Of a stretch of DNA of 64,000 bases, positions 1 through 64,000 are shown piece after piece. The stretch covers positions 81,778,001-81,842,000 of the forward strand of contig NC_135661.1 of assembly GCF_964188315.1 (NCBI RefSeq), written 5' to 3'. Position 1 is the first letter of the stretch. The number at the start of each line of letters is the position of its first letter. A model generated the notes under the pieces. The model was not told the DNA's origin and did not search any database. It saw only the letters and a program-made list of their open reading frames with translations. This DNA comes from Podarcis muralis (taxonomy: Eukaryota). The position numbers and the translations under genes are program-made.

Positions 1-329
1 ATTTTCATGAGGAATTTCCCTTTTCTTTCTTCCCCCCTCAGCATTAATCCTTTAGTCACACAAGATGCAATTCCAAGGATTTCTGCCTGGCCCTTCCAGG
101 AGGAGTTTCCTTTGTGTCTCTGTCTCAGTATCCGCAAGTCTTTCCCAGCGTGAGAGTCCCTTGGGGACCAAGGCTGCTTCCTTTGTTCAGAACAAGGACT
201 AGGATTTCCAGAAGGACCTGCCCTGCATTTACTCAGCACCATCTGAAAGGAAGAGATCGGATCAGGGAAGAGGCTTGAGGGCCCAGGAGAGGCCTCAGCA
301 GCGGAGAGGAACTTGCTGGGTCCATGTCT

Positions 330-377
330 TTATCTCTTTATCTCTTCGTAGACGGAAGGGCTTCTGGGCTGCAAGGT
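330..377 (-). CDS. Gene A exon 7 (cyt3) TLQPRSPSVYEEIKR*
   Basis: Acceptor TTTTCTCTTTAG|; completes the ITAM; TAA at 332-330. Confidence 0.85.
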   Translation of the reverse strand, partial: TLQPRSPSVYEEIKR

Positions 378-3300
378 CTAAAGAGAAAATGGAGATGGTC
401 AGGTGGAAGCCACAGAGTCAAATCCATCTTTGCTTTCATTTGTTTTCCTGGCCAGCGTAAGAATACATTTATATTCTTGGAATGGGACGCGGGTGGCGCT
501 GTGGGTTAAACCACAGAGCCTAGGACTTGCCAATCAGAAGGTCGGAAGTTCGAATCCCCGTGACGGGGTGAGCTCCCGTTGCTCGGTCCCTGCTCCTGGC
601 AACCTAGCAGTTCGAAAGCATGTCAAAGTGCAAGTAGATAAATAGATACCACTCCGGCGGGAAGGTAAACGGCGTTTCCGTGCACTGCTCTGGTTGCAAG
701 AAGCGGCTTAGTCATGCTGGCCACATGACCCGGAAGCTGTATGCAGGCTCCCTCGGCCAATATGAGGGAGATGAGTGCCGCAACCCCAGAGTCGGCCGCG
801 ACTGGACTTAATGGTCAGGGGTCCCTTTTTATTCTTGGAAGCAGCACAACTTGTAAGAAGAGAAGGAAATCAGAGCAAGTATCTTGAAGGCTTAAGGTCT
901 ATACTTTCAGGGAACTTGGGCGTCCTCTGCCTGGAATTTGGATAATTAGGAATACAGGGCATGCCACTGTGAATTTAACGCGAAGGAAGGATTTCAGGTC
1001 CAGTTCCCGAAGGGCTTCTTTTGCAGTGTGAGCAGAGAAAAGCTTCATTTGCTGAAACACCCATTTCCACCTGACTCTACAACCCTTCAGGAGACTTGCA
1101 CACCTTTGCATCTGGCCATCTAGGTGTATACATTTCTGTTCTGGAGGGAGAAATCCCTGCTTGAAATCTGGGAGAGCAGCTACCATTCAATGTAGGCTTT
1201 ACTCGGCTTGAGAGATTAAAGGGGTGACTTGGTATTCGGCCACTTTCTGTGTTCTGTTGGGTAGGTACATGAGGAAGACAATTGCCCATCAGGCCCTAAA
1301 ATGTACGAGGCCATCTTAAGGCCAGCTTTCTGAGTTGTGTCTGTAACCCTGGGTGTGAGAGCCGCTGGTCGGCTCTTGTTAATACAGTGGTACCTTGGTT
1401 CTCAAACCAAAGTCTGTTCCCAAACCAAAGCGTTCCAAAACAAAGGCACGCTTTCCCATAGTAAGTAATGCAAAATGGATTAAGACATTCCAGACTTTAC
1501 AAACAACCCCATTAAACAACAATTTAACATGAATTTTACTATCTAACGAGACCATTGATCCATAAAATGAAAGCAATGAACAATGCACTACAGTCACATA
1601 ATCAGTAGCTGAACTGTGTTCCACAGTCACCAAAACAAAACAAAAGAGCCGCAAAATTAAAAACGCAAAATAAATAGTAAAAACAGACAGACCTCAGCAT
1701 AACACTCAAAACGGAAGTGTGGCACTCAAATCAGAAGTGTAACACTCAAAACGGAGCATATTTGGCTTCCGAAAAACATTCGTAAACCAGAACACTTACT
1801 TCTGGGTTTGCAGTGTTTGGGTTCCAACTTGCTTGAGTACCAAGGCGTTTGAGAACCAAGGCACCACTGTAACAGATATTTTGTCATATTTGGCATTTCC
1901 AAACATTCTGAAGCACAAAGGACTCACCTCATATGTGTTGGCAGCGCTGGAGGAATTTTCAGGATGAACCTGGGTCAACGACAAAAATATGTTGAAGGTA
2001 GCACTTTACTGTAGCCCTGATGCCGAGTTCTTGCAGTGTGTCAGTGCAGAATTCTGAGAATTCTATTTTGATTATTATGGCCAGTTTCAAATCTGTGGCC
2101 AGCTGAACTTGGCCAGTTCCATTTTCTTAAGACCCACATTTAGGGGCACCTTAGCAGACGCTGAAACAGGGAGTGTTTTTCTGAAAACAAAAAGTTCTGT
2201 TTTTTGTTTTGTTTTTTAAACCCACTTTTCTTTCGCATCTTTGTGACTTAATTTGTCATTCCTTTCTGTGCTCCGCTGTTTAAATCCTCTGGATCATGGA
2301 AATGGCACCGCTCATCTGCTCTCAAGGTCAGCTAAGTTAGCACTGAAGCAAAAAATAAATGTTAAACAGCATGCAAAAGCGGGAAAAGCTTGAGGGTGCC
2401 TCTTAACCCACAATACTTAGTACTCTAAATAGGTCAAATCATGTTTTTTCACATGGCCAGAGACCTGGTGCCAAATTCAACTGCAGTCACTAATAATAAT
2501 AATAATAAACCGCTCATCTGCTCTCAAGGTCAGCTAAGTTAGCACTGACGTAAAAAATAAATGTTAAACAGCATGCTATTGTGGGCAATAGGGTTTTTTT
2601 TTTTTAAAAAAAACTTATTGAATTTCCCCTGAAAAGAGGAAACCCAGCTCAAAGGGGTCTGGGGTGGAGATGGCATGGCATTTAGATGCTGTTGGTGGCT
2701 GGTGGATGCCATGCTTGAGGTGGCCCCATCTCACCCCAAACGACCATCTGGAGGCCCCCTGAGTCACTCACCTGTCCAGCTGGAAGAACGTTCTCATATA
2801 TTTGAGGGGTGGATACAACCTGGGTGGAAGTTTTGCCATTTCGACGACAGACACCTGGAGGAGGGAGAAGTCTGGGAATAAACTCGTAATGTGGACCTCA
2901 TATCCTACAACAGACCTTACAAATCTACCCCCGAGAGCAGGGTAGCATCAAGCAAACTGCAGCAAGACCATTTCTTGATGCTTTTTAAGAAGCATTTGTT
3001 TGAGTCTTGTCGTTAGCAAGAAGGAGAACTGAAGGTTATTGATATTGATTGATTGCGTCCTATCCCACCCTGTTCTCCAAGGAGCTCAGGGTGGTCCACA
3101 CAGTTCTGCTGCTCTGCATTTCAGCCTCACAACAACCCTGTGAGGTAGGTTAGGCTGAGAAGCAACAACTGTTCCAAGGTCCTTTGTGGCCAAGTGGGGA
3201 TTCAAACCCTGGTCTCCAGGTTCCCAGTATGACACTCTATCCATGACACCGTTTCTTACACCAGTGTGCTGTAGTGGTTAAGAGTGGTGGACTCGTAATC

Positions 3301-5170
3301 TGGTGAACCGGGTTTGCTTCCCCGCTCCTCCGCATGCAGCTGCTGGGTGACCTTGGGCCAGTCACACTTCTCTGAAGTCTCTCAGCCTCACTCACCTCAC
3401 AGAGTGTTTGTTGTGGGGGAGGAAGGGAAAAGGAGATTGTTAGCCGCTTTGAGACTCCTTCGGGTAGTGATAAAGCGGGATATCAAATCCAAACTCTTCT
3501 TACACAGGCACACATGCTAGTCCCCCAACAGCTTACAGCCTAAAGGAGGTGACTCATTTAAATGTCAGTGCACTATGCCAATCATTTGGGGTTCCTTTTC
3601 CAGTCAGCAGAGTCACCCAGAAAGTCTTCTTGGAGTTCAGCTCATGTGTTGGTGAATTCCCACGTGGGAATAAACACCTCACCCATTTCACTTCAGCTTA
3701 TTGCAGAATTAAAATTGCAATTTATAAAACTATTGGTCTAAGGGAAATAAAGTAAAACTATATACAGCGAATCATCTCTCCTCTCTTCACTAGAGTGTGT
3801 GAGTTGGGACCATTGGTGTAGTAGGAGATTAGCAGCTCAACTTAACGATGCTAGTTGGCATGAGAAGGGGTTAAGACCACAGAGCTGTATTCCTGATAGG
3901 CAGACCATAGAGATGTACTTGGGAGAGAGGGCTCTGTGTGATTTCATTTCCCCACCTCCCCACCCCTCTTCCTTCAACCAGCAATGAGGGCTCCGCTTGC
4001 TCCAGCTCGTACACATGTCTGAGGCTGTTTTTACTGTAAATATAAGTATTTTACCTGCATAGTTTGTTTACTGCTGCTGTTGCAGAGAACCGATGCATGA
4101 CTATAGGTAAGTAAATCATATTTTAAACTTACTTCCAAGTCTGTTGCCTGATTCTTTGTCAAGAAAGGTAAGCAAGGGGGACACAGCTTACGTTGTAGCT
4201 GGGCTTTATCCAAAGAAGGCTTCACAATTCTTATGCTTTAATTTTCTGCTAAGGATGGGATCTTAAACTCTGTTCAGCTTGTGCAAGTGGGTGCCTGGAG
4301 GTAAGGTAAAGGTAAAGGGACCCCTGACCATTAGGTCCAGTCGCGGATGACTCTGGGGTTGCAGTGCTCATCTCGCTTTATTGGCCGAGGGAGCCGGCGT
4401 AAAGGTTCCGGGTCATGTGGCCAGCATGACTAAGCCGCTTCTGGCGAACCAGAGCAGCGCACGGAAACGCTGTTTACCTTCCCGCCGGAGCGGTACCTAT
4501 TTATCTATTTGCACTTTGATGTGCTTGTGAACTGCTATGTTGGCAGGAGCAGGGACCGAGCAACGGGAGCTCATCCTGTTGCGGGGATTCGAACTGCCAC
4601 CCTTCAGATTGGCAAGCCCTAGGCTCTGTGGTTTAACCCACAGCGCCACCCGCGTCCCTGCCTGGAGGTATAAATTGCAATTCATATATCCTCTCCTAAC
4701 TAGTAAAACTCATCCCACAGTTGATAGCACCATGTTGAGAGCATCCTGCAGTCCACGGCCAGCTCTGGTTTTACTCACGGAGAAAGATGTAAGTCAGTGT
4801 TCCCACTAGCACCAATATCACAGCCAGGGACCCGATAACAGTCCCAGCGAGGACTCCAGCAGAACCAGAAGAGGAAGAAGAAGAACCATCTGAAGAATCT
4901 GAAGAGCAAAGGACTTTTTATCCAAGATTTTGCATTAAATGTTGACCATAATCTAGCCTCTCATCTCTCCCTCTAAAAGCACTAAAGGAAGGAAAGTCAA
5001 TATTTTAGAATTACCCGGCTTTGGGGGCAGAGAGGCAGCAGCATGTAATGTCCAGAAATGGATGCAGCTCTTCCTGGCTCACATAAGGTTGGCTAGAAAA
5101 TAAGCCAAGGTGTTGCTCTCCAAAAGGTGAGAAATAGTTCTTCCCCAAACTCAGTGCCCAGTCTAGTGAT

Positions 5171-5229
<59 letters not shown>

Positions 5230-8200
5230 GAATGTTTTTTATTAAAGATTTTCTTGGTTTATGAAAGAACATGCATTGTCTCTTTTTTCACGTTGTAGAG
5301 TCTTTTTTATCACCTGATGTGAGACACTGGTGCTGCACAAAACCCAACATACACCCTACATATTACCACCCAACCCCCTCTCCCCACCTCCTTCTTCCCC
5401 AGTCTAGCGATATTCTTTGATCCTTCCAGCTCCACCAAGCTTTTCTCCCACACTCAGCTATGTGGGCCGCATAACAAGCTATTGTTACGATAGGCCCTTT
5501 GAGCATTGAAAACAGCTGTCCCATACGTGTCAACATTTCTCTGATGAAACATCGTAATCTACCTCCACACATAAAGCGATAGGGAGTTAGAAACCACTAG
5601 CGTGGAGAGCAGAGTCAGGAGGAAAGGTGTTCCTGGTTTATTAGTGGATTACTCACATGCCATAGTTATCTTACTGGGGTTGCTTGTAGCATTACTGACA
5701 GGGTTGACTGCCTGACACATATAGATCCCTTCATCCTCTTTGGCGATGCCAGTTAACATGAGGGTTCGGTTCCAGTCAGAAAGCCCAGTATTAGATGGGA
5801 CAGGATTACCATCCTTGAACCAAAGGATGGAGACGTCAAAGTGGTCAGAGGTGTTGCAGTGTAAGGTGACAGTTGTGTTCTCTGCCACTAGGGATTCTGT
5901 CGGCCGCAGGACCGGGTTGGAGAGGATTTCTGCAGACAAAACAGAAAGACAGTCATCATTTGTGTGTCCTCATGGTCACTGAATCTGGTTATAGTCTCTT
6001 TAAGAGAAGCCATCAAAGAAAGCCACTTTGAGCCACTGACATGTGTTGTTGTTGTTGTTTAGTCGTTTAGTTTTGTCCGACTCTTCGTGACCCCATGGAC
6101 CAGAGCACGCCAGGCACTCCTGTTTTCCACTGCCTCCTGCAGTTTGGTCAAACTCATGCTGGTCGCTTCGAGAACACTGTCCAACCATCTCATCCTCTGT
6201 CGTCCCCTTCTCCTTGTGCCCTCCATCTTTCCCAGCATCAGGGTCTTTTCCAGGGAGTCTTCTCTTCTCATGAGGTGGCCAAAGTATTGGCGCCTCAGCT
6301 TCAGGATCTGTCCTTCCAGTGAGCACTCAGGGCTGTTTTCCTTCAGAATGGATAGGTTTGATCTTCTTGCAGTCCATGGGACTCTCAAGAGTCTCCTCCA
6401 ACACCATATGTTGGTGCATATTAATTGGTTTAAAAATGCTTTTAAATGAATATAATTCCCCCTCCCCCCAAAAAACCCCTCAAACATTTCCCCATTGAAA
6501 AGCTAAAAAGGCAGTTGCAAGACTAGCATATTCTGATATAGTTTTCTGGTGAAAAAATGAATAATTTTGTAGGGCCTCATTCTTGGGGCAGAGGAATTGT
6601 GTTTAGGACAAATTAATGAGCCCCCCCACCAAGGGGGAAGGCACAGAACTCTCCACCTCAGAGCTCAGCAGAGGAGATAGATTTGGGTGCATAAGAAGTA
6701 AGAATGACTGGAGAGCAAGTTAACATACCTGAAACGGTGATGTTTGTATCCCCTGTGTTGGTAACCCCAGGACCTTCTGGTTTAAATGTATAGATTCCAG
6801 AGTCATCTGGCTTTAAATCTGTGATGTAAAGGGAGCAATCTGGCTTCACAGTTTCCCTGCCAGTGTAGGCAGGTCCCCCGATCTGACCACTATATGGAGG
6901 TCTGAAAAATGAAATAATTATGTTTCTTTCTTCAACTGCCCCTCTGTACCATTTGCAGCTGCCAACATTCTTCAGATCAAGACCTTCTGGTGTTAAGGTG
7001 ACACTATCTCCTTCTTTCAGCACTTCTGGAACAACTCTGATACTTATTCCAGTTGTCTCCTGGGCTCGAGTCAACAGGAAGCAGGAACTCAGGACGGAGG
7101 CTGCAGTGTGGAGAAGGAAACGAAAGACATGTTCTGCTAAAGAAGAAGAAAAAAGGCTTCCAACCTCTGCTGAAATGTCACGGCACACTCTAAATATCCC
7201 AGTTCCTAACAGTGTTTCCGCCCAAGAGCTGTCCTGCAAACACCAAGTGTAGCCCTTACTTTATTGAGCAAGCAAGAAGGCAGTTCTTTTCCTGGCAGCT
7301 CAGCCTCAGCCTTCTTCCGGGGCAGACATGAAGAAAGGGGAAGCGCTCTTGCATTTCCCCTTCCAGGACCCTCCCATGTTTCTAGCTAAGCAAACATTAA
7401 CATAAAGGGGTCCAGTGAAGGAGGTCTGGGCATCTGTCTGTGTTTACCTCCTTCAGGGACTGAGGATGATTCCTTTCTTTTCTTTATAATTTTTCATTTT
7501 TAACAAATGAACATAATAATCTGATTTATAAATCCTTTATGTGCTTTCACCATACCACAAATACACATGCCAGCCAAATGTATTATCATGACATTCCAAG
7601 TCTTTAATATGTGGATTCTTCAGTGACAACCATTCCTTCAACCAGCACAGACAGGAAGCTTCATAATATAATCTCATATCCGACAGGGAGAAACCTCTTC
7701 TCTCTTTCTCATCTATCAATATTTTATATTTTACTCTTGGTTTTTTCCCTTTTTTCCCTTGCCAGGTACCTTTTCGCCATTTATTTCAATAATTTCAATC
7801 TGTCTTGCCGGTATTGATTGAAACAAAAATAACATTCATTTTAATAAATGATTCCTTTCTTCACACAAAGTGCTCACTGGGCACTAAGAATCCTTCTACG
7901 ATTTTTCTTTTTAAAAAAATTCCCCCAGGGATCCAGCCTGCTCCTTAAGTACTACCTCTCTACCTCCTCCAGAGCTGCTTGTCTAGAAGGGTCTGAGGCA
8001 TTGTCAAAGTCATCATGTAACCATACCCTCCAACATTTCTCCAATGAATATGGGGACATCCAAAGGAAAAGCAGGATATGCCAGGCTCAAATCAGAAACT
8101 GGCTTCTGTAAATCGGAGACTGTATCTGGAAAACAGGGACACCTGGAGGGTCTATATGTAACTCCATCTGCAGTCTTTCAGAACACTTACCAGAAACCCC

Positions 8201-9218
8201 TGTGGAAATGGGGGCCTGATTCTGCGTCCAAGTAGGCAGGAAACAGAGGGTGAAGAGGTGCGGCCCTTAGTGGGACTTGCCAATTTTGCATTTCAATGCA
8301 AGTTTAAGTACATATTTAAAATGCATTTTCTTGCAAATTAACACAATGGTCTAGTTTGAATTCCTGAGAAGGACACCACAACATGGAGGAGCATGAAATC
8401 TGGTAGTGAGTGAGGTTTAGACCTCTGCATTAGTCTGAGAGCTGCAGATCTATATTAGAACTAAAAGACCAAATTCCTCCAGCATCCCCATCCTACCCCC
8501 CAAGCTCAGCTGCATGTAACTCCAACTGCTTCCCTCCAGTGCTCTTACCAGCAACCCCTTTGGAAATGGGGTCCGGAGTCTGCATCCTAGTAAGTAGGAA
8601 ACCAAGGGTGTAACAGGGTGGTCCCTAGCATATAAATACATGTTTTAAAAGTTATTTTCATTCAAAACAACACCTTCCTCTAATTTGAATTCTTGAGAAC
8701 TGCACCACAACATTTGGAGAAGTATGAAATCGGGTGCAGAGTTAGGTTTCGACATCTGCATTAGTGGGAGAGATACTGTTGTTTAGTCATTTAGTCGTGC
8801 CCGACTCTTCGTTACCCCATGGACCAGGGCATGCCAGGCACTCCTGTCTTCCACTGCCTCCCGCAGTTTGGTCAAACTCATGCTGGTAGCTTCGAGAACA
8901 CTGTCCAACCATCTCGTCCTCTGTTGTCCCCTTCTCCATGTGCCCTCCATCTTTCCCAACATCAGGGTCTTTTCCAGGGAGTCTTCTCTTCTCTTAAGGG
9001 GATGGCCAAAGTATTGGAGCCTCAGCTTCACGTTCTGTCCTTCCAGTGAGCACTCAGGCTGGGAGAGATACATATCTGTGCTAAAAGACCAAATTCCTCC
9101 AGCATCCTCAACTCCCCCCAAGTAAGTCCTCCCCATTGCAGGGTGCTGATCTCTCACCTGCTAAGGGCAGCATCTTCCAGGAGACCTTCCAGCCATGGGA
9201 TCTGCGTGGCCTGTCCAT
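330..9218 (-). CDS. Gene A: CEACAM-like ITAM receptor, 7 exons (L-N-A-TM-cyt1-cyt2-cyt3), 332 aa
   Basis: Exons 9158-9218, 6729-7100, 5657-5929, 4779-4898, 2772-2854, 1928-1969, 330-377; all GT-AG, phases 1,1,1,1,0,0; 999 nt open frame ending TAA. CEACAM hallmarks: leader split as MLPLA|ASVLSSCF, IgV without B-F disulfide, IgC with LSDWNRTL and CQAVNPVS. Confidence 0.88.
484..829 (+). mobile_element. Sauria (Squam1) SINE, present only in duplicate copy 1
   Basis: GGGACGCGGGTGGCGCTGTGGGTTAAACC head; TSD ATTCTTGGAA; empty site in copy 2 (~11720). Confidence 0.9.
1385..1869. mobile_element. TcMar/Tigger-like MITE (duplicate at 12483-12933)
   Basis: TA|CAGTGGTACCTTGGTTCTC...GAGAACCAAGGCACCACTG|TA. 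Confidence 0.85.
1928..1969 (-). CDS. Gene A exon 6 (cyt2) VHPENSSSAANTYE
   Basis: Acceptor GACCCAG|, donor GAG|GTGAGT; 42 nt, phase 0-0. Confidence 0.85.
2772..2854 (-). CDS. Gene A exon 5 (cyt1) RVCRRNGKTSTQVVSTPQIYENVLPAGQ
   Basis: Acceptor CCTCCTCCAG|, donor CAG|GTGAGT; basic stop-transfer residues; 83 nt. Confidence 0.87.
3260..3500 (+). mobile_element. tRNA-derived SINE (Squam2-like); duplicate at ~14620-14850
   Basis: TGTAGTGGTTAAGAG A-box head, GCTGGGTGACCTTGGGCCAGTCAC core, (CTT)n tail. Family name tentative. Confidence 0.75.
4300..4658 (-). mobile_element. Sauria SINE (duplicate at ~15673-16026)
   Basis: Full head and (ACCTTT)n tail; TSD TGCCTGGAG. Confidence 0.9.
4779..4898 (-). 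CDS. Gene A exon 4 (Ser-rich stalk + TM)
   Basis: Acceptor CTCTTCAG|AT, donor C|GTGAGT, 120 nt; YSSDGSSSSSSGSAGVLAGTVIGSLAVILVLVGTLTYIFL. Confidence 0.9.
5170..5230. repeat. (TTTC)n microsatellite (longer paralog at ~16540-16620)
   Basis: Direct reading. Confidence 0.95.
5657..5929 (-). CDS. Gene A exon 3 (IgC, A-type domain)
   Basis: Acceptor TCTGCAG|AA, donor T|GTGAGT, 273 nt; VTLHC...LWFKDG...EDEGIYMC. Confidence 0.93.
6043..6405 (-). mobile_element. Bov-B LINE 3' fragment (shared with duplicate at ~17375-17730)
   Basis: WCWRRLLRVPWTARRSNLSIL...HGVTKSR; (CAA)n tail. Confidence 0.9.
6729..7100 (-). CDS. Gene A exon 2 (signal end + IgV N domain)
   Basis: Acceptor CACACTGCAG|CC, donor CAG|GTATG, 372 nt; ...CKWYRG...YTGRETVKPDCSLYITDLKPDDSGIYT. 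Confidence 0.93.
8778..9060 (-). mobile_element. Bov-B LINE 3' fragment (shared with duplicate at ~20122-20405)
   Basis: ECSLEGQ.LKLRLQYFGH...REDSLEKTLMLGK. Confidence 0.88.
9158..9218 (-). CDS. Gene A exon 1 (leader) MDRPRRSHGWKVSWKMLPLA
   Basis: Strong Kozak ACAAGATGG; 61 nt; donor GCAG|GTGAGA, phase 1. Confidence 0.85.
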
Positions 9219-9229
9219 CTTGTAGGTGC

Positions 9230-9237
9230 ACTTCCTG
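9230..9237 (-). promoter_or_regulatory. ETS-type motif CAGGAAGT 12 nt upstream of gene A ATG (also 20576-20583 for B, AGGAAGT 36689-36695 for C)
   Basis: Positional conservation in three paralogs; function inferred only. Confidence 0.4.
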
Positions 9238-10421
9238 GAGGATTGATTTGGCTCTCTGTCCCTTGACAGCTCGTGCTCTGGGGTCTTTCTCTGCTCCTAG
9301 CCTAGTATCTGCTTCCAGCACCACTGCCGGCTCCGAGTTAGTCTCTGATCAGAGAAACAGGAACTTGGCTGCTGAACTTTCAGCACTGGGTTTCCCCCAA
9401 AGGGTTGGAAATCATCCAAACAAAGCTCTTTCATTAACTTCCTCTTATCCCCTTACTAGCCAATCCAATCCCTGAACTATTTGCTCAAATACAACTCAGC
9501 AGCACCCGCCTCAAAAAAACGACAGCAATGATGCAGTGCGGGTTGCAAGAGTACAAAGAGGGAGACTGAAACCGAGAGTTGAGTTCTTGCTGCAACCTTT
9601 GAACAATTATAGCAACACAATTCTCTCTTTGTTTTCCAGCATTTTTCCTCATCGTCCAAGACTTGTGGTTGATGTGGAGCAAGAGAGGAGGTCACTACCA
9701 CCATTGAGACTTGTGTTTTGGTACCAAAATAAGGCCTTTCTATCCCTTTCACCACCTCCTTTCTCTCTCTGTCTTCCATTGCTCTGTTCCTCCTGATAGA
9801 GTTCCTATGTCTCTTGCATGTGCACACCCCCTGGGTACGATTTGGATGTCCTCTCAAATGACTAAAATGGACCAGCTACTCCTTGGGTCTTTCTTCCCCA
9901 TTTCTGCACATGTGTGATGTTGAGATCCTGTAGACCAGGGTGGTTCAACTTTTCATAGCAAGTGGCCCGCAAGAAGACATTGGCAAGGAACCCACAGTGT
10001 GCACACTGCCTTGTCACATGGGGAAGGGGGTCGGGGGAAAGTGAGGCCAACATTTGATGGCCCTGCCCAGCCCTCACACTGCCTTCCTAAAGCCCCCCAA
10101 GTGAGGTGCTGGGCTTTGGGTGTGGGATGTGATCCATGAGAGGCAGTCAAGTACAACATTCCTTGTAATGCTAGAGAAGACATGCGAGGGAATGTTTGGT
10201 CCAGCCAGTCGAAACTTCCTGTTCCTCCTGGCTGGAGCATCCTTCCTTTTGCATGTGATAGACGGTGGGTGTGACCTAACCTGTCCAGGTAACAAAAGGA
10301 CGAGTCACACAGCACACCTCTCTCTTTTTGACCAGCTTTTAGCTAGAACTGCTATGCTAGCTCTCAGCTAGCAGAAGCACTGGGATTATTCCCCCATATG
10401 GGGTAGATCCACATGTACATA

Positions 10422-10647
10422 CAGTCATACCTCTTGTTATGTTAGGTTCAGGTTATGTTCTTTCAGGATACGTACCGTGGTGACCCGGAAGTAACGGGTG
10501 ACTTCTGGGTTTCACTGCTCGTGCATGCGCAGACGCTCAAAATGATGTCACACGCATGCGCAGAAGCGGCGAATTGCGACCCGCACATACGCAGATGTGG
10601 GTTGCGTTCTCCCGAATGGATCCCGTTCGCAACCAGAGGTACCAGTG
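10422..10647. mobile_element. TcMar-like MITE (duplicate 21963-22193; relative 24892-25151)
   Basis: TA|CAGTCATACCTC...GAGGTACCAGTG|TA. Confidence 0.8.
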
Positions 10648-11563
10648 TATTTGTAACTAAGTTTGCCTTCAGGAATCCAACTGTGAACTGATGTGAGTAA
10701 ACGTCTTTTATTGATTTTGAATAAGATTCAATCTGAGACAGATTGAATTGTATAATAGTGTGAGGCACACACGAGCCTGCAACCAGCTATCTGCTGTGCA
10801 TGAAAAGGGGAATGTAACTCTGCTACATAAGCGCAAGTTAGGAAGGATATTAATAAACAATATATCCTCTCCTGCCACTCTGAACATTCCCACATTGGGA
10901 AGGAGGCACGAGGCTCTGGCAGGGTCCTGGCATCCTTCCACCCACCCCACCCTCTCTCTCTCTCTAACATTTTTTAAATTCATTTTCACTTTTAACATTC
11001 ATCATCATACATAAATCACAATCATTTTACAAATAGGATTCTCATAATCCCCAAACTTCCCTCCATGGTTTCCCTAGATATTCTTTTCAAACTGCTTCGT
11101 ATCATATTCTCCTTATTTACCTAAAACTCAAATTTTTATCATAGTTTTCTCTTCAGTGTTTTCAAAATCCTGCTAATACTTTCAATTGTTCACAGTGTTC
11201 TTTCAAGTAACTTTTTTTAAAAAAATCCCCATTCTTTGTTAAATTTATGGTCTTCTTGGCCTCTGATTTTCCTGTCATTTTGGCCAATTTAGCATAGTCC
11301 ATCATCTTTATCCGCCATTCTTCTTCCGTTCCAGGAGGAGTTTCCTTTGTGTCTCTGTCTCAGTATCCGCAAGTCTTTCCCAGTGTGAGAGTCCTTGGGG
11401 ACCAAGGCTGCTTCCTTTCTTCAGAACAAGGACTGGGATTTCCAGAAGGACCTGCCCTGAATTTACTCAGCACCATCTGAAAGGAAGAGATCAGATCAGG
11501 AAAGAGGCTTGAGGGCCCAGGAGAGGCCTCAGCAGCAGAGAGGAAGTTGCTGGGTCCATGTCT

Positions 11564-11611
11564 TTATCTCTTTATCTCTTCGTAGACAGAAGGGCTTCTG
11601 GGCTGCAAGGT
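11564..11611 (-). CDS. Gene B exon 7 (cyt3) TLQPRSPSVYEEIKR*
   Basis: Same acceptor and stop as gene A exon 7. Confidence 0.85.
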   Translation of the reverse strand, partial: TLQPRSPSVYEEIKR

Positions 11612-14600
11612 CTAAAGAGAAAATGGAGATGGTCAGGTGGAAGCCACAGAGTCAGATCCATCTTTGCTTTTATTTGTCTTCCTGGCCAGTGTAAGAATAC
11701 ATTTATTTACGTATTTATATTCTTTGAAGCAGCACGGCTTGTAAGAAGAAAAGGAAATCAGAGTAAGTGTCTTTAAGACAAGTGGTTTATACTTTCAGGG
11801 AACCTGGGCATCCTCTGCCTGGAATTTGGATAATTCGGAATACAGGGCATGCCACTGTGATTTCAATGCGAAGGAGGAATTTCAGGTCCAGTTCCCTCAG
11901 GGCTTCTTTTGCAGTGTGAGCAGAGAAAAGCTTCACTTGCTGAAACACCCATTTCCACCTGACTCTACAACATAGCTGTCAACCTTCCCCCACCCCTTTT
12001 TTGCGGGAAATTCCCTTATTCCAGCACTGTTTCTCGCTGCTTCCTGCTGCTATCCCAGAATGTTAGATATCCCGTAGACTGTCCCTGGAACAATTGACGC
12101 TGCTGATCCCTTATTTTCGAGGCTGCTGATCCCTTCTTTTCAAATCTGAAAGTTGACAGCTATGCTCTACAACCCTTCAGGAGACTTGCACACCTTTGCA
12201 GCTGGCCATCTAGGTGTACATACATTTCTGTTCTGGAGGGAGAGATCCATGCTTGAAATCTGGGAGAGCAGCTGCCATTCAATGTAGGCTTTACTCGGCT
12301 TGATAGACTAAAGGGGGTGTCTTGGTATTCGGCCACTTTCTATGTTCTGTTGGGTAGGTACATGAGGAAGACAATTGCCCATAAGGCCCTAAAATGTACA
12401 AGGCCATCTTAAGGCCAGCTTTCTGAGTTGTGTCTGTAACCCTGGGTTAATTGTGAGAGCTGCTGGTCGGCTCTTGTTAATACAGTGGTACATTGGTTCT
12501 CAAACTTAATCCATTTCGGAAATCTGTTCCCAAACCAAAGCATTCCAAAACCAAGGCATGCAAAATGGATTAAGACGTTCCAGACTTTTAAAAACAACCC
12601 CCTTAAACAGCAATTTAACATGAATTTTACTATCTAATGAGACCATTGATCCATAAAATGAAAGCAATGAACAATGCACTGCAGTCACATCATCAATCAA
12701 TCAGTAGCTGAACTGCATTCCACAGTCACAAAAAGAAAACAAAAGAGCTGCAAAATCCAAAACGCAAAATAAATAGCAAAAACTAACAAATGTCAGCGTA
12801 ACACTCAAAATGGAAGTGTGGCACTCAAATTAGAAGTGTAACACTCAAAACGGAGCATATTACTTCTGGGTTTGCAGTGTTTGGGTTCCAAGTTGCTTGA
12901 GTACCAAGGTGTTTGAGAACCAAGGGACCACTGTAACAGATATTTTGTCATATTTGGCATTTCCAAACATTCTGAAGCACAAAGGACTCACCTCATATGT
13001 GTTGACAGCGCTGGAGGAATTTTCAGGATGAACCTGGGTCAACGACAAAAATATGTTAACCTGCCCTTTCCATTCACATGGTTTGCTGCAAGAGAAAGGA
13101 AAATTTCCCAGCTTCATGGGAAAGGAAGATTTTAAGTGGCCGCAGATCAGTAGTGGGTGGAGCCAGATGTAAAAATGGGTGGAGCGAGAAATGCAAATTT
13201 CACCTTTGTGCAGTAGGCTAGTTTCTACACAGCTCCCTCTCTACACCTTCATCCAAGCAAGGCTGAGACTTTCAAAGACATATTCCAGCCAGGCAAAACA
13301 CTCAGGCAAGGTGTGAAGCCAGTTTGGTGGTGGACCTGACCTGAGAAGGAGTGTGTCGTGTGGAAAGACTGAGCGACAGGCAAAGTGATATTTAACCCCC
13401 AGAACTCAGTTTTCCTACTCCTTGTCTACCAGGTAAGTGCTTTAAAATTGAGAGGATCGGCTCCATTCTATACCCATATTGGCAATAAACAACAGCATAA
13501 GAAAAGTAGTTTGATGGCAGCCTTCCTCGCAAGGTTATCATCTTTCTTCCAACAGAGCCTGGTTATAATTGACCCTCCGTTAGAAGGAAGAGGATTGGTT
13601 TGAGAAGATATTGAATTATTTGAGTAGGTTTGAACAATTTGGGGCAATTAAAATGTTAAAAGTTAAATAAACCTTGTGGAGGGAGGAGTGTTAAGGTATA
13701 TAGAATTGTACATATGGCTGATTTGAATATGTTATTATTGATTATTTATACCCAATGCATCAGCCGCCTGGGGGTTTCCACTGTGTTTTGGTTGTTGGTA
13801 AAAACCCCCACAAAAAACTGAAAATTAAAATAAAATAAAATAATTGACCCTCCGTTAATGCTCCTGGCGGAGAACTGAAGTCTGCCAGAGTTTGAAAGTT
13901 CTTCACAGTTCAGGAGGAGAAAGAAAGATGAAATATTTCTACATCAGATACCAATTTCCAATCATACCATCCCCAAATGTGTTGGAGGTTAAACAGGTCC
14001 ATAAACAGGTTGATTGTGGGCAAGAGGGGTTTTGTTTTTTTTAACTTATTGAATTTCCCCTGAAAAGAGGAAACCCAGCTCAAAGGGGTGTGGGGTGGAG
14101 ATGGCATGGCATTTAGATGCTGTTGGTGGGTGCTATGCTTGAGGTGGCCCCATCTCACCCCAAACGACCACCTGGAGGCCCCCTGAGTCACTCACCTGTC
14201 CAGTTGGAAGAACGTTCTCATATATTTGAGGGGTGGATACAACCTGGGTGGAAGTTTTGCCATTTCGACGACAGACACCTGGAGGAGGGAGAAGTCTGGG
14301 AATAAACTCGTAATGTGGACCTCATATCCTACAACAGACCCTACAAATCTGCCCCCGAGAGCAGGGTAACATCAAGCAAACTGCAGCAAAAGCATTTCTT
14401 TATGCCTTTTAAGAAGCATTTGTTTGAATCTTGTCCTTAACAAGAACGAGCTCAGGGTGGTCTACGCAGTTCTGCTGCTCTGCATTTCAGCCTCACAACA
14501 ACCCTGTGAGGTAGGTTAGACTGAGAAGCAACAACTGTTCCAAGGTCCTTTGTGGCCAGTTGGGGATTCAAACCCTGGTCTCCAGGTTCCCAGTATGACA

Positions 14601-16539
14601 CTCTAACCATGACACCGTTTCGTAGTGGTTAAGAGCGGTGGACTCGTAATCTGGTGAACCGGGTTCGATTCCCCGCTCCTCCACATGCAGCTGCTGGGTG
14701 ACCTTGGGCTAGTCACACTTATTTGAAGTCTCTCAGCCCCACTCACCTCACAGAGTGTTTGTTGTGGGGGAGGAAGGGAAAGGAGAATGTTAGCTGCTTT
14801 GAGTCTCCTTAAAGGGAGTGAAAGGCGGGATATCAAATCCAAACTCTTCTTACACAGGCACACATGCTAGGCCCCCAACAGCTTACAGCCTAAAGGAGGT
14901 GACTCATTTAAATGTCAGTGCACTATGCCAATCATTCGGGGTTCCTTTTCCAGTCAGCAGAGTCACCCAGAAAGTCTTCTCAGTTCAGCTCATGTGTTGG
15001 TGAATTCCCAAGTGGGAATAAACACCTCACCCATTTCACTTCAGCTTAAATTATTTATTGCAGAATTAAAATTGCAACTTATACAACGATTGGTCTAAGG
15101 AAAATAAAGTAAAACTATATACAGTGAATCATTCCTCCTCTCTGTTCTTCACTAGGGTGTGTGAGTTGGGACCATTGGTGTAGTAGGAGATTAGCTGTCC
15201 AACTTAACAATGCTTATTCTTGCTAGTTAGCATGGGAAGGGGTTAAGACCACAGAGCTGTATTGCTGATAGGCATAGCATAGAGATGTACATGGGAGAGA
15301 GGGTCTGTGTGATTTCATTTCCCCACCTCTCTATCCCTCTTCCTCCAACCAGCAACGAGGGCTCCGCTTGCTCCAGCTCGTACACATGTCTGAGGCTGTT
15401 TTTACTGTAAATATAAGTATTTTACCTGCATAGTTTGTTTACTGCTGCTGTTGCAGAGAACCAATGCATGACTATAGGTAAGTAAATCATATTTTAAACT
15501 TACTTCCCAGTCTGTTGCCTGATTCTTTGTCAAGAAAGGTAAGAAAGGGGGACACAACTTACGTTGTAGCTGGGCTTTATCCAAAGAAGGCTTCACAATT
15601 CTTATGCTTTAATTTTCTGCTAAGGATGGGATCTAAAACTCTGTTCAGCTTGTGCAAGTGAGTGCCTGGAGGCAAGGTAAAGATAAAGGGACCCCTGAGT
15701 ATTAGGTCCAGTCACGGATGACTCTGGGGTTGCGCCGTTCATCTCGCTTTATTGGCCGAGGGATCCAGCGTACAACTTCTGGGTCATGTGACCAGCATGA
15801 CGCAGCCACTTTTGGCGAACCAGAGCAGCGCACGGAAACTCCGTTTACCTTCCTGCCGGAGCGGTACCTATTTATTTGCACTTTGATGTGCTTTTGAACT
15901 GCTAGGTTGGCAGGAGCAGGGACCGAGCAACGGGAGCTCACCCCGTTGCGGGGATTCGAACTGCTATCCTTCTGATTGGCAAGCCCTAGGCTCTGTGGTT
16001 TAACCCACAGCGCCACCCTCGTCCCTGCCTGGAGGTATAAATTGCAATTCATATATCCTCTCCTAACTAGTAAAACTCATCCCACAGTTGAAAGCACCAT
16101 GTTGAGAGCACCCTGCAGTCGACGGCCAGCTTTGGTTTTACTCACGGAGAAAGACGTAAGTCAGTGTTCCCACTAGCACCAATATCACAGCCAGGGACCC
16201 GATAACAGTCCCAGCGAGGGCTCCAGCAGAACCAGAAGAGGAAGAAGAAGAATCAGCTGAAGAATCTGAAGAGCAAAGGACTTTTTTTCATGATTTTGCA
16301 TTAAGGGTTGACCATAATCTAGCCTCTCATCTCTCCCTCTAAAAGCACTAAAGGAAGGAAATTTAATATTTTAGAATTTTCCAGCTTTGGGGGCAGAGAG
16401 GCAGCAGCATGTAATGTCCAGAAATGGATGCAGCTCTTCCTGGCTCACATAAGATTGGCTCGAATATAAGCCAAGGCGTTGCCCTCCAAAAGGTGAGAAT
16501 AGCTCTTCCTCAAACTCAGTGCCCAGTCTAGTGATTTTC

Positions 16540-16618
<79 letters not shown>

Positions 16619-19600
16619 CTCTGAATGTTTTTAGTAAAGATTTTCTTGGTTTATGAAAGAACATGCGTTCTCTCTTTTTTCAACATACACCCTACATATT
16701 ACCACCCAACCCCCTCTCCCCACCTCCTTCTTCCCCAGTCTAGCGATATTCTTTGATCTTTCCAGCTCCCCCAAGCTCTTATCCCACACTCAGATATGTG
16801 GGCCGCATAACAAGCTATAGGCCCTTTGAGCATTGAAAACAGCTGTCCCAGACGTGCCAACATTTCTGTGATGAAACACCATAATCTACCTCCACACAAA
16901 AAGTGATAGGGAGTTAGAAACCACTAGCATGGAGAGCAGAGTCAGGAGGAAAGGTGTTCCTGGTTTATTAGTGGATTACTCACATGCTATAGTTATCTTA
17001 CTGGGGTTGCTTGTAGCATTACTGACAGGGTTGACTGCCTGACACGTATAGTTCCCTTCGTCCTCTTTGGCGATGCCCGTTATCATGAGGGTTCGGTTCT
17101 GCTCAGAAATCCCAGTCTTAGGTGGGACAGGATTACCATCCTTGAACCAAAGGATGGAGACGTCAAAGTGGTCAGAGGTGTTACAGTGTAAGGTGACAGT
17201 TGCGTTCTCTGACACTAGGGATTCTGTCGGCTGCAGGACTGGGTTGGAGAGGACTTCTGCACATGAAACAGAAAGACAGTCATCATTTGTGGGTCCTCAT
17301 GGTCACTGAATCTGGTTATGGTCTCTTTAAGAGAAGCCATCAAAGAAAACCACTTTGAGCCAGTGACATGTGGTGTTGTTATTGTTTAGTTGTTTTGTCG
17401 TGTCTGACTCTTCGTGACCCCATGGACCAGAGCACGCCAGGCACGCCTGTCTTCCACTGCCTCCCGCAGTTTGGTCAAACTCATGCTGGTAGCTTCGAGA
17501 ACACTGTCCAACCATCTCGTCCTCTGTCGTCCCCTTCTCCTTGTGCCCTCCATCTTTCCCAACATCAGGGTCTTTTCCAAGGAGTCTTCTCTTCTCATGA
17601 GGTGGCCAAAGTATTGGAGCCTCAGCTTCAGAATCTGTCCTTCCAGTGAGCACTCAGGGCTGTTTTCCTTCAGAATGGATAGGTTTGATCTTCTTGCAGT
17701 CCATGGGACTCTCAAGAGTCTCCTCCAACACCATATGTTGGTGCATATTAATTGGTTTAAAAATGCTTTTAAATGAATATAATTCCCCCTCCCCCCCCAA
17801 AAAACCCCTCAAACATTTCCCCATTGAAAAGCTAAAAAGGCAGTTGCAAGACTAGCATATTCTGATATAGTTTTCTGGTGAAAGAATGAATAATTTTGTA
17901 GGGCCTCATTCTTGGGGCAGAGGAATTGTGTTTAGGACAAATTCACGAGCCCCCCCCCCCCACCAAGGAGGAAGGCACAGAATTCTCCACCTCAGAGCTC
18001 AGCAGAGGAGATAGATTTGGGTGCATAAGAAGTAAGAATGACTGGAGAGCAAGTTAACATACCTGAAACGGTGATGTTTGTAGCCCCTGTGTTGGTAACC
18101 CCAGGACTTCCTGGTTTAAATGAATAGGTTCCAGAGTCATCTGGCTTTAAATCTGTGATGTAAAGGGAGCAATCTGGCTTCACAGTTTCCCTGCCAGTGT
18201 GGGCAGGTCCCTCGGTCTGACCACTAGGAGACAGGAAATACGTAATAATAATGTTTCTTTCTTCAGCTGCCCCTCGGTACCATTTGCAGTTACTAAGCTT
18301 CCTCAGATCAAGACCTTCTGGTGTTAAGGTGACACTCTCTCCTTCTTTCAGCACTTCTGGAACAACTCTGATACTTATTCCAGTTGTCTCCTGGGCTCGA
18401 GTCAACAGGAAGCAGGAACTCAGGACGGAGGCTGCAGTGTGGAGAAGAAAACGAAAGACATGTTCTGCTAAAGAAGAAAAAAAGGCATTTCCTGGAGCCA
18501 TCTAACCTCTGCTGAAATGTCACGGCACACTCTAAATATCCCAGTTTGTAACAGTGATTCCCCCCAAGACCTGTCCTGCAAACACCAAGTGTAGCCCTTA
18601 CTTTATTGAGCAAGCAAGAAGGCAGTTCTTTTCCTGGCAGCTCAGCCTCAGCCTTCTTCCGGGGCAGACATGAAGAAAGGGGAAGCGCTCTTGCATTTCC
18701 CCTTCCAGGACCCTCCCATGTTTCTAGCTAAGCAAACATTAACATGAAGGGGTCCAGTGAAGGAGGTCTGGGCATCTGTCTGTGTTTACCTCCTTCAGGG
18801 ACTCAGGATGATTCCTTTCTTTTCTTTCTTTGCTTTATAATTTTTCATTTTTAACAAATGAACATAATAATCTGATTTATAAATCCTTTATGTACTTTCA
18901 CCTTACCACAAATACACATGCCAGCCAAATATATTATCATGACATTCCAAGTCTTTAATATGCGGATTCTTCAGTGACAAACATTCCTTCAACCAGCACA
19001 GACAGGAAGCTTCATAATATAATCTCATATCCGACAGGGAGAAACCTCTTCTCTCTTTCTCATCTATCAATATTTTATATTTTACTCTTGGTTTTTTCCC
19101 TTGCCAGATATCTTTTTGCCATTTATTTCAATAATTTCAATCTGTCTTGCCGATCACCGGTATTGATTGAAACAAAAATAACATTCATTTTAATAAATGA
19201 TTCCTTTCTTCACACAAAGTGCTCACTGGGCATTAAGAATCCTTCTACCATTTTTTTTTATTTCCCCCAGGGATCCAGCCTGCCCCTTAAGTACTACCTC
19301 TCTACCTTCCTCCAGAGCTGCTTGTCTAGAAGGCTCTGAGGCATTGTCAAAGTCATCATGTAACCATACCCTCCAACATTTCTCCAATGAATATGGGGAC
19401 ATCCTAAGGAAAAGCAGGATATTCCAGGCTCAAATCAGAAACTGGCTTCTGTAAATTGGAGACTGTATCTGGAAAACAGGGACACCTGGAGGGTCTGTAT
19501 GTAACTCCATCTGCAGCCTTTCAGAACTCTTACCAGAAACCCCTGTGGAAATGGGGGCCTGATTCTGCGTCCAAGTAGGTAAGAAACAGAGGGTGAAGTG

Positions 19601-20564
19601 GTGCAGCCTTAGTGGGACTTGCCAATTTTGCATTTCAATGCAAGTTTAAGTACATATTTAAAATGCTTCTTCTTGCAAATTAACACAATGGTCTAGTTTG
19701 AATTCCTGAGAAGGACACCACAACAACATTTGGAGGAGCATGAAATCTGGCAGTGAGTGAGGTGTAGACCTCTGCTTTAGTCTGAGAGGTGCAGATCTAT
19801 ATTAGAACTAAAAGACCAAATTCCTCCAGCATCCTCATCCTACCCCCAAGCTCAGTTGCATATAACTCCACCTGCTTCCTTCCAGAGCTCTTACCAGCAA
19901 CCCCTTTGGAAATGGGGTCCGGAGTCTGCATCCTAGTAAGTAGGAAACCAAGGGTGTAACAGGGTGGTCCCTAGCATATAAATACATGTTTTAAAAGTTA
20001 TTTTCATTCAAAACAACACCTTCCTCTAATTTGCATTCTTGAGAACTGCACCACAACATTTGGAGAAGTATGAAATCGGGTGCAGAGTTAGGTTTCGACA
20101 TCTGCATTAGTGGGAGAGATACTGTTGTTTAGTCGTTTAGTCGTGCCCGACTCTTCGTTACCCCATGGACCAGAGCATGCCAGGCACTCCTGTCTTCCAC
20201 TGCCTCCCGCAGTTTGGTCAAACTCATGCTGGTAGCTTCGAGAACACTGTGCAACCATCTCATCCTCTGTAGTCCCCTTCTCTTTGTGCCCTCCATCTTT
20301 CCCAAGATCAAGGTCTTTTCCAGGGAGTCTTCTCTTCTCTTAAGGGGATGGCCAAAGTATTGGACCCTCAGTTTCACGATCTGTTCTTCCAGTGAGCACT
20401 CAGGCTGGGAGACATACAGATCTGTGCTAAAAGACCAAATTCCTCCAGCATCCTCAACTCCCCCCAAGTAAGTCCTCCCCATTGCAGGGTGCTGACCTCT
20501 CACCTGCTAAGGGCAGCATCTTCCAGGAGACATTCCAGTCATGGGATCTGTGTGGCCTGTCCAT
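11564..20564 (-). CDS. Gene B: tandem paralog of gene A, CEACAM-like ITAM receptor, 7 exons, 331 aa
   Basis: Exons 20504-20564, 18063-18431, 16984-17256, 16146-16265, 14196-14278, 12992-13033, 11564-11611; all splice sites and the frame intact (996 nt). Confidence 0.88.
11971..12164. mobile_element. hAT-type MITE, only in duplicate copy 2
   Basis: TIR CATAGCTGTCAAC/GTTGACAGCTATG; 8-bp TSD CTCTACAA; empty site in copy 1 (~1075). Confidence 0.88.
12992..13033 (-). CDS. Gene B exon 6 (cyt2) VHPENSSSAVNTYE
   Basis: 42 nt, phase 0-0. Confidence 0.85.
14196..14278 (-). CDS. Gene B exon 5 (cyt1, IYENV)
   Basis: 83 nt, near-identical to gene A exon 5. Confidence 0.87.
15673..16026 (-). mobile_element. 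Sauria SINE
   Basis: Orthologous to 4300-4658 in the duplicate. Confidence 0.88.
16146..16265 (-). CDS. Gene B exon 4 (stalk + TM)
   Basis: 120 nt; YSSADSSSSSSGSAGALAGTVIGSLAVILVLVGTLTYVFL. Confidence 0.9.
16984..17256 (-). CDS. Gene B exon 3 (IgC)
   Basis: 273 nt; EVLSNPVLQ...CQAVNPVSNATSNPSKITIA. Confidence 0.93.
17375..17730 (-). mobile_element. Bov-B LINE 3' fragment
   Basis: Same RT C-terminal peptide, ORF 17386-17715. Confidence 0.9.
18063..18431 (-). CDS. Gene B exon 2 (IgV N domain)
   Basis: 369 nt, one codon shorter than gene A; same splice sites. Confidence 0.93.
20122..20405 (-). mobile_element. Bov-B LINE 3' fragment
   Basis: Duplicate of 8778-9060. Confidence 0.88.
20504..20564 (-). 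CDS. Gene B exon 1 (leader) MDRPHRSHDWNVSWKMLPLA
   Basis: 61 nt; donor GCAG|GTGAGA. Confidence 0.85.
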
Positions 20565-22763
20565 CTTGTGGGTGCACTTCCTGGAGGATTGATTTGGCTC
20601 TCTTTCCCTTGACAGCTCGTGCTCTGGGGTCTTTCTCTGCTCCTTGCCTAGTATCCGGTTCTAGCACCACTACTGCCTCCGAGTGAGTCTCCGATCAGAG
20701 AAACAGGAACTTGGCTGCTGAACTTTCAGCACTGGGTTTCCCCCAAGGGTTGGAAATCATCCAAACAAAGCTCTTTCATTAACTTCCTCTTATCCCCTTA
20801 CTAGCCAAGCCAATCCCTGAACTATTTGCTCAAATACAACTCAGCAGCACCTGCCTCAAAAAAACGACAGCAAAGATGCAGTCCGGGTTGCAAGAGTACA
20901 AAGAGGGAGACTGAAACCGAGAGTTGGGACGTTTAGGGTTCATTACAAAAAAGGTCTAAAGCGGAAGTCTCCAACCAGTCCAGAATTTTCATCTGCTGTA
21001 GACTCCCAGCCAGGAACTTGCCACCTGCTTCTGCTTTTTCAATTTAAATTTGTGATTACTGGTGCTAGGATTTCACCATAAATCACATGCTGAGATGCTG
21101 GCATACTATTATTTTCCAGTGGAAGTGAGCCAAATGTTCCTTCTGCAACCTTTGAACACCTATAGCGACACAATTCTCTCTTTGTTTTCCAGCATTTTTC
21201 CTCGTCGGCCAAGACTTGTGGTTGATGTGGAGCAAGAGAGGAGGTCACTACCACCCTTTAGACTTTTGTTTTGGTACCAAAAGAAGGTCTTTCTATCCCT
21301 TTCACCACCTCCTTTCTCTCTCTGTCATGCCTCCTTATAGAGTTCCTGTGTCTCTTGCATGTGCACACCCCCTGGGTACGATTTGGATGTCCTCTCAAAT
21401 GACGAAAATGGACCAGCTACTCCTTGGGTCTTTCTTCCCCATTTCTGCACATGTGTGATGTAGAGATCCTCTAGACCAAGGCGGTCCAACTTTTCATAGC
21501 AAGTGGCCTGCAAGAAGACATTGGCAAGGAACCCGCAGTGTGCACACTGCCTTGTCACACGGGGAAGGGGGTTGGAGCAAAGTGAGGCCAACATTTGATG
21601 GCCCTGCCCAGCCCTCACACTGCCTTCCTAAAGCCCCCCAAGCGAGGTGCCGGGCTTTGGGTGTGGGATGTGATCCATGAGAGGCGGTCAAGTACAACAT
21701 TCCTTGCAATGCTAGAGAAGTCATGTGAGGGAATGTTTGGTCCAGCCAGTCGAAACTTCCTGTTCCTCCTGGCTGGAGCATCCTTCCTTTTGCATGTGAT
21801 AGAAGGTGGGTGTGACCTAACCTGTCCAGGTAACAAAAGGACGAGTCACACAGCACATCTCTCTCTTTTTGACCAGCTTTTAGCTAGAACTGCTCTGCTA
21901 GCTCTCAGCTAGCAGAAGCACTGGGATTATTCCCCCATATGGGGTAGATCCACATGTAAATACAGTCATACCTCTTGTTATGTTAGGTTCAGGTTATGTT
22001 CTTTCAGGATACGTACCGCGGGTTTCACTTCTGGGTTTCACCGCTCGCGCATGCGCAGATGCTCAAAATGATGTCACACACATGCACAGAAGCGGCGAAT
22101 TGCGACCCGCACAAATGGAGATGCGGTTGCGTTCTGCTCAGGTTGCAAACAGGACTCCGGAATGGATCCCGTTCGCAATCAGAGGTACCACTGTATTTGT
22201 AACTAAGTCTGCCTTCAGGAATCCAACTGTGAACTGATGTGAGTAAACTTCTTTTATTGATTTTGAATAAGATTGCGGTGTCTTTATTCTTTTAAGAGGG
22301 ATCTAAGGGAACTTACCAGGAACGTACAATTCAATCTGAGACAGATTGAATTGTATAGTAGTGAGAGGCTCACACGAGCCTGCAACCAGCTATCTGCTGT
22401 GCATGAAAAGGGGAATGTAACTCTGCTACATAAAGGAACTTGCTAGCACAAGTTAGGAAGGATATTAGTAAACAATATATCCTCCCCTGCCACCCTGAAC
22501 ATTCCCACATTGGGAAGGAGGCACGAGGCTCTGGCAGGGTCCTGGCATCCTTCCAGCTCTCTCTCTCAAACATTTTTTTAATTCAATTTCACTTTTAACA
22601 TTTATCATCATAATCATCATAACATTTATCATCATAATCATTTTACAAATAGGATTCTCAAAATCCCCGAACTTCCCTCCATGGTTTTCCCAGATATTCT
22701 TTTCAAACTGCTTCATATCATATTCTCCATGTTTTCCTAAAACTCAGTTTTTTATCATAGTTC

Positions 22764-23010
22764 TCTGTGGTATAGTGGTTAAGAGCGATAGTCTCATAAT
22801 CTGATGAACTGGGTTCGCGTCTCTGCTCCTCCACATGCAGCTGCTGGGTGACCTTGGCTAGTCACACTTCTCTGAAGTCTCTCAGCCCCACTCACCTCAC
22901 AGAGTGTTTGTTGTGGGGGAGGAAGGGAAAAGGAGAATGTTAGCCGCTTTGAGATTCCTTAAGGGGAGTGAAAGGCGGGATATCAAATCCAAACTCTTTT
23001 CTTCTTCTTC
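22764..23010 (+). mobile_element. tRNA-derived SINE (Squam2-like)
   Basis: Same family as 3260-3500; inserted into an L1 fragment. Confidence 0.75.
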
Positions 23011-23118
23011 TCTTCTTCATTGCAAGTGTTTTTAAAATCCTGCTAATATTTTCAATTGTTTACATTGGTGGGCTCCTCTGTCACCATGTTACATCTTCTC
23101 TACGCAGACTTTGTCTCT

Positions 23119-23130
23119 TCACTGCGGGGT
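23119..23130 (-). CDS. Gene C putative terminal exon TPQ* (decayed homolog of A/B exon 7)
   Basis: TTTTCTCTCCAG|ACCCCGCAGTGA...GTCTGCGTAGAG aligns to A/B TTTTCTCTTTAG|ACCTTGCAGCCC...GTCTACGAAGAG. Confidence 0.55.
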   Translation of the reverse strand, partial: TPQ

Positions 23131-24584
23131 CTGGAGAGAAAACGGGGGTTCATCAGGTTGGAAACTTCAAAGTCAACCCCGTTTTGGTGTTGCTTTTATT
23201 TGCTTTCCTGGGCAGCACCAGAGAACAGTGATGGCATGGGCTGCTCCCCCCCCCCCCTTAGAAGCAGAATGCACTTTTGAAAGAGGAGCTAATAAGTGCT
23301 CTCTCGTTGGTTGGTTTATACTGGCTGGAGAATCCAGGCATCCTTTACATGGAGTTTAGGACTCGCATCCAGTGCAACACTGAGTAACTTGTTCCGTTAG
23401 TGCATGGATTTATGCTTGCTCAATGGAACTTTCTCCTGTACTCCCATGTGCCCGCCAAATCTGTTCTGGGCTTTCCCTGACCCTCCAGAGCAGATTCGAG
23501 GGAAGGAGAAGGGAAGTCCATTGTGCAAGTGTAAATCCTTCTGCTAATGGAACAAGTACCAGGGATGCCATCCTAGGGGCTGTACCAAATACGTCTACTT
23601 ACAGAAAGGCCCATTTGAATGGATTAATCTAAGTGAGTCACGCCCTATATTTTCAGTGGGTGTTTTTTCGTATCTGACGTCCAGGCGTCACACACAATGT
23701 TGTGACATCGCACGTGATCTCTGGACGCAACGCAAGCCCCCACAATCTCTTTCTTGAGTCGGCGTGCCTGCCCTCAGGTCACTTCTCTCCCACCTCTGCT
23801 CCCGCGGAAAAACTGAAAGAGAGAAAGCGTGTACACACGAGTTTCCCTTTTCCAAGGGATCTCAGTAAAAGCTGAATCCAAATAGAATGAATCTGAACCT
23901 TGGAAAGGTCATAGAGCTGAAGGAGGAAGTGGGAAAGAGCGTCTCTCTTCCAGCTTTCATTCTTCAGCCTTGTTTGCTTTTCAAGGGAAAAATGGGTAAC
24001 CATTCTCACCACCTCAGGGAAGACCTGAGGGTTGCCATTGCCTTTTGGTGACCCTCAGTTTAACTCATTTAATCTAGCCTATAAATTACCCAGGGCAGGT
24101 TCCTTTAAATTCTCTTCAATTAGAACACCAGGCTTAATGACAGCACTGAAAGGAAAGACTGCCTCGTTGCAGGGGTGCCTTACAAAGCTCATCTAAGGCC
24201 TTACCTGTCTGGAATGGCAACATTTTCATAGGCAGGTGGGTCACATGTTGGCGGTTCAGGTGCCTCAACAGTGGAAGTATTTTCAGTCCGACATCGGCCA
24301 CCTGAGGGAGAGAGGCTACTGGCAACCAAATCTTAACATTCAAGCTCTCCATTAGTTGTTACTTTTTAAGAATATACGATATGTGTTGCTTAGAGTACTG
24401 GACCAGGAGCTGGGAGACGAGGGTCCAAATCCTCACTTGGCCACCTGAAGTCCACCGAGTGACCTCGGGCCGGTCGCTATCTCTGAGCTTAACCTCCCTC
24501 ACAAAAGTTGTTGTGAGGATGAAATGCAACGGGGAAGAACCAACATACGCCACCTTGAGCTCATTGCAGGAAAAGTGGGGCAGA

Positions 24585-24639
<55 letters not shown>

Positions 24640-27600
24640 TGCTGCCCATCTGACTGGGTAGCTCCAGCCATTCTGGGTGGTTGAAAAATAAAATAAAATA
24701 GTAAAAGCACAATAGAACACCACACACTAAAAACTTCCCTGAACAGGGCTGCCTTCGAAAATGCAATAAACAAATAGACATCTGCAAAGGAGTTCTCCAG
24801 TACAAAAGGAATGCAGACAATACCTTCAGACCAAAAGGAATTTTGGGTCACACGCCACATTAGATGCCTCAATGAGGCCTTTTCAGCATTTCAGTCATAC
24901 CTCAGGTTACGTCCTCTTCATGTTACGTTCTTTCAGGTTACATCCCGTGGTGACCCGGAAGTACCGGAAAGGGTTACTTCCGGGTTTCACCACTTGTGCA
25001 TGTGCAGAAGCGCAAAATGATGTCACGCGCATGTGCAGAAGTGGTGAATAGCAACCCGTGCGTGCGCAGACGCGCTGCTGTGGGTTGCACTCTTTTAATG
25101 TTGCGAACGGGCCTCCGGAACGGATCCTGTTCGCAACCAGAGGTACCACAGTATTCCTCTGCAATAGACTATGTTAGACTGTTTCACACTATACTATTAG
25201 ACTATACCTTGTGAAGTCGAGTATACCTGAAACATTAATTTTGGCTGAATCAGTCTCCATTTTAAGTCTAACGAAATGTTCCATACAGATTCTAAAGCAA
25301 TTTCCCATTATTTGGGCTGTATGGCACATTCTAACTCTCTATTCTGTTCCTATGTTCCCACACTGCTTATTCCCCGCCCCCCACTGCCCCCAATACGGAT
25401 TTGTAAGCAACAGTCCCAGCTTTAACTTTCTAGCAATTAGTTCTAGCTTGCAGCTTTCACTGTCATACTCACGGCATCTGTAGAGCGAGACCCCCAGCCC
25501 AATCAACGAGAGGATCAAAGTCAAGACCCCAGCAGTGATCTTAGCAATGTCCTCTGCCTTCCAAGCAGCTTGACTTGAACGAGAACCTGGAATCGAAAAA
25601 GGTCCTTTTGAGGGCTGCAGTGGCCAGATTAATGGTCGTGGTTACCTTTAGAACTCAATTAACCAGTATTCTAAAACCGCTGTGCCGACTGCCGGTTTGT
25701 ATCCAGCACCAATTCAAGGTGCTCATGCTAGTGTTTAAACCCCATACAACATACCGTATTTTTTGCTCTATAAGACTCACTTTTCCCCTCCTAAAAAGTA
25801 AGGGGAAATGTGTGTGTGTCTTATGGAGCGAATGCAGGCTGCGCAGCTATCCCAGATGCCAGAACAGCAAGAGGGATTGCTGCTTTCACTGTGCAGTGAT
25901 CCCTCTTGCTGTTCTGGCTTCTGAGATTCAGAATATTTTTTTTCTTGTTTTCCTCCTCCAAAAACTAGGTGCGTCTTGTGGTCTGGTGCGTCTTATAGAG
26001 CGAAAAATACTGTAGGTCCCAAATATCTGGAAAGCTGCCTCCTTCCCTACAGACCACCCTTAGTGTTACGATTGGCAGAGGGATCTTTCTTTGTAGTTCC
26101 TCTACCCTCAGTTGTCGAGGGAGTCACCCAGGACTCGGCATTCTCTGTGGCAGCCCTCAAATTGTAGAATATCTTCCCCACAGATATATTCCTAGCACCT
26201 TCTCTATACAGCTTTTGGTGAATGCTGAAGGCGCACCTTTTTACATGGCGTGTATGTGTTTTAGGACCAACCCTATCGCTGAAGGTGGAAAATTGCAGCT
26301 GCCAGGCAGGTTTGCCCTCAGCACCTCTCATTTTGCAAAATAGGTAATCACCAACTGTGGGTTAAACCACAGAGCCTAGGACTTGCCGATCAGAAGGTCG
26401 GCGGTTCGAATCCCCGTGGCGGGGTGCGCTCCCGTTGCTCGGTCCCTGCTCCTGCCAACCTAGCAGTTCGAAAGCATGTCAAGGTGCAAGTAGATAAATA
26501 GGTACCACTCCAGTGGGAAGGTAAACGGCGTTTCCGTGCGCTGCTCTGGTTCGCCAGAAGCAGCTTAGTCATGCTGGCCACATCACCCGGAAGCCGTAGG
26601 CCGGCTCCCTCGGCCAATAAAGCGAGATGAGCACCGCAACGCCAGAGTTGGCCGTGACTGGACCTAATGGTCAGGGGTCCCTTTACCCTTTACCTTTAAC
26701 AGTCTCAAACAACCACTAATCAACATTTAGTAATCCCTAACATGTTTGAAAGCACATCAAAGTACAAGTAGATAAATAGGTACTGCTCCGGCGGGAAGGT
26801 AAACGACGTTTCTGTGCACTGCTCTGGTTCTCCAGAAGCGGCTTAGTCATGCTGGCCACATGACCCGGAAGAACTGTCTGCAAAGGTCGGCTCCCTCGGC
26901 CAGGAAAGCGAGATGAGCGCCGCAACCACAGCGTCGTTCGCGACTGGACTTTTACTGTCAGGGGTCCTTTACCTTTTTTTTTTAACATCACTTGGATGCA
27001 CACAACCCACCCACCCCAAGAGAGGAGAATAGGAATTAGCAGCATGGTCAGGCTAGGATTACTCACTGATTATGCTGGGATTGCTTATGGCGTTGCTAAT
27101 GGGGTTTCTGGCCTCGCAGGTATAGGTCCCCAATTCATCTTCGGAGGCTCCAGCTAGAGTGAGGGTTCTGTTCTGCTCAGAGAGTCCGGCTTGAGCTTGG
27201 AGGAGCTCCCCATCCTTGAACCAGAAGACTTTGACATTGGAGCTGTCCGAGGTGCTACAGCGCAAGGTGACGCTCCTGTTCTCTGCCAGCACCGATTCTA
27301 CAGGCAACAGAACTGGTCTGGAGAGGATTTCTGTACAGAGAATAGAAAGAGGCTTATCCTTGGTGAGTCCTTGTGTGTTCCAGCTCTTGCATTCTCCATC
27401 GCATATGACCATTAAGGAACCCCACCTTTAGACCATTTCCCAAGACAGGAGAGGCTCACTTGGGGAGGGGGTGAGGTTGACTAGACTCTCAGGTGAAACA
27501 CATGGGATGCTTTACTTAATGCCAGGGACTGGGGCAGAGGAAAAAATGGTGGAGACTGCCTCTCCAGCCTGACCCTTCCAGAGAAGAAGAAGAAGACAGT

Positions 27601-30198
27601 TCAGAATTACAACAACTCAGCGGCAGATGAGGGGGAANNNNNNNNNNNNNNNNNNNNNNNNNNNNNNNNNNNNNNNNNNNNNNNNNNNNNNNNNNNNNNN
27701 NNNNNNNNNNNNNNNNNNNNNNNNNNNNNNNNNNNNNNNNNNNNNNNNNNNNNNNNNNNNNNNNNNNNNTCCCGCTTTATCACTACCCGAAGGAGTCTCA
27801 AAGCGGCTAACAATCTCCTTTCCCTTCCTCCCCCACAACAAACACTCTGTGAGGTGAGTGGGGCTGAGAGACTTCAGAGAAGTGTGACTGGCCCAAGGTC
27901 ACCCAGCAGCTGCATGTGGAGGAGCGGGGAAGCGAACCCGGTTCACCAGATTACGAGTCTACCGCTCTTAACCACTACACCACACTGGCACCAGGGGAGA
28001 GACAGCTGACAGACTCAGTGTCTTTAGAAAGCATCCCAGACCCCTCCTTTCCCAGAACCCGGCGGGCATTGAAAGTAGGAGAGCAGAGAGCTCAGAGGCA
28101 GAAGGCAAAGCTCAGCCCACCATAGTGATGATGCATAATGGGAGAGACAGAGGGGGTAGTGTTTCAATCAGAGCAACACCATTACTCCAAGAGGCTGCAT
28201 TTCTAAGCCTCTCTCTGTGAATATTGAATAAAAAAACATTGGTAAGAACTTTCCTCGTCTTATCCACTCCTGGCAACCTACCGTGTGGGGTTGGCTCCTC
28301 TGAAGCCTGACATTTATTTATTTATTTATTTAATTTTTTTAATTTTCAATGCATAATCATAACAAAAATTACAAACATTGAATCCAAAATAATACTATAC
28401 AAACAAAAAAGAACGGAACATACAAAAAAAAAAAAAAACCAAGAAAAAAGAAAAAAAGGAAACAAAACGAAACGAAACTAAACAAAAACAAAAAAGCACA
28501 CATCTACAGAAAAAAACCATATCATTACGTACTTATACACATATTGACTTCCTTCCTTTGTTCTAAGACCTCAGAAATTTTACTCTTACTATATTGTTGT
28601 GTCTGGTTAGATTACATCCATCTTTGTACTTTTTTTTTTTAACACCATTCCCCCCCCCTTTAACCCTTTAACCCTGTAAAGCATCATTCATTACATACCA
28701 ATATACTAACTCCAGAACAATGTTTTTTCATATACTCTTTAGCACAACCCCATTCTTTTAATAATTTCTGGTCCGATTGTCCCCTTATGAATGCTGTGAG
28801 TCTTGCCAGATTTATGTATTCACAAAATTTAATTTGCCAATCTTTCATTGATGTAATTTTTCTCCCTTTCCAGTTTTTTGCTATAAGCATCCTGGCAGCT
28901 GTTGTTGCATAAAGGAATACTTTCCTTTGATTGTCGGGGATATCATTTGTAATTAAACCTAAAAGGAATGCCTCCGGTTTTTTAATGACGCAGAAGGAGA
29001 GACAACTCAGGGCACATTTAAACCAGGCATGAAGGAACCTGTGGCTCCCCAGGTGATATTATTGTTATTGTTAATTATAAAATTTGGTTAGTTCCTTTAT
29101 CTTGCCCAGGGCAAAACAAAGTGACTTCCAAGCAAACAACCCCACATACCATATTGCCCCAAATATAAGCTGCACTTTCCCCCCCAAATTCTGATCGTGC
29201 AGCTGATCGTGTCTGAAAGTGCAGCTTAGATTCACGACCTCACGCCACTGGCAAAGCGGCGTGGCTTTCCCCACACCAGGAAGCAGCCCAGGAGCACGGG
29301 GCAACAGTGCCCGTCCCGTCTGCCTCCCCCAAGCTGCCAGATTTTAAAGGTGTGTCTTATATGTGGGTGCAGCTTATATACAGGCCAATATATTAAAACC
29401 AAGCAGGGAAAGACGGGGAAGAAATACATTAAAAATATTACACCTATATCTAAAAGGCTACATACAGATGGTTGAAGGCCAAATACCTGTTTATAGAAGA
29501 ATGTCCCCCGCCCCTTTCCCGGTGCCTAAAGATATATCAGGATGATGCCAGATGTTGTTCAACTCCCACTTCCTTCATTCCTGAACATTGGCAATGCTGG
29601 CTGAGGGCTGATCTGGAGGCCCACAGATTTCCTCATCCCTGACATAAAGGCATTAGAAGGGCTGGAGAACGTCATACCTGAAACCTCCATGTCCACATGG
29701 CCTGTGGTGGAAAGCATCCCACTTTCGTCCAGTGTTACTGTATAAATCCCAGAGTCCTCTGGTACTAAATTCCTGATGTGAAGGGAGCAGCCAGGACCCA
29801 TTGTCTCTCGCCTAGTGTAGGCCGCTCCCGGCACATAAAACGGAGGTGTATGGGTGAAGATCAGTTCCTCCGATTCAGCTGTCACCCCACGGTACCAGTG
29901 GCACCTTTTAAAATCTTCTAAGACAACTCCTGGTGTAAGGGTGACGCTCTGCCCTGCTACTGGATTCAGTGGTTCCACAGCGATGGAGATTTTGGTGGCG
30001 ATGGTGTCCTGGCCTTGAGTTAACAGGAAGCAAGAACTCACGATGGAGGCTGCAGTGTGGGATATAAGAGAGATTTTTCTCATCAAGCCAGAGGTGGAAA
30101 TCTTTTCCAGCTTGAGGGACACATACCTTTGTACTGTGGACTAGTGTCTACACAACTACTGCACAACCCTCTATCCTATGACAAGAGAGAAAGACACA

Positions 30199-30244
<46 letters not shown>

Positions 30245-33200
30245 TATTATTATTATTTTGAGGATGGATGGTGGCTAACAGATTGCGGTTGAATCCTGAT
30301 AAGACAGAAGTACTGTTTTGGGGGGACAGGGGCGGGCAGGTGTGGAGGATTCCCTGGTCCTGAATAGGGTAACTGTACCTCTGAAGGACCAGGTGCACAG
30401 CCTGGGAGTCATTTTGGACTCATAGCTGTCCATGGAGGCGCAGGTCAATTCTGTGTTCAGGGCAGCTGTCTACCAGCTCCATCTGATACGCAGACTGAGA
30501 CCCTACCTGCCTGCGGACTGTCTTGCCAGAGTGGTGCATGCTCTGGTTATTTCCTGCTTGGACTACTGCAATGCGCTCTCCGTGGGGCTACCTTTGAAGG
30601 TGATCTGGAAACTAAAATTAATCCAGAATGCAGCAGCTAGCCTGGTGACTGGGAGTGGCCGCCGAGACAATATAAAACCAGTCCTGAAAGACCTATATTG
30701 GCTCCCAGATAGTCCCCAAAAAGCTCTCCAGTTTTCCATGATAAACAGTTCATAATAATAATAATAAATAATAAAATTATATTTATATCCCACCCTCCCC
30801 AGCCAAAGCCGGGCTCAGAGTGGCTAACAACAATAAAAGTAACACAACATTCTAAAATCAATTCATTTTAAAATCAATTCAAAATCAAATTAATGGCAAC
30901 CATTGGGCTAGAGTTCTGTGAGGATTACCAAAGGAGGGGATCAGGCTGAGCCTTGGCCAAAGGCCTGGTGGAACAGCTCTGTCTTGCAGGCCCTGCGGAA
31001 AGATGTCAAGTCCCATGGGGCCCTAGTCTCTTGTGACAGCACGTTCCACCAGATCGGAGCCACAGACGAAAAAGCCCTGGCTCTTGTTGAGGCCAGCCTA
31101 ACCTTCCTGTAGCCCAGGATCTCCAAGATGTTTTTGTTTGAAGACCGTAAGGTCCTTCATGGGACATACAAGGAGAGGTGGTCAAAACCAGCACCTTAAA
31201 CCTGATCCTGTACTCCACCGGGAGCCAGCGCAGCTGGTATAGCACCGGGTGAATGTGATCCCGCAGCGAGGACCCCGTAAGGAGTCTTGCTGTGGCATTC
31301 TGCACCCGCTGGAGTTTCTGGGTCAGTCTCAAGGGCAGCCCCACGTAGAGTGAGTTACAATAATCCAGTCTGGAGGTGACTGTCGCGTGGATCACAGTGA
31401 CTAGGTCAGGGCATCCTTCTTTGGTTGAGGTCTCTTCCTCTTCCCATTTCTGCACAGGTAAGATTCTGGCTGAGCAAGAGGCATTCTCAGGACTCATTCC
31501 AACTGTTGGTGGTGAGGGATTGTGGCAAGGTGGGTCCTAAAAAATTCTGTGTCTCAGGTGTCAAAGGCCAGAGAGGGGCATCTTCAGCATTTGCTGAAAA
31601 CTTATAGTGGAGAGAGAGATCCATAACTTCGAATGCCCTTTTCTGGACTGCTGCCCGCTGAGGTTCAGCAGATGGTGGAAAAACCAAGAGGACCCTCTCA
31701 GCTGATCTTAACAGGAGATGGCCTTTCAGATATTTGGCACCTGACCATGTAGGGCTTTAAACAACAAAACGTTCCACCTCCACTGTCTGAGGTGTTATCC
31801 TTCTGAATACCAGTAGGGAGGGTGTTGTTGCACTTGGGTTGTGCCAGTGGCCTTCCTGTAGACATCTGTCTAGCCTATGTGAGGATGTTGGACTTGATGG
31901 GCCTCTGACCTTCTCATGTCCTTAAGATTGGGAAGAAGGAAAAAGAAGGGTGTTGACTTTGGCAGAGGAACAGAAGGCAGGTCAAATGCCTCCTACACTC
32001 CTCCTTAACACCCTTTCGCTGCAGACTCCCAGGCCCCAAATTTGTGCCACAATTTCATCAGGCACCACAATTTGAGAAGGATACAGTGGTACCTCAGGTT
32101 AAGAACTTAATTAGTTCTGGAGGTCCGTTCTTAACCTGAAACTGTTCTTTACCTGAGGTACCACTTTAGCTAATGGGGCCTCCTGCTGCCACCATGCTGC
32201 CATGCAATTTCTGTTCTCATACTGAAGCAAAGTTCTTAACCCAAGGTACTATTTCTGGGTTAGGGGAGTCTGTAACCTGAAGCGTTCAAGCGGATCAAGG
32301 TGAGGTAATGAAGAACAGGAAAACATACTGAACTGAGCTTTTGGTATGATCTGAGCATGCTTGACAACTGAGGTGAAACTTAATCCTGCAATAAAAATCT
32401 AACAGACCACGAGGAATTTCCTTTGTCTAAAACTAAAGCATGCTCTCACTGTTTGCAATTCGGACCAATTAAGAGGAAACAGCATGTTCATACCAATGAG
32501 TTTTGCAAGAGAGAAACAAAATGATCTGATTGGGTGACTGAATTTGTAGTTTTTGTAAATGAATAGAAAAACTGTTGGGTTCTTTGTTGTCCAGTCTCTG
32601 CAAAGCAATCCCGCTAGATCAAAACTTCTGCGCAGAAATAAACGTTTGGACTCCTTTTTCACAAACCCCGCCTCATGAACTTTTTGGTTTACTCATGAGA
32701 AAGGGAGCAGGTTTTCCTGCAACAAAGGGTCTGGAAACCAAGCCTTATGAGGAACGGTTGAGGGAGTTGGGTATGCTTAGCCCGGAAAAGAGGAGACTGG
32801 GAGGTGATTTGTCTTCAAATATCTCAAGGGCTGTCACAGGGAAGATGGAGCAAGCTCCCCCCCCCCCCCCCCCCGCTCTGGAAGGTAGGACTCAAACCAA
32901 TTCAAGTTACAAGAAATGAGATTTCAACTAAACACCAGGAAGCGCTTTCTGACAGTAAGAGCTGTTCGACAGTAGTATGGACTCTCCTTCCTTGTGTGAT
33001 GGCCTGGGACTCAGGCTCGGACTTGGAACTGGAGGAGTCTCGGTCCACACCAGATCCTCTGCCTCAGGCGGCATCTGAACTGAGTCTGGGGCCTGATTCT
33101 GAAGAGCCCCAGTCTGCACAGGTTCCCCCGCAACAAGTACCAGCTGGGCCGAGTCAGGGGCCTGAGCCTGCCCTGGCTCCAGATGCGGGGATTACCTCGT

Positions 33201-33878
33201 TGCCTTCAGCTGGGCAATCACTTACAGCTGCCCCACTACCAGTTGGGTTAGGGGAGGCTGAGGTGGCCTCTGGGTCTAGTAACTCACCGACATCTCCCAA
33301 GCTGCAGAGACTCAGGTGTGAGAGAAGGAGAGACTTGAATACTTGCAGAAGGAGTGCTCACCTTTGGGCGAGACAGGGAGGTGAGTCACCGGACCAGCCG
33401 TTACCCCGTCAGAGATAAAAGACTGCCGGACCCCACCCCAGGTTGTGGGAGCAACATTGCTTCTTGCTGGAATTTGCCTGTTACCCTGTGCCTAACCTAG
33501 CCAGGTTTCCTGGCTTGGCCCTGTTGGACTGACTCCTCATGGAATCCTTGGATTTGGGACCGGGCCTGGACCGCGTTGCTCAGGTTAACCCCCGGGCCCA
33601 GCTCACCTTGGAGGTTTTTAAGCAGAGGTTAGATGGTCCTGTGTCATGGATGCTTGAGTTGAGATTCCTGCATTGCAGGGGGTTGGACTAGATGACCCTC
33701 AGGGTCCCTTCCAGTTCTATGATTCTATAAGAATTACTTTGACCATTATTTGATAGCACTGTGCTAAGCTGCACCCACCCCTTCCTCCTGGTGATGCTGT
33801 AGAAAGAAGGAAATAATCGCTCTTGCCCAGAGTACACCCTGCCTGCCTCCCACGCACTGTGTCAACACTATTATATAG

Positions 33879-33935
<57 letters not shown>

Positions 33936-34622
33936 TGGTAGTGAGTTTTGAGCTGTTTTAAGCACTCGTTCCTGTACCTTCTCAGCAACCTGCCCCCATT
34001 TCCTCTAGGAAACATGGGACTCCTCCACATTATATCACTAAAAGGTAAAGGTACCCCTGCCTGTCAGGGCCAGTCGTGACCGACTCTAGGGTTGCGCGTT
34101 CATCTCGCTCAAGAGGCTGGGAGCCAGCGCTGTCCGAAGACACCTCCAGGTCATGTGGCCAGCGTGACGAAGCTGCATCTGTCTAGCCTTAGGGGTGCTT
34201 TCGAACTGCTAGGTAGGCAGGAGCTGGGACTGAACGACGGGAGCTCACCCCGTTGCGGGGATTCGAACCGCGACCTTTTGATCAGCAAGTCCTAGGCTCT
34301 GTGGTTTAACCCACAGCGCCACCCGCTGACCTGCTGTTAATCCCCATTATCCCCAATTGCGATAGACTAAAGCAGTCCACACCTGCATGTATTTGCAACT
34401 TTGGCTTCACCTGTTCATACCAGGAAGCGTTCCCCTGGATTGTTTGTTCCCACCTTTTAATTTGTCAAATCTGTTATGCCAGTAAAGTACAGGCAGGGCA
34501 TGCGCACAGAACGCCGTGGGTGTGCCTTCCTTTTAAAACAACCCCCACCCCCGAGAAATGTGCAAAAGTCAACAGGCAATTGCCAGCTTGCTTGTGCAAT
34601 CGGTTCGTGTGTGTGTGTGTGT

Positions 34623-34661
<39 letters not shown>

Positions 34662-36679
34662 TGGGATAATCAAAATAAATAGATATAGCTAGTGAGGGAT
34701 CAAAAGGAAATATAAGAAGAGTCCCTTGCAGGATCAGGCCAAAGGCTCATCTAATTAGCATCCTGTTCTCACAGTGCCAACTAGATGTCTTTGGCAAAAC
34801 TGGCAAGAAGGAACTGACTCTCCCCTCCTGCCATAGGAGCGAACTCCTAGGGGCCAGGGGGCTTCGGCCTCTGCAATAAAATATATGAGGGGGCTGCTCA
34901 CCCCCCAAGTTGGTGGGCATTGTCATTCAAATATTGTGTGTGCACTGCATCATGTGATCGGTTATGCAGGACAGGGCATGCCTAGCCCCCCCCCCATATT
35001 TTATTCAAGTTGGCACCCCTGCCATCTCAAGCAACTGGTCTTCAAACGTATTAGAGTGGTACCTCAGGTTACATACACTTCAGGTTACATACGCTTCAGG
35101 TCACAGACGCCGCTAACCCAGAAATAGTACTTCAGGTTAAGAACTTTGCTTCAGGATAAGAACAGAAATCGTGCTCCGGTGGCGCGGCGGCAGCAGGAGG
35201 CCCCATTAGCTAAAGTGGTGCTTCAGGGTAAGAACAGTTTCAGGTTAAGAACGGACCTCCGGAACGAATTAAGTACTTAACCCGAGGTACCACTGTACTG
35301 CCTCTGATCTTGAAGGCAGAGCACAGCCATTATGGCTAGTAGCCCTTGATAGTCTTGCGATCCATGAATTTGCCCTCTTGTGGCAGTGAGTTCCATAGTT
35401 TAAGTACGTGTGCAAGAGGACTTTATCTTTGCTGAATCTTCTAACGCTTAGCTCCCTTAGATGCCCATGAATTCTGGTGTCGTGAGAGAGGGAGGAAAAC
35501 ATTTCTCTGCCCACTAGGCTGAATTCTATAAACTTCTATCGTGTCGCCTCCGACTTGCCTTTTCCTTGAGCTAAAGAGGCCCAAACTCTGAAACCTTTCC
35601 TGGCAACAGTGCTGCTCCTCCATCTATACGTAGAAAAGTCTATGTTCCTGACACACCCACTGGGAAAGAAAGGAAAGGAGCCATAAACTCTTTGCGTACA
35701 CAAAATTGCTGCACAATATATAGGGCGCAGAAATTTTTACGATGAGTTTTACTGCTGCCGTTTTCTGATTTTGCGCAAATCTTATCAAAAGTGGGTGGGG
35801 GTCCTCTGTCCCAGAGAGCATCAGAAATAGGAAAAGAACTGGCCGTCGGGGGTGTGTGTGCTAGATTTACGTATAAGCTAAACAAGCTATAGCTTAGGGC
35901 CCCTCTCTCTTGCCCCCCATGTACTTCTTCTTAATTGTATTTCACTATTAATATACTTCTTCTTAATTGTATTCCAGTTCAACAATTACTTTGATAAAAT
36001 ACATACAGTGGTACCTCGGGTTACATACGCTTCAGGTTACAGACTCTACTAACCCAGAAATAGTGCTTCAGGTTAAGAACTTTGCTTCAGGATAAGAACA
36101 GAAATTGGGCTTTGGTGGCGCGGCGGCAGCAGGAGGCCCCATTAGCTAAAGTGGTGCTTCAGGTTAAGAACAGTTTCAGGTTAAGAACAGACCTCTGGAA
36201 CGAATTAAGTACTTAACCCGAGGTACCACTGTATTTTGTTATGTGCAAATGGCTTTAGATACCTGTTGGGTCCATAAATTACCATATAGCATATATTCAA
36301 CACAAAAAAACAGCGACCATTTGTTGTTGGCAAAGGACAGCTGGACATATAAAGGGCCCCATTACCTTCAGTAGCTGAGGGCCTCATCAAACCTAAATCC
36401 GGCCCTGGTGGTGGTGGGGAAATATTTGTATTAATAACAGCAGTAGCTACAGCAACAGCAGGATGAATCGATTTGGGGAATGAACCCCAAAAGTAGACAA
36501 GTACAGTGCGGAAACCCACTTACACACCACCAAAGACTATCAAGGGTAACCCATTCCACAACCCACTTTGGGTCTTCCTCCCCCCCTCCCCTCTCAGGGT
36601 CCCAATCCCTCTCACCTGCTAGAAGTGCTGCCTCCCAGCTCCTTTTCCGCCCAAGGAAAAGCCCCCGGTGGCGCCCCAT
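23119..36679 (-). CDS. Gene C: CEACAM-like receptor L-N-A-TM(Lys)-short tail, ITAM lost, ~313 aa
   Basis: Exons 36616-36679, 29678-30049, 27067-27330, 25473-25586, 24205-24301, then tentatively 23794-23812 and 23119-23130; frame open throughout. The last two exons are less certain. Confidence 0.78.
23794..23812 (-). CDS. Gene C putative exon 6 (19 nt, SFSAGAE)
   Basis: Strong acceptor TCTCTCTTTCAG|, weaker donor GAG|GTGGGA; converts phase 2 back to phase 0. Confidence 0.45.
24205..24301 (-). CDS. Gene C exon 5 (cyt1) RGRCRTENTSTVEAPEPPTCDPPAYENVAIPD
   Basis: Acceptor CTCTCCCTCAG|, donor CAG|GTAAGG; homologous to A/B exon 5 (YENV) but ends in phase 2. Confidence 0.82.
25473..25586 (-). CDS. 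Gene C exon 4 (TM) SSRSSQAAWKAEDIAKITAGVLTLILSLIGLGVSLYRC
   Basis: Acceptor GATTCCAG|, donor C|GTGAGT; 114 nt, phase 1-1. Confidence 0.87.
25754..26012. mobile_element. TcMar/pogo-like MITE
   Basis: TA|CCGTATTTTTTGCTCTATAAGAC...GTCTTATAGAGCGAAAAATACTG|TA. Confidence 0.8.
26357..26990 (+). mobile_element. Sauria SINE (5'-trimmed) followed by a second 3' fragment
   Basis: Two consecutive matches to the SINE body. Confidence 0.85.
27067..27330 (-). CDS. Gene C exon 3 (IgC)
   Basis: Acceptor CTGTACAG|AA, donor A|GTGAGT; 264 nt; VTLRC...WFKDG...LSEQNRTLTL...YTCEARNPIS. Confidence 0.92.
27638..27769. other. Assembly gap (N)
   Basis: 132 N. Confidence 1.
27770..27985 (-). mobile_element. tRNA-derived SINE (Squam2-like), abutting an N gap
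   Basis: Reverse match to the same family. Confidence 0.75.
28300..28990 (-). mobile_element. L1-clade LINE 3' fragment
   Basis: KPEAFLLGL...LIAKNWK; A-rich tail. Confidence 0.72.
29678..30049 (-). CDS. Gene C exon 2 (IgV N domain)
   Basis: Acceptor CACACTGCAG|CC, donor CAG|GTATG; 372 nt; ASIVSSCFLLTQG...CHWYRG...GCSLHIRNLVPEDSGIYT. Confidence 0.92.
30277..30710 (+). mobile_element. L2-clade LINE RT C-terminal fragment
   Basis: YQLHLIRRLRPYL...VHALVISCLDYCNAL...QNAAA. Confidence 0.82.
30760..31410 (-). mobile_element. L2-clade LINE 3' fragment
   Basis: VTSRLDYCNSLYVGLPLRLTQKLQRVQNATARLL; (TTA)n tail. Confidence 0.82.
32690..33730 (+). mobile_element. CR1 LINE 3' end, interrupted by a solo LTR
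   Basis: KGLETKPYEERLRELGMLS; tail GGTTGGACTAGATGACC...CTATGATTCTAT. Confidence 0.85.
32995..33605 (+). mobile_element. Solo LTR (611 bp) with internal ORF
   Basis: TG...CA termini; 5-bp TSD CCTTG at 32990-32994 and 33606-33610. Confidence 0.85.
33882..33932. repeat. (TA)n microsatellite
   Basis: Direct reading; other SSRs at ~24587 (AAT), ~30199 (ATT), ~34608 (TG), ~41952 (TC/AC), ~50300 (AAT), ~55597 (GT). Confidence 0.95.
34044..34326 (-). mobile_element. Sauria SINE, internally deleted variant
   Basis: Head and ACCTTT tail present. Confidence 0.82.
36006..36231. mobile_element. TcMar-like MITE (family copies at 35054-35295, 55995-56220; truncated at ~32084 and ~58694)
   Basis: TA|CAGTGGTACCTCGGGTT...AACCCGAGGTACCACTG|TA. 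Confidence 0.88.
36616..36679 (-). CDS. Gene C exon 1 (leader) MGRHRGLFLGRKRSWEAALLA
   Basis: 64 nt; donor GCAG|GTGAGA identical to genes A and B. Confidence 0.8.
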
Positions 36680-36947
36680 TGCCAGGCAACTTCCTTCTGA
36701 AAGCTCCTAGGACTCTGAGGGCTGGAAGATGTGGCAAGACAGATGCGGAAAGCCCTTGCCTGTTGGCCAGCAGAGAGCCCCATTCCCCTCACCCAGGGGA
36801 AGACTTATTCTTGCCTTTCATTGCTTCCTCCGCACTTGTAAACCTAATGTACTTTGACCAGAAAGTTCTGGGTGTACTTAGCCAGAACATTTATTGGTTG
36901 CATCTAGTTGAGTCAGTCAGTCAATATATCTCAGCTAAGGCCACATC

Positions 36948-37304
36948 GGGACACAGGTGGCGCTGTGGGTTAAACCACAGAGCCTAGGACTTGCTGATCA
37001 GAAGGTTGGCAGTTCGAATTCCAGCGACGGGGTGAGCTCCCGTTGCTTGGTCCCTGCTCCTGCCAACCTAGCAGTTCAAAAGCACGTCAAAGTGCAAATA
37101 GATAAATAGGTACCGCTCCAGCGGGAAGGTAAACGGCGTTTCCGTGCGCTGCTCTGGTTCGCCAGAAGTGGCTTAGTCATGCTGGCCACATGACCCAGAA
37201 GCTGTACGCCGGCTCCCTCGGCCAATAAAGCGAGATGAGTGCCGCAACCCCAGAGTCGGCCACAACTGGACCTAATGGTCAGGGGTACCTTTACCTTTAC
37301 CTTT
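36948..37304 (+). mobile_element. Sauria SINE, full length, ~270 bp upstream of gene C ATG
   Basis: TSD TAAGGCCACATC. Confidence 0.9.
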
Positions 37305-37794
37305 AAGGCCACATCACAGGGTTTCTCAATGCTGCAGGCAGGACCTTGGTCTGGACGACCCTCCCCTGGGAGCCTTTTTGGCTGAAGAGTGGGGTACAGA
37401 CGCTCCAAATAAATAATATTTCATTTTCATTTACATTTAATGTTTATACCACCTTTCTATTTTACTATACCCGAGGCGGTTTTCAAGGAATGTACACCTT
37501 TGAAATATACTCAGAGTCTAGAGTGGATTTCATGCTCTTTATTCAGCTCATAGTGGTGAGGAGGAATGGAAGTTTCCCCACAATATCTGCTTTATATACA
37601 TTATTTACACAATGGGCTGCACGTGATTGGCTAATTCCGGGATTCTCCTGTAGGCCAATCAGGTTGTGGATTCACTTCCACCTGAAGCTGGATTGTGTGG
37701 CTCCTGCGGACCAATCATACTGCTGCATTGTTCTAGGACCAATCAGACTGCTGCATTTTGGATCCTATTCAACTCAGTACATAACAACCTTATA

Positions 37795-38600
37795 ACACAG
37801 ATGATACAACGGTGGTTGGTTTAATTACGGCTGGAGAGGGGGAGGCGGCCTATAGGAAGGAAGTTGAGCAGTTGGGGGAGTGGTGCAGGAAAAACAACTT
37901 ACTCCTTAACTTAAAGAAAACAAAAGAGATTATTGTGGACTGTAGGAAATGTAAATTGAATATTCAGCCACTTATTATTGAGGGGAAGTGCGTGGAACAG
38001 GTCTCGGTGTTTCGATTTCTGGGAATGGAGTTGAGAGATGACCTAACCTGGGGAGAAAACAGCAAAGACCTGATGAAGAGAGCACAGCAGAGGTTATATT
38101 TTCTGAGAATCCTCTGGAAAAACAATCTCTCAAAGGACCTGTTGATGGTATTTTACCATTGTACTGTGGAGAGTGTATTAACTTATGGTCTCTGTGTGTG
38201 GTTTGGGAGCTGCACAGCCAGGGAAAAAACAATGCTGTCCAGGGTTGTAAAGACTGCAGAGAGAATAATTGGGTGCACTCTTCCCACCTTGGATCAAATC
38301 TATGCTGTCAGGTGCCATAAGAAAGCTGCAGAGATAGCGCAGTATAGTGTGCACCCCAGAAATGATCTCTTTCAGCTTCTGCCTTCTGGAAGAAGGTATA
38401 GGGTTATAAAGATTAGGACTAGCCACCTGAGAAACAGTTTCTACGCAAATGCAATTCTGGTTCTAAATGCAGTATAAGAAGTCAATGTAGTATATTGCAT
38501 TTTAAAACGGGGTTTCAGAGTTTTTAGGGGATTTTGAATGTCTTATGTAGCTTTTTCAATTTCATTGTTCTGTGTGGGACAATGACAATAAAGATATTGT
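37795..38600 (+). mobile_element. Rex1/Babar-like LINE RT C-terminal fragment
   Basis: DDTTVVGLI...LNLKKTKEIIVD...AQQRLYFLR...FYHCTVESVLTYGLCVWFG (ORF 37812-38477). Confidence 0.85.
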
Positions 38601-39036
38601 AAAAATATCTAATCCAATACAAAAATGTGATAATAAAACATAACTTTGAAATAAGCAACTTATATCAAATAAAGTTATAGTCAACAATCCATTAGAACAG
38701 TGTGGAACATTAAATATCAGCATTTAAAAATTAAACAGAAACCCACTCTTGACAATTACAATAAATAATTTCTAAACCATCATCAATAAAAACAACGGCA
38801 AGTCACAGTGCATAAAATAATACAACTGAGAAGCAGAGACTGGAGGGCAAGGCAGGTGGAAAAGGCCTTGCCTGATGGACGGCATATTAATTTGTTCCAG
38901 TGAGCATACAGCTATTGGCCAAAGAATCACACCAAAAAGAAAGCCGGTTTAAAATGCACTGAGATAATGTACAGATGGGGAGAAATTGCAAATGCCTTAG
39001 CTGTCTTAGGTTTTCTTCCCTTCCCAGAGCTGTCCA

Positions 39037-39166
39037 NNNNNNNNNNNNNNNNNNNNNNNNNNNNNNNNNNNNNNNNNNNNNNNNNNNNNNNNNNNNNNNN
39101 NNNNNNNNNNNNNNNNNNNNNNNNNNNNNNNNNNNNNNNNNNNNNNNNNNNNNNNNNNNNNNNNNN
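39037..39166. other. Assembly gap (N)
   Basis: 130 N. Confidence 1.
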
Positions 39167-39732
39167 TTTCATTTTAATTCAATACACATATTCACAACAT
39201 CTCATTTGCTCAAAGTGAGCTTTGACTTCCTTCTACCTCTCTTTCTGACATCCCTATAGCCTATAACATATCTTTCGCATTCCCATAATCACTTCTTTAT
39301 CTATAATCACGTTAAGAAATCACATTCTTATTTATAAATCAGCATCATAATTTCACGTTACAGAACATTTCACGTTAATGCTACAGACGTTTTTAAATGA
39401 GTACAGTTTTCTTTCAAATAATAAATAAATTTGCTCCAGTCCTTTTGATATTTTTCTTCGGGCCGATTCCTGATTCTCCCCGTCAGCTTCGCCAACTCCA
39501 CAAATTCTACCCTTTTTATTCTCCAGTTTTCCAATGTAGGGAGTTCTTGCTACTTCCACCTTTGAGCCAAGAGGATTCTCACTGCCGTTGTGGCATACAT
39601 AAATAAATTTACATCTTTTTTATTAATTTCTTCATCACTTAGCCCTAATAAGAATGCCTCTGGTTTTTTGCTAAAGTTATATTTTAATTTTTTTTTAATT
39701 CATTGTAAATAATGTCCCTGGGACACTGGGAC

Positions 39733-39767
<35 letters not shown>

Positions 39768-40303
39768 CTCTCCTTTAAATCTGCCTTGGACCTGCGGTTC
39801 CTGGAGCGCCTTGCAAACCTCAAGTTCCCATTGGCTGGGCACTGCTCATGCATGCAAATCTTTGACAACTTCTGCCCAATGCCAGTGGCATCAAAATGCC
39901 AACTAGCCTTGCCCCGCCCCCAACATTTTAATCCAATTTTTAAATATCATTTGTGATATTACCCCCCAAAATTCTGGGTGCAGGTCACCAAGACATTCCT
40001 TGTGGTCTGTAGGATCAACGACAGACATTTCGATCCCGAATCACAATAAATGTTTATTGAATCAGAGGTACGGGCTGCAAAGGCAAGTTGAACATCGTCC
40101 GGCTTCGATAGATGCACCAATTAAAAGCCGATGGTTCCTAAAATGAGGAAGCACAGCACACAATTTGAGGAAAGCTGAGGTTTCTGTGCTTCGTGACATC
40201 AGCTGCTCACTCTCATTACAAAAATCAACGAGGCAATTTTTTTAGGAAGCTGGTGCTCAGAAACCTGGTCTGAGACCATGTACTGAGAATCCTTAAAGGC
40301 ACA

Positions 40304-40838
40304 TTGTTGTTGTTTAGTCGTTTAGTCGTGTCCGACTCTTCGTGACCCCATGGACCAGAGCACGCCAGGCACTCCTGTCTTCCACTGCCTCCCGCAGTTT
40401 GGTCAAACTCATGTTGGTAGCTTCGAGAACACTGTCCAGCCATCTCGTCATCAGTTGTCCCCTTCTCCTTGTGCCCTCCATCTTTCCCAGCATCAGGGTC
40501 TTTTCCAGGGAGTCTTCTCTTCTCATGAGGTGGCCAAAGTATTGGAGCCTCAGCTTCAGAATCTGTCCTTCCAGTGAGCACTCAGGGCTGATTTCCCTAA
40601 GAATGGATCAGTTTGATCTTCTTGCAGTCCATGGGACTCTCAAGAGTCTCCTCCAGCACCATAATTCAAAAGCATCAATTCTTCGGCGATCAGCCTTCTT
40701 GATGGTCCAGCTCTCACTTCCATACATCACTACTGGGAAAACCATAGCTTTTACTATACGGACCTTTGTTGGCAAGGTGATGTCTCTACTTTTTAAGATG
40801 CTGTCTAGGTTTGTCATTGTCATTTCTTTTCTCCCAAC
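40304..40838 (-). mobile_element. Bov-B (RTE) LINE 3' fragment fused to the U2 fragment
   Basis: RT C-terminal VFPVVMYGSESWTIKK...WCWRRLLRVPW; (CAA)n tail; TSD AAAGGCACA at 40295-40303 and 40921-40929. Confidence 0.92.
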
Positions 40839-40856
40839 AAAAAATTAGTCCTCAAA

Positions 40857-40921
40857 TATCAGATATTAAACTGATAAGAACAGATACTACACTTGATCTT
40901 AGCCAAAAAGCCGAGAAGCGA
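40857..40921 (-). pseudogene. RNU2: U2 snRNA 5' fragment (nt ~2-66), retrocopy
   Basis: Minus strand reads TCGCTTCTCGGCTTTTTGGCTAAGATCAAGTGTAGTATCTGTTCTTATCAGTTTAATATCTGATA, one mismatch to the U2 sequence I recall. Confidence 0.93.
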
Positions 40922-40968
40922 AAGGCACACTGGGAGTCTCTAAAAGATAGAAAAAGGGGAAATCTTTC

Positions 40969-41267
40969 CTAATTATGGACTGTTTCATGTCTCAGAGGTC
41001 TTTCTGTTTTCAGTTTATAAGTTCCAGAGTCGCTTGGCCTTAAATCTATGATGGGAAGAGAGCAGTTTGAGGCCCCCAGCTTCCCTCCCAGTGAAGGCAG
41101 ATCCAATTCTCTGTGCAGAAAGTGGATGTAGGAAATAGATAACGATCTTGTTTTTCTCCAGCTACAGACACTCATTTTCTTCAGATTTATACTTCCTGGT
41201 GTTAAAGCGATGCTCTGTCCTTCAGTTGGCTTCTCTGGTTCAGCTGTGATGGGTATTTCAGCCGAAG
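40969..41267 (-). pseudogene. Orphan CEACAM-like IgV N exon with two compensating frameshifts and no splice donor
   Basis: Acceptor CACAG|CT; GQSIALTP...VCSW and NCSLPIIDLRPSDSGTY in one frame, KNKIVIYFLHPLSAQRIGSAFTGRE in a shifted frame; ends at TAG. Confidence 0.75.
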
Positions 41268-41339
41268 CTGTGGCATGTGTGAAGAAAGACGATCCTTTCA
41301 ACATGCGACCCCTTTCCAAGCAATAACAATAGATGCTAA

Positions 41340-41870
41340 CTGTTTAATATTGTAGAATTTAAACCATTTGGGGTGTTTTATCAATAGAGGTTTATATAGG
41401 ACCCACGTACCTACAGGACCGCCTCTCCCGGTATGCCCCGTGGAGGACCTTAAGGTCCACAAATTACAACATTTTGGAGGTCCCAAGTCGCAAGGTGGTT
41501 AGACTGGTCACAACTTAAGACAGGGCCTTTTCAGTACTGGCCCCGACATGGTGGAACGCTCTGTCACAAGAGAACAGGGCCCTGCAGGACTTGACATCTT
41601 TCCGCAGGGCCTGCAAGACAGAGCTGTTGTGCCTGGCCATTGGTTTGGACTCAGTCTGACCCTTATGTTTTCCCTTTCCTTATGGTTTTGATCTATGGGT
41701 TACTTTTAAAATGAGGCTGCATTTTAAATTGCATTTTAACCTGTATTTTAAATTGGTTTCCCCCCATTATGATTTTACTGTAATTTTACTGGTGTTAGCT
41801 GCCCTGAGCCCAGTTCTGGCCGGGGAGGGTGGGGTATAAATAAAATTTGTTGTTGTTGTTGTTGTTGTTG
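41340..41870 (+). mobile_element. L2-clade LINE 3' fragment
   Basis: Reverse-complement match to 30760-31200. Confidence 0.78.
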
Positions 41871-41948
41871 TTATATACTTTTTTGTGAACGAGTGAAAAA
41901 AGGTTATTAGTTTTCTTGTGTTTTGTAAACTGTTAAAAGAAATGTGAA

Positions 41949-42025
<77 letters not shown>

Positions 42026-42029
42026 CTGA

Positions 42030-42610
42030 TAATTTAGGGAGTTGGATTGGAATCTCCTTGTCGTTGCTGCTCAAATTTTACTAGCCCAAAAGTGGAAAAC
42101 ACAAGAATTACCAACGGTGGAAGAATGGCAGATGAAGATGATGGACTTCATGGAGCTAGCGAACCTTACTGGAAGAATCCGTGACCAGAAAGAAGAGGAA
42201 TACCAAGAAGATTGGAGGAAATCTAAAGACTATTTGCATAAATATTGTAATATTAAAAATTAGAAGTTACGTGAAAGTACTAAATAGGCCTAGGGTTAAA
42301 TTATGATTCATTTAAATAAATGGGATTTAGAACATTAAGAAAAGTGAAGAAATTTGATTATAACTGGAATATTGTGTGTTAATAATGATATTGGAAAACT
42401 GTTACATTCAGACACAAGGAAATTAAGAAGGGAGGGATTTGAGGAAGTCAATTAATATGTTGATAAGATTGGATTTTTAAATAACTAAGATTGTTTCTGT
42501 GGTTTATGTGTTGATTGTTATCTGTTATCTTTTTCTTCTTCTTTATTTTTTGTCTTTTGTCTTTTTTGTTGTAGAGTGTGTTATAATTGTATAAAATTTA
42601 ATAAAAATTA
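42030..42610 (+). mobile_element. L1-clade LINE 3' fragment
   Basis: LLAQKWKTQELPTVEEWQMKMMDFMELANLTGRI. Confidence 0.8.
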
Positions 42611-43007
42611 TTGGGGGGGGAGGAATCTCCTTGTCGCTGACCAAAACCAACTGCCCCCACCTCCAAAATGGCAAAAAGTTCTGGCTTGGTGTACAAATGT
42701 ATAGCCTGCCTTTCAGAAGAACCTCCCCAGACAGGACCACTCTACCCCAGTCACACACTGCTCCCTGTGGCTCAGTCCTCTGCTTTGTGACCTCTTCCGG
42801 TTACCAGGGAGCTTCACACTGCTGCAGGGTGAAGGAGTGGGGTGGAGGGGAGAAGAGGGGAGCTATGGATGAAGCACCCTGGGCCTAGGAGGACAGCCTG
42901 GGGTGGGTGGGGAGTGGGTGGGCTCAGCTGGGGGCCCCAGCCGCTGGCGGCAACAAGCACGGGAGGAACCTAGGCAACCAGCTGGACACAAAGGCCACCT
43001 TCCCAGG

Positions 43008-43119
43008 ATGTTCAAGCTCTTCCCATCTCCAAGAGGGGCGGGAACATCATGTGGACAGTGCCCAAAAGGTGGTGCTTCCTGTGGCCATGGGAGATCCTGG
43101 GCCCTGGTGATTCTAGCAG
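43008..43119 (+). CDS. Gene D exon 1 (37-aa leader) MFKLFPSPRG...GRSWALVILA
   Basis: Donor GCAG|GTGAGA, phase 1; same length as and alignable to the gene E leader. Confidence 0.75.
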
Positions 43120-46100
43120 GTGAGAGTTTATTTGGGACTCCGTGGGGAGGCACTAAGATCTAAAATTGCCCTTTCGAGGTGATGTAATTCTTTTGCTGTC
43201 TCGGTACAACCCCAAAATCCTGACATCATGGTGCAACAATACAACTGTTCTTTGAAATATGTAAAGAGGATATAATGTTCCCCTTTGTTGTTGTTTAGTC
43301 ATTTAGTCGTGTCCAACTCTTCGTGACCCCGTGGACCAGAGCACTCCAGGCCCTCCTGTCTTCCACTGCCTCCCGCAGTTTGGTCAAACTCATGCTGGTA
43401 GCTTCGAGAACACTGTCCAACCATCTCGTCCTCTGTCGTCCCCTTCTCCTTGTGCCCTCCATCTTTCCCAACATCAGGGTCTTTTCCAGGGAGTCTTCTC
43501 TTCTCATGAGCTGGCCAAAGTATTGGAGCCTTAATTTCAGGATCTGACCTTCCAATGAGCACTCAGGGCTGATTTCCTTAAGAATGGATAGGTTTGATCT
43601 TCTTGCAGTCCATGGGACTCTCAAGAGTCTCCTCCAGCACCATAGTTCAAAAGCATCAATTCTTCGGCGATCAGCCTTCTTGATGGTCCAGCTCTCACTT
43701 CCATACATCACTACTGGGAAAACCCTAGCTTGAACTATACGGACCTTTGTTGGCAAGGTGATGTTTCTGACATGTTCCCCTTACTAACCCCTTTTCCCAG
43801 GGGTGCAACTTTGTCAGACCTTCCTCATAGAACTCATAGTTGGAATGGGACCTGAGGATCATCTAGTCCAACCCCACCTGATTCTTGTTCTTCCCCTGGT
43901 GTTTACCTTTCCCTCCTCTTCCTCATTACACCCTGCACTTCAGTGGAAAAGTACTCCCAGCCTCTGTAGTCCCTGCCCTTAAATGTTACGATCCAAAATA
44001 CATGGAATGAAAGGAAAGGGCATTGAGAGGGTGGAGGAAAAGAACAAACTCCGGTACTGATCCTAAGTTAAATGCTCGGTTAGCTCCCAACCAACCGCTT
44101 TCTCAGAAGTGACTGTACCATAGCCAGTGCTGACCATATCGGTGCTGGGAGTGGGGGAGTCGGGGAACGTCCTTCTCAAACCCACCAAAGAAGGGGCTAC
44201 AGTCACATCAGACCCTCCATGGGAGGCATGCTCTCCATGACACAACCCCTTGCAGAGCAGATGGACCTGCCATTGTGGGCTAGTCATAGCGGCCACTTTC
44301 TTGGGCTCCATGATCACTCCAGATGGTGACAGCAGTCACAAAATTAAAAGACGCCTGCTTCCTGGGAGAAAAGCAATGACAAACCTAGATAGCATCTTAA
44401 AAAGCAGAGACATCACCTTGCCAACAAAGGTCCGTGAGGGCACAAGGAGAAGGGGATGACAGAGGATGAGATGGTTGGACAGTGTTCTCAAAGCTACCAG
44501 CATGTGTCTGACCAAACTGTGGGAGGCAGTGGAAGACAGGAGTGCCTGGCATGCTCTGGTCCACGGGGTCACGAAGAGTCGGACATGACTAAATGACTAA
44601 ACAACAACATAGCAGCCATGGGGGCTTTGCCATAAAATATTTGAGGGGGCTTCCCCCAAAAAAACTGATGGGTACTGCCATTCAAAAGCTTTGTGTGTGC
44701 TGCGTCATGTGATCGACTCTGTGGGGCAGGACTTACTGTATTTTCCCGTATATAACACGCCCCCGTGTATAACACAACACCTATTTTTTGGGACTCCAAT
44801 TAAGAAAATGGGGGGAGATTGCCCAGAGGGTATTTTTTTTGTTTTTTGTTTTGCTTTGGGGGGGGGTGCCCAGACTGGTTGAGCTTTTTGGGGGGCAGAT
44901 TGCCAACAATCACTCACCCGCCTGACCTGCCTGACTGCAGCTGTCAATCGCACGCCTTGCAAAAAAACAACAATCGTCTGCCCAATCCAGCAGCCTTGAA
45001 AATAAGGGATCAGCAGCCAAAATAAGGGATTTTAGTCAACCAGCTGAAATACGAAGTTAAAAGGGACCAGATAATTTGGGAGAGCAGTGCCGGTTTTTAG
45101 CCCTTTGTTTCCAGAGGTTGCTGCTCAAGACACCAGCTGATGAAACGCTGCAATTAAATAACTACAAGCGGCAACCACTTTTTCGCGCAAAACGAGGTCC
45201 AAGCTACAAAGATGCTGATGCAGTTCTGTATCTTTTCTCTTGTGCTCAATCTGCAGCTCTCAGTTCCATCAGGCAGGGCGGGAGGAGGGGGGGGGGAATA
45301 GCGCCCGAAGTAAACCCGCAGATCAGACCATCTATGCTAGTCTACCACTACAAATCTATGGGAGAAGCACTTGTGGTCCTTCCTCCTCTTTCCCCCTCTA
45401 TGGTTAGCCCTTGGAACACCTGCCCACGCCTCCGCCTCCTCTCTCTGAACTGCTTTCTCTATGGTTGCCCTCGCTCTCCTCTCAAGGCTCCTCAGCAATG
45501 GCTGCCCATCTCATCCGGGTCCTTCGGCAGCGCAGCCGCAGTTCGGCCTAGCGGGAGCCGCGGCGGCGATGGGCAGAGGGGAGGCCCCAGGCAGAGACGC
45601 TCAGTTCAGCAGCCGCAAGGAGGATGGCGGCGGAAGGGCCCGAGGCTCCCGCCAGACCTGGCTGAGAGGGGCTCCCGGGGGCCGAGGCTGGTGAGAGGAG
45701 GCTGGAGGGGGGCGGGCCAGACAGCCAAGCAACACAGTTGGAGCCTCCCTCCTCCCCCTTTTTTTTAAATAAATTTTTTATTGATTTTCCAACATAAAAT
45801 AAACACAATACACTTCACAATACACCAACAAACAAAAGACATATAAACACGTATAATTTCATAACCTCCTTTTCTTAAGCTTGTTTCGCCGACTTCCCCA
45901 TGCCTCCCTTTTCTGCATCCCTATTTTAAGATTTTCTCAGCAACCCCTCACTTCATTAACATATTTGTTCGCTTTCTTTAATCCTACCTCTCTTACCCAA
46001 TCATTTACAGCTGTAATTCTATTTTTTCCAATACCCTTGACATTTTAACACTCATTAATTTTATAACAATTCTTAAGATAATCTTTGTACTTCTTCCAGT

Positions 46101-49100
46101 CTTCTTCCCCTGTCTCTTTTCCTTGGTCACGGATTCTGCCAGTCATCTCAGCCAGTCCCATGTAGTCAGGAGCCTCCCTCCTCCCTGGCCGGCAGGGAGG
46201 GAGGAAGAGGAGCTGCTTTCTTTGAAACCCAGGAAATTTAAGGGACATCATCAATAAGGAACAGCAGCGGGACACGGCGCTGGGATAAGGGAGTTTCCCG
46301 CCAAATAAGGGACAGTTGACAGCTATGGCCCAATCGCCACCAGCAAACACAAATCACTTCCCAATTGCCACCACAACAGCCAATCCCAAACAGCCCTTGG
46401 CGCATACATCAATCACCCGCCCAATCGCCACTGTATATCTCCTGCTCGCGGCTGCAAACAATCTCCCGTCACCGTCCCCAGCAACTCTGGGCGGCTTCCA
46501 ACAAAGATTAAAAATACATTAAAATATCACACATTAAAAACTTCCCTGAACAGCGATGCCTTCAGATGCCTTCTAAAAGTAAAGTACTTGTTTATTTCTT
46601 TGACATCTGATGGGAGGGCGTTCCACAGGGCAGGCACCACTGCCGAGAAGGCCCTCTGCCTGGTTCCCTGTCGCTTTGCAGTGAGGGAACCACCAGAAGG
46701 CCCTCGGCAGAATAGAATGGTATGATCCAATATAAGAGTTTTTTCCTATGTCACTTTCTAGAACTGACTGAGGCTGGATCTATACAGATTGGGGAAAAAC
46801 TCTATAGGGGAAAAAACGCTAGAAAAGCTCTTAATGGAAAATCCCTTTGGCGATGGATTGCTGCTCTGCAGCGCCATCTGGTGCCACATGTTTATAACGC
46901 AGTTATAACATTATAATTGTCAAGTGTAGCCCTGCCCTGACTGTCTCTTCTCTGCCCCATCACCTCTAGGTCATATCTTGAGTTCATGTTTCCTGTTGAC
47001 GCAAGCTGTTCAGAATATCACCATTGATGTCAGCCTAGACCCAGAATTCCCCCTGGTAGGGCAGGATGTCACCTTCGTCCCCAAAGGGCTTATGATAGAC
47101 GTCATCTCCTGCCTGTGGACAAAAGGGGAAAAGGATGAATCTTTCCCCATCTTCCTCTATCACCCACCCCCAAAAGCTGCATTCTACCCTAAAGCAGCCT
47201 ATGATGGACGCCAGACGCCAAGCTTCGATTGCTCCATGCACATCCGGAACGTAACATTCGACGACATTGGCCTCTATGAAATATTCAAGACTAGAAAGAT
47301 TGCTAATGAAGTGGGTGAGGCCTTCTTACTGGTCACAGGTAAGGACTGGGAACCGGGGGAAGAAATCTGACTCAGCTCACATTTATGATAAGTAAAGGTA
47401 AAGGGACCCCTGACCATTAGGTCCAGTCGTGGCCGACTCTGGGGTTGTGGCGCTCATCTCGCTTTATTGGCCGAGGGAGCCGGCATACAGCTTCTGGGTC
47501 ATGTGGCCAGCATGGCTAAGCTGCTTCTGGCGAACCAGAGCAGCGCACGGAAACACCGTTTACCTTCCCGCCAGAGTGGTACCTATTTATCTACTTGCAC
47601 TTTGATGTGCTTTCGAACTGCTAGGATGGCAGGAGCAGGGACTAAGCAACAGGAGCTCACCCCGTTGTGGGGATTCGAACCGCCGACCTTCTGATCGGCA
47701 AGTCCTAGGCTCTGTGTTTAACCTGGAAGGTGGAGCGAGCTTGTCTTCTCCTGCTCCGGAGGGTAGGACTTAAACCAAGAGCTTCAAGTTACAAGAAAGA
47801 AGATCCCGACTAAACATCAGGGAGAACTTCCTGGCAGTAAGAGCTGTTTGACAGTGGAATGGTCTCCCACTGGAGATTGTGGGCTCTCCTCCCTTGGAGG
47901 TTTGTAAGCAAAGGTTGGATGTCCACCTGTCATGGATGCTTCAGCTGATATTCCTGTATTGCAGGGGGTTGGACTGGATAACCCTTGGTGGTCCCTCCCA
48001 TCTATACGATTCCATGCAAACTTAACCTGATTCTCACTTGCCAAAGCAATGTAGCTTTGACAATTTGGAGCAAGGAGTTTGTGATCCTTCCTTTTCCTCA
48101 TTCTCACGGTTGCCTTTCCTTGTCTCCACAGAAGAAAAGACTCCAGAGCTGAGAAAGCCTAGAAGTCTAACTTCTGGAGCTATCGCAGGGCTCGCTTTTG
48201 GCTGCATTGTGGGAGCGATTCTTTTGGGGGTTATGCTGATAACTCTCCTGACATTGTTAAATTCTACAAGGTGATGCTTTCTCCTCCTCCTCCCCCTCCT
48301 CCTTCTCTTCCCTTCGCTTATCNNNNNNNNNNNNNNNNNNNNNNNNNNNNNNNNNNNNNNNNNNNNNNNNNNNNNNNNNNNNNNNNNNNNNNNNNNNNNN
48401 NNNNNNNNNNNNNNNNNNNNNNNNNNNNNNNNNNNNNNNNNNNNNNNNNNNNNNNNNNNNNNNNNNNNNNNNNNNNNNNNNNNNNNNNNNNNNNNNNNNN
48501 NNNNNNNNNNNNNNNNNNNNNNNNNNNNNNNNNNNNNNNNNNNNNNNNNNNNNNNNNNNNNNNNNNNNNNNNNNNNNNNNNNNNNNNNNNNNNNNNNNNN
48601 NNNNNNNNNNNNNNNNNNNNNNNNNNNNNNNNNNNNNNNNNNNNNNNNNNNNNNNNNNNNNNNNNNNNNNNNNNNNNNNNNNNNNNNNNNNNNNNNNNNN
48701 NNNNNNNNNNNNNNNNNNNNNNNNNNNNNNNNNNNNNNNNNNNNNNNNNNNNNNNNNNNNNNNNNNNNNNNNNNNNNNNNNNNNNNNNNNNNNNNNNNNN
48801 NNNNNNNNNNNNNNNNNNNNNNNNNNNNNNNNNNNNNNNNNNTCTTGCATAAGTCTTGAGGGGGCTAACCAAAAATGTAAAAGTTGTATGCAAAATGACT
48901 AAAAAAAATTGAAATGGAAGGAGAATCAGAGGGATAGGAGGGGTCAGATATTGAATACGGCCTGAGCAGCAGCAGTAGGAGGAGATCCAATAGATCAGCT
49001 GATCCCAAAAGCCTTCCTGAAGAGCCAAGTTTTTGAGCAGCATACGAATGGCCCATGTGGGCACTGGGTCATCCTAAAGAGCTGGTGCCTACACAAGAGG

Positions 49101-50299
49101 CACTGCTTTTCTACAATGTGTATATATCAGGCAAAATCCCATAGCTCAGTCAGTAGAGCATGTGTCTCTTAATCTTAGGGTTGTGGGTTCGAGTCCCAGG
49201 TTGGGTGAAAGATTCCTGCATTTCAAGGGGTTGGACTAGTTGACCCCCATGGTCTCTTCCAGCTCTGCAAATCTGTGATTCTGTGAATTTCTGTACGAAA
49301 TGTCTGTATTAGGAGAAAGTCGCTGATGAATTCTCATGAGGATTTAAAAATGAACAAATCACAAACTGATATGGAAATATGGGGGGGGGGGGGTGAGAAA
49401 CTGGGAGAAAGCCCAATTGCTCGTGCACTTGCATTCTCATGGGTTGTCTCCACATGAGAAACCACCAGCTTTCTGGCTTTCAAAGAGGTTTAGACAAATT
49501 CATGGAGGTTATCAATGGCTACCAGCCATCATGGCTCTCCTCTGTCTTCATGGTCAGAGGCACCAATGATTCTGAATACCAGTTTCCAGAAACCACAGGA
49601 GGGGAGAGTTGCTCTTGTGCTCGGATCCTGCTCGTGGGTTTCCCACAGGCATCTGGGTGTGAGAAAAGGATGGTGGACTAGATGAGCCATTGGCCTCATC
49701 CAGCAGCCTCCTTGGACGTTCCCGTGTCCTGAAGATGTATCTCATCAACCCACCAATGTTGAATAGACCCTGGGGAGGGGAGTTGAATGACAACGGTAGC
49801 ATCTCACGCCAAAACATTGAATGAGGTGTCCCCAGAAGGCAAATTAAGCACCAGAGAGGCTCAGTGAACAGGAGAAAACAGAGCCCCAGTCAAATAAGGG
49901 ACATGGAAGTTTTCTAAAGAAGCGTCCATCTTTGACACAATGGAGAAGCGCCAAACTTCTCCCTCCTAAACTCTTTGATCCTTTTCCCTGTTTCTTTAGC
50001 GATGACTCGGACCCCACCGTGGTAACCATCATGCCTTCTACAGGACGGTAAGTAGCAAACCTACAGGGTGGAGCCTGAAATCTCTCTTTTTGGAGAAAAC
50101 CAGATTTTTGTCTCCAAAAACCGCAAACTACATAAGTTAAGATGTCTTCTAAAAGTTAAGAACGACATAACTTTTAGAAGACATCTGAAGGCAGCCCTGT
50201 ATCAGGACTTTTTAAAATGTTTGATGCTTTATTATGTTTTATATATTCTGATAGCTGCCCAGAATGGCTGGGGAAACCCAGCTAGATCGGCGGGGTATA

Positions 50300-50356
<57 letters not shown>

Positions 50357-53300
50357 TTATTATTTGTACCCTGCCCATCTGGCTGGGTTTCCCCAGCCAC
50401 TCTGGGCGGCTTCCACAAAGACCAAAAATGCACTAAGATGTCACACATTAAAAACTTCCCTGAACAGGGCTGCCTTAAGATGTCTTCTAAATGTCAGGTA
50501 GTTGTTTATCGCTTTGACATCTGGTGGGAGGGCATTCCACAGGGCGGGCGCCACTACCGAGAAGGCCCTCTGCCTGGTTCCCTGTAGCTTTGCTTCTCGC
50601 AGTGAGGGAACCGCCAGAAGGCCCTCGGTGCTGGACCTCAGCATCCAGACAGAACAATGGGGGTGGAGACGCTCCTTCAGGTATGATTAAACAACATCGG
50701 CCAGGAGGCAGAGAGGGAGGGCAGGCTTCTGGAATTCCATTTCCACCTTTGGGGACAAAGTGGTTTGGGGTGGGGGTGGGGCCCAGTTATTCAAATGGAA
50801 ACAGATGTTGCACAAAATTTGTACAGTGGTACCCCGCAAGACGAACGCCTCGCAAGACAGAAAACCCGCTAGACGAAAGGGTTTTCCATTTTGGAGGCGC
50901 TTCGCAAAACAAATTTCCCTATTGGCTTGCTTCGCAAGACGAAAGCCCATAGGGAAATCTCCGGGACAGCAGGGAAGCGCAGCGCGTCTTCCCCACTGTC
51001 CTTGGACCTCCTCCCACCGCCCGGCTTCGGAACGAAGCTCCGAAGCCAGACGGCGGGGCGGGAACGCCTCCTCCCGCCGCCCGGCATCGGAACGAAGCTC
51101 CGATGCTGGGCAGCGGGGCGAGAACGCCTCCTCCCGCCGCCTGGCATTGGAACGAAGCTCCGAAGCCGGGCGGTGGGGCGGGGACACCTTCTCCCGCCGC
51201 CCGGCTTCGGATGGCTTTCCTGAAGACTTGGGGTGGGAGGAGGGTTTTCCTTCCCACCGCCAACATTCAGAATGCTGTTCTGAATGTTGGCGGTGGGGAG
51301 GAAAAACCCTCCTCCCACGCAAGCCCCGGGAACAGAGGGAAAGCGCTGCGTGCCTTCCCCTCTGTTCCCGTACCTGTCCTGAAGGCTTGCGGTGGGGAGA
51401 AAAGCCCTTCTCCGCACCGCCAGCCTGGCAAGCGGTTTCCCTAGGAACGCATTAATTGATTTTCAATGCATTCCTATGGGAAACCGTGCTTTGCAAGACG
51501 AAAAACTCGCAAGAAGAAAAAAGTTGCGGAACGAATTAATTTCATCTTGCGAGGCACCCCTGTATTGTTATTGGGGAAGGGATGTTCCCTCAGCCATAAT
51601 ATGACCCTGAAATTGCAGGTATGCAGAGCAGAAAACTGAATATGACTTCAACAGTCAGTCGTGGTCTTTCTCACTGTGATTTATATCATTCATTCATTCA
51701 TTCATTGCCCTTAACCCTAAGGTCCCAGGGCAGGTTAGAACATGAAAACATTTAAAATGGTTTAAAACAACTTACAGTTACAGAAATCAGATGGGTCCTA
51801 AAAATATACACTGTCTGCAGATTTTATTTTATTTTAAAACCATGCACATACAATTCCTCCCATATGTTCAAAATGCCCCTCAACAGTTTAAAACTGTTGC
51901 AAAACTTCTCCATGGATGTCAAAGAAGGGAAGCTGGCGCTTGTGGGAGGCAGCTGAGAGCTTCCAGAAATAAACTTCTCACACGTGAATTCTTTGCTGTT
52001 TTTCCTCTTTCCTCAGTTCTATGGGAAGCAACAGACCTTCTCACGCAAGGTAAATCACAGGCCTTTAGGATATAGCCCAGATCCTGTTTTTGGAAGAAGA
52101 CCAGCTTTGGTGGGCTGGAGTGGTCTCAGAGCTCCGGGACTCCATGTCCACCTTTGGGGGTTAAATGAGGGTCCAATGATTCAGTGAACACAAATTGGGG
52201 GGACCCATGGAGGGTCCCTCAGCCAGAGAACGAACATGGCCTCTCCAGTTTTCCTGTGGGAAATGATTCTGTTCTTGTTTAAAATTGAGCTTGCCTAATG
52301 TGAACTGAAGCACAGTTAGCCTTCAAAATCCACATTTCCCTAAATGTTGCCATGCAGTTCTCCAGGCAAAAAAATATGTCCAGAAATGCATATACTAAAA
52401 TGTGCATATAAATGCATGTTTGTGAAAGCAACCCTACCAAAAATGATTGGTTTATTTTATTGGGGGAGGGGGTGTTGATTAGACAAAAGTACGTTAAAAA
52501 ATGGGTTCATTATGAGAAATTCGCACTCAAAAGATGGGAAAACAAGGAATTTAGAGAACCAAAATTGGCTCCAAGTGGGAAAATCAAAATTGGAAACAGA
52601 GTTGTTAGATCCAAAAATCAAGAATTTGTCAAGAATGTATAACTTGCTGTTGAAATGGAATACTCAGGATGAAACGGTGAAATCTGCCATGATTAAATGG
52701 GCACAAGATGTTGGACATAACATAATGATGGCTGACTGGGAACAGTTATGGACCACCGGTATGAAATTCACGGCATGTAATGCCTTAAGAGAGAATATTA
52801 TGAAAATGATTTATAGGTGGTACATGACACCAGTCAAGCTTGAAAAAATTTACCATTTGCCCGACAATAAATGTTGGAAATGTAAGGAGACTGAAGGTAC
52901 ATTATTTCACCTTTGGTGGACATGCCCAAGGATTAAGACATTCTGGGAGATGATTTATAATGAAATGAAAAAGGTATTTAAATATACCTTTCTGAAGAAA
53001 CCAGAGGCCTTTCTCCTGGGCATGGTCAGCCAATTGGTGCCAAAGAAGGATAGGACCTTTTTTATGTATGCAACAACAGCAGCAAGAATACTCATTGCGA
53101 AGTATTGGCAGACACAAGATTTACCCACCCGGGAAGAATGGCAGATGAAGTTGATGGACTATATGGAACTGGCGGAAATGACTGGCAGAATCTGAGACCA
53201 GGGAGAAGAGTCGGTGGAAGAAGACTGGGAAAAGTTTAAAGACTATTTACAGAAATACTGTAAAATTAATGAATGTTAGAAGAATGTTGGAATGAAGTTA

Positions 53301-54135
53301 TATGGCTTTAGTAGAAATGTTATAAGGAATTAAGTATAAATAGATTAATAGAATATTAAAGGAAAAAATAAGGTTAGAATGTGTTAAGATAATTATAGGA
53401 TAGAAAAGAGAGGAAGATGGAAAGGAATTGCTGAAACAATGAACAGAAGTGGAATACAAAAAGGGAGGTGTGAGGAGGTCGTGGAAATAAGTGAATGAAA
53501 GATAAGATATTGAAATTGTTTTATGTGTTTTAAACTGTTTTTGTTTCGTTTGTTAGTTTAATGTGTTAGTGTTATGTAGTGTCTCTGTATTGTATTGTTC
53601 TTTTTTGTAGTGTTTAAATTGTTGGAAAAGTAATAAATATTATTTAAAAAAAAAAGAACCAAAATTGGCAAAATTGGCAATCTGTACTTTTCTTGGTTCT
53701 GGTAAAGATTGACACCAGGCAGGTGCCTATCACTGTCCCCTAAGCCTAAGGCATGTACTCTTTACCTGTTCAAAGCATTTTTGTTTAGGCAAGCCTATCC
53801 ACGTGTGTAGGATGCTGACATGTCCTTTAATCAGGTTCTTAGCTGTATCCTGGGGGGCGGCATTGGGGAGAGGAGCTGGAAAAGTGGGGAGATGATTCTG
53901 GTCCTGTTTTGGGAACTCTGAGTCCCAAGCCCACCTCTGAGATTCTATTTGTTTCCTTAGGATGGAGAATCAGCTGATATTAAGCAGCCGACCTGGGTAA
54001 GTACCGGTGGGAGGAAAATAAGATTTGTGGGGCCCACATGTGGGTAATTAAAAAGAGAATCGGAAAATAGTGCCATCCTTTTTTTCCAGTTTCAGACCCC
54101 AACTTGGCCTGTCTCATGGTTCTGATTCCTCCTAA
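43008..54135 (+). CDS. Gene D: single-IgV CEACAM-like receptor L-N-TM-cyt, ~260 aa
   Basis: Exons 43008-43119, 46970-47338, 48132-48270 are well supported; candidate tail exons 50000-50047, 52017-52049, 53961-53996, 54090-54135 all chain in phase 2 (783 nt total). The 3' end is uncertain and an N gap follows the TM exon. Confidence 0.72.
43288..43770 (-). mobile_element. Bov-B LINE 3' fragment
   Basis: ORF 43295-43756 is Bov-B RT C-terminus. Confidence 0.92.
44290..44610 (+). mobile_element. Bov-B LINE 3' fragment with internal deletion
   Basis: KAMTNLDSILKSRDITLPTKVR joined directly to EGTRRRG; CAACAAC tail. Confidence 0.85.
45770..46165 (-). mobile_element. L1-clade LINE 3' fragment
   Basis: DYMGLAEMTGRIRDQGKETGEEDWKKYKDYL. 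Confidence 0.8.
46970..47338 (+). CDS. Gene D exon 2 (IgV N domain)
   Basis: Acceptor CACCTCTAG|GT, donor CAG|GTAAGG; 369 nt; HILSSCFLLTQA...SCLWTKG...YDGRQ...DCSMHIRNVTFDDIGLY. Confidence 0.92.
47391..47723 (-). mobile_element. Sauria SINE
   Basis: Consensus body and tail. Confidence 0.88.
47725..48015 (+). mobile_element. CR1 LINE 3' fragment
   Basis: GGGGGTTGGACTGGAT...GGTCCCTCCCA tail. Confidence 0.75.
48132..48270 (+). CDS. Gene D exon 3 (stalk + TM) ...SLTSGAIAGLAFGCIVGAILLGVMLITLLTLL
   Basis: Acceptor TCTCCACAG|, donor AG|GTGATG (phase 2); GAIAG TM start typical of CEACAM1-like proteins. Confidence 0.87.
48323..48842. other. Assembly gap (N), directly after gene D TM exon
   Basis: 520 N. 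Confidence 1.
49137..49286 (+). mobile_element. SINE with tRNA-Lys-like head and CR1-type tail (Squam3-like)
   Basis: TAGCTCAGTCAGTAGAGCA...CTCTTAA...GGTTCGAGTCC, then GGGTTGGACTAG...GATTCTGTGA. Family name tentative. Confidence 0.72.
50000..50047 (+). CDS. Gene D candidate cytoplasmic micro-exon SDDSDPTVVTIMPSTG
   Basis: TTTCTTTAG| ... CG|GTAAGT; open only in phase 2, matching the TM exon. Confidence 0.6.
50160..50690 (-). mobile_element. L2-like LINE 3' ends (related copies at ~24590-24900 and ~46490-46720)
   Basis: QGTRQRAFSVVAPALWNALP...TFRRHLKAALF; (TAA)n tail. Confidence 0.78.
50824..51562. mobile_element. TcMar-like non-autonomous element with internal 60-bp hairpin repeats
   Basis: TA|CAGTGGTACCCCGCAAGA...TCTTGCGAGGCACCCCTG|TA. 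Confidence 0.82.
51008..51211. repeat. 60-bp GC-rich minisatellite, ~3.4 units, each a hairpin
   Basis: Exact 60-bp period; unit CCGCCCGGCTTCGGA-ACGAAGC-TCCGAAGCCGGGCGG. Confidence 0.9.
52017..52049 (+). CDS. Gene D candidate cytoplasmic micro-exon RSMGSNRPSHA
   Basis: Long polypyrimidine tract TTTCCTCAG| ... AAG|GTAAAT; 33 nt. Confidence 0.55.
52480..53650 (+). mobile_element. L1-clade LINE 3' end (ORF2 CCHC knuckle + 3'UTR + polyA)
   Basis: CWKCKETEGTLFHLWWTCP; A-rich tail at ~53645. Confidence 0.88.
53961..53996 (+). CDS. Gene D candidate cytoplasmic micro-exon RMENQLILSSRP
   Basis: TTTCCTTAG| ... TGG|GTAAGT; 36 nt. Confidence 0.55.
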
Positions 54136-54151
54136 TTCCTAAGCTTTCTGA

Positions 54152-54470
54152 GCCAGTGTGGTGTAGTGGTTAAGAGTGGTGGACTCGTAATCTGGGGAAC
54201 CGGGTTCGCGTCTCCGCTCCTCCACATGCAGCTGCTGGGTGACCTTGGGCCAGTCACACTTTTCTGAAGTCTCTCAGCCCTACTCACCTCACAGAGTGTT
54301 TGTTGTGGGGGAGGAAGGGAAAGGAGAATGTTAGCCACTTTGAGACTCCTTTGGGGAGTGATAAAGCAGAATATCAAATCCAAACTCCTCCTCCTCCTCT
54401 TCTCCTTCTCCTCCTCCTCCTCCTCCTCCTCCTCCTCCTCCTCCGTCTTCTTCTTCTCCTCCTCCTCCTC
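54152..54470 (+). mobile_element. tRNA-derived SINE (Squam2-like) with (TCC)n tail expansion
   Basis: Same family; long CCT/CTT tail. Confidence 0.75.
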
Positions 54471-54976
54471 TATGGCTTGTCCCTTGGTTCTCTCTCAAGC
54501 CCCATCTGCAGTGGTGTAGTGGTCCAGGGTCAGGGTGGGGTCAAAGACCCGCTACTATTTCTGCAGCAGGGTCCCAGCAGGATCTCTATCTCCAACATCC
54601 AGGAGCTGCCCAATCAGCATGAAAGGGGAGTGCTTTAGCCACTGAGAAGGAGCCTTCTTTGTGCTGATTGGAGCTGATCGGAGTGAAAGGGGGGCGAGTC
54701 AGCCATTGAGGATTGGCTCCTAGGGTCATTCTGGAGAAGGTGCATGGGAGGAACCCCAAGGAGGAGTTGTTCTGTGTGATCTGAAGCTAAGCATTTAGGA
54801 ACTCTGGAAACCCAAAGTGCTTCCATTTCAAGAGAATGTCATGAAAGTTCCGTTACTGTCAGATTTCGGGGAATCAGATCCCTTCCCCCGGTGGCAGTAA
54901 ATAAGCAGATCAAACGAAAGGAGCGTTCTTACCAGATAAGTTCTTTAATGATCACAGCGAGAGACAAAGGAATGCA

Positions 54977-55432
54977 TGTTGTTGTTGTTGTTTAGTCGTT
55001 TAGTCGTGTCCGACTCTTCGTGACCCCATGAACCAGAGCACGCCAGGCACTCCTGTCTTGCACTGCCTCCCACAGTTTGGTCAAACTCATGCTGGTAGCT
55101 TCGAGAACACTGTCCAACCATCTCGTCCTCTTCCGTCCCCTTCTCCTTGTGCCCTCCATCTTTCCCAACATCAGGTTCTTTTCCAGGGAGTCTTCTCATG
55201 AGGTGGCCAATGTATTGGAGCCTCAGCTTCAGGATCTGTCCTTCCAGTGAGCACTCAGGGTTGATTTCCTTCAGAATGGAGAGGTTTGATCTTCTTGCAG
55301 TCCATGGGACTCTCAAGAGTCTCCTCCAGCACCATAATTCAAAAGCATCCATTCTTCGGCGATCAGCCTTCCTTATGGTCCAGCTCTCACTTCCATACAT
55401 CACTACTGGGAAAACCATAGCTTTAACTATAC
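54977..55432 (-). mobile_element. Bov-B LINE 3' fragment
   Basis: ORF 54945-55418; (CAA)n tail. Confidence 0.9.
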
Positions 55433-55592
55433 TATATGGAATGCATATCTCTCTAAAAAACGGTGTTGCTCCCAGTAAAGGTTCACCCCCTCCATCCCCA
55501 TTAATTTACATCACTCCTATGTTGGGTAATCTGAGCTTGTTGTCATTGCGCTTTCTGTTCTAACGCTTCCCAAGCCCTTCTAGTCTTAGGTG

Positions 55593-55633
<41 letters not shown>

Positions 55634-56310
55634 GCTGTCCAAGGACACTGAATCTGCCAGCTGTCTCTCTCTTGCCATTTCCTCTTCTAGCTGTTCCTCA
55701 CGTAGTATTTCCCAGCTTTTCCACTCTGCCCTTCTTCAAACCACTGTTCTAAATCAATACTGTCCTCCTGCCCTTGGTTCACAAAAAGTACCTCCTCACT
55801 ACAGTCCCTGACAGTTATGTAGAATGGAACTTCACCGAAAACACAAGTAACTGGGAAACAAGATACTGAAGCAGAAATGAGTAGATCTAGCAGAAAGACA
55901 AAACAAGGAGATCTCCACTGGTCATTGCAATGCATCCCTAACTATTATTATTGCATCACTGTAAGATTATTGTATAATCTTAGAGAAGGCTGTACAGTAG
56001 TACCTTGGGTTACATACGCTTCAGGTTACAGACTCCGCTAATCCTGAAATAATACCTCGGGTTAAGAACTTTGCTTCAGGATGAGAACAGAAATCGTGCT
56101 CCGGCGGCGCGGCAGCAGCAGGAGGCCCTATTAGCTAAAGTGGTGCTTCAGGTTAAGAACAGTTTCAGGTTAAGAATGGACCTCCAGAATGAATTAAGTA
56201 CTTAACCCAAGGTACCACTGTATAAGCTTAGAAGGGACGTGGACTCAGGACTTTTCCACCTCATTCTACCCCATGTCCCCATGTTGTCTGAGACCACAGA
56301 AGTTGGAGAT

Positions 56311-56839
56311 TGTCAGGGACGTGGCTGAATTGAATGCCTGGGAAGAGCCTCACTCTGGAGATGGAATGCCAGTACAGAGGGAGCCAGAGTCTGACTCTGG
56401 AGACGAGGGGATGCAATCATAGACAGAGCAGGAGTGGGTTAGTTCTGGCCCCCTTCATCAAGAGTTCCCAGGCTCAGATAGAGCCGCAGACTAGGAAAGC
56501 TCGCAGGCTAAGGGAGGGGAGGAGATAGATGGCATTGAGGGGGTTGCTAGGCAAACAGGAGGAAGGCAGCGTTTAGAGGACTTCGTTTGGGGAGGGGAGT
56601 CCACCCACCTTCTCCCTGAACCAGAAAACCTGAAAGGGTTAAAATGCAACAGAAGTACAAGAGAGGAAGGACTGGACTTGGGTGCCCTTTGTGCTGTGAA
56701 AGGGGAGGACCAACTCATAGCGAAGAGCAGCAGGCTCGGAGCCGCTCTCTGGATGTTAATTGTAAATAAACGTACCATAAAACTGCCAGAAACTCATTAA
56801 TTCTTACCGGAGCTTGCTTGCCTGCCTGAGACCATTACA
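56311..56839 (+). mobile_element. Solo LTR (529 bp)
   Basis: TGT...ACA termini; 5-bp TSD GAGAT; AATAAA near the 3' end. Confidence 0.82.
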
Positions 56840-57849
56840 GAGATCAAAGCTCCTTGATTCGATTTCTATGTCCAGCTTGGGTCAGACTCGGATTGTGGAA
56901 TGGGATTAGATCTGTAGCCTTCAAAGTCCTCAAAGAGGAAGGTGGTGGGGGGATGTGGCGGCTTCCACTTCTGGTCTCCTTCCTCTGATTCTAGGCTGGT
57001 TTTCTTCCAGGTGAAAGCAGAGATGGTTCTAGTCCAGAATTTAGTCAGCATTCAAGTCTTGGGCAGCATCAGCCAAGCCCGTGGACCCCCAACCACCACC
57101 ACTCCAGAAGAGGAGACCATATCCTTGGAAATCATGACGAAATAATCAACACCCTAAACACCAACGCCCACCCAAGCCTTCAGGGGCAGAAAAACAACAT
57201 GGCCCCTGATGAAATAAAAGCCTCCAGAACCCACTTCTGTCAGCATCTGAAATCCTTTGTACGGGACTGGGTTGGGATGGCTGTATACTCCATTAACTTC
57301 CATGGTATTACATAATGTATATATTATAATTGATAATATCATGGTGAATCACCTTGAATTAAGGGTATGCACTTGGACAGGAATAGATTTAGCCTTCCAT
57401 TTAATTTTCATTTTGAAAGATGCCTTTGTTTTGTTTATTTCCATGGACCTTGAATTCAATTTACTTTTGTTTCATTTCAGTTTTGCCTCCATTTTTGAAC
57501 TGATTTCAAGGGGGGGGCACACCCCTATCTGCTGCCTGTAACTTTGTTGTTTTCCATGGTGTGAGTGCTACACGGCATGTCTACTATAAATGGCGTTTAT
57601 CCAATCTGTCTGCCCAATCCTTTTGGGTCCTGCCCTGGGTCCTTTTGATTGTTGGAGACGTCTTGTGGGGGTAGCCAGCACGGTGCTCTTCAGGTGTTGT
57701 TAGACTACAGTTCCCATCACCCCTGACCATTGGCCGTGGTAGCAGGGGCTGATGGGAGTTGGAGTCTCACAACACCTGCAGGGTGCCATGTTGTTTCCCT
57801 CTAAGACTTGTGTACAACCGCCTAAGATGCCACCGAATTGTTGGAGGGC

Positions 57850-58690
57850 AAAGTTAAATTGTTAACAAAGATGTATAATTTGTTGTTAGAATGGTATACA
57901 AAAGATGAAGAGACCAATGAAGTTATTATAAAATGGGCTATTGACTTTGGGTATAATATTGAGTTTGAAGCTTAGTCAAAATTGTGGAATCAAAGTATAA
58001 AATTTTGTATGGCCTTAAAAGAGAATGTAATGAAAATGATGTATAGGTGGTATTTGACACTGGTGAAATTGGCCAAAATGTACAGGATGAGAAACAAATT
58101 ATGTTGGAAGTGCAAAGAGAAAGATGGAGATTTTTATTATATGTGGTGAGTTTGCGATAAAGTAAAAGCATTTTGGGAATTGATCTACAGTCAGTTAAAA
58201 AAGATGTTTAGCTATACCGTACTTTCCCCAAAAGACCAGAAGCATTTTTGCTGGGTTTGATGGGAGAAGAAATTGCAAAGGTAGACCAAGATTATTTATG
58301 TACGCCACAATGGCAGCAAGAACTTTATTAGCCCAAAGATGGAAATTGCAGGCGTTACCAACGATTGAGGGAGGAGTGGCAGATGAAGATGAGGGACTAT
58401 GTGGAACTAGCCAAGCTGACCGGTAGAATCCAGAACCAAGATGACCAAAAATTTCAAAGAGACTGGAGTAAATTTATTTGGTATATGAATAATTATTGTA
58501 AAAATGTGAAAACGCTAGCGGGATTGGAATAAATCTGGCAACGATAAACTTCTAGACCAATTGAGATAGAACTGATTTTAAAGGTATAAAGGTCAGAAAT
58601 TGATGTTTTAAAGTGTGATACAAGGACTTGAAAACAAAAAAACCAGCTGAAGGGCCGGAGGCAAGTCATAAGCTTGGCAAAGCAAAGATT
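57850..58690 (+). mobile_element. L1-clade LINE 3' fragment, degenerate
   Basis: ENVMKMMYRWYL...CWKCKEKDGDFYYMW similarity to 52480-53650. Confidence 0.8.
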
Positions 58691-59879
58691 ATACAGTGGT
58701 ACCTAAGGTTACATATGCTTCAGGTTACATACGCTTCAGGTTACAGACTCTGCTAACCCAGAAATAGTGCTTCAGGTTAAGAACTTTGCTTCAGGATGAG
58801 AACAGAAATTGGGCTCCGGCAGCGCGGCGGCAGGCCCCATTAGCTAAAGTGGTGCTTCAGGTTAAGAACAGTTTCAGGTTATTTGTTATTATAATGTTGG
58901 ATATGTAGCACACACGCAACAACAAAATGCTTTTGCGGTCCTGGGAGTTCCAAGCCAGCTGAGAGGCACGTGCTGCTCTGTAAAAGGAAAAATTCACCAG
59001 GCACACACACACACACACACACATACAAGGCTAGCAGGGCAGTACTGCAGAGCGAGCACAGCAGCCCAAAACCCACATGGCCGGGGGGGGGGGGCAGCAC
59101 TTACCTCACCAGCAAAGGTCCTGGAACCTGGAAGGAAAACAAGTGAGCCTGGGGTCATCGGTTCCTTATGCTGGCCCTCGCCCCACCCCAGGCGGCTGCC
59201 CATAGGCCTGCCGAGATGGGGGCAGGGCAATGGCCTCCCTGGAACACAGGTGGGTGGTTTACCTGTCCCAGGAGCCCACATAGTGTTGCAAACCCCGCCC
59301 ACCCAAGGGACGGGGCGAGCGAATATTGTTTGTTATTATAATGTTGGATATGTTGTGTTAAAAAAGGTAAGAACTAATAAAAAAATATATTTAAAAAAGA
59401 AGAAGAAAAAAGACGCCACATCTGCTAAACTGGATGAAAGGAGACTTGATTGTCAGAGACTTCAGGAGGACGTTGAACTCCTTTTAATTTTATTTTTTTA
59501 ACACTCCTTTGTGGAGAGACGGTACATTTTCTCAGAGTGACCCAAGTCTGGATGTCCCTATTATCATTGGAGAAATGTTGGAAGGTATGGAATTATCCAG
59601 CCCTCGAGCCGTCTGTATAGGGAAGGGTTTTTAAAAATATATATATTAATGTTTTTATATATGTTGGAATCTGCCCAGAGCAGCTGGGGCAACCCAGTAA
59701 GATGTGTGGAGTGTAAATAGTAAAATTATCATTATGGAATGGGACGTCTTTATTTTCATCAGAGGGTATGGGATCCGTTTTCAAAACAAGGCTTCCAATG
59801 TGAAATGAACGTAATGAGGTCCGTCCCCTCTGCACTATACATTTAAAGCAACGTTGCACCACTTGAAATAGCCCTAAAA

Positions 59880-60234
59880 GGTAAAGGTAAAGGGACCCCT
59901 GACCATTAGGTCCAGTCGCAACCGACTCTGGGGTCGCGGCGCTCATCTCGCTTTATTGGCCGAGGGAGCCAGCGTACAGCTTCCGGGTCATGTGGCCAGC
60001 ATGACTAAGCCGCTTCTGGCGAACCAGAGCAGCGCACGGAAATGCCGTTTACCTTCCCGCCGGAGTGGTACCTATTTATCTACTTGCACTTTGACGTGCT
60101 TTCAATCTGATAGGTTGGCAGGAGCAGGGACCGCGCAACGGGAGCTCACCCCGTCACGGGGATTCAAACCGCCAACCTTCTGATCGGCAACTCCTAGGCT
60201 CTGTGCTTTAACCCACAGCGCCACCCGCTTCCCT
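59880..60234 (-). mobile_element. Sauria SINE
   Basis: Consensus body and tail. Confidence 0.88.
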
Positions 60235-60717
60235 TTAATAGCCATAAGGTAAAGGTAAAGGTACCCCTGCCCGTACGGGCCAGTCTTGCCAGACTCTAGG
60301 GTTGTGCGTCCTATGGTTGGGTGCGTCCTATAGAGCGAAAAATACAGTATGTGTTTTTGTTTTTAAATCAAACGCAGCACTTCGGATATCTACAGTGTCC
60401 AACCTCTATAGCACACAGACTACAGGGACTATCGGAGTGATGTATGAGTCTCTAGTTTGCCTGTTTCAAAGCAGGAGAAAACTCATGGGGTCTCCCTCAG
60501 CTCATGACTCATATCTCTGCTTTATGACCTCTTTCTCCTGTTACCTGGGAGTTTGCACTAGGGGCTAAGGAGGCTCCCAAGCAGTGAAACATCTTGGGCT
60601 GAGGGGGAGAGGAAAAGCAGGGATGGGTGTCTGGGCTCAGCTGGGGATCCCAGTCACCACCATCAAAGAACTTGGGAGGAACCCAGACCCCAATCTGGGC
60701 ACGGAGAACCACCCAGG

Positions 60718-60829
60718 ATGCCCGTAAACCTCCCACCTGAAAGAACAACACGGACATCATGCAGACACCATTCTATAGCTTGGGGCCCCTCCAGATGTGC
60801 AAGATCCTGCCTGGTTCTGCTTCTAGCGG
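60718..60829 (+). CDS. Gene E exon 1 (37-aa leader)
   Basis: CCAGGATG context as in gene D; 112 nt; phase-1 donor. Confidence 0.78.
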
Positions 60830-63800
60830 GTAAGAGATTTTTTTTTGGGGGGGGGTTGTCTCTGGGGAACAGAGATCCTGGCTTGATGATGGTCTGGGGA
60901 GAAGAGACCCAGAAGGACTGAGATCTATTTATTTTAAAAAATACATTTATCTATAGCATGTGGCCAGCATGACTAAGCCGCTTCTGGTGAACCAGAGCAG
61001 TGCACGGAAATGCCGTTTACCTTCCCGCTGGAGCTGTACCTATTTATCTACTTGCACTTTGATGTGCTTTCGAACTGCTAGGTTGGCAGGAGCAGGGACC
61101 GAGCAATGGGAGCTCACCCTGTTGCGGGGATTCGAACCGCCTACCTTCTGATCGGCAAGTCCTATGCTCTGTGGTTTAACCCACAGCGCCACCCACATCC
61201 CTTAGCTATAGCTATAGCTATATAATATTCTTTTACAAAATTGTACACACATAGATCCTAAACATAACAGGACTAACAAAATATGGGTTACTGGGTCGGG
61301 ACCTAAAATACCAACTGTCTTGTTTTACAGTACAGTCATACCTTGGTTCTTGAAAGGAATCCATTCCGGAAGTCCATTCGACTTCCGAAAACGTTCAAAA
61401 ACCAAGGCGCAGCTTCTGATTGGCTGCAGACGTTTGGCTTCCAAAAAATGTTCGCAAACCGGAACACTCTCTTCCGGGTTTGCGGCGTTCGGGAGCCAAA
61501 ACATTCGAGTCATAAGGCGTTTGAGAATCAAGGTACGACTGTACATACGTAATAATGAGATAATTACCGTAAACCTGTAAAATGAGTTCTTCAGCAGTTC
61601 AGCTTAGAAAACACAGAGTAATAGGAGGGAGCGAATGAGTAGTTCCTGCTTATCTATGCCATATTGAAATATAGGTTGCAGGTATTTCTCGTCTCTCTGT
61701 TGCTTTGTTTGTATATTTAATAAAATCACAACACACTGTGTAGACGTATCTGGTTTTTTCTCTCTCCACCATGGCACCTTTTCCCCCAAACAGCTTTTCC
61801 ATTACAGCTGCTTGCCAGACTATATTATACCAGGGCTCAATATTCATTAACGGCAAGGTTTTCCCCATTTCTGGCTATTGCCATTCTAGTTGCTTTCAAT
61901 AAATGTGTTATTAATTCCTTCCTTCTTAATTGGTCCATATCTGTAGTAATGAAGTAAGACTGTTACTGGGGTTATTGGGATTGTCTGAGCTACAATCTCT
62001 TTTAAAATTTCATTCCAAAATTGTTCCATTTGTGGACAGCTCCACCACATAAGTTGGTGTATAGACCTATAATTTGGCATCCATAGATGCCTCAGTGTTA
62101 AATACTATCCATTCACAATTTTTAATAAGCATTCCCTGGTAGTTGCTGACAAATATTTATATGGTGCTTTTGTCCATAAATTGCTCAATTTATCCTCTTC
62201 AATGCTTATATCTCAATTTAATTCACACCAGCTTTTTAGATTTTGCTGGGAGCAAAATGGGTTCACGAAAAGGGTTTCGTATAAAAGGGAATTTCATCCC
62301 TTAGCCATTATACGATCTCTTGTCAGCTTCTTTTCATATTCTGCTAATTTCCTTGTAGCTTCATTTTTCATTTGTGCATTTAGAAGAAATGATCTCAACC
62401 AATATCCTAACAGTGAAGTACAGCTGAGATCTAATACTGAGAGAGAAGCTGTTTTATAAGTTCTACGGCCACCTCAGTATAAAAAGCCATGCCTCCCAAA
62501 TTCTGAGATTACAATCGTATATTTTTAAAATATAAAGTTGATCGAAAATCCCCCTTTATTTGTTCTCAGGGGTGTAAGCTGGGAAGCCCCTCTTGGTTGT
62601 AAAATTGCAGGGTATGGTCTGAAGGCAGGTGGGGCCACCACTAACTTGCTGAGGCCTAGTAGGTTTCAGTCTGGTCAGTGGCTGAATTGTTGACCACCTG
62701 AGAGCCTCATGTATGGCACTTTGGGTGCCATGACAGAAGAAAGGCAGGATTTAAATATAGGAGAAAGAATAAATGAAATTACGAGGGTTTCTGTCTCCAT
62801 TACTTCTGCCTGTTCTTGGCCTGTTGAACGGAGTGACTTTCTCCTCCCCATTCCACAGCCTCCATCTTGAGCTCTTGCTTCCTGTTGACTCAAGCTGCCA
62901 GAAGGGTTAAAGCTCGGCGTCCTCATGTGAAGAAAATGGCCGCTCCTAAGCCTCCTCGTTTGCCTCAGGAGGCTGCCACGACGAATGCTTCTGTTCTTCC
63001 TCCAGCAACAACCGGGGCTCCCCCCGCGACAGCAGCTGCAGCTGCTGAAACAACCACAGGGACTCTCCCTGCAATGACAAAGGCAACAACGAACGGGACG
63101 TCTCCTGCAACGACAAACGGGACTTCTCCTGCAATGACAAACGGGACTCTCCCTGCAGTGACAAACTGGACTCTCCCTACAAGGACAACTGGGGCTCCTT
63201 CCATTCCTCCTGCAGTGCCAACTAAGACTTCTCGTCCCCGTCCTCCTCCCCGTCCCCCTGCCCCTCCACCACCTCCCCGTCCGCCCGGTCCCCCTCCCCC
63301 TCCTCCTTCAGTGACAACTAAGTCTCCCCCTCCCCCTCCTCCCCCTCTCCCTCCAGCAGTGTCAACTAAGGGTCCTCCAGCCCCTCCTCCTCCCCACCCT
63401 CCTTCCCTGAGCCCTCCTGCTGAGGGGACACCCAAGAGTCCTCCTCCTCCCAAAATCTCTCCTGCCTCTCCTGGAGCTCCCAGTAGTCCACGACCAACCG
63501 TTCCTGGTGGTCCCGGTGTTCCCACTTCGAAGCGTCCTAAGCCCGAGGATCCCATGCTACCCCCCAGAAGGGATATCATTATCAGTTTTTACCCATCGAT
63601 TCCGGTCATAGACGAGGACATCCTACTCACCTTGGATGGAGATATCAAAGGCTTTGTGGGCTGCCTTTGGAAGCGAGGGGTGGGCCCTATATCGAGGACC
63701 ATTGTGCTCTACTATACGCAGCCCAATGTCACGCTGCAATACATGTTTGGCCATACCGGTCGGGAAATTCTTAATCAGGATTGCTCTCTCCTCATCACCA

Positions 63801-63902
63801 AAATGACCTCTGAGGACACTGCTGTATATGAGGTAGAGATGGAAGTGTGGAGGAATGGGACAGAATACTCTCTCGTTGGGCGAAAATATTTGGAGGTTAC
63901 AG
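60718..63902 (+). CDS. Gene E (5' part): CEACAM-like protein with Thr/Pro-rich N-terminal insert before the IgV domain; continues beyond window
   Basis: Leader exon 60718-60829 (MPVNLPPER...RSCLVLLLA, G|GTAAGA) and 1044-nt exon 62859-63902, phase 1-1, open frame. Confidence 0.85.
60957..61202 (-). mobile_element. Sauria SINE, partial
   Basis: 5' two-thirds of consensus. Confidence 0.85.
61333..61541. mobile_element. TcMar-like MITE
   Basis: TA|CAGTCATACCTTGGTTCT...AATCAAGGTACGACTG|TA. Confidence 0.82.
61700..62460 (-). mobile_element. L1-clade LINE fragment, degenerate
   Basis: HQLMWWSCPQMEQFWNEI similarity. Confidence 0.6.
62859..63902 (+). CDS. Gene E exon 2 (signal end + Thr/Pro-rich region + IgV N domain)
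   Basis: Acceptor TTCCACAG|CC, donor CAG|GTAAC; ASILSSCFLLTQA...PPRR-DIIISF...GCLWKRG...HTGRE...DCSLLITKMTSEDTAVY. Confidence 0.92.
63085..63180 (+). repeat. 24-bp coding tandem repeat (TTNGTSPA-type, 4 units)
   Basis: ACAAACGGGACTTCTCCTGCA units in gene E exon 2. Confidence 0.85.
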
Positions 63903-64000
63903 GTAACTCCTTTTTGGGCCCTTCTTTCCTCTAGAACAGGTGCGAAAGACGATCAAGCTTAAATGGAATGCTTGGTTTAGGAGCACCTCCATCAAGGCGA

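Follow-up and report, generated by a model that had tools for sequence, protein, structure and literature searches.

Which receptor family is encoded in this 64-kb stretch of Podarcis muralis (common wall lizard) chromosome DNA, hereafter the window, and what signalling outputs do its members carry? Few systems illustrate the arms race between host and pathogen as classically as the paired receptors of the CEACAM family. The window contains five intact CEACAM-family genes (A–E) and one dead N exon (Table 1); a first-pass annotation had listed five reconstructable genes and one orphan exon, and all of its named features were located. The CEACAM1-related genes A, B and C and the pseudo-exon lie on the minus strand, and genes D and E on the plus strand. 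NCBI annotation covers A, C, D and E. Taken as a whole, the account given here, in which the window is part of the P. muralis CEACAM locus and holds two head-to-head subfamilies, is very probably correct. A June 2026 preprint by Zimmermann and Kammerer, cited throughout from the accessible part of its text, places the wall lizard CEACAM locus between TOMM40 and LIPE (PMC13278318, Figure 1). In the flanking stretches that were examined, only CEACAM-like genes were found.

Table 1. Exons, genes and assembly gaps located in the window.
Feature	Position	Strand	Evidence or remark
Gene A exon 1: ATG and first two thirds of leader, phase-1 donor	9158..9218	-	equals P0001 residues 1-20 exactly; GT donor
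Gene A N exon: last leader third and IgV-like N domain	6729..7100	-	exact P0001 match
Gene A IgC2 (A-type) exon	5657..5929	-	exact P0001 match; Pfam Ig_3/Ig_2/I-set
Gene A Ser-rich stalk and transmembrane exon	4779..4898	-	
Gene A first tail exon (carries YENV)	2772..2854	-	
Gene A second tail exon, ending on the first Tyr-Glu of the ITAM; donor in phase 0	1928..1969	-	
Gene A third tail exon: second ITAM half (TL...YEEI) and stop	330..377	-	
Gene B, tandem paralog of A	11564..20564	-	exon-by-exon alignment to A; GT-AG check
Gene B exons: first, N, IgC, TM	20564-20504, 18431-18063 (N), 17256-16984 (IgC), 16265-16146 (TM)	-	
Gene B tail exons	14278-14196, 13033-12992, 11611-11564	-	ITAM and YENV intact
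Gene C leader exon, isoform X1	36616..36679	-	P0166 mapped
Gene C alternative first exon, isoform X2	36387-36366	-	P0006 mapped
Gene C N exon	29678..30049	-	exact P0006 match; best PDB match CEACAM8, E 4.5e-10
Gene C IgC2 exon	27067..27330	-	donor read-through would add one residue and a stop
Gene C transmembrane exon	25473..25586	-	Lys at outer border (..DIAKITAGVL..)
Gene C tail exon with YENV	24205..24301	-	97 nt, leaves in phase 2
Gene C last exon	23100..23130	-	decayed homolog of gene A exon 7
Pseudo N exon	40996..41304 (about)	-	degenerate leader part, no AG at homologous acceptor, 19-nt deletion, no donor
Gene D leader exon, 112 nt, phase 1	43008..43119	+	matches P0158/P0009 residues 1-37
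Gene D N exon	46970..47338	+	100% identical to P0158/P0009; best PDB match CEACAM3, E 5e-6
Gene D transmembrane exon	48132..48270	+	intact AAG|GTGATG donor 52 nt before gap
Gene D tail exons	50000-50047, 52017-52049, 53961-54000	+	stop overlaps a donor
Gene D alternative 3' exon	~56995-57145	+	
Gene E leader exon, 112 nt, phase 1	60718..60829	+	missing from NCBI model
Gene E N exon: leader part, 223-residue insert, IgV	62859..63902	+	matches P0008
Assembly gap	27638..27769	.	in gene C N-to-IgC intron
Assembly gap	39037..39166	.	between gene C leader exon and pseudo-exon
Assembly gap	48323..48842	.	in gene D TM-to-tail intron, 52 nt past intact donor

Gene structures, motifs, family membership and paralogy are demonstrated here, and the splicing of the gene models rests on annotation and homology. 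All three assembly gaps are intronic or intergenic and none was filled; the exons that flank them are joined directly in protein models from this and other assemblies. The tandem duplicate A/B is the only pair of gene units with long nucleotide similarity.

In phmmer searches of the PDB, the best solved-structure match of the N domains of A, C, D and E was a CEACAM in each case, and for C, D and E all or nearly all of the matches listed were CEACAMs. The gene A N domain, a Pfam V-set domain, best matched CEACAM6 (E 1.8e-10), and the gene E IgV domain best matched a CEACAM1 (E 1e-4). A profile built from 11 squamate N domains ranked 31 CEACAM chains first (E 3e-17 to 6e-10), with the next family 100-fold weaker and no SLAM, CD2 or HEPACAM chain among the top 60 PDB matches. 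Membership of the SLAM, CD2 or HEPACAM families was rejected on their absence from the top matches of both the single-domain and the profile searches.

The aligned N domains lack cysteine at the B and F strand positions and have invariant Arg66 and Asp84; an absent B–F disulfide with a retained Arg–Asp salt-bridge pair is a feature of CEACAM N domains (PMC4079198). In the exon maps of A–E, the N exon supplies the last third of a split leader, and the introns that separate leader, Ig and TM exons are in phase 1. A split leader and phase-1 Ig exons are CEACAM gene features (PMC13278318), and the leader and N exon arrangement is common to the members, as the first-pass annotation had it. CEACAM membership of the cluster, which that annotation had proposed, thus holds at the level of sequence, given the PDB matches, the split leader, the phase-1 exons, the missing disulfide with its Arg/Asp pair and the three-exon ITAM tail.

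Genes A and B each encode a leader, an IgV (N) domain, an IgC2 domain, a TM segment and a three-exon tail. The gene A exons reproduce an NCBI protein exactly (P0001, 332 aa, ‘CEACAM21-like’), with GT-AG at all introns, and gene B is an intact seven-exon paralog with the same exons. Gene B has no record of its own in the NCBI gene list; its start, 20564, is used by an NCBI gene whose longest product is 1857 aa. Both tails contain the intrinsic ITAM that had been claimed for them, YETL-x7-YEEI, split by a phase-0 intron after Y-E, and a YENV motif lies 21 residues upstream of it. Reptile CEACAM1L likewise has an ITAM tail in three exons with an endocytic tyrosine 17–21 residues upstream (PMC13278318). 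This canonical tail with its upstream tyrosine is present in A and B and absent from C, D and E.

A and B form an 11.3-kb tandem duplicate, and the duplication unit is 87–96% identical. Their tail exons are 98–99% identical, compared with 87–93% for the introns. In the N and IgC exons, dN/dS between A and B is approximately 1, a value that is no proof of positive selection, and positive selection between the two was not demonstrated. P. muralis RNA-type runs hold 12–25% of the words sampled from the gene A exon 2–4 stretch, an ambiguous result because a high-copy retroelement lies there.

A tblastn search with the tail of P0002 found no ITIM exon in the 64-kb window, in keeping with the earlier remark that no ITIM-only partner is visible there. 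P0002 is an ITIM-bearing P. muralis CEACAM1-type protein encoded outside the window, and an inhibitory partner is present elsewhere in the genome. The N domains of A and P0002 are 89.6% identical at the protein level and are sisters in the tree (support 99/95); the B N domain is 83% identical to that of P0002 and lies outside the A/P0002 pair. In both genes, then, the N domain resembles that of their own species' ITIM-bearing CEACAM1, as in decoy receptors. The N exons of wall lizard CEACAM1 and CEACAM1L1 are selectively conserved between them (PMC13278318).

The expression pattern, ligands and signalling of the cluster members are predictions. The sister relationship between the A N domain and an ITIM-bearing CEACAM1-type N domain suggests a paired-receptor pattern, in which A and B would be activating, phagocytic ‘decoy’-type receptors with a YENV of the endocytic/Grb2 type. 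The CC′C″FG face of the A/B N domain may bind a ligand shared with CEACAM1, for example an adhesin of a microbe or a further CEACAM. Phosphorylation of the ITAM by Src-family kinases would follow, then recruitment of Syk and uptake.

Gene C, whose exons reproduce P0006 and P0166 (‘CEACAM16-like’ X2 and X1), shows how such a tail can be dismantled. Its last exon aligns with gene A exon 7 except for a deletion of ~17 nt, which removes the second ITAM tyrosine, and it is read in a different frame from A exon 7. No remnant of A exon 6 was found in the gene C intron, where the best local alignment fell below shuffled controls. Gene C is a derivative in which the first ITAM exon was lost, the last exon was truncated and frame-shifted, and YENV alone was kept. 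The ITAM loss reported by the first-pass annotation is thus borne out; the TM lysine that it also described is present, but borders the hydrophobic span on its outer side rather than lying within it. Gene C is a clear example of ITAM loss through exon decay beside intact paralogs.

The sixth, ‘orphan’ N exon likewise exists, but as a pseudo-exon without acceptor AG or donor and with a 19-nt deletion; it represents a fourth minus-strand copy that has shrunk to this remnant. A U2 retrocopy lies 74 nt downstream of it, at 40806-40922.

On the plus strand, D and E encode single-IgV, TM proteins. The exons of gene D join into a full open frame of 246 aa, every intron is GT-AG, and the product matches the Podarcis ‘CEACAM3’ models P0158 and P0009; this map is likely better than the newest automatic model. 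Its tail is tyrosine-free in both 3′ forms, and the joined reading frame agrees with the single-domain, tyrosine-free architecture first assigned to it. In the N-domain tree, the D/E clade takes in domains from Pogona, Varanus, Sceloporus, Phrynosoma and Ophiophagus. D and E belong to an older, squamate-wide subfamily with a single IgV, a TM segment and short, Ser/Thr-rich, tyrosine-free tails. Its members presumably mediate adhesion or serve as co-receptors that do not themselves signal through tyrosines.

The NCBI model of gene E takes an internal ATG as its start and lacks a signal peptide. A leader exon was identified by searching for an ATG, a run of hydrophobic residues and a GT donor in phase 1; it is the exon which is 65% identical to residues 34–70 of the ortholog P0082, joined there to the P0082 leader part. 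The following exon carries the large Thr/Pro-rich N-terminal insert noted previously. Only part of gene E falls in the window, since the TM exon and the four exons of the tail are found 0.5–6.6 kb past the window end. The tail is tyrosine-free apart from a juxtamembrane SYQ. The IgV hallmarks (Trp, the Arg/Asp pair and Tyr) are intact.

The gene E insert sits between leader and IgV, behind a signal-type leader, and is Pro/Thr/Ala-rich (33% Pro, 21% Ser+Thr), with five N-x-S/T sites, a net charge of +19 and 24-nt and 48-nt repeats. By composition it is a mucin-like, proline-rich extracellular segment, with predicted glycosylation. Extensions of this type occur in P0010, P0015, P0059 and P0082, proteins that include those of Phrynosoma and king cobra, and their length varies from ~50 residues in king cobra and ~85 in Phrynosoma to ~130 in P0082 and 223 in the wall lizard. 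E-type members would thus carry a variable, Pro/Thr/Ser-rich and probably O-glycosylated extension ahead of the IgV. It is tentatively proposed, with slightly less than even confidence, that E represents a conserved squamate CEACAM subfamily, undescribed in the literature consulted, which combines a single IgV and tyrosine-free tails with a fast-evolving, length-variable Pro/Thr/Ser-rich extension, carried on the N exon between signal peptide and IgV. The extension would sit distal to the binding domain; if so, it might mask the face through which CEACAMs bind or control access to it, or serve as glycan or polyproline bait.

Whether every member is a working gene can be asked of E above all, and perhaps of B or C, which could be silent or decaying copies whose frames are open by chance or youth. 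None of the words of the gene E stretch (0.00) occurred in five P. muralis RNA-type runs (X16, X18, X21, X23, X24), its NCBI model lacks a leader, its IgV sits on a very long tree branch and its Pro-rich insert is stop-poor in several frames, with the opposite strand open too; one neighbouring copy has, moreover, already become a pseudo-exon. Against this stand the intact gene E leader exon, with its good donor and its conservation with P0082, the intact acceptor, IgV hallmark residues, TM and tail exons, and the retention of the architecture in iguanian and snake proteins. The A and B tail exons have also been kept far better than the introns, and silence or decay appears quite improbable. 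The border lysine of gene C raises a separate possibility, namely that C is an adaptor-coupled activating receptor whose TM-start Lys pairs with a DAP12- or FcR-gamma-like chain. FcR-gamma-coupled receptors have a basic residue ~3–5 positions into the TM, and the gene C Lys (..DIAKITAGVL..) is followed by ~20 hydrophobic residues in a protein that has no ITAM. Related TM exons, however, commonly have a basic residue at this border position, both ITAM-bearing ones (P0077, P0123) and D-type ones (P0021, P0024, P0045), and this frequency led to the downgrading of the adaptor reading. The hydrophobic residues that follow the Lys could cross the membrane by themselves, gene C keeps a 45-residue tail with YENV, and the models of its P. 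lilfordi and Zootoca orthologs end with the IgC exon. Adaptor coupling of C is improbable.

A broader alternative is that the cluster serves cell–cell adhesion or homophilic regulation rather than a pathogen-driven decoy function. Lizard CEACAM1 has a low dN/dS (0.8), and its non-synonymous changes are not clustered on the binding face (PMC13278318); the A/B ratio does not exceed 1, and D and E lack tyrosine motifs. Adhesion alone fits poorly with the strong constraint on the ITAM and endocytic motif of A and B, with an A N domain that follows that of the species' own inhibitory receptor, and with the selective N-exon conservation between wall lizard CEACAM1 and CEACAM1L1 (PMC13278318). It is considered rather unlikely, and the paired-receptor account of A and B is preferred. 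The A/B tandem duplicate, the decayed C ITAM and the pseudo-exon fit the birth-and-death evolution with differing outputs suggested by the first-pass annotation. Its claim of rapid diversification is sustained only in part: dN/dS between A and B is approximately 1 in the N and IgC exons, while the tail exons are conserved far better than the introns around them.

The first-pass annotation had named an existing description of the cluster as a ground for refutation, and on those terms the claim of novelty fails, the cluster being both annotated at NCBI and described in PMC13278318. Reptile CEACAM families were the last vertebrate gap, which that preprint closes, and the cluster as a whole adds little because P. 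muralis is covered there. The main text of PMC13278318 contains no Pro/Thr-rich N-terminal extension of the gene E kind, no tyrosine-free single-domain lizard members and no ITAM decay or border lysine as in gene C. Only the long Pro/Thr-rich cap before the gene E binding domain appears to be undescribed. The checked exon maps of the five genes, including the corrected 5′ end of gene E, may be useful.

The closest known system is reptile CEACAM1L, from the same species and locus, for which the preprint describes the three-exon ITAM tail, the endocytic tyrosine 17–21 residues upstream, CEACAM1/decoy pairs, and CEACAM1 and decoy N exons that are similar within the species (PMC13278318). Human CEACAM3, the phagocytic decoy paired with the inhibitory CEACAM1, shares with A and B an intrinsic tyrosine activation motif in its own tail, an N domain near that of the ITIM partner and the lack of a canonical disulfide. 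Unlike human CEACAM3, both A and B contain an additional IgC2 domain and a canonical three-exon ITAM, where mammals use four tail exons (PMC13278318); the two systems probably arose independently. The automatically annotated ‘CEACAM3’ of Podarcis and ‘CEACAM21-like’ of Pogona (P0009, P0158, P0021) are orthologs or close relatives of gene D. They combine one IgV with a TM that ends in ..SYQ or a like sequence and a tail free of tyrosine, and none has an ITAM; their names are automatic annotation and imply no orthology to the human genes. In the TIM family of IgV-mucin receptors, the mucin stalk lies between IgV and membrane. Gene E resembles these type I membrane proteins in combining an IgV with a Ser/Thr/Pro-rich, presumably O-glycosylated segment. 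It differs in that its low-complexity segment, with long polyproline runs, is N-terminal and distal to the IgV, an unusual topology for an IgV receptor that is common to lacertid, iguanian and snake proteins.

ORF listing, Pfam and tblastn placed six V-set exons, three C2-type Ig exons and transmembrane (TM) exons in the window (source record: Podarcis muralis chromosome, GCA_964188315.1, OZ076960.1; position 1 at approximately 81,778,001). The first-pass annotation had counted five genes and one orphan exon; the five genes now have exon maps, and the orphan, judged from its sequence, is a pseudo-exon. NCBI annotation covers genes A, C, D and E. None of the three assembly gaps touches coding sequence, and protein models from this assembly and from others run straight from one flanking exon to the next.

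Features of the cluster, in window coordinates
Feature	Position	Strand	Remark
Gene A	9218-9158, 7100-6729, 5929-5657, 4898-4779, 2854-2772, 1969-1928, 377-330	minus	seven exons
Gene B	20564-11564	minus	same seven exons as gene A, none broken
A/B duplication units	~91-11150; 11326-22766		11.3 kb, tandem
Gene C	36679-23100	minus	reproduces NCBI 'CEACAM16-like' X1 and X2 (protein records P0166, P0006)
Gene C tail exon	24301-24205	minus	retains YENV
Gene C last exon	23130-23100	minus	alignable to exon 7 of A
Gene C IgC read-through	27064-27067	minus	one more residue, then stop
Gene D	43008-43119, 46970-47338, 48132-48270, 50000-50047, 52017-52049, 53961-54000	plus	six exons
First exon of D model P0155	45569-45688	plus	non-hydrophobic
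Gene D TM donor	48268-48275	plus	intact, just before assembly gap
Donor overlapping D stop codon	53996-54000	plus	GG|GTAAGT
Alternative D 3' exon	~56995-57145	plus	older model
tRNA-like match	49138-49205	plus	gene D intron; weak, 31.2 bits
Gene E leader exon	60718-60829	plus	112 nt, phase-1 GTAAGA donor
Gene E N exon	62859-63902	plus
Pseudo N exon	~40996-41304	minus	leader part degenerate
U2 snRNA match	40806-40922	minus	86.9 bits, above gathering score; 74 nt downstream of pseudo N exon
Retroelement tail copies	6059-6487, 8783-9157, 17386-17715, 20129-20503, 40225-40581, 43295-43756, 54945-55418
Assembly gap 1			gene C N-to-IgC intron
Assembly gap 2			between gene C leader exon and pseudo-exon
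Assembly gap 3			gene D TM-to-tail intron

CEACAMs were the best solved-structure matches for the N domains of A, C, D and E (E-values of 1.8e-10, 4.5e-10, 5e-6 and 1e-4, respectively), which bears out the CEACAM-type assignment made at first pass. A profile built from 11 squamate N domains ranked 31 CEACAM chains at the top of the PDB (3e-17 to 6e-10), followed by contactin and SIRP-alpha. SLAM, CD2 and HEPACAM chains were absent from the best 60 PDB profile matches, and membership of these families was rejected on that ground. The aligned N domains lack the B–F disulfide and keep the Arg/Asp pair, a CEACAM N-domain feature (PMC4079198). The N domains of A–E also carry two cysteines at non-canonical places, one two positions ahead of the C-strand Trp, the other in the E-strand D-C-S-L motif (e.g. 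gene A, 6729-7100), where the ITIM-type protein P0002 has Phe; these may form an alternative inter-sheet disulfide.

Gene A matches the NCBI protein P0001 (332 aa, 'CEACAM21-like') residue by residue. All its introns are GT-AG; those that follow the leader, N, IgC and TM exons are in phase 1, and both tail introns are in phase 0. The tail contains YENV and, 21 residues later, the canonical ITAM YETL-x7-YEEI, which is interrupted by an intron after Tyr-Glu; with all seven exons intact in gene B, the intrinsic ITAM proposed for both genes is upheld. The tandem duplication that relates A and B is 87–96% identical unit-wide and 92.6% identical in a 6.6-kb core. Because the tail exons and their immediate flanks are 98–99% identical, versus 87–92% in nearby intron, and divergence of the N and IgC exons approximates the intron rate, the sequence comparison indicates purifying selection on the signalling tail and a relaxed or diversifying ectodomain (dN/dS of 0.97 and 1.06 for N and IgC, which are not proof of positive selection). 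The N-domain differences fall mostly in the C to C'' and F–G stretches.

A maximum-likelihood analysis of 54 N domains made the N domain of A sister to that of P0002 (support 99/95), a P. muralis protein whose two ITIM-type motifs are IQYSTL and IIYSEI; B falls outside this pair despite being the tandem twin of A. This placement fits the gene-conversion or paired-receptor picture of Zimmermann and Kammerer's preprint. Gene C pairs with a Zootoca ortholog; D and E, the latter on a long branch, belong to a clade of their own that also takes in domains from Pogona, Varanus, Sceloporus, Phrynosoma and Ophiophagus. Tblastn found no ITIM exon in the window, in line with the earlier statement that it holds no ITIM-only partner.

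An NCBI gene with many Ig domains (loci L001 and L003; longest product 1857 aa) starts at the ATG of B (20564), spans B and A and extends beyond the window start. This model is probably merged or read-through, joining the 5' end of B to a multi-IgC CEACAM1, and its product length suggests possible identity with the 16-IgC CEACAM1 of the preprint. The Zootoca vivipara A/B ortholog P0003, an ITAM receptor, has a buried acidic TM residue, Glu (..GTVIESLAV..), where A and B have Gly. At least seven copies of one retroelement tail (91–95% alike, with ORFs containing RRLLRVPWTARRSNLSILKE) sit in CEACAM-gene introns or flanking sequence and may have promoted the duplications.

Gene C was described at first pass as lacking the ITAM and having a TM lysine. 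The loss stands: a deletion of approximately 17 nt in the last exon takes out the second tyrosine of the ITAM, and the reading frame differs from that of A, so that the motif has genuinely decayed. No remnant of exon 6 of A was detectable in the intron after the YENV exon. The lysine (..DIAKITAGVL..) lies instead at the outer border, ahead of approximately 20 hydrophobic residues. Such a residue might couple C to a signalling adaptor, but a basic residue is frequent at the same border in related TM exons, ITAM-bearing ones included, and adaptor coupling is therefore improbable. Read-through of the IgC donor of C would give a secreted N-IgC form; the ortholog's models in P. lilfordi and Zootoca terminate in exactly this manner.

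The joined exons of gene D encode a 246-aa protein with GT-AG introns throughout and no tyrosine past the IgV domain, as expected from its earlier description as single-domain with a tyrosine-free tail. It matches 'CEACAM3'-named models of P. muralis (older annotation), P. lilfordi and P. raffonei, and resembles a Pogona protein whose tail is likewise tyrosine-free. The newest NCBI model, P0155, reads through the TM donor and is probably the poorer one; the leader exon of the older model (43008-43119) is consistent with the family pattern. The alternative 3' exon would add approximately 50 residues, again without tyrosine. The intronic tRNA-like match is probably a tRNA-derived SINE.

For gene E, the NCBI model P0008 ('uncharacterized LOC144328616') starts at an internal ATG (62936) and has no leader. 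The analysis located one upstream, at 60718-60829, that is 65% identical to residues 34–70 of the ortholog P0082, which there join the leader part. Between leader and IgV lies a 223-residue segment (33% Pro, 14% Thr, 13% Ala; five N-x-S/T sites; net charge +19) with 24-nt and 48-nt tandem repeats, corresponding to the large Thr/Pro-rich insert seen at first pass. The remaining exons, one for the TM and four small ones for the tail, follow 0.5–6.6 kb past the window end, and the sole tail tyrosine is in a juxtamembrane SYQ. Low-complexity Pro/Thr/Ser-rich segments occupy the equivalent position in four other proteins: Phrynosoma P0010 (~85 residues), king cobra P0015 (~50), the very similar P0059, and P0082 (~130; a full-length model that includes a leader, a TM segment and a tyrosine-free tail). 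From this distribution, the extension, variable in length, is older than the lacertid/iguanian/snake split.

The pseudo N exon has neither an AG at its homologous acceptor nor a donor and, compared with A, carries a deletion of 19 nt. The nearby U2 match, which adjoins a Bov-B-like element recurring in the window, is probably a retrocopy that contributed to the destruction of this gene copy.

Expression was gauged as the share of sampled words of a gene stretch present in each sequencing run. Thirteen P. muralis RNA-type runs hold 12–25% of the words of the gene A exon 2–4 stretch, of which exons make up 33% and whose retroelement confounds the share. Five of these runs (X16, X18, X21, X23 and X24) hold 0.00 of the gene E words; in four RNA-type runs from another organism, the gene E share is 16–19%.

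The cluster has been described before. Besides the NCBI annotation, the preprint of Zimmermann and Kammerer (Research Square, June 2026, PMC13278318) reports the wall-lizard CEACAM locus with ITAM- and ITIM-coded genes, a 16-IgC CEACAM1 and, for this species, CEACAM1/CEACAM1L1 N-exon similarity. Its main text nowhere uses the terms proline, mucin, lysine or DAP12 and does not discuss tyrosine-free single-domain lizard members. Both the division of the leader and the three-exon layout of the ITAM tail, with its endocytic tyrosine upstream, agree with what the preprint describes for reptiles.

What the first reader, a model, noticed from the sequence alone, without database searches (positions are those of the whole stretch)
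330..2854. Complete ITAM assembled across two tiny exons, plus a YENV site (gene A, identical in gene B)
Seen: exon 6 ends ...NTYE in phase 0 and exon 7 starts TLQPRSPSVYEEIKR*, giving YETL-x7-YEEI; exon 5 adds IYENV. These exons are invisible in the ORF track. Known: the ITAM consensus is YxxL/I-x6-8-YxxL/I, YxN binds Grb2 SH2, and S-V-Y-E-E-I also fits the ITIM consensus (S/I/V/L)xYxx(I/L/V). Inference: a Syk-coupled, possibly phagocytic receptor with potential dual activating/inhibitory output; skipping the symmetric 42-nt exon 6 would remove the first ITAM tyrosine in frame and leave an ITIM-like motif.
Basis: partly seen in the sequence, partly recalled or inferred. Interest (0 to 1): 0.7.

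Follow-up and report, generated by a model that had tools for sequence, protein, structure and literature searches.

The report
ITAM tail of wall-lizard CEACAM gene
Three tiny exons do encode an activating (ITAM) signalling tail on a wall-lizard CEACAM immune receptor, but the gene is already annotated and this class of reptile receptor was described in a 2026 preprint, so the feature is real and already known.

Summary
On the minus strand, exons 2854-2772, 1969-1928 and 377-330 have canonical AG/GT sites and fitting phases. They encode YENV, then YETL-x7-YEEI split by a phase-0 intron after "YE", then a stop.

With four upstream exons they reproduce NCBI protein XP_077788354.1 ("CEACAM21-like", Podarcis muralis, 332 aa) residue for residue. 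Gene B is an intact tandem copy. Its tail is not identical: two residues differ, both outside the motifs.

The N domain is CEACAM-type. The same three-tyrosine tail occurs in P. raffonei, Zootoca and, more diverged, Pogona.

Zimmermann & Kammerer (2026 preprint, PMC13278318) already describe reptile CEACAM1-like genes, common wall lizard included. They report ITAM tails on three exons and an upstream tyrosine motif 17-21 residues before the ITAM; here it is 21. The phase-0 split and a GRB2-type YxN motif were noted for mammalian CEACAMs in 2010 (PMC2832619).

So this is a CEACAM3/4-like putative activating or endocytic receptor. The exon-6-skipping and dual ITAM/ITIM ideas have no support. No annotated isoform skips exon 6, and the ITIM-like residue is not conserved in Pogona.

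Neighbouring windows of this genome carry notes on the same cassette in sister genes.

The parts
9158..9218 (-). Gene A exon 1: start codon and first two thirds of the leader peptide (61 nt, ends in phase 1)
   Evidence: the translation equals the first 20 residues of P0001, and a GTGAG donor follows.
6729..7100 (-). Gene A exon 2: last third of the leader plus the IgV-like N domain (372 nt)
   Evidence: Pfam V-set. The 30 best solved-structure matches are all CEACAM N domains (CEACAM6, 1, 7, 8, 5, 3).
5657..5929 (-). Gene A exon 3: IgC2-like domain (273 nt, phase 1 to 1)
   Evidence: Pfam Ig_3, Ig_2 and I-set. PDB matches include CEA and CEACAM1.
4779..4898 (-). Gene A exon 4: Ser-rich stalk and transmembrane helix (120 nt)
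2772..2854 (-). Gene A exon 5 (cytoplasmic 1): membrane-proximal basic stretch and the YENV motif (Tyr295 of P0001)
   Evidence: The Asn at +2 is invariant in nine lizard tails.
1928..1969 (-). Gene A exon 6 (cytoplasmic 2): 42 nt ending in ..NTYE, carrying the first ITAM tyrosine (Tyr316); a phase-0 intron follows 'YE'
   Evidence: The same exon and splice sites are present in Zootoca.
330..377 (-). Gene A exon 7 (cytoplasmic 3): TL of the first YxxL, a 7-residue spacer, YEEI (Tyr327) and the stop codon
   Evidence: AATAAA signals lie 357, 433 and 547 nt past the stop, just outside the window.
14196..14278 (-). Gene B cytoplasmic exon 1 (YENV; one A->T replacement)
12992..13033 (-). Gene B cytoplasmic exon 2 (..AVNTYE; one A->V replacement)
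11564..11611 (-). Gene B cytoplasmic exon 3 (same peptide as in gene A, one synonymous change)

Best explanation
Gene A, and its intact tandem copy gene B, is a CEACAM1-related type I membrane receptor of the common wall lizard. Its layout is leader, IgV-like N domain, one IgC2 domain, transmembrane helix and a 57-residue tail carried on three small exons. That much is shown. The tail holds a YEN(V) motif, and 21 residues later a YETL-x7-YEEI motif split by a phase-0 intron; this is also shown. The rest is inferred from human CEACAM3/CEACAM4 and from ITAM receptors in general. Ligand or microbe clustering of the N domain would let membrane-bound Src-family kinases phosphorylate the tyrosines. 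The doubly phosphorylated YxxL-x7-YxxI could then bind the tandem SH2 domains of Syk. Single phosphotyrosines could bind Src-family, Vav or Nck-type SH2 domains, and pYEN could bind a Grb2-family adaptor. The outcome would be uptake and activation in a myeloid cell. An ITIM-type Podarcis protein (P0002) has an N domain 85-89% identical to gene A's. That makes gene A a candidate activating or 'decoy' partner of an inhibitory CEACAM1-type receptor; this too is inferred.
For: The exon model equals NCBI XP_077788354.1 exon by exon. The N domain aligns to CEACAM N domains, including the GRE...D.(S/T)G core and the missing canonical disulfide. The window holds at least six CEACAM-like N exons. The tail and all three Tyr motifs are kept in P. 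raffonei, in two Zootoca paralogues and in Pogona. Between A and B the tail exons show 3/173 differences, against 6.8% in non-coding DNA and about 10% in the 200-nt flanks; the N and C2 exons diverge at the non-coding rate. Podarcis against Zootoca gives 5 replacement and 6 silent changes in the tail, none in a motif. P0002 carries IQYSTL and IIYSEI behind a near-identical N domain. Literature: reptile ITAM CEACAMs with three cytoplasmic exons and an upstream Tyr motif, proposed as endocytic decoys (PMC13278318). The phase-0 split and the YxN motif (PMC2832619). CEACAM3 signalling through Src kinases, Vav, Nck and Syk (PMC7026191).
Against: No acidic residue lies at -1 to -3 of the first ITAM tyrosine, so the motif is 'ITAM-like' by the strict definition. 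In human CEACAM3, Syk is dispensable for bacterial uptake (PMC7026191), so 'Syk-coupled phagocytosis' may overstate Syk's part. The preprint finds no diversifying selection on lizard CEACAM1 N domains, which weakens the pathogen-decoy story for lizards. Gene B has no separate annotated protein in the searched collection.
Confidence: 0.75

Rival explanations
1. The tyrosine motifs act mainly as YxxΦ sorting signals. Adaptor-complex binding would drive constitutive or ligand-induced endocytosis, without kinase-based activation. This is the 'endocytic motif' wording of the 2026 preprint.
For: YENV, YETL and YEEI all fit YxxΦ. PMC13278318 calls the upstream motif endocytic. PMC2832619 leaves open whether ITAM-like CEACAM motifs are internalisation or activation signals.
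Against: Sister tails keep Asn at +2 but have Asp at +3 (YEND in P0011, P0012 and P0015). That breaks YxxΦ and preserves YxN. The exact x7 spacing of the two distal motifs is kept from Lacertidae to Pogona, which sorting signals do not require.
Confidence: 0.15
2. One reading: regulated skipping of the 42-nt exon 6 removes the first ITAM tyrosine in frame. That would leave an ITIM-like SVYEEI and give the same gene activating and inhibitory isoforms.
For: The arithmetic holds: exon 6 is 42 nt, phase 0 to 0. Its acceptor has the least pyrimidine-rich tract of the three tail exons (13 of 18 pyrimidines against 15 and 16, read). CEACAM1 is known to toggle its ITIMs by splicing a small cytoplasmic exon (PMC13278318).
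Against: None of the six annotated lacertid products lacks exon 6, and P0001's 90% cluster has one member. The exon 6 donor is GAG|GTGAGT, close to consensus, and the exon and both its sites are conserved in gene B and in Zootoca. The ITIM-defining -2 residue is Ala in Pogona.
Confidence: 0.05
3. The gene is a silent or decaying duplicate, and the motifs are inherited relics without current function.
For: No expression evidence was obtained here.
Against: All seven exons and splice sites are intact in both A and B. The tail exons are more conserved than the surrounding DNA. Replacements avoid the motifs across species.
Confidence: 0.05

Closest known systems
Reptile CEACAM1-like (CEACAM1L) genes with ITAM or endocytic motifs, Zimmermann & Kammerer 2026 preprint (PMC13278318)
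   Same: Same species set: the common wall lizard locus is analysed there. N domain plus 0-2 IgC domains, a TM helix, an ITAM tail on three cytoplasmic exons, and an extra Tyr motif 17-21 residues upstream of the ITAM (21 here). Proposed pairing with CEACAM1.
   Different: Nothing structural. I could not see the supplementary figures, so I cannot say which CEACAM1L number gene A carries. The preprint reads the upstream motif as endocytic or ITIM-like; the conservation seen here (YEN kept, +3 variable) favours a YxN reading.
Human CEACAM3 and CEACAM4 (granulocyte phagocytic receptors)
   Same: A CEACAM N domain joined to a TM helix and a YxxL-x7-Yxx(M/I) tail whose first YxxL is split by a phase-0 intron. 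CEACAM3 pairs with inhibitory CEACAM1. Signalling runs through Src-family kinases with Syk recruitment (PMC7026191, PMC2832619).
   Different: The mammalian tails use four cytoplasmic exons against three here. CEACAM3 has no IgC domain and no upstream YxN, and its second motif is YxxM. CEACAM3 is primate-specific, so this is an analogue or paralogue and not an orthologue.
Marsupial CEACAM1-related ITAM genes and mammalian CEACAM20 (PMC2832619)
   Same: An ITAM combined with a conserved GRB2-type YxN motif upstream of it, and the same phase-0 split of YxxL.
   Different: There the YxN lies in cytoplasmic exon 2 of four, and the ITAM has an acidic residue before the first Tyr. The preprint finds no CEACAM20 in reptiles. 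Common ancestry of the cassettes was not tested here.
Classical ITAM receptors and adaptors (FcγRIIA, FcRγ, DAP12)
   Same: The minimal YxxL/I-x6-8-YxxL/I motif, which after double phosphorylation binds Syk or ZAP-70 tandem SH2 domains (established knowledge).
   Different: The ITAM is built into the ligand-binding chain, as in FcγRIIA, but the Ig family is unrelated. The conserved acidic residues of the extended consensus are absent.

Membership tests
CEACAM family (CEACAM1-related group) | IgV-like N domain of CEACAM type: no canonical intradomain disulfide, and a conserved G-R-E ... D-x-G-x-Y core | tested here: met
   the 30 best solved-structure matches are all CEACAM N domains (best E = 1.3e-9). 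The alignment pairs GPAYTGRET..DDSGIYT with CEACAM6 GPAYSGRET..NDTGFYT. The B- and F-strand Cys positions are not Cys.
CEACAM family (CEACAM1-related group) | Leader peptide split so that the N exon also encodes its last third, with Ig exons in phase 1 | tested here: met
   PMC13278318 states this feature for reptile CEACAMs.
CEACAM family (CEACAM1-related group) | Location in the CEACAM gene cluster, syntenic with TOMM40 and LIPE | tested here: inconclusive
   The window holds at least six CEACAM-like N exons, and more lie next to it. The flanking marker genes were not looked for.
ITAM, minimal consensus | YxxL/I-x6-8-YxxL/I in the cytoplasmic tail | tested here: met
   YETL, seven residues, YEEI at P0001 316-330. 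Kept in all orthologues and in Pogona.
ITAM, strict consensus (D/E at -1 to -3 of the first Tyr; PMC2832619) | An acidic residue just before the first tyrosine | tested here: not met
   The residues before Tyr316 are A-N-T, and the nearest Glu is at -9. By that definition the motif is 'ITAM-like'.
CEACAM-type ITAM cassette | First YxxL split by a phase-0 intron after Y-x | tested here: met
   ..TAT GAG|gtgagt ... ag|ACC TTG. Described as characteristic in PMC2832619.
ITAM (functional) | Phosphorylation-dependent binding of Syk or ZAP-70 tandem SH2 domains | not testable with these tools
   Needs biochemistry.
GRB2 SH2-binding site (pYxN) | Asn at +2 of a cytoplasmic tyrosine, conserved | tested here: met
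   YENV, YENI or YEND in nine of nine aligned lizard tails. Binding itself was not tested.
ITIM | (S/I/V/L)xYxx(I/V/L) conserved as such, and recruiting SHP-1/2 | tested here: inconclusive
   SVYEEI fits the string in lacertids, but Pogona has AVYQEI. The fit therefore looks like a by-product of the ITAM. Phosphatase binding is not testable here.
Human CEACAM3 orthologue | Single N domain, four cytoplasmic exons, YxxM second motif, primate-restricted gene | tested here: not met
   Gene A has an extra IgC2 exon, three cytoplasmic exons and YEEI. It works like CEACAM3 and CEACAM4 but is not their orthologue.

The most novel reading that the evidence does not exclude
The symmetric 42-nt exon 6 is skipped in a regulated way. 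That would turn an ITAM receptor into an isoform with only YENV and a lone C-terminal YEEI (hemITAM- or ITIM-like), making an ITAM on/off splice switch in the CEACAM family, the counterpart of the known 53-bp ITIM switch of CEACAM1.
Probability: 0.05. Interest if true: 0.45.

Novelty: already known. Interest (0 to 1): 0.15.

Why it matters
It shows that the first-stage reader can reconstruct a correct signalling tail from 42-83-nt exons with no ORF support. Biologically it adds little. The gene model is in RefSeq, and ITAM-bearing CEACAM1-like receptors of reptiles, the wall lizard included, are described as putative endocytic decoy receptors paired with CEACAM1. There is one small addition. 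Across lizard paralogues the upstream motif keeps Y-E-N while position +3 varies, even to Asp. That favours a Grb2-type docking site over the published 'endocytic YxxΦ' reading and links the reptile cassette to the marsupial and CEACAM20 YxN-plus-ITAM cassette. No reptile CEACAM has been tested functionally, so gene A and gene B are reasonable candidates for such tests.

Tried and rejected
Nothing was laid. X1-X4 are only guessed to be RNA and hold 0.21-0.22 of the sampled words. That is close to the exonic share of the query (about 17%) but is no proof of expression.

2. The protein Atlas look-up of the tail was busy both times.

3. The preprint's supplementary files are not held, so gene A's published name is unknown.

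4. The locus of the ITIM-type partner P0002 is not on record, and its N exon is not in the window or in L001.

5. Word searches restricted to the tail found only lacertid proteins. The whole-protein search was needed to reach Pogona.

6. Between Podarcis and Zootoca the tail exons are no more conserved at nucleotide level than their 60-nt flanks (12/173 against 29/360). Cross-species constraint therefore rests on the replacement/silent ratio and on the untouched motifs, not on raw identity.

7. An Fc-receptor-like (FCRL) identity, my first guess from the tail alone, was rejected once the N domain matched CEACAMs.

8. I made no joined spliced model. Exons were handled one by one by reference, and full-length comparisons used the database protein P0001.

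Full report
**What is in the sequence**

The stretch 330-2854 lies on the minus strand of a vertebrate gene. Three short exons are bounded by canonical sites:
- Exon 5 is 2854-2772, 83 nt. It sits behind a strong pyrimidine tract and AG, and its donor is CAG|GTGAGT.
- Exon 6 is 1969-1928, 42 nt, with donor GAG|GTGAGT.
- Exon 7 is 377-330, with acceptor ...ttttctctttag, and ends in TAA.

Exon 5 is entered in phase 1 and left in phase 0. Exon 6 is phase 0 to 0, and exon 7 starts in phase 0. The translations give ..QIYENVLPAGQ, then VHPENSSSAANTYE, then TLQPRSPSVYEEIKR-stop. Skipping exon 6 would stay in frame.

**The whole gene**

Upstream I located four more exons:
- a TM exon at 4898-4779;
- an IgC2 exon at 5929-5657 and an IgV exon at 7100-6729;
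- a leader exon at 9218-9158.

Pfam calls the Ig exons V-set and Ig_2/Ig_3/I-set. The 30 best solved-structure matches of the N exon are all CEACAM N domains (CEACAM6, 1, 7, 8, 5, 3), aligned through the CEACAM-typical GPAY(S/T)GRE...D(S/T)G.Y core.

A word search with the N-exon ORF returned a 332-aa NCBI protein, XP_077788354.1, "cell adhesion molecule CEACAM21-like [Podarcis muralis]" (P0001). Each of my seven exon translations is an exact substring of it, in order. The window is identical to assembly GCA_964188315.1, record OZ076960.1.

AATAAA signals lie 357-547 nt past the stop, just beyond the window start, so exon 7 is a plausible terminal exon.

**Gene B**

The A/B duplication covers about 9.5 kb at 87-96% identity. 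All seven exons of gene B are open and have canonical sites. Its tail differs from A by A->T in exon 5, A->V in exon 6 and one silent change. "Identical" therefore holds for the motifs only.

Across the A/B alignment the figures are:
- tail exons: 3 differences in 173 nt;
- non-coding DNA: 475 in 7010 (binomial P = 0.002);
- 200-nt flanks of the tail exons: 87 in 891;
- N exon 7.5% and C2 exon 6.6%, matching the non-coding rate.

So the tail is the constrained part of the gene. I found no separately annotated protein for gene B in the three word searches.

**Relatives**

The same tail, with Tyr295, Tyr316 and Tyr327 and their +1 to +3 residues unchanged, is present in P. raffonei (P0008) and in Zootoca vivipara isoforms X1-X3 and P0009.

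The Zootoca locus (L002) has the three tail exons with the same lengths and splice sites. Five replacement and six silent differences separate it from gene A, and none touches a motif. Raw nucleotide identity of these exons is no higher than that of their 60-nt flanks.

A whole-protein search added a second Zootoca paralogue (P0011, P0015), other P. muralis cluster members (P0012, P0016) and Pogona vitticeps (P0013, P0014, P0018). In a tail alignment the conserved blocks are Y-E-N, P-E-(N/S), T-Y-E-T-L-Q and V-Y-(E/Q)-E-I.

Two points discriminate between readings:
- Position +3 of the upstream motif is V, I or D while Asn +2 never changes. This favours a pYxN (Grb2-type) site over a YxxΦ sorting signal.
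- Pogona has AVYQEI, which keeps the ITAM but breaks the ITIM string. The ITIM-likeness of SVYEEI in lacertids therefore looks incidental.

**What is known**

Zimmermann & Kammerer (Research Square preprint, June 2026, PMC13278318) surveyed more than 100 reptiles, including the common wall lizard locus. They report the following:
- These tails are encoded by three exons, against four in mammals.
- Most carry one further Tyr motif 17-21 residues upstream of the proximal ITAM tyrosine (316 minus 295 is 21 here).
- The receptors have 0-2 IgC domains.
- They are proposed as decoy partners of CEACAM1.

[quoted passage not shown] They also noted a GRB2-like YxN motif upstream of the ITAM in marsupial CEACAM1-like genes and in CEACAM20. 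By their definition a motif with no D/E at -1 to -3 of the first Tyr is "ITAM-like". Gene A has A-N-T there, so "complete ITAM" is true only for the minimal consensus.

For mechanism, the CEACAM3 review (PMC7026191) documents these steps:
- Src-family kinases phosphorylate the tail.
- Vav, Nck, PI3K and Grb14 bind the proximal phosphotyrosine.
- Syk is recruited in an ITAM-dependent way. It is dispensable for uptake of gonococci but needed for large particles, the oxidative burst and NF-kB signalling.

**Likely function**

- Shown: the gene structure, the family, the motifs, their conservation and the constraint on the tail.
- Inferred: an activating or endocytic receptor of myeloid cells that signals as CEACAM3 and CEACAM4 do, with an extra Grb2-type branch.

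A UniProt Podarcis protein (P0002) has an N domain 85-89% identical to gene A's. Behind it come a TM helix and IQYSTL/IIYSEI motifs. It is a candidate inhibitory partner, but its locus could not be fetched.

**The splice-switch idea**

The arithmetic is right, and the exon 6 acceptor has the weakest pyrimidine tract of the three tail exons (13 of 18 against 15 and 16). Against the idea:
- none of the annotated lacertid products lacks exon 6;
- the annotated variants are an alternative first exon and a skipped TM exon (Zootoca X2 and X3);
- the donor is near-consensus;
- exon 6 and both its sites are conserved in gene B and in Zootoca.

The idea stays untested and unsupported.

**Limits**

They were masked in the script. 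The local scripts read the whole window file as a BLAST subject on the closed machine.
- The runs of N (27638-27769, 39037-39166, 48323-48842) were left as they are.

**Verdict**

The feature is already annotated and published as a class, so interest is low.

Noticed in passing
window 1383-1871: A roughly 490-nt element with 25-nt terminal inverted repeats (96% complementary) sits in intron 6 of gene A. It looks like a MITE-type transposon. The A/B alignment runs through it, so gene B has it too.
   Followed up: partly
window 2307-2386 and 2509-2588: An 80-nt direct repeat (91% identity) lies in intron 5. Intron 5 between 1994 and 2564 does not align with gene B.
   Followed up: no
window 480-830 (also 15702-16052 and several other places): tRNA-derived SINE copies, read by eye and visible as recurring ORF peptides. 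ARAGORN calls no tRNA in 330-2854.
   Followed up: partly
L001 1-28889 (window 19218 down to about 9.7 kb before the window start): The assembly's annotation has a gene with an 1857-residue multi-Ig product on the same strand, spanning the whole locus and running off both ends. Gene A and its downstream neighbour lie inside its range. It may be the 16-IgC CEACAM1 of the preprint or a read-through model.
   Followed up: no
window 11564-20564 (gene B): Gene B is intact in all seven exons. No separate annotated protein for it appeared in three word searches.
   Followed up: partly
L001 26098-26228 and 28568-28688 (just before the window start): The downstream neighbour, a 236-aa V-set product, has a homologous tail..PQIYENVLPPGQ.. 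and a last exon reading DLQPTTRSVYEEIKR-stop. Its middle tail exon was not found by my pattern.
   Followed up: partly
P0002 (UniProt A0A670IVM5, Podarcis muralis): An ITIM-type protein (IQYSTL, IIYSEI) whose N domain is 85-89% identical to gene A's. It is a candidate inhibitory partner. Its N exon is not in the window or in L001, and its locus is not on record.
   Followed up: partly
P0006 (Zootoca isoform X3): An annotated isoform skips the 120-nt TM exon in frame. It predicts a soluble protein that still carries the ITAM tail.
   Followed up: no
L002 5045-5286 and 15138-15346: In the Zootoca assembly the N exon of the orthologue is split into two pieces about 10 kb apart. That probably explains the odd insertion inside the N domain of model P0009.
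   Followed up: no
P0012 and P0016 (Podarcis muralis): Two other cluster members keep the YEN(D/V) motif but have no ITAM after it. P0012 may be the window's gene C with decayed ITAM exons.
   Followed up: no

Follow-up and report, generated by a model that had tools for sequence, protein, structure and literature searches.

A lizard CEACAM gene with a decayed ITAM tail and a lysine beside its transmembrane segment

The window analysed here, a 64,000-nucleotide stretch of Podarcis muralis DNA, contains a gene annotated as 'CEACAM16-like', which we call gene C and which lies on the minus strand throughout. Two leader exons were located by tblastn with the N-termini of proteins P0004 and P0002—that of isoform X1 (MGRHRGLFLGRKRSWEAALLA; 36617–36679) and an alternative one used by isoform X2 (36387–36367), at 100% identity. 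They are followed by an N exon for an IgV-like domain (29678–30049), assigned from a spliced translation equal to P0002 and from Pfam V-set, and by an IgC2-type exon (27067–27330), assigned from the spliced translation and an RNA joint. The transmembrane (TM) exon (25473–25586; 114 nt, ending in phase 1) encodes ..SRSSQAAWKAEDIAKITAGVLTLILSLIGLGVSLYRC and carries the lysine codon AAG at 25540–25542 (K235 of P0002), both as originally described. Cytoplasmic exon 5 (24205–24301; 97 nt, ending in phase 2) encodes RGRCRTENTSTVEAPEPPTCDPPAYENVAIPD and is supported by RNA at both ends, and the coding part of the terminal exon as used (23100–23130) reads (R)PRSEETKSA, with its stop codon at 23102–23100. 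The NCBI proteins XP_077788364.1 and XP_077788363.1 agree with this exon map and product, for which V-set, I-set and Ig_2 domains are precomputed in Pfam.

The gene has the organisation by which CEACAMs are recognised, with an IgV-like N domain and IgC2-type domains on separate exons in a CEACAM cluster, and the closest relatives of its protein are lizard CEACAM proteins. Five more CEACAM-type N exons lie within the window. A word-index search returned seven matches for the whole protein and only the query itself for the TM and tail part (residues 212–299); relatives with the same type of TM segment surfaced only in a full HMMER scan. On balance, we lean towards gene C being an expressed and selectively maintained member of a squamate CEACAM1-related family.

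A spliced RNA contig of 1090 nt covers the gene from the IgC2-type exon through the TM exon and exon 5 into the terminal exon (hereafter the relic), with joints at 27065/25584, 25470/24298 and 24205/23130 and introns bounded by GT..AG. The contig and both NCBI models (X1 and X2) use a single route, in which exon 5 is joined out of frame to the relic and the product ends ...YENVAIPDRPRSEETKSA before the stop; a product with this ending encodes no ITAM. Three splice routes had been constructed from the sequence beforehand, all lacking an ITAM; this proved correct, and the third (..RPRSEETKSA, then stop) is the one found in the contig and the models. The contig differs from the reference at eight positions in the TM exon, at least two of them silent, and two haplotypes of this exon are in evidence. 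Two raw RNA runs, X23 and X24, had zero depth at all gene C exons and are thus uninformative on its splicing. The lack of reads in these runs would be in keeping with a gene in decay, in which pseudogenisation began with ITAM loss and neither the transcript nor the open reading frame has any function left; the depth of the spliced transcript, 123 as against about 25 across introns, speaks against such a history.

Genes A and B, also on the minus strand, are comparators with an intact tail, and they represent the reptile ITAM CEACAM1-related receptors (PMC13278318), with which gene C shares its cluster and its exon plan (N, IgC2, TM ending in phase 1). The TM exon of gene B (16146–16265; ..GSAGALAGTVIGSLAVILVLVGTLTYVFL), of which gene A has a copy at 4898–4779, encodes an uncharged TM with no basic residue at or inside its N-terminal edge. 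Behind it come an 83-nt exon 5 ending in phase 0 (2854–2772 in gene A, 14278–14196 in gene B), an exon 6 ending ..NTYE (1969–1928 and 13033–12992, respectively) and a terminal exon encoding TLQPRSPSVYEEIKR before its stop (330–377 and 11611–11564, respectively); in gene A, exon 6 and the terminal exon together make up the ITAM, YETL-x7-YEEI. Gene C resembles these receptors in having a first cytoplasmic exon with an upstream YENV-type motif and a recognisable homolog of the terminal ITAM exon. Unlike them, it has no ITAM, no detectable middle cytoplasmic exon, a terminal exon that is out of frame and a TM exon that bears a lysine. Self-blastn of its TM and tail exons against the window gave a weak exon 5 similarity to genes A and B as the sole match, and no nucleotide similarity was detected between its TM exon and theirs.

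The state of the gene C tail is largely as the original prediction had it. Exon 5 does end in phase 2 rather than 0, and a mutated A/B-type terminal exon does begin at 23130: translated in the ancestral frame, it gives TPQ(stop)RDKVCVEKM(stop), where genes A and B have TLQPRSPSVYEEIKR(stop). Read in that frame, the relic is a decayed ITAM half-exon with a TGA at 23121–23119 and a Tyr-to-Cys change at 23106–23104, and its local alignment to the terminal exon and acceptor of gene A scores 21, as against 10.2 ± 1.1 for 300 shuffles (z = 9.4). Gene C has no ITAM (YxxL/I-x6-8-YxxL/I) where one would be expected, on the second and third of the three cytoplasmic exons. A 19-nt piece on the minus strand (23812–23794), which would read SFSAGAE, had also been proposed as an exon 6 ending in AE instead of YE. 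The piece and its AG/GT borders are there, but it is absent from the spliced RNA and from the NCBI models alike and so is unsupported as an exon; when exon 6 of genes A and B was aligned locally, with flanks, to the intron between 24230 and 23100, the score of 9 fell below the shuffle mean of 10, and homology of the piece to that exon is therefore not accepted.

One tyrosine motif, overlooked originally, has been kept. The first cytoplasmic exon of gene C encodes YENV (24230–24219), a motif conserved in P. lilfordi and Zootoca and of the upstream single-tyrosine kind (YxxPhi or YxN). An upstream 'endocytic' motif with a single tyrosine is typical of reptile ITAM CEACAMs (PMC13278318), and the cytoplasmic domain of ITAM CEACAMs in marsupials is reported to contain a GRB2-like YxN (PMC2832619). 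As a YxN, the YENV of gene C would suit a GRB2-type SH2 motif, and as a YxxPhi an endocytic one, and from motif rules only we infer that it may be phosphorylated and may bind GRB2 or AP-2. With YENV retained, intrinsic signalling would not be wholly lost in gene C.

Comparison with other squamates shows that the decay is old. P. lilfordi and Zootoca both have an undamaged TM exon, the lysine codon AAG is retained in L001 and L002, and the relic is nearly identical in both species, with one difference each; because both carry its stop codon and its Tyr-to-Cys change, loss of the ITAM is not recent. The shift in phase is instead a 1-nt deletion specific to Podarcis: exon 5 of Zootoca has one extra base and ends in phase 0, as in genes A and B. 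The gene models of P. lilfordi and Zootoca, which stop behind the IgC2 domain, are probably truncated, given that each genome preserves the TM and tail exons in full.

Beyond the lacertids, we defined a group of TM exons that open with W-K-x-x-D-I, have a glycine seven residues further on, continue with a hydrophobic run and end in phase 1. It comprises those of P. muralis, P. lilfordi, Zootoca, Sceloporus, Liasis and Python (for the pythons, Liasis isoform 1 and Python bivittatus), with tblastn E values of 1e-4 to 9e-6 in small databases and a blastp E value of 2e-9 for TM plus tail; the TM exon of gene C is homologous to those of Sceloporus and the pythons. The Sceloporus homolog (XP_042295839.1, CEACAM21-like) has the same lysine motif and a different tail, 28 residues long and without tyrosine, and the python ortholog lacks an ITAM and has glycine at the lysine site. 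These two observations contradict the notion that the lysine was gained together with ITAM loss. The residue belongs to an old motif, W-K-x-x-D-I-x-K-I-x-A-G, and no part of the TM exon is better conserved from lacertids to Sceloporus than this motif, a conservation that hints at a function which our preferred explanation leaves unspecified.

Whether gene C is maintained or decaying can be approached through its substitutions, and these bear on both views. Gene C is under purifying selection within Podarcis: between P. muralis and P. lilfordi, whose tails had already decayed, dN/dS is 0.39 (Fisher p = 0.004). The value of 0.80 obtained for P. muralis against Zootoca does not differ from 1 (p = 0.44), so constraint is not demonstrated on the Zootoca branch. 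In none of the three species is a splice site lost or the frame of the N, IgC2, TM or exon 5 sequence broken, every replacement in the TM is hydrophobic-conservative, and the same type of TM persists in Iguania and snakes, all of which a pseudogene in the making would hardly lead one to expect. Such a pseudogene would, on the other hand, account for tail exons with a stop codon, a Tyr-to-Cys change and a frameshift, and for an exon identity among lacertids (93–95%) that is close to intron identity (92–95%). For that last reason retention of the lysine in three lacertids says little, and we set it aside as evidence. The open reading frame is likewise weak as proof of function, since neutral change would leave it free of stops with a probability of 0.14 (Zootoca) or 0.28 (P. 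lilfordi). Taken together, we regard decay of the whole gene as improbable.

The lysine itself had originally been placed at the N-terminal side of the TM, at the position of the basic residue in adaptor-coupled receptors. In the TM exon of gene C a juxtamembrane W-K-A-E-D-I-A-K leads into a 20-residue hydrophobic run, ITAGVLTLILSLIGLGVSLY, and then RC. The top 19-residue hydrophobic window, ITAGVLTLILSLIGLGVSL, obtained with Wimley-White values and equally with Kyte-Doolittle, which differs in its best 17-, 21- and 23-residue windows, leaves the lysine out at position –1; if the TM is taken as a 23-mer, the lysine is at most at position 3. Between it and RCR lie 20 uncharged residues in Podarcis, and 23 uncharged residues follow it in Sceloporus, so it need not enter the bilayer. 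As far as sequence goes, then, nothing would force the lysine into the bilayer core, and a position outside the bilayer is the very circumstance that the original prediction had named as telling against it.

This geometry matters for the suggestion that gene C, having lost its own ITAM, switched to signalling through an adaptor dimer (FcR-gamma, DAP12, DAP10 or CD3-zeta) bound at Lys235, which would make it the first adaptor-coupled CEACAM. The background to the suggestion holds: an N-terminal TM arginine in an NxxR motif couples FcalphaRI, GPVI and LILRAs to FcR-gamma (PMC6557307, PMC1440944). Like these and other NxxR receptors of the LRC (OSCAR, NCR1, TARM1), gene C has a basic residue near the N-terminal end of its TM, a polar residue three positions before it and a tail in which the ITAM is truly gone; E-D-I-A-K and the hydrophobic run resemble E/Q-N-L-I-R, and a lysine at position 3 of a 23-mer could be compared with Arg3 of FcalphaRI. 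Among 48 TM-bearing relatives, moreover, a basic residue within three positions either side of the N-terminal TM edge is rare: apart from the gene C group, a single protein has one. The lysine motif is, as noted, what is best conserved in the TM exon, and in Sceloporus its combination with a short tyrosine-less tail has the classic look of an adaptor-coupled receptor.

The residue rules of known systems nonetheless fit poorly. FcR-gamma partners with a basic TM residue have arginine throughout, and an arginine-to-lysine change at position 3 of FcalphaRI strongly lowers assembly (PMC1440944); gene C has lysine, with aspartate rather than asparagine at –3 (D-I-A-K). NxxR TMs have an acidic C-terminal end preceded by a DYT motif (PMC6557307), whereas the TM of gene C ends with the basic ..SLYRCRGRCR and has no DYT. 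It further differs from these receptors in the full-length hydrophobic run after the lysine and in the YENV of its tail, and there is no evolutionary relation between its TM exon and LRC TM exons. The DAP12-coupled type I receptors (activating KIR, TREM) are closer in one respect, their basic residue being a lysine, and the Sceloporus tail is short and tyrosine-less like theirs. Their lysine is central, however, at about position 9, where it matches Asp9 of DAP12 (PMC1440944), as opposed to –1 to 3 in gene C. Timing is a further objection, because the lysine is older than ITAM loss and the ITAM-less python ortholog has glycine, which leaves the adaptor 'switch' as speculation. What stands of the earlier interpretation is thus that ITAM loss is real and old, in agreement with the transcript; the switch to adaptor coupling is opposed by position, timing, residue rules and the retained YENV, and we consider it unlikely for gene C. 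We give similarly little credence to the broader version, in which an old squamate lineage marked by the W-K-x-x-D-I-x-K TM exon (lacertid gene C and Sceloporus CEACAM21-like) would signal through an adaptor dimer at the boundary lysine.

The reading we favour, by a modest degree, takes gene C for a CEACAM that is expressed and has no ITAM, its tail retaining only YENV. As a type I membrane protein, its product would consist of an N domain of the IgV-like kind, a single IgC2 domain and a stalk, followed by one TM helix and a predicted cytoplasmic tail of 44 residues beginning RCRGRCR. The ancestor presumably had the usual reptile three-exon ITAM tail, which later decayed: the middle exon, with the first ITAM tyrosine, has no homolog that we could find, and in the terminal exon the stop and the Tyr-to-Cys change probably arose before Podarcis separated from Zootoca. 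Exon 5 would have come to end in phase 2 afterwards, through a deletion of 1 nt in Podarcis, so that the relic is translated in another frame, to RPRSEETKSA(stop). With a single YENV site left in its tail, the receptor most likely serves as a low-signalling or endocytic binding or decoy receptor. Its lysine, part of the old extracellular juxtamembrane motif and probably at the outer membrane boundary, could pair with the acidic residue (Glu or Asp) one turn further out or reach toward the headgroups by snorkelling.

There is a parallel in terrapins, where decoy functions have been proposed for membrane-anchored CEACAMs without signalling domains (PMC13278318). Like those CEACAM1-derived proteins, gene C presents a CEACAM ectodomain on a TM anchor after losing a tyrosine signalling module. 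The routes differ—in terrapins a mutated splice donor behind the TM exon of a CEACAM1 with ITIM background, in gene C the decay of an ITAM tail—and gene C, unlike the terrapin proteins, has one YENV left and an IgC2 domain.

We found no description of the lysine-bearing type of TM exon, and the reptile CEACAM survey (PMC13278318) does not deal with charged TM residues or adaptors. The type is common to lacertids and an iguanian, and pythons share it without the lysine. Two annotations are corrected along the way, namely the models of P. lilfordi and Zootoca that stop at the IgC2 domain. Activating CEACAMs have been described with an ITAM of their own and not with a charged TM residue, and the CEACAM paired receptors are the textbook activating receptors that do not borrow one from an adaptor (PMC2110893). 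Were the adaptor proposal true, the W-K-x-x-D-I-x-K lineage would be the first exception, and repeated decay of its own tyrosine motifs would be explained. An ITAM-less CEACAM that is expressed and under selection would mean that the family also makes membrane receptors with weak or no intrinsic signalling.

In this P. muralis CEACAM gene cluster, gene C is on the minus strand. When spliced and translated, it gives exactly the NCBI proteins XP_077788364.1 (isoform X2) and XP_077788363.1 (isoform X1), both annotated as 'cell adhesion molecule CEACAM16-like'. Alternative leaders (36679–36617 and 36387–36367) precede an N exon (30049–29678), an IgC2 exon (27330–27067), a transmembrane (TM) exon (25586–25473), cytoplasmic exon 5 (24301–24205), and a terminal exon running from 23130 to a stop at 23102–23100, all on the minus strand. 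The sequence statements of the original prediction all hold on checking, among them that the TM exon encodes ..AAWKAEDIAKITAGVLTLILSLIGLGVSLYRC. All four runs cover the interspersed repeats at 22807–23007, 25621–26022, and 26224–27027 very deeply (summed contig depth up to ~2e5, with many loose ends); these high-copy elements sit in the introns and 3' flank of gene C and have nothing to do with its expression. Between the TM exon and exon 5, the intron contains a long (ATT)n microsatellite (24575–24648) at which reads appear cut.

Genes A and B follow downstream of gene C on this strand and carry the usual reptile tail: a QIYENV-encoding exon 5, a 42-nt exon that closes with ..NTYE in phase 0, and a last exon encoding TLQPRSPSVYEEIKR and a stop. 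Together these yield the ITAM YETL-x7-YEEI. As predicted, exon 5 of gene C (97 nt) ends in phase 2, against 83 nt and phase 0 in genes A and B, and a decayed terminal exon of the A/B type is recognizable, reading TPQ*RDKVCVEKM* in the ancestral frame (asterisks, stops). Its homology to the gene A exon and acceptor region is far above chance, with a local score of 21 (mapped to 23176–23122) against 10.2 ± 1.1 in 300 shuffles. A 19-nt piece at 23812–23794, proposed as exon 6, is present with AG/GT borders; we searched for homology of this region to exon 6 of genes A and B, and for use of the piece in RNA, and found neither.

A 1090-nt contig from run X1 (same species label; depth 123) joins 27065|25584, 25470|24298, and 24205|23130, all three joins spanning GT..AG introns on the minus strand. 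Because this contig takes the IgC2–TM–exon 5–terminal route into the relic exon (the third route of the original prediction and that of both NCBI models), the transcript with an intact ITAM exon that would have spoken against that prediction did not appear; the expressed product ends ..PAYENVAIPDRPRSEETKSA. Intron depth of ~25 in X1 is unspliced or genomic background, and two raw-read RNA runs gave zero reads across all gene C exons.

At the orthologous loci of both Zootoca vivipara and Podarcis lilfordi, the relic survives alongside the TM exon and exon 5, and the splice sites are intact. Since the relic TGA and the Tyr-to-Cys change are common to P. muralis, P. lilfordi, and Zootoca (3/3), ITAM decay predates the Podarcis–Zootoca split. 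Exon 5 of Zootoca has one extra base (..YENVAHSRQ, phase 0 like genes A and B) and would continue into TPQ*. The phase-2 state is a 1-nt deletion specific to Podarcis, and this deletion gave rise to the RPRSEETKSA end. For Zootoca (XP_034973416.1) and P. lilfordi (CAI5780990.1), the annotated proteins terminate in read-through sequence past the IgC2 exon, yet further downstream both genomes retain an intact TM exon, exon 5, and terminal exon (L001:12869–16935 in Zootoca and L002:11994–16309 in P. lilfordi); these 'secreted' models are probably truncated annotations.

That gene C is itself decaying seems to us improbable. Nei-Gojobori dN/dS over the N, IgC2, and TM exons and exon 5 was 0.39 between P. 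muralis and P. lilfordi (Fisher p = 0.004) and 0.80 against Zootoca (p = 0.44), and every replacement in the TM exon is conservative (I/V, T/I, A/T, V/F, Y/C). The open frame is weak evidence of maintenance, because the neutral probability of its staying open is 0.14–0.28. On these comparisons, we conclude that gene C remained functional after ITAM loss, at least in Podarcis. Within the TM exon, the P. muralis reference has five clustered derived substitutions in ~21 nt (25507–25527) relative to P. lilfordi and Zootoca; the expressed X1 contig differs from the reference at eight TM-exon positions and agrees with P. lilfordi and Zootoca at 25507 and 25510, a pattern that suggests either two haplotypes or a short conversion tract.

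The original prediction also inferred that gene C had exchanged its intrinsic ITAM for adaptor coupling through a lysine at the N-terminal side of the TM. This Lys is K235 (codon 25542–25540). On both hydrophobicity scales, the best 19-residue window is ITAGVLTLILSLIGLGVSL, with the Lys at −1; a stretch of 20 uncharged residues lies between it and RCR, and setting it at positions 1–3 of a 21–23-mer costs ~1–2.4 kcal/mol on the octanol scale. The Lys is predicted to be a boundary residue, and Glu at −4 and Asp at −3 are spaced such that intrahelical salt bridges could form. Where a basic TM residue mediates FcR-gamma binding, it is always an Arg of the N-terminal TM segment (FcalphaRI has it at position 3, and R3K greatly lowers assembly); type I partners of DAP12 use a Lys at about position 9, which matches Asp9 of DAP12 (PMC1440944). 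The NxxR TM of FcR-gamma partners is defined by the Arg, a conserved residue preceding it, a DYT motif, and an acidic C-terminal end (PMC6557307). Gene C instead pairs a DAP12-type residue with an FcR-gamma-type position, has Asp at −3 and a basic C-terminal TM end, and continues past the Lys with a hydrophobic run of full length. It fails every sequence feature of both classes, which lowers the adaptor claim, though these are mammalian rules and may not fit non-mammals.

The history of the motif bears on the same question. A full HMMER scan recovered this TM-exon type in Sceloporus undulatus XP_042295839.1 (..SWKSGDIVKIVAG.., then 23 hydrophobic residues and a single last exon, with a 28-residue tail without Tyr) and in the orthologs of two pythons, Liasis and Python bivittatus (..PWKTKDIVGLFLG..), where Gly occupies the Lys site, the exon 5 homolog has lost its Tyr, and no ITAM is present. 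Given the motif in Sceloporus and the TM type in pythons, the Lys motif long predates the decay of the lacertid ITAM. Two of three lineages have the Lys and no ITAM, and the third has neither; because an intact ITAM accompanies this TM type in no sampled ortholog, co-occurrence of the Lys with ITAM loss is not demonstrable. Lys retention inside lacertids is uninformative, because exon identity is about that of introns. Between lacertids and Sceloporus, conservation within the TM exon is nevertheless highest in the juxtamembrane motif (9/12 residues, vs ~1/4 in the hydrophobic core), suggesting that the motif has some function. Adaptor coupling is a fair hypothesis, but with the Lys a likely boundary residue, older than the decay and at odds with the adaptor rules, present evidence is not in its favour and we judge it unlikely.

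Other charged TM segments were seen in the family. Gopherus flavomarginatus XP_050786870.1 (C-terminal 70 residues) has Lys in the TM core (..GAVLVKAGVYFLC..; Gly in relatives) and a modelled tail that keeps YENL and the distal YDQL and is missing the proximal ITAM Tyr, making it another candidate charged-TM CEACAM. Zootoca orthologs of genes A and B have Glu in the TM core (..AGTVIESLAVILV..; Gly in Podarcis) and an intact ITAM. In Liasis olivaceus, an intact-looking ITAM terminal exon (L004:21451–21495, plus strand; acceptor, then TLQLREQAIYDVIK and a stop) is preceded at ~1.6 kb by another CEACAM N exon (19540–19854), and no TM exon, exon 5, or exon 6 was found between them; according to the reptile CEACAM preprint, snakes are without ITAM-containing CEACAM genes.

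Gene C was already annotated and the reptile family already surveyed; that survey leaves charged TM residues and adaptors unmentioned (PMC13278318), and CEACAM papers emphasise intrinsic ITAMs (PMC2110893). We found no description in the literature of the ITAM-less state of gene C or of its old, distinct TM-exon type. The gene C tail retains YENV; a single-Tyr endocytic motif 17–21 residues upstream of the ITAM is typical of reptile CEACAMs (PMC13278318), and a GRB2-like YxN motif occurs in marsupial ITAM CEACAMs (PMC2832619). Terrapins have membrane-anchored CEACAMs without signalling domains, proposed as a new decoy type (PMC13278318). Somewhat on balance, we favour reading gene C as an expressed, ITAM-less CEACAM whose product would bind ligand and at most signal weakly or be endocytosed via YENV, with its Lys at the membrane boundary as part of an old juxtamembrane motif.

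Follow-up and report, generated by a model that had tools for sequence, protein, structure and literature searches.

The N domain of CEACAMs is a textbook case both of a bacterial adhesin target and of a mediator of homophilic adhesion, and it usually lies exposed at the very tip of the molecule. In one gene of Podarcis muralis (gene E), a long low-complexity segment separates the leader from such a domain, raising the questions of whether the segment is kept in the protein, whether it is peculiar to this gene, and what it might do. Gene E lies within a CEACAM gene cluster; the window analysed here (64,000 nt of contig NC_135661.1, positions 81,778,001–81,842,000, forward strand) holds five other CEACAM-like N exons, and NCBI names the neighbouring gene D CEACAM3.

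Structure of gene E

The N exon of gene E (62859–63902, forward strand, as are all features given below) is a single open exon of 1044 nt, bounded by an AG acceptor at 62857–58 and a GT donor at 63903, with phase 1 at both ends. The N exons of the paralogs A, B and C measure 372, 369 and 372 nt. A first-pass annotation of this DNA had proposed a 1044-nt open exon against 369–372 nt in the paralogs, and the splice sites, phase and paralog lengths confirm it. It had also put the additional sequence after the leader end and ahead of the IgV domain; this position holds, and the IgV is of genuine CEACAM type.

The first part of the leader is encoded by exon 1 (60718–60829), which begins with an ATG at 60718, ends at a GT donor (60830) in phase 1, and comprises 37 codons plus one base. 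When this exon is joined to 62859, a single continuous ORF results, whose hydrophobic core is CLVLLLAASIL. Exon 1 shares 68% amino-acid identity with exon 1 of gene F (locus L001, 19759–19869), and the leaders annotated for P. raffonei F (P0004/P0082) and gene D (P0090) are homologous to it. Another candidate exon 1 (59549–59590), resembling sequence near genes A and B, was dropped; it is likely a shared repeat and has no leader-like ORF. The N exon opens with the leader's final third, SILSSCFLLTQA (62859–62896, codons from 62861), the one stretch of this exon that resembles paralogs A–D at the DNA level, and signal cleavage is likely to occur after TQA. A leader end at the exon start is likewise described for reptile CEACAM N exons, and gene E follows the CEACAM exon rule stated in that study (PMC13278318).

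The insert of 225 residues consists of a basic head (13 residues), a Thr/Ala-rich part (92), polyproline blocks (88) and a linker (32). The head, ARRVKARRPHVKK (62897–62935), contains RVKARR and is specific to gene E, nothing equivalent being present in F or other species. The mucin-like Thr/Ala-rich part (62936–63211) has five NxS/T sequons (62984, 63092, 63116, 63140 and 63164) and includes 24/36-nt tandem repeats at 63049–63188; three of the five sequons arise from one recent 24-nt repeat. The polyproline blocks (63212–63475) follow the pattern (T/S)TK(S/G)Pn plus RPRPPPRPP, with repeat periods of 30 and 48 nt, and read AVPTKTS-RPRPPPRPP..., SVTTKS-P7, AVSTKG-PPAPPPP and TPKS-P4. The linker (63476–63571) is rich in Pro, Gly and Lys, is non-repetitive, and ends in PPRR, the RR being unconserved in F and in other lineages. 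It is followed by the CEACAM-type IgV domain (63572–63902, ending at the donor), with sequons at 63725 and 63854.

TRF found 24-nt (4.4 copies), 36-nt, 30-nt and 48-nt (2.1 copies) repeats. The insert is 33% Pro, 14% Thr and 7% Ser, and strongly basic (26 K+R versus 5 D+E); by composition and TRF it shows the Pro/Thr/Ser-rich tandem repeats that characterise mucin-type PTS domains. The Thr/Pro-rich character ascribed to it on first reading is present, N-glycan sequons occur in it, and AlphaFold predicts a non-globular chain, with no regular secondary structure and pLDDT of 37–84 (63–84 in the polyproline part).

The NCBI model of the gene, LOC144328616 (409 aa), includes the entire insert in its CDS, is collinear with the genome through it, and has a TM exon and cytoplasmic exons. 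Its CDS begins at an internal ATG (62936, the first codon of the Thr/Ala-rich part) and excludes exon 1, so the model has no signal peptide, which suggests that the evidence used by NCBI lacked support for the exon 1–exon 2 junction. Taken together, gene E is probably a single-IgV transmembrane gene of the CEACAM family, with a short cytoplasmic tail lacking tyrosine.

The IgV domain

Foldseek searches of the PDB with the IgV of gene E gave the N domains of CEA and CEACAM1/3/6/8 as top matches (E-value ~6e-9, target-normalised TM 0.79–0.84), and the best phmmer match in the PDB was murine CEACAM1b (E-value 1e-4). The Pfam V-set model scored 20.4 bits, below its cut-off of 26 bits. A family HMM scored 91 bits, comparable to the intact paralogs, while the degenerate exon X scored 41. 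Foldseek, phmmer and the family HMM agree on a CEACAM N-domain fold. AlphaFold modelled the domain with pLDDT of 93–98, and gave the protein a TM helix at residues 336–367. What departs from the family pattern is position: an N domain is expected directly after the leader, and in gene E the two are separated by the 225-residue extension. The IgV begins at residue 30–60 in most of the 81 relatives.

Extensions in gene F and other squamates

The first-pass annotation implied that the insert was unique to gene E, which is refuted by the next gene (F), located beyond the window some 13 kb downstream. Gene F is laid out like E, its polyproline tract being longer still, and extensions occur clade-wide: low-complexity sequences occupy the same position in P. 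raffonei, Phrynosoma, Sceloporus, Ophiophagus and Pantherophis, with a short form in Anolis. The annotation of the P. raffonei ortholog of F comprises leader, extension, IgV and TM, and whole-codon indels are the only differences between the F genes of the two Podarcis species. No N-glycan sequon was found in the F extension. When the C-terminal part of P. raffonei F was used as a query, the matches were confined to its own cluster, and F was not found among the annotated proteins of any species searched other than P. raffonei.

Eight IgV domains of this group fall on one side of a branch with moderate support (SH-aLRT 79). Seven of them come from extension-bearing proteins; the eighth, Sceloporus P0021, is an N-terminally truncated model, and an extension was subsequently seen in its locus (L004). 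The branch leading to the IgV of gene E is very long (1.67), and the domain shares just 41% identity with that of F. BLASTP returned no alignment between E and F, probably owing to composition correction, so Smith–Waterman scores against shuffled sequences and an HMM were used instead. The extensions resemble each other in residue order beyond what composition explains, with z of 5.9 for E–F (a score reached by 0 of 500 shuffles), 3.2 for E–Ophiophagus and 2.8 for E–Phrynosoma.

The evidence favours the extension being an old trait of one squamate CEACAM lineage that includes lacertid E and F and the iguanian and snake relatives. Its length across the lineage runs from ~22 to ~240 residues, and both length and sequence keep changing. 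The N-terminal-tail layout of these CEACAMs is previously undescribed. A literature search on CEACAMs with a proline-rich, mucin-like or N-terminal extension returned nothing relevant, and the words 'proline' and 'mucin' are absent from the main text of the 2026 preprint on reptile CEACAMs (PMC13278318).

Open frame and retention of the insert

No stop interrupts the coding frame of the N exon, against 6 and 9 in the other forward frames. After local shuffling in 60-nt blocks, 0.5% of the E sequences and 0.18% of the F sequences kept that frame open, and the openness of the E exon is beyond chance. Selection for the downstream IgV and TM alone would keep the frame open, so this openness is no proof of function for the extension itself.

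An insert encoded in an open exon might still be largely missing from the mature mRNA or protein, either through internal acceptors used with the exon 1 donor, through skipping of repeat units, or through a downstream translation start. Five acceptor-like sites (a polypyrimidine tract plus CAG) occur inside the exon, at 63005, 63215, 63311, 63356 and 63359, and arithmetic on their coordinates places all five in phase with the true acceptor. In P. raffonei F, isoform X1 lacks 57 codons, and X2 70 codons, of the polyproline tract in the genome; X3 starts at a Met after the insert. The internal start of the NCBI CDS of E points the same way. Against this, the NCBI model runs collinear through the entire insert, and a scan for internal donors found no donor-like site scoring at least 5 within the exon, compared with 8.9 for the true donor. 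Use of an internal acceptor would also remove the second half of the leader, and the frame has been kept open over the 675–726 nt of extension in E and F, paralogs that diverged long ago. Loss of most of the insert from the product is unlikely.

The stretch was absent from all nine listed older P. muralis RNA runs, which are kept as Logan contigs, and a protein search with a junction piece (63419–63901), aimed at short transcript-derived fragments, gave no match. In runs of a second species labelled 'RNA?', 14–19% of sampled words were present, including words found only in the insert; this is weaker support.

Absence from the listed runs also fits gene E being a little-used or decaying duplicate, in which the extension would be slippage junk, tolerated and without a function of its own. 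The long IgV branch is compatible with decay, and so is the lack of annotation in P. raffonei, where no gene is called over the downstream exons of E in locus L002 (which begins ~2.8 kb downstream of the expected E N exon); protein searches gave no E ortholog in any other lacertid. In the corn-snake relative, moreover, the leader end and IgV are in different frames across the repeat. Decay is nevertheless hard to reconcile with an IgV that scores on the family HMM as the intact paralogs do, well above exon X, and that is modelled with the confidence given above. The leader, TM and tail exons of E are intact, its cytoplasmic exons are conserved in P. raffonei, an open frame is improbable by chance, and three squamate lineages have kept the architecture. 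We give this explanation, too, a low probability.

A proposed role for the extension

The explanation we favour, and hold to be probable, is that the N exon carries an inherited low-complexity extension of 225 codons, placed after the leader cleavage site and before the IgV, and that this forms an exposed steric or glycocalyx chain rather than a propeptide. The likely origin of the extension is the short Thr-rich linker that follows the leader in ordinary N domains, probably enlarged by in-frame tandem duplication and slippage. Cleavage of the leader would yield a type I membrane protein with the IgV close to the membrane, and with a free N-terminus in the form of a long, extended, non-globular chain. 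A putatively glycosylated Thr-rich part would come first, followed by polyproline-II segments. Such a chain would tower over the IgV, and may limit or tune access to it.

A bolder version can be put forward in which the chain itself is the working part. Under it, a squamate-specific lineage would have kept a hypervariable Thr/Pro/Arg-rich N-terminal 'antenna' since lacertids, iguanians and snakes last shared an ancestor; this cationic, glycosylated polyproline tether would capture or repel microbes, or set intermembrane spacing, and would evolve by repeat slippage under host–pathogen pressure. This would be a new route to diversifying an Ig-family receptor, and we regard it as rather improbable.

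Least probable, and by our estimate very unlikely, is the proteolytic release proposed in the first-pass annotation, in which the extension is a propeptide or shield that a proprotein convertase cuts at PPRR↓D or in the RVKARR head, unmasking the IgV and perhaps releasing a Pro/Arg-rich peptide. The idea draws on the dibasic RR immediately N-terminal of the IgV, on RVKARR, and on Arg/Pro-rich runs that are also present in snake relatives. Furin expects a basic residue at P4 or P6, and Pro at P1′ counts against cleavage; PPRR has no basic residue at P4 or P6, and the residue after RVKARR, at P1′, is Pro. Both sites are missing from F in the two Podarcis species (P. muralis and P. raffonei) and from Phrynosoma, Anolis, Ophiophagus and Pantherophis. 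With the head and the RR confined to gene E, a cleavable pro-receptor has no comparative support: there is no conserved R-X-K/R-R site at the junction, and neither a cathelin-like nor any other processing context.

Comparison with known systems

The closest parallels to gene E are the single-N-domain transmembrane CEACAMs, such as gene D of the same cluster ('CEACAM3', XP_028595894.1) and the reptile CEACAM1-like genes (PMC13278318). They share with it a leader divided between exon 1 and the N exon, phase-1 introns, and an IgV of the CEACAM N-domain fold followed by a TM exon. Gene E differs in the 225 low-complexity residues between leader and IgV, and in a tail that has no ITAM/ITIM tyrosine.

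TIM proteins are likewise type I membrane proteins with one IgV and a Thr/Ser/Pro-rich mucin-like segment. In TIMs the mucin separates the IgV from the membrane, whereas the order in gene E is mucin/polyproline–IgV–TM, with the IgV adjacent to the membrane and, by Foldseek, of CEACAM type. The reversal of the mucin side relative to TIMs, noted on first reading, is borne out, the mucin-like part being N-terminal of the IgV.

MUC1-type repeats, the IgA1 hinge and proline-rich salivary proteins resemble the insert in having tandem, in-frame, length-variable Pro/Thr/Ser repeats that are predicted to be extended and glycosylated. The repeats of gene E differ from such VNTR mucins and polyproline hinges in being short, degenerate, strongly basic and N-terminal to an Ig domain, and their glycosylation is putative. 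The RPRPPPRPP-like composition, also seen in snake relatives, recalls Pro/Arg-rich antimicrobial peptides such as PR-39 and the bactenecins. This likeness is one of composition only; gene E has no cathelin proregion and no conserved release site, and secretion is unsupported.

If the favoured reading is correct, this lineage has its N domain buried under a long, length-variable glycoprotein/polyproline tail, which is a different design from the exposed N domain and could serve as a non-signalling spacer, shield or decoy. The group also carries a lesson for annotation, as the low-complexity extension misleads pipelines. Some gene models in the group lose the leader or the extension, and the annotated names include 'formin-2-like', 'forkhead box protein B2-like' and 'uncharacterized'.

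The gene E N exon and its IgV domain

Gene E, a CEACAM-family gene, was matched by protein search to the NCBI entry 'uncharacterized protein LOC144328616 [Podarcis muralis]' (409 aa), which is identical to the exon translation from residue 26 on. Its N exon (62859–63902, forward strand) spans 1044 nt in one open stretch, is phase 1 at both ends and is flanked by an AG acceptor (62857–58) and a GT donor (63903); in paralogs A, B and C the N exon measures 372, 369 and 372 nt, respectively. The gene E exon encodes the final 12 leader residues, a basic head (ARRVKARRPHVKK), a Thr/Ala-rich part of 92 residues (five NxS/T sequons), polyproline blocks spanning 88 residues, each opened by (A/S)V(P/T/S)TK, a non-repetitive linker of 32 residues with PPRR at its end, and an IgV domain of 110 residues. 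Coordinates and translation place all of the elements described in the first-pass annotation within this one open exon, and that observation is correct and non-random. Tandem repeats (TRF) have units of 24 nt (4.4 copies), 36, 30 and 48 nt (2.1 copies).

No stop codon interrupts the coding frame of the insert, while the other forward frames have 6 and 9 and those of the reverse strand 2–7; in shuffles preserving local composition, the coding frame was open in just 0.5%. Selection on expression of the IgV domain and transmembrane segment would alone hold the frame open, so this is no proof that the sequence of the extension matters. What the open frame shows is an extension that would be translated within a maintained gene, its inclusion in mRNA being predicted.

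The IgV domain is of the CEACAM type. Its top PDB sequence match is murine CEACAM1b (E 1e-4), it scores 91 bits with the family HMM, on par with the intact paralogs (the degenerate exon X scores 41 bits), and the AlphaFold model (pLDDT 93–98) has as its best Foldseek matches the N domains of CEA and CEACAM1/3/6/8 (TM 0.79–0.84). Past the window end, the NCBI model continues with a transmembrane exon and four small cytoplasmic exons; the tail lacks tyrosine, and so carries neither an ITAM nor an ITIM. No gene E is annotated in P. raffonei, yet its cytoplasmic exons are conserved there. The gene cluster is treated in a 2026 preprint on reptile CEACAMs (PMC13278318), where 'proline', 'mucin' and 'extension' do not occur in the main text. 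At the gene level the architecture is real, and it is annotated but undescribed.

A second gene of the same plan

About 13 kb downstream of E, and outside the window, is a neighbouring gene, F, at a P. muralis locus (L001) where the gene table lists E and no other gene. Its leader exon (L001 19759–19869) is about 7 kb past the window end and its N exon (L001 23760–24848; 1089 nt) about 11 kb past it. The latter follows the plan of E, with the leader end, a Thr/Ala-rich part, proline-rich units, an acidic linker and the IgV domain; the units number seven, of the form VTPKAT(L/V)Pn, and as many as about 25 prolines occur in a row. The coding frame is the only stop-free forward frame and was open in 0.18% of shuffles. 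The extensions of E and F resemble each other in residue order beyond what composition gives (z 5.9; 0 of 500 shuffles), and since their IgV domains share just 41% identity, the extension predates the E/F duplication.

Protein searches found an F-type protein in P. raffonei only. This ortholog, LOC128418307, is modelled with leader, extension, IgV domain and transmembrane segment, its isoform X1 being named 'formin-2-like'. The N exons of the two species (984 nt in P. raffonei; L002 13912–14895) differ by whole-codon indels only.

The extension in other squamates

The first-pass annotation implied that the insert was unique to gene E. This did not hold, as relatives recovered by an exhaustive HMMER search in other squamates carry a low-complexity segment in the corresponding place. 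It is about 85 aa in Phrynosoma (TKK and Pro repeats), at least 100 aa in Sceloporus, about 45–50 aa in Ophiophagus (SRPPPRPTTPPPPPRPPPP) and about 22 aa in Anolis, and is also present in a Pantherophis protein named 'forkhead box protein B2-like'. The Sceloporus undulatus CEACAM4-like gene has an unfilled 400-N assembly gap inside the extension (L004 ~3640–3740), and its annotated protein, P0021, begins at the IgV domain. In Pantherophis guttatus (L003 3735–4420), the leader end and PPTTRRP-type repeats share one frame, and a second frame holds the IgV domain with the annotated 'HYPSSSS' repeats before it. Either an error of assembly or a genuine frameshift accounts for this mismatch, and the 'forkhead box protein B2-like, partial' model may be read partly in the wrong frame, or its gene frameshifted.

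A tree was built from 56 IgV domains, that of gene E having a long branch; in it the eight domains concerned fell on one side of a branch with moderate support (SH-aLRT 79), nested in a well-supported clade of single-domain members. Seven of the eight come from extension-bearing proteins, and the eighth is the truncated model P0021, for which the extension was later seen in its locus. The IgV domain of most other relatives starts 30–60 residues from the N-terminus. The extension is a trait of a squamate CEACAM lineage, not of gene E alone. In ordinary N domains a short Thr-rich linker follows the leader (e.g., ETTG and DTIATK in paralogs B and C), and growth of such a linker by slippage or duplication would be the simplest origin.

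Cleavage, splicing and transcription

It had been proposed that the extension is released by proteolysis at PPRR just before the IgV domain. This reading lacks comparative support, as E alone has the basic head and the RR: the corresponding junctions are ...ESPGGE|ITIDL in F, ...APQTS|IIHIS in Phrynosoma and ...GPAVP|ISITM in Anolis, and the snake relatives have no dibasic site there. As regards convertase specificity, PPRR is without a basic P4 residue and RVKARR is followed directly by proline.

Inside the gene E exon no candidate donor reaches a score of 5 (the true donor scores 8.9). The insert contains five acceptor-like sites, all made up of a polypyrimidine tract and CAG (63005, 63215, 63311, 63356 and 63359). 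By coordinate arithmetic all match the phase of the true acceptor (62858), because Pro-Pro-Ala/Val is coded as CCN CCA G... In P. raffonei F, the genomic exon has 57 and 70 polyproline codons beyond RefSeq isoforms X1 and X2, and the first Met of isoform X3, which has no leader, lies after the insert. The X1/X2 shortfall could reflect exonic skipping, allele length differences or model editing; given these isoforms, partial skipping and allele length differences are real possibilities.

In a sequencing-run index, P. muralis DNA runs contained 80–100% of sampled insert words, and none of the nine older P. muralis RNA runs listed (Logan contigs) contained them; six 2026 raw-read RNA runs of the species lie outside the index. 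Four runs of a second species (guessed label 'RNA?') contained 14–19% of the words, some from the insert alone, a weak indication of transcription in a relative.

Predicted shape and role

AlphaFold assigns no secondary structure to residues 1–210 of gene E, with pLDDT of 37–52 in the Thr-rich part and 63–84 in the polyproline part. The predicted transmembrane helix (336–367) starts about 15 residues past the IgV domain, which places this domain beside the membrane and an extended chain of about 225 residues at the free N-terminus. Mucin-like and polyproline-II chains rise about 0.25–0.31 nm per residue, and the modelled chain could span tens of nanometres, well past the 4-nm IgV domain. The best reading is of a membrane protein without signalling, predicted to be displayed at the surface, in which the putatively glycosylated extension would act as a steric or glycocalyx element above the IgV domain.

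Leader exons and minor reading frames

The NCBI CDS of gene E opens at an internal ATG (62936), so the model has no signal peptide. A leader exon was located at 60718–60829; it has an ATG, codes for a hydrophobic core (CLVLLLA) and is followed by a phase-1 GT donor, and splicing to 62859 would yield a leader of 50 residues with a TQA end. This exon shares 68% identity with its counterpart ahead of gene F, and the annotated leaders of P. raffonei F and gene D ('CEACAM3' at NCBI) are homologous to it. Judging from this conservation, the junction is presumably used in gene E.

A 45-codon ORF resembling a signal peptide (MKLRGFLSPLLLPVLGLLNG...) crosses the intron/exon border at 62773–62910, out of frame with the N exon, and is probably due to chance. 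Upstream of the leader there is a further ATG, at 60623. In P. raffonei F this ATG shares the frame of the leader (annotated N-terminus MGVWAQ...); in gene E (60623–60731) it reads out of frame, with a stop just beyond the leader ATG at 60718, and were transcription to begin farther upstream it would act as a small uORF overlapping the leader. Weak DNA similarity to the leader-exon region of E was also seen at 42919–43133 (forward strand), about 3.9 kb upstream of the gene D N exon, and this is probably the leader exon of gene D.
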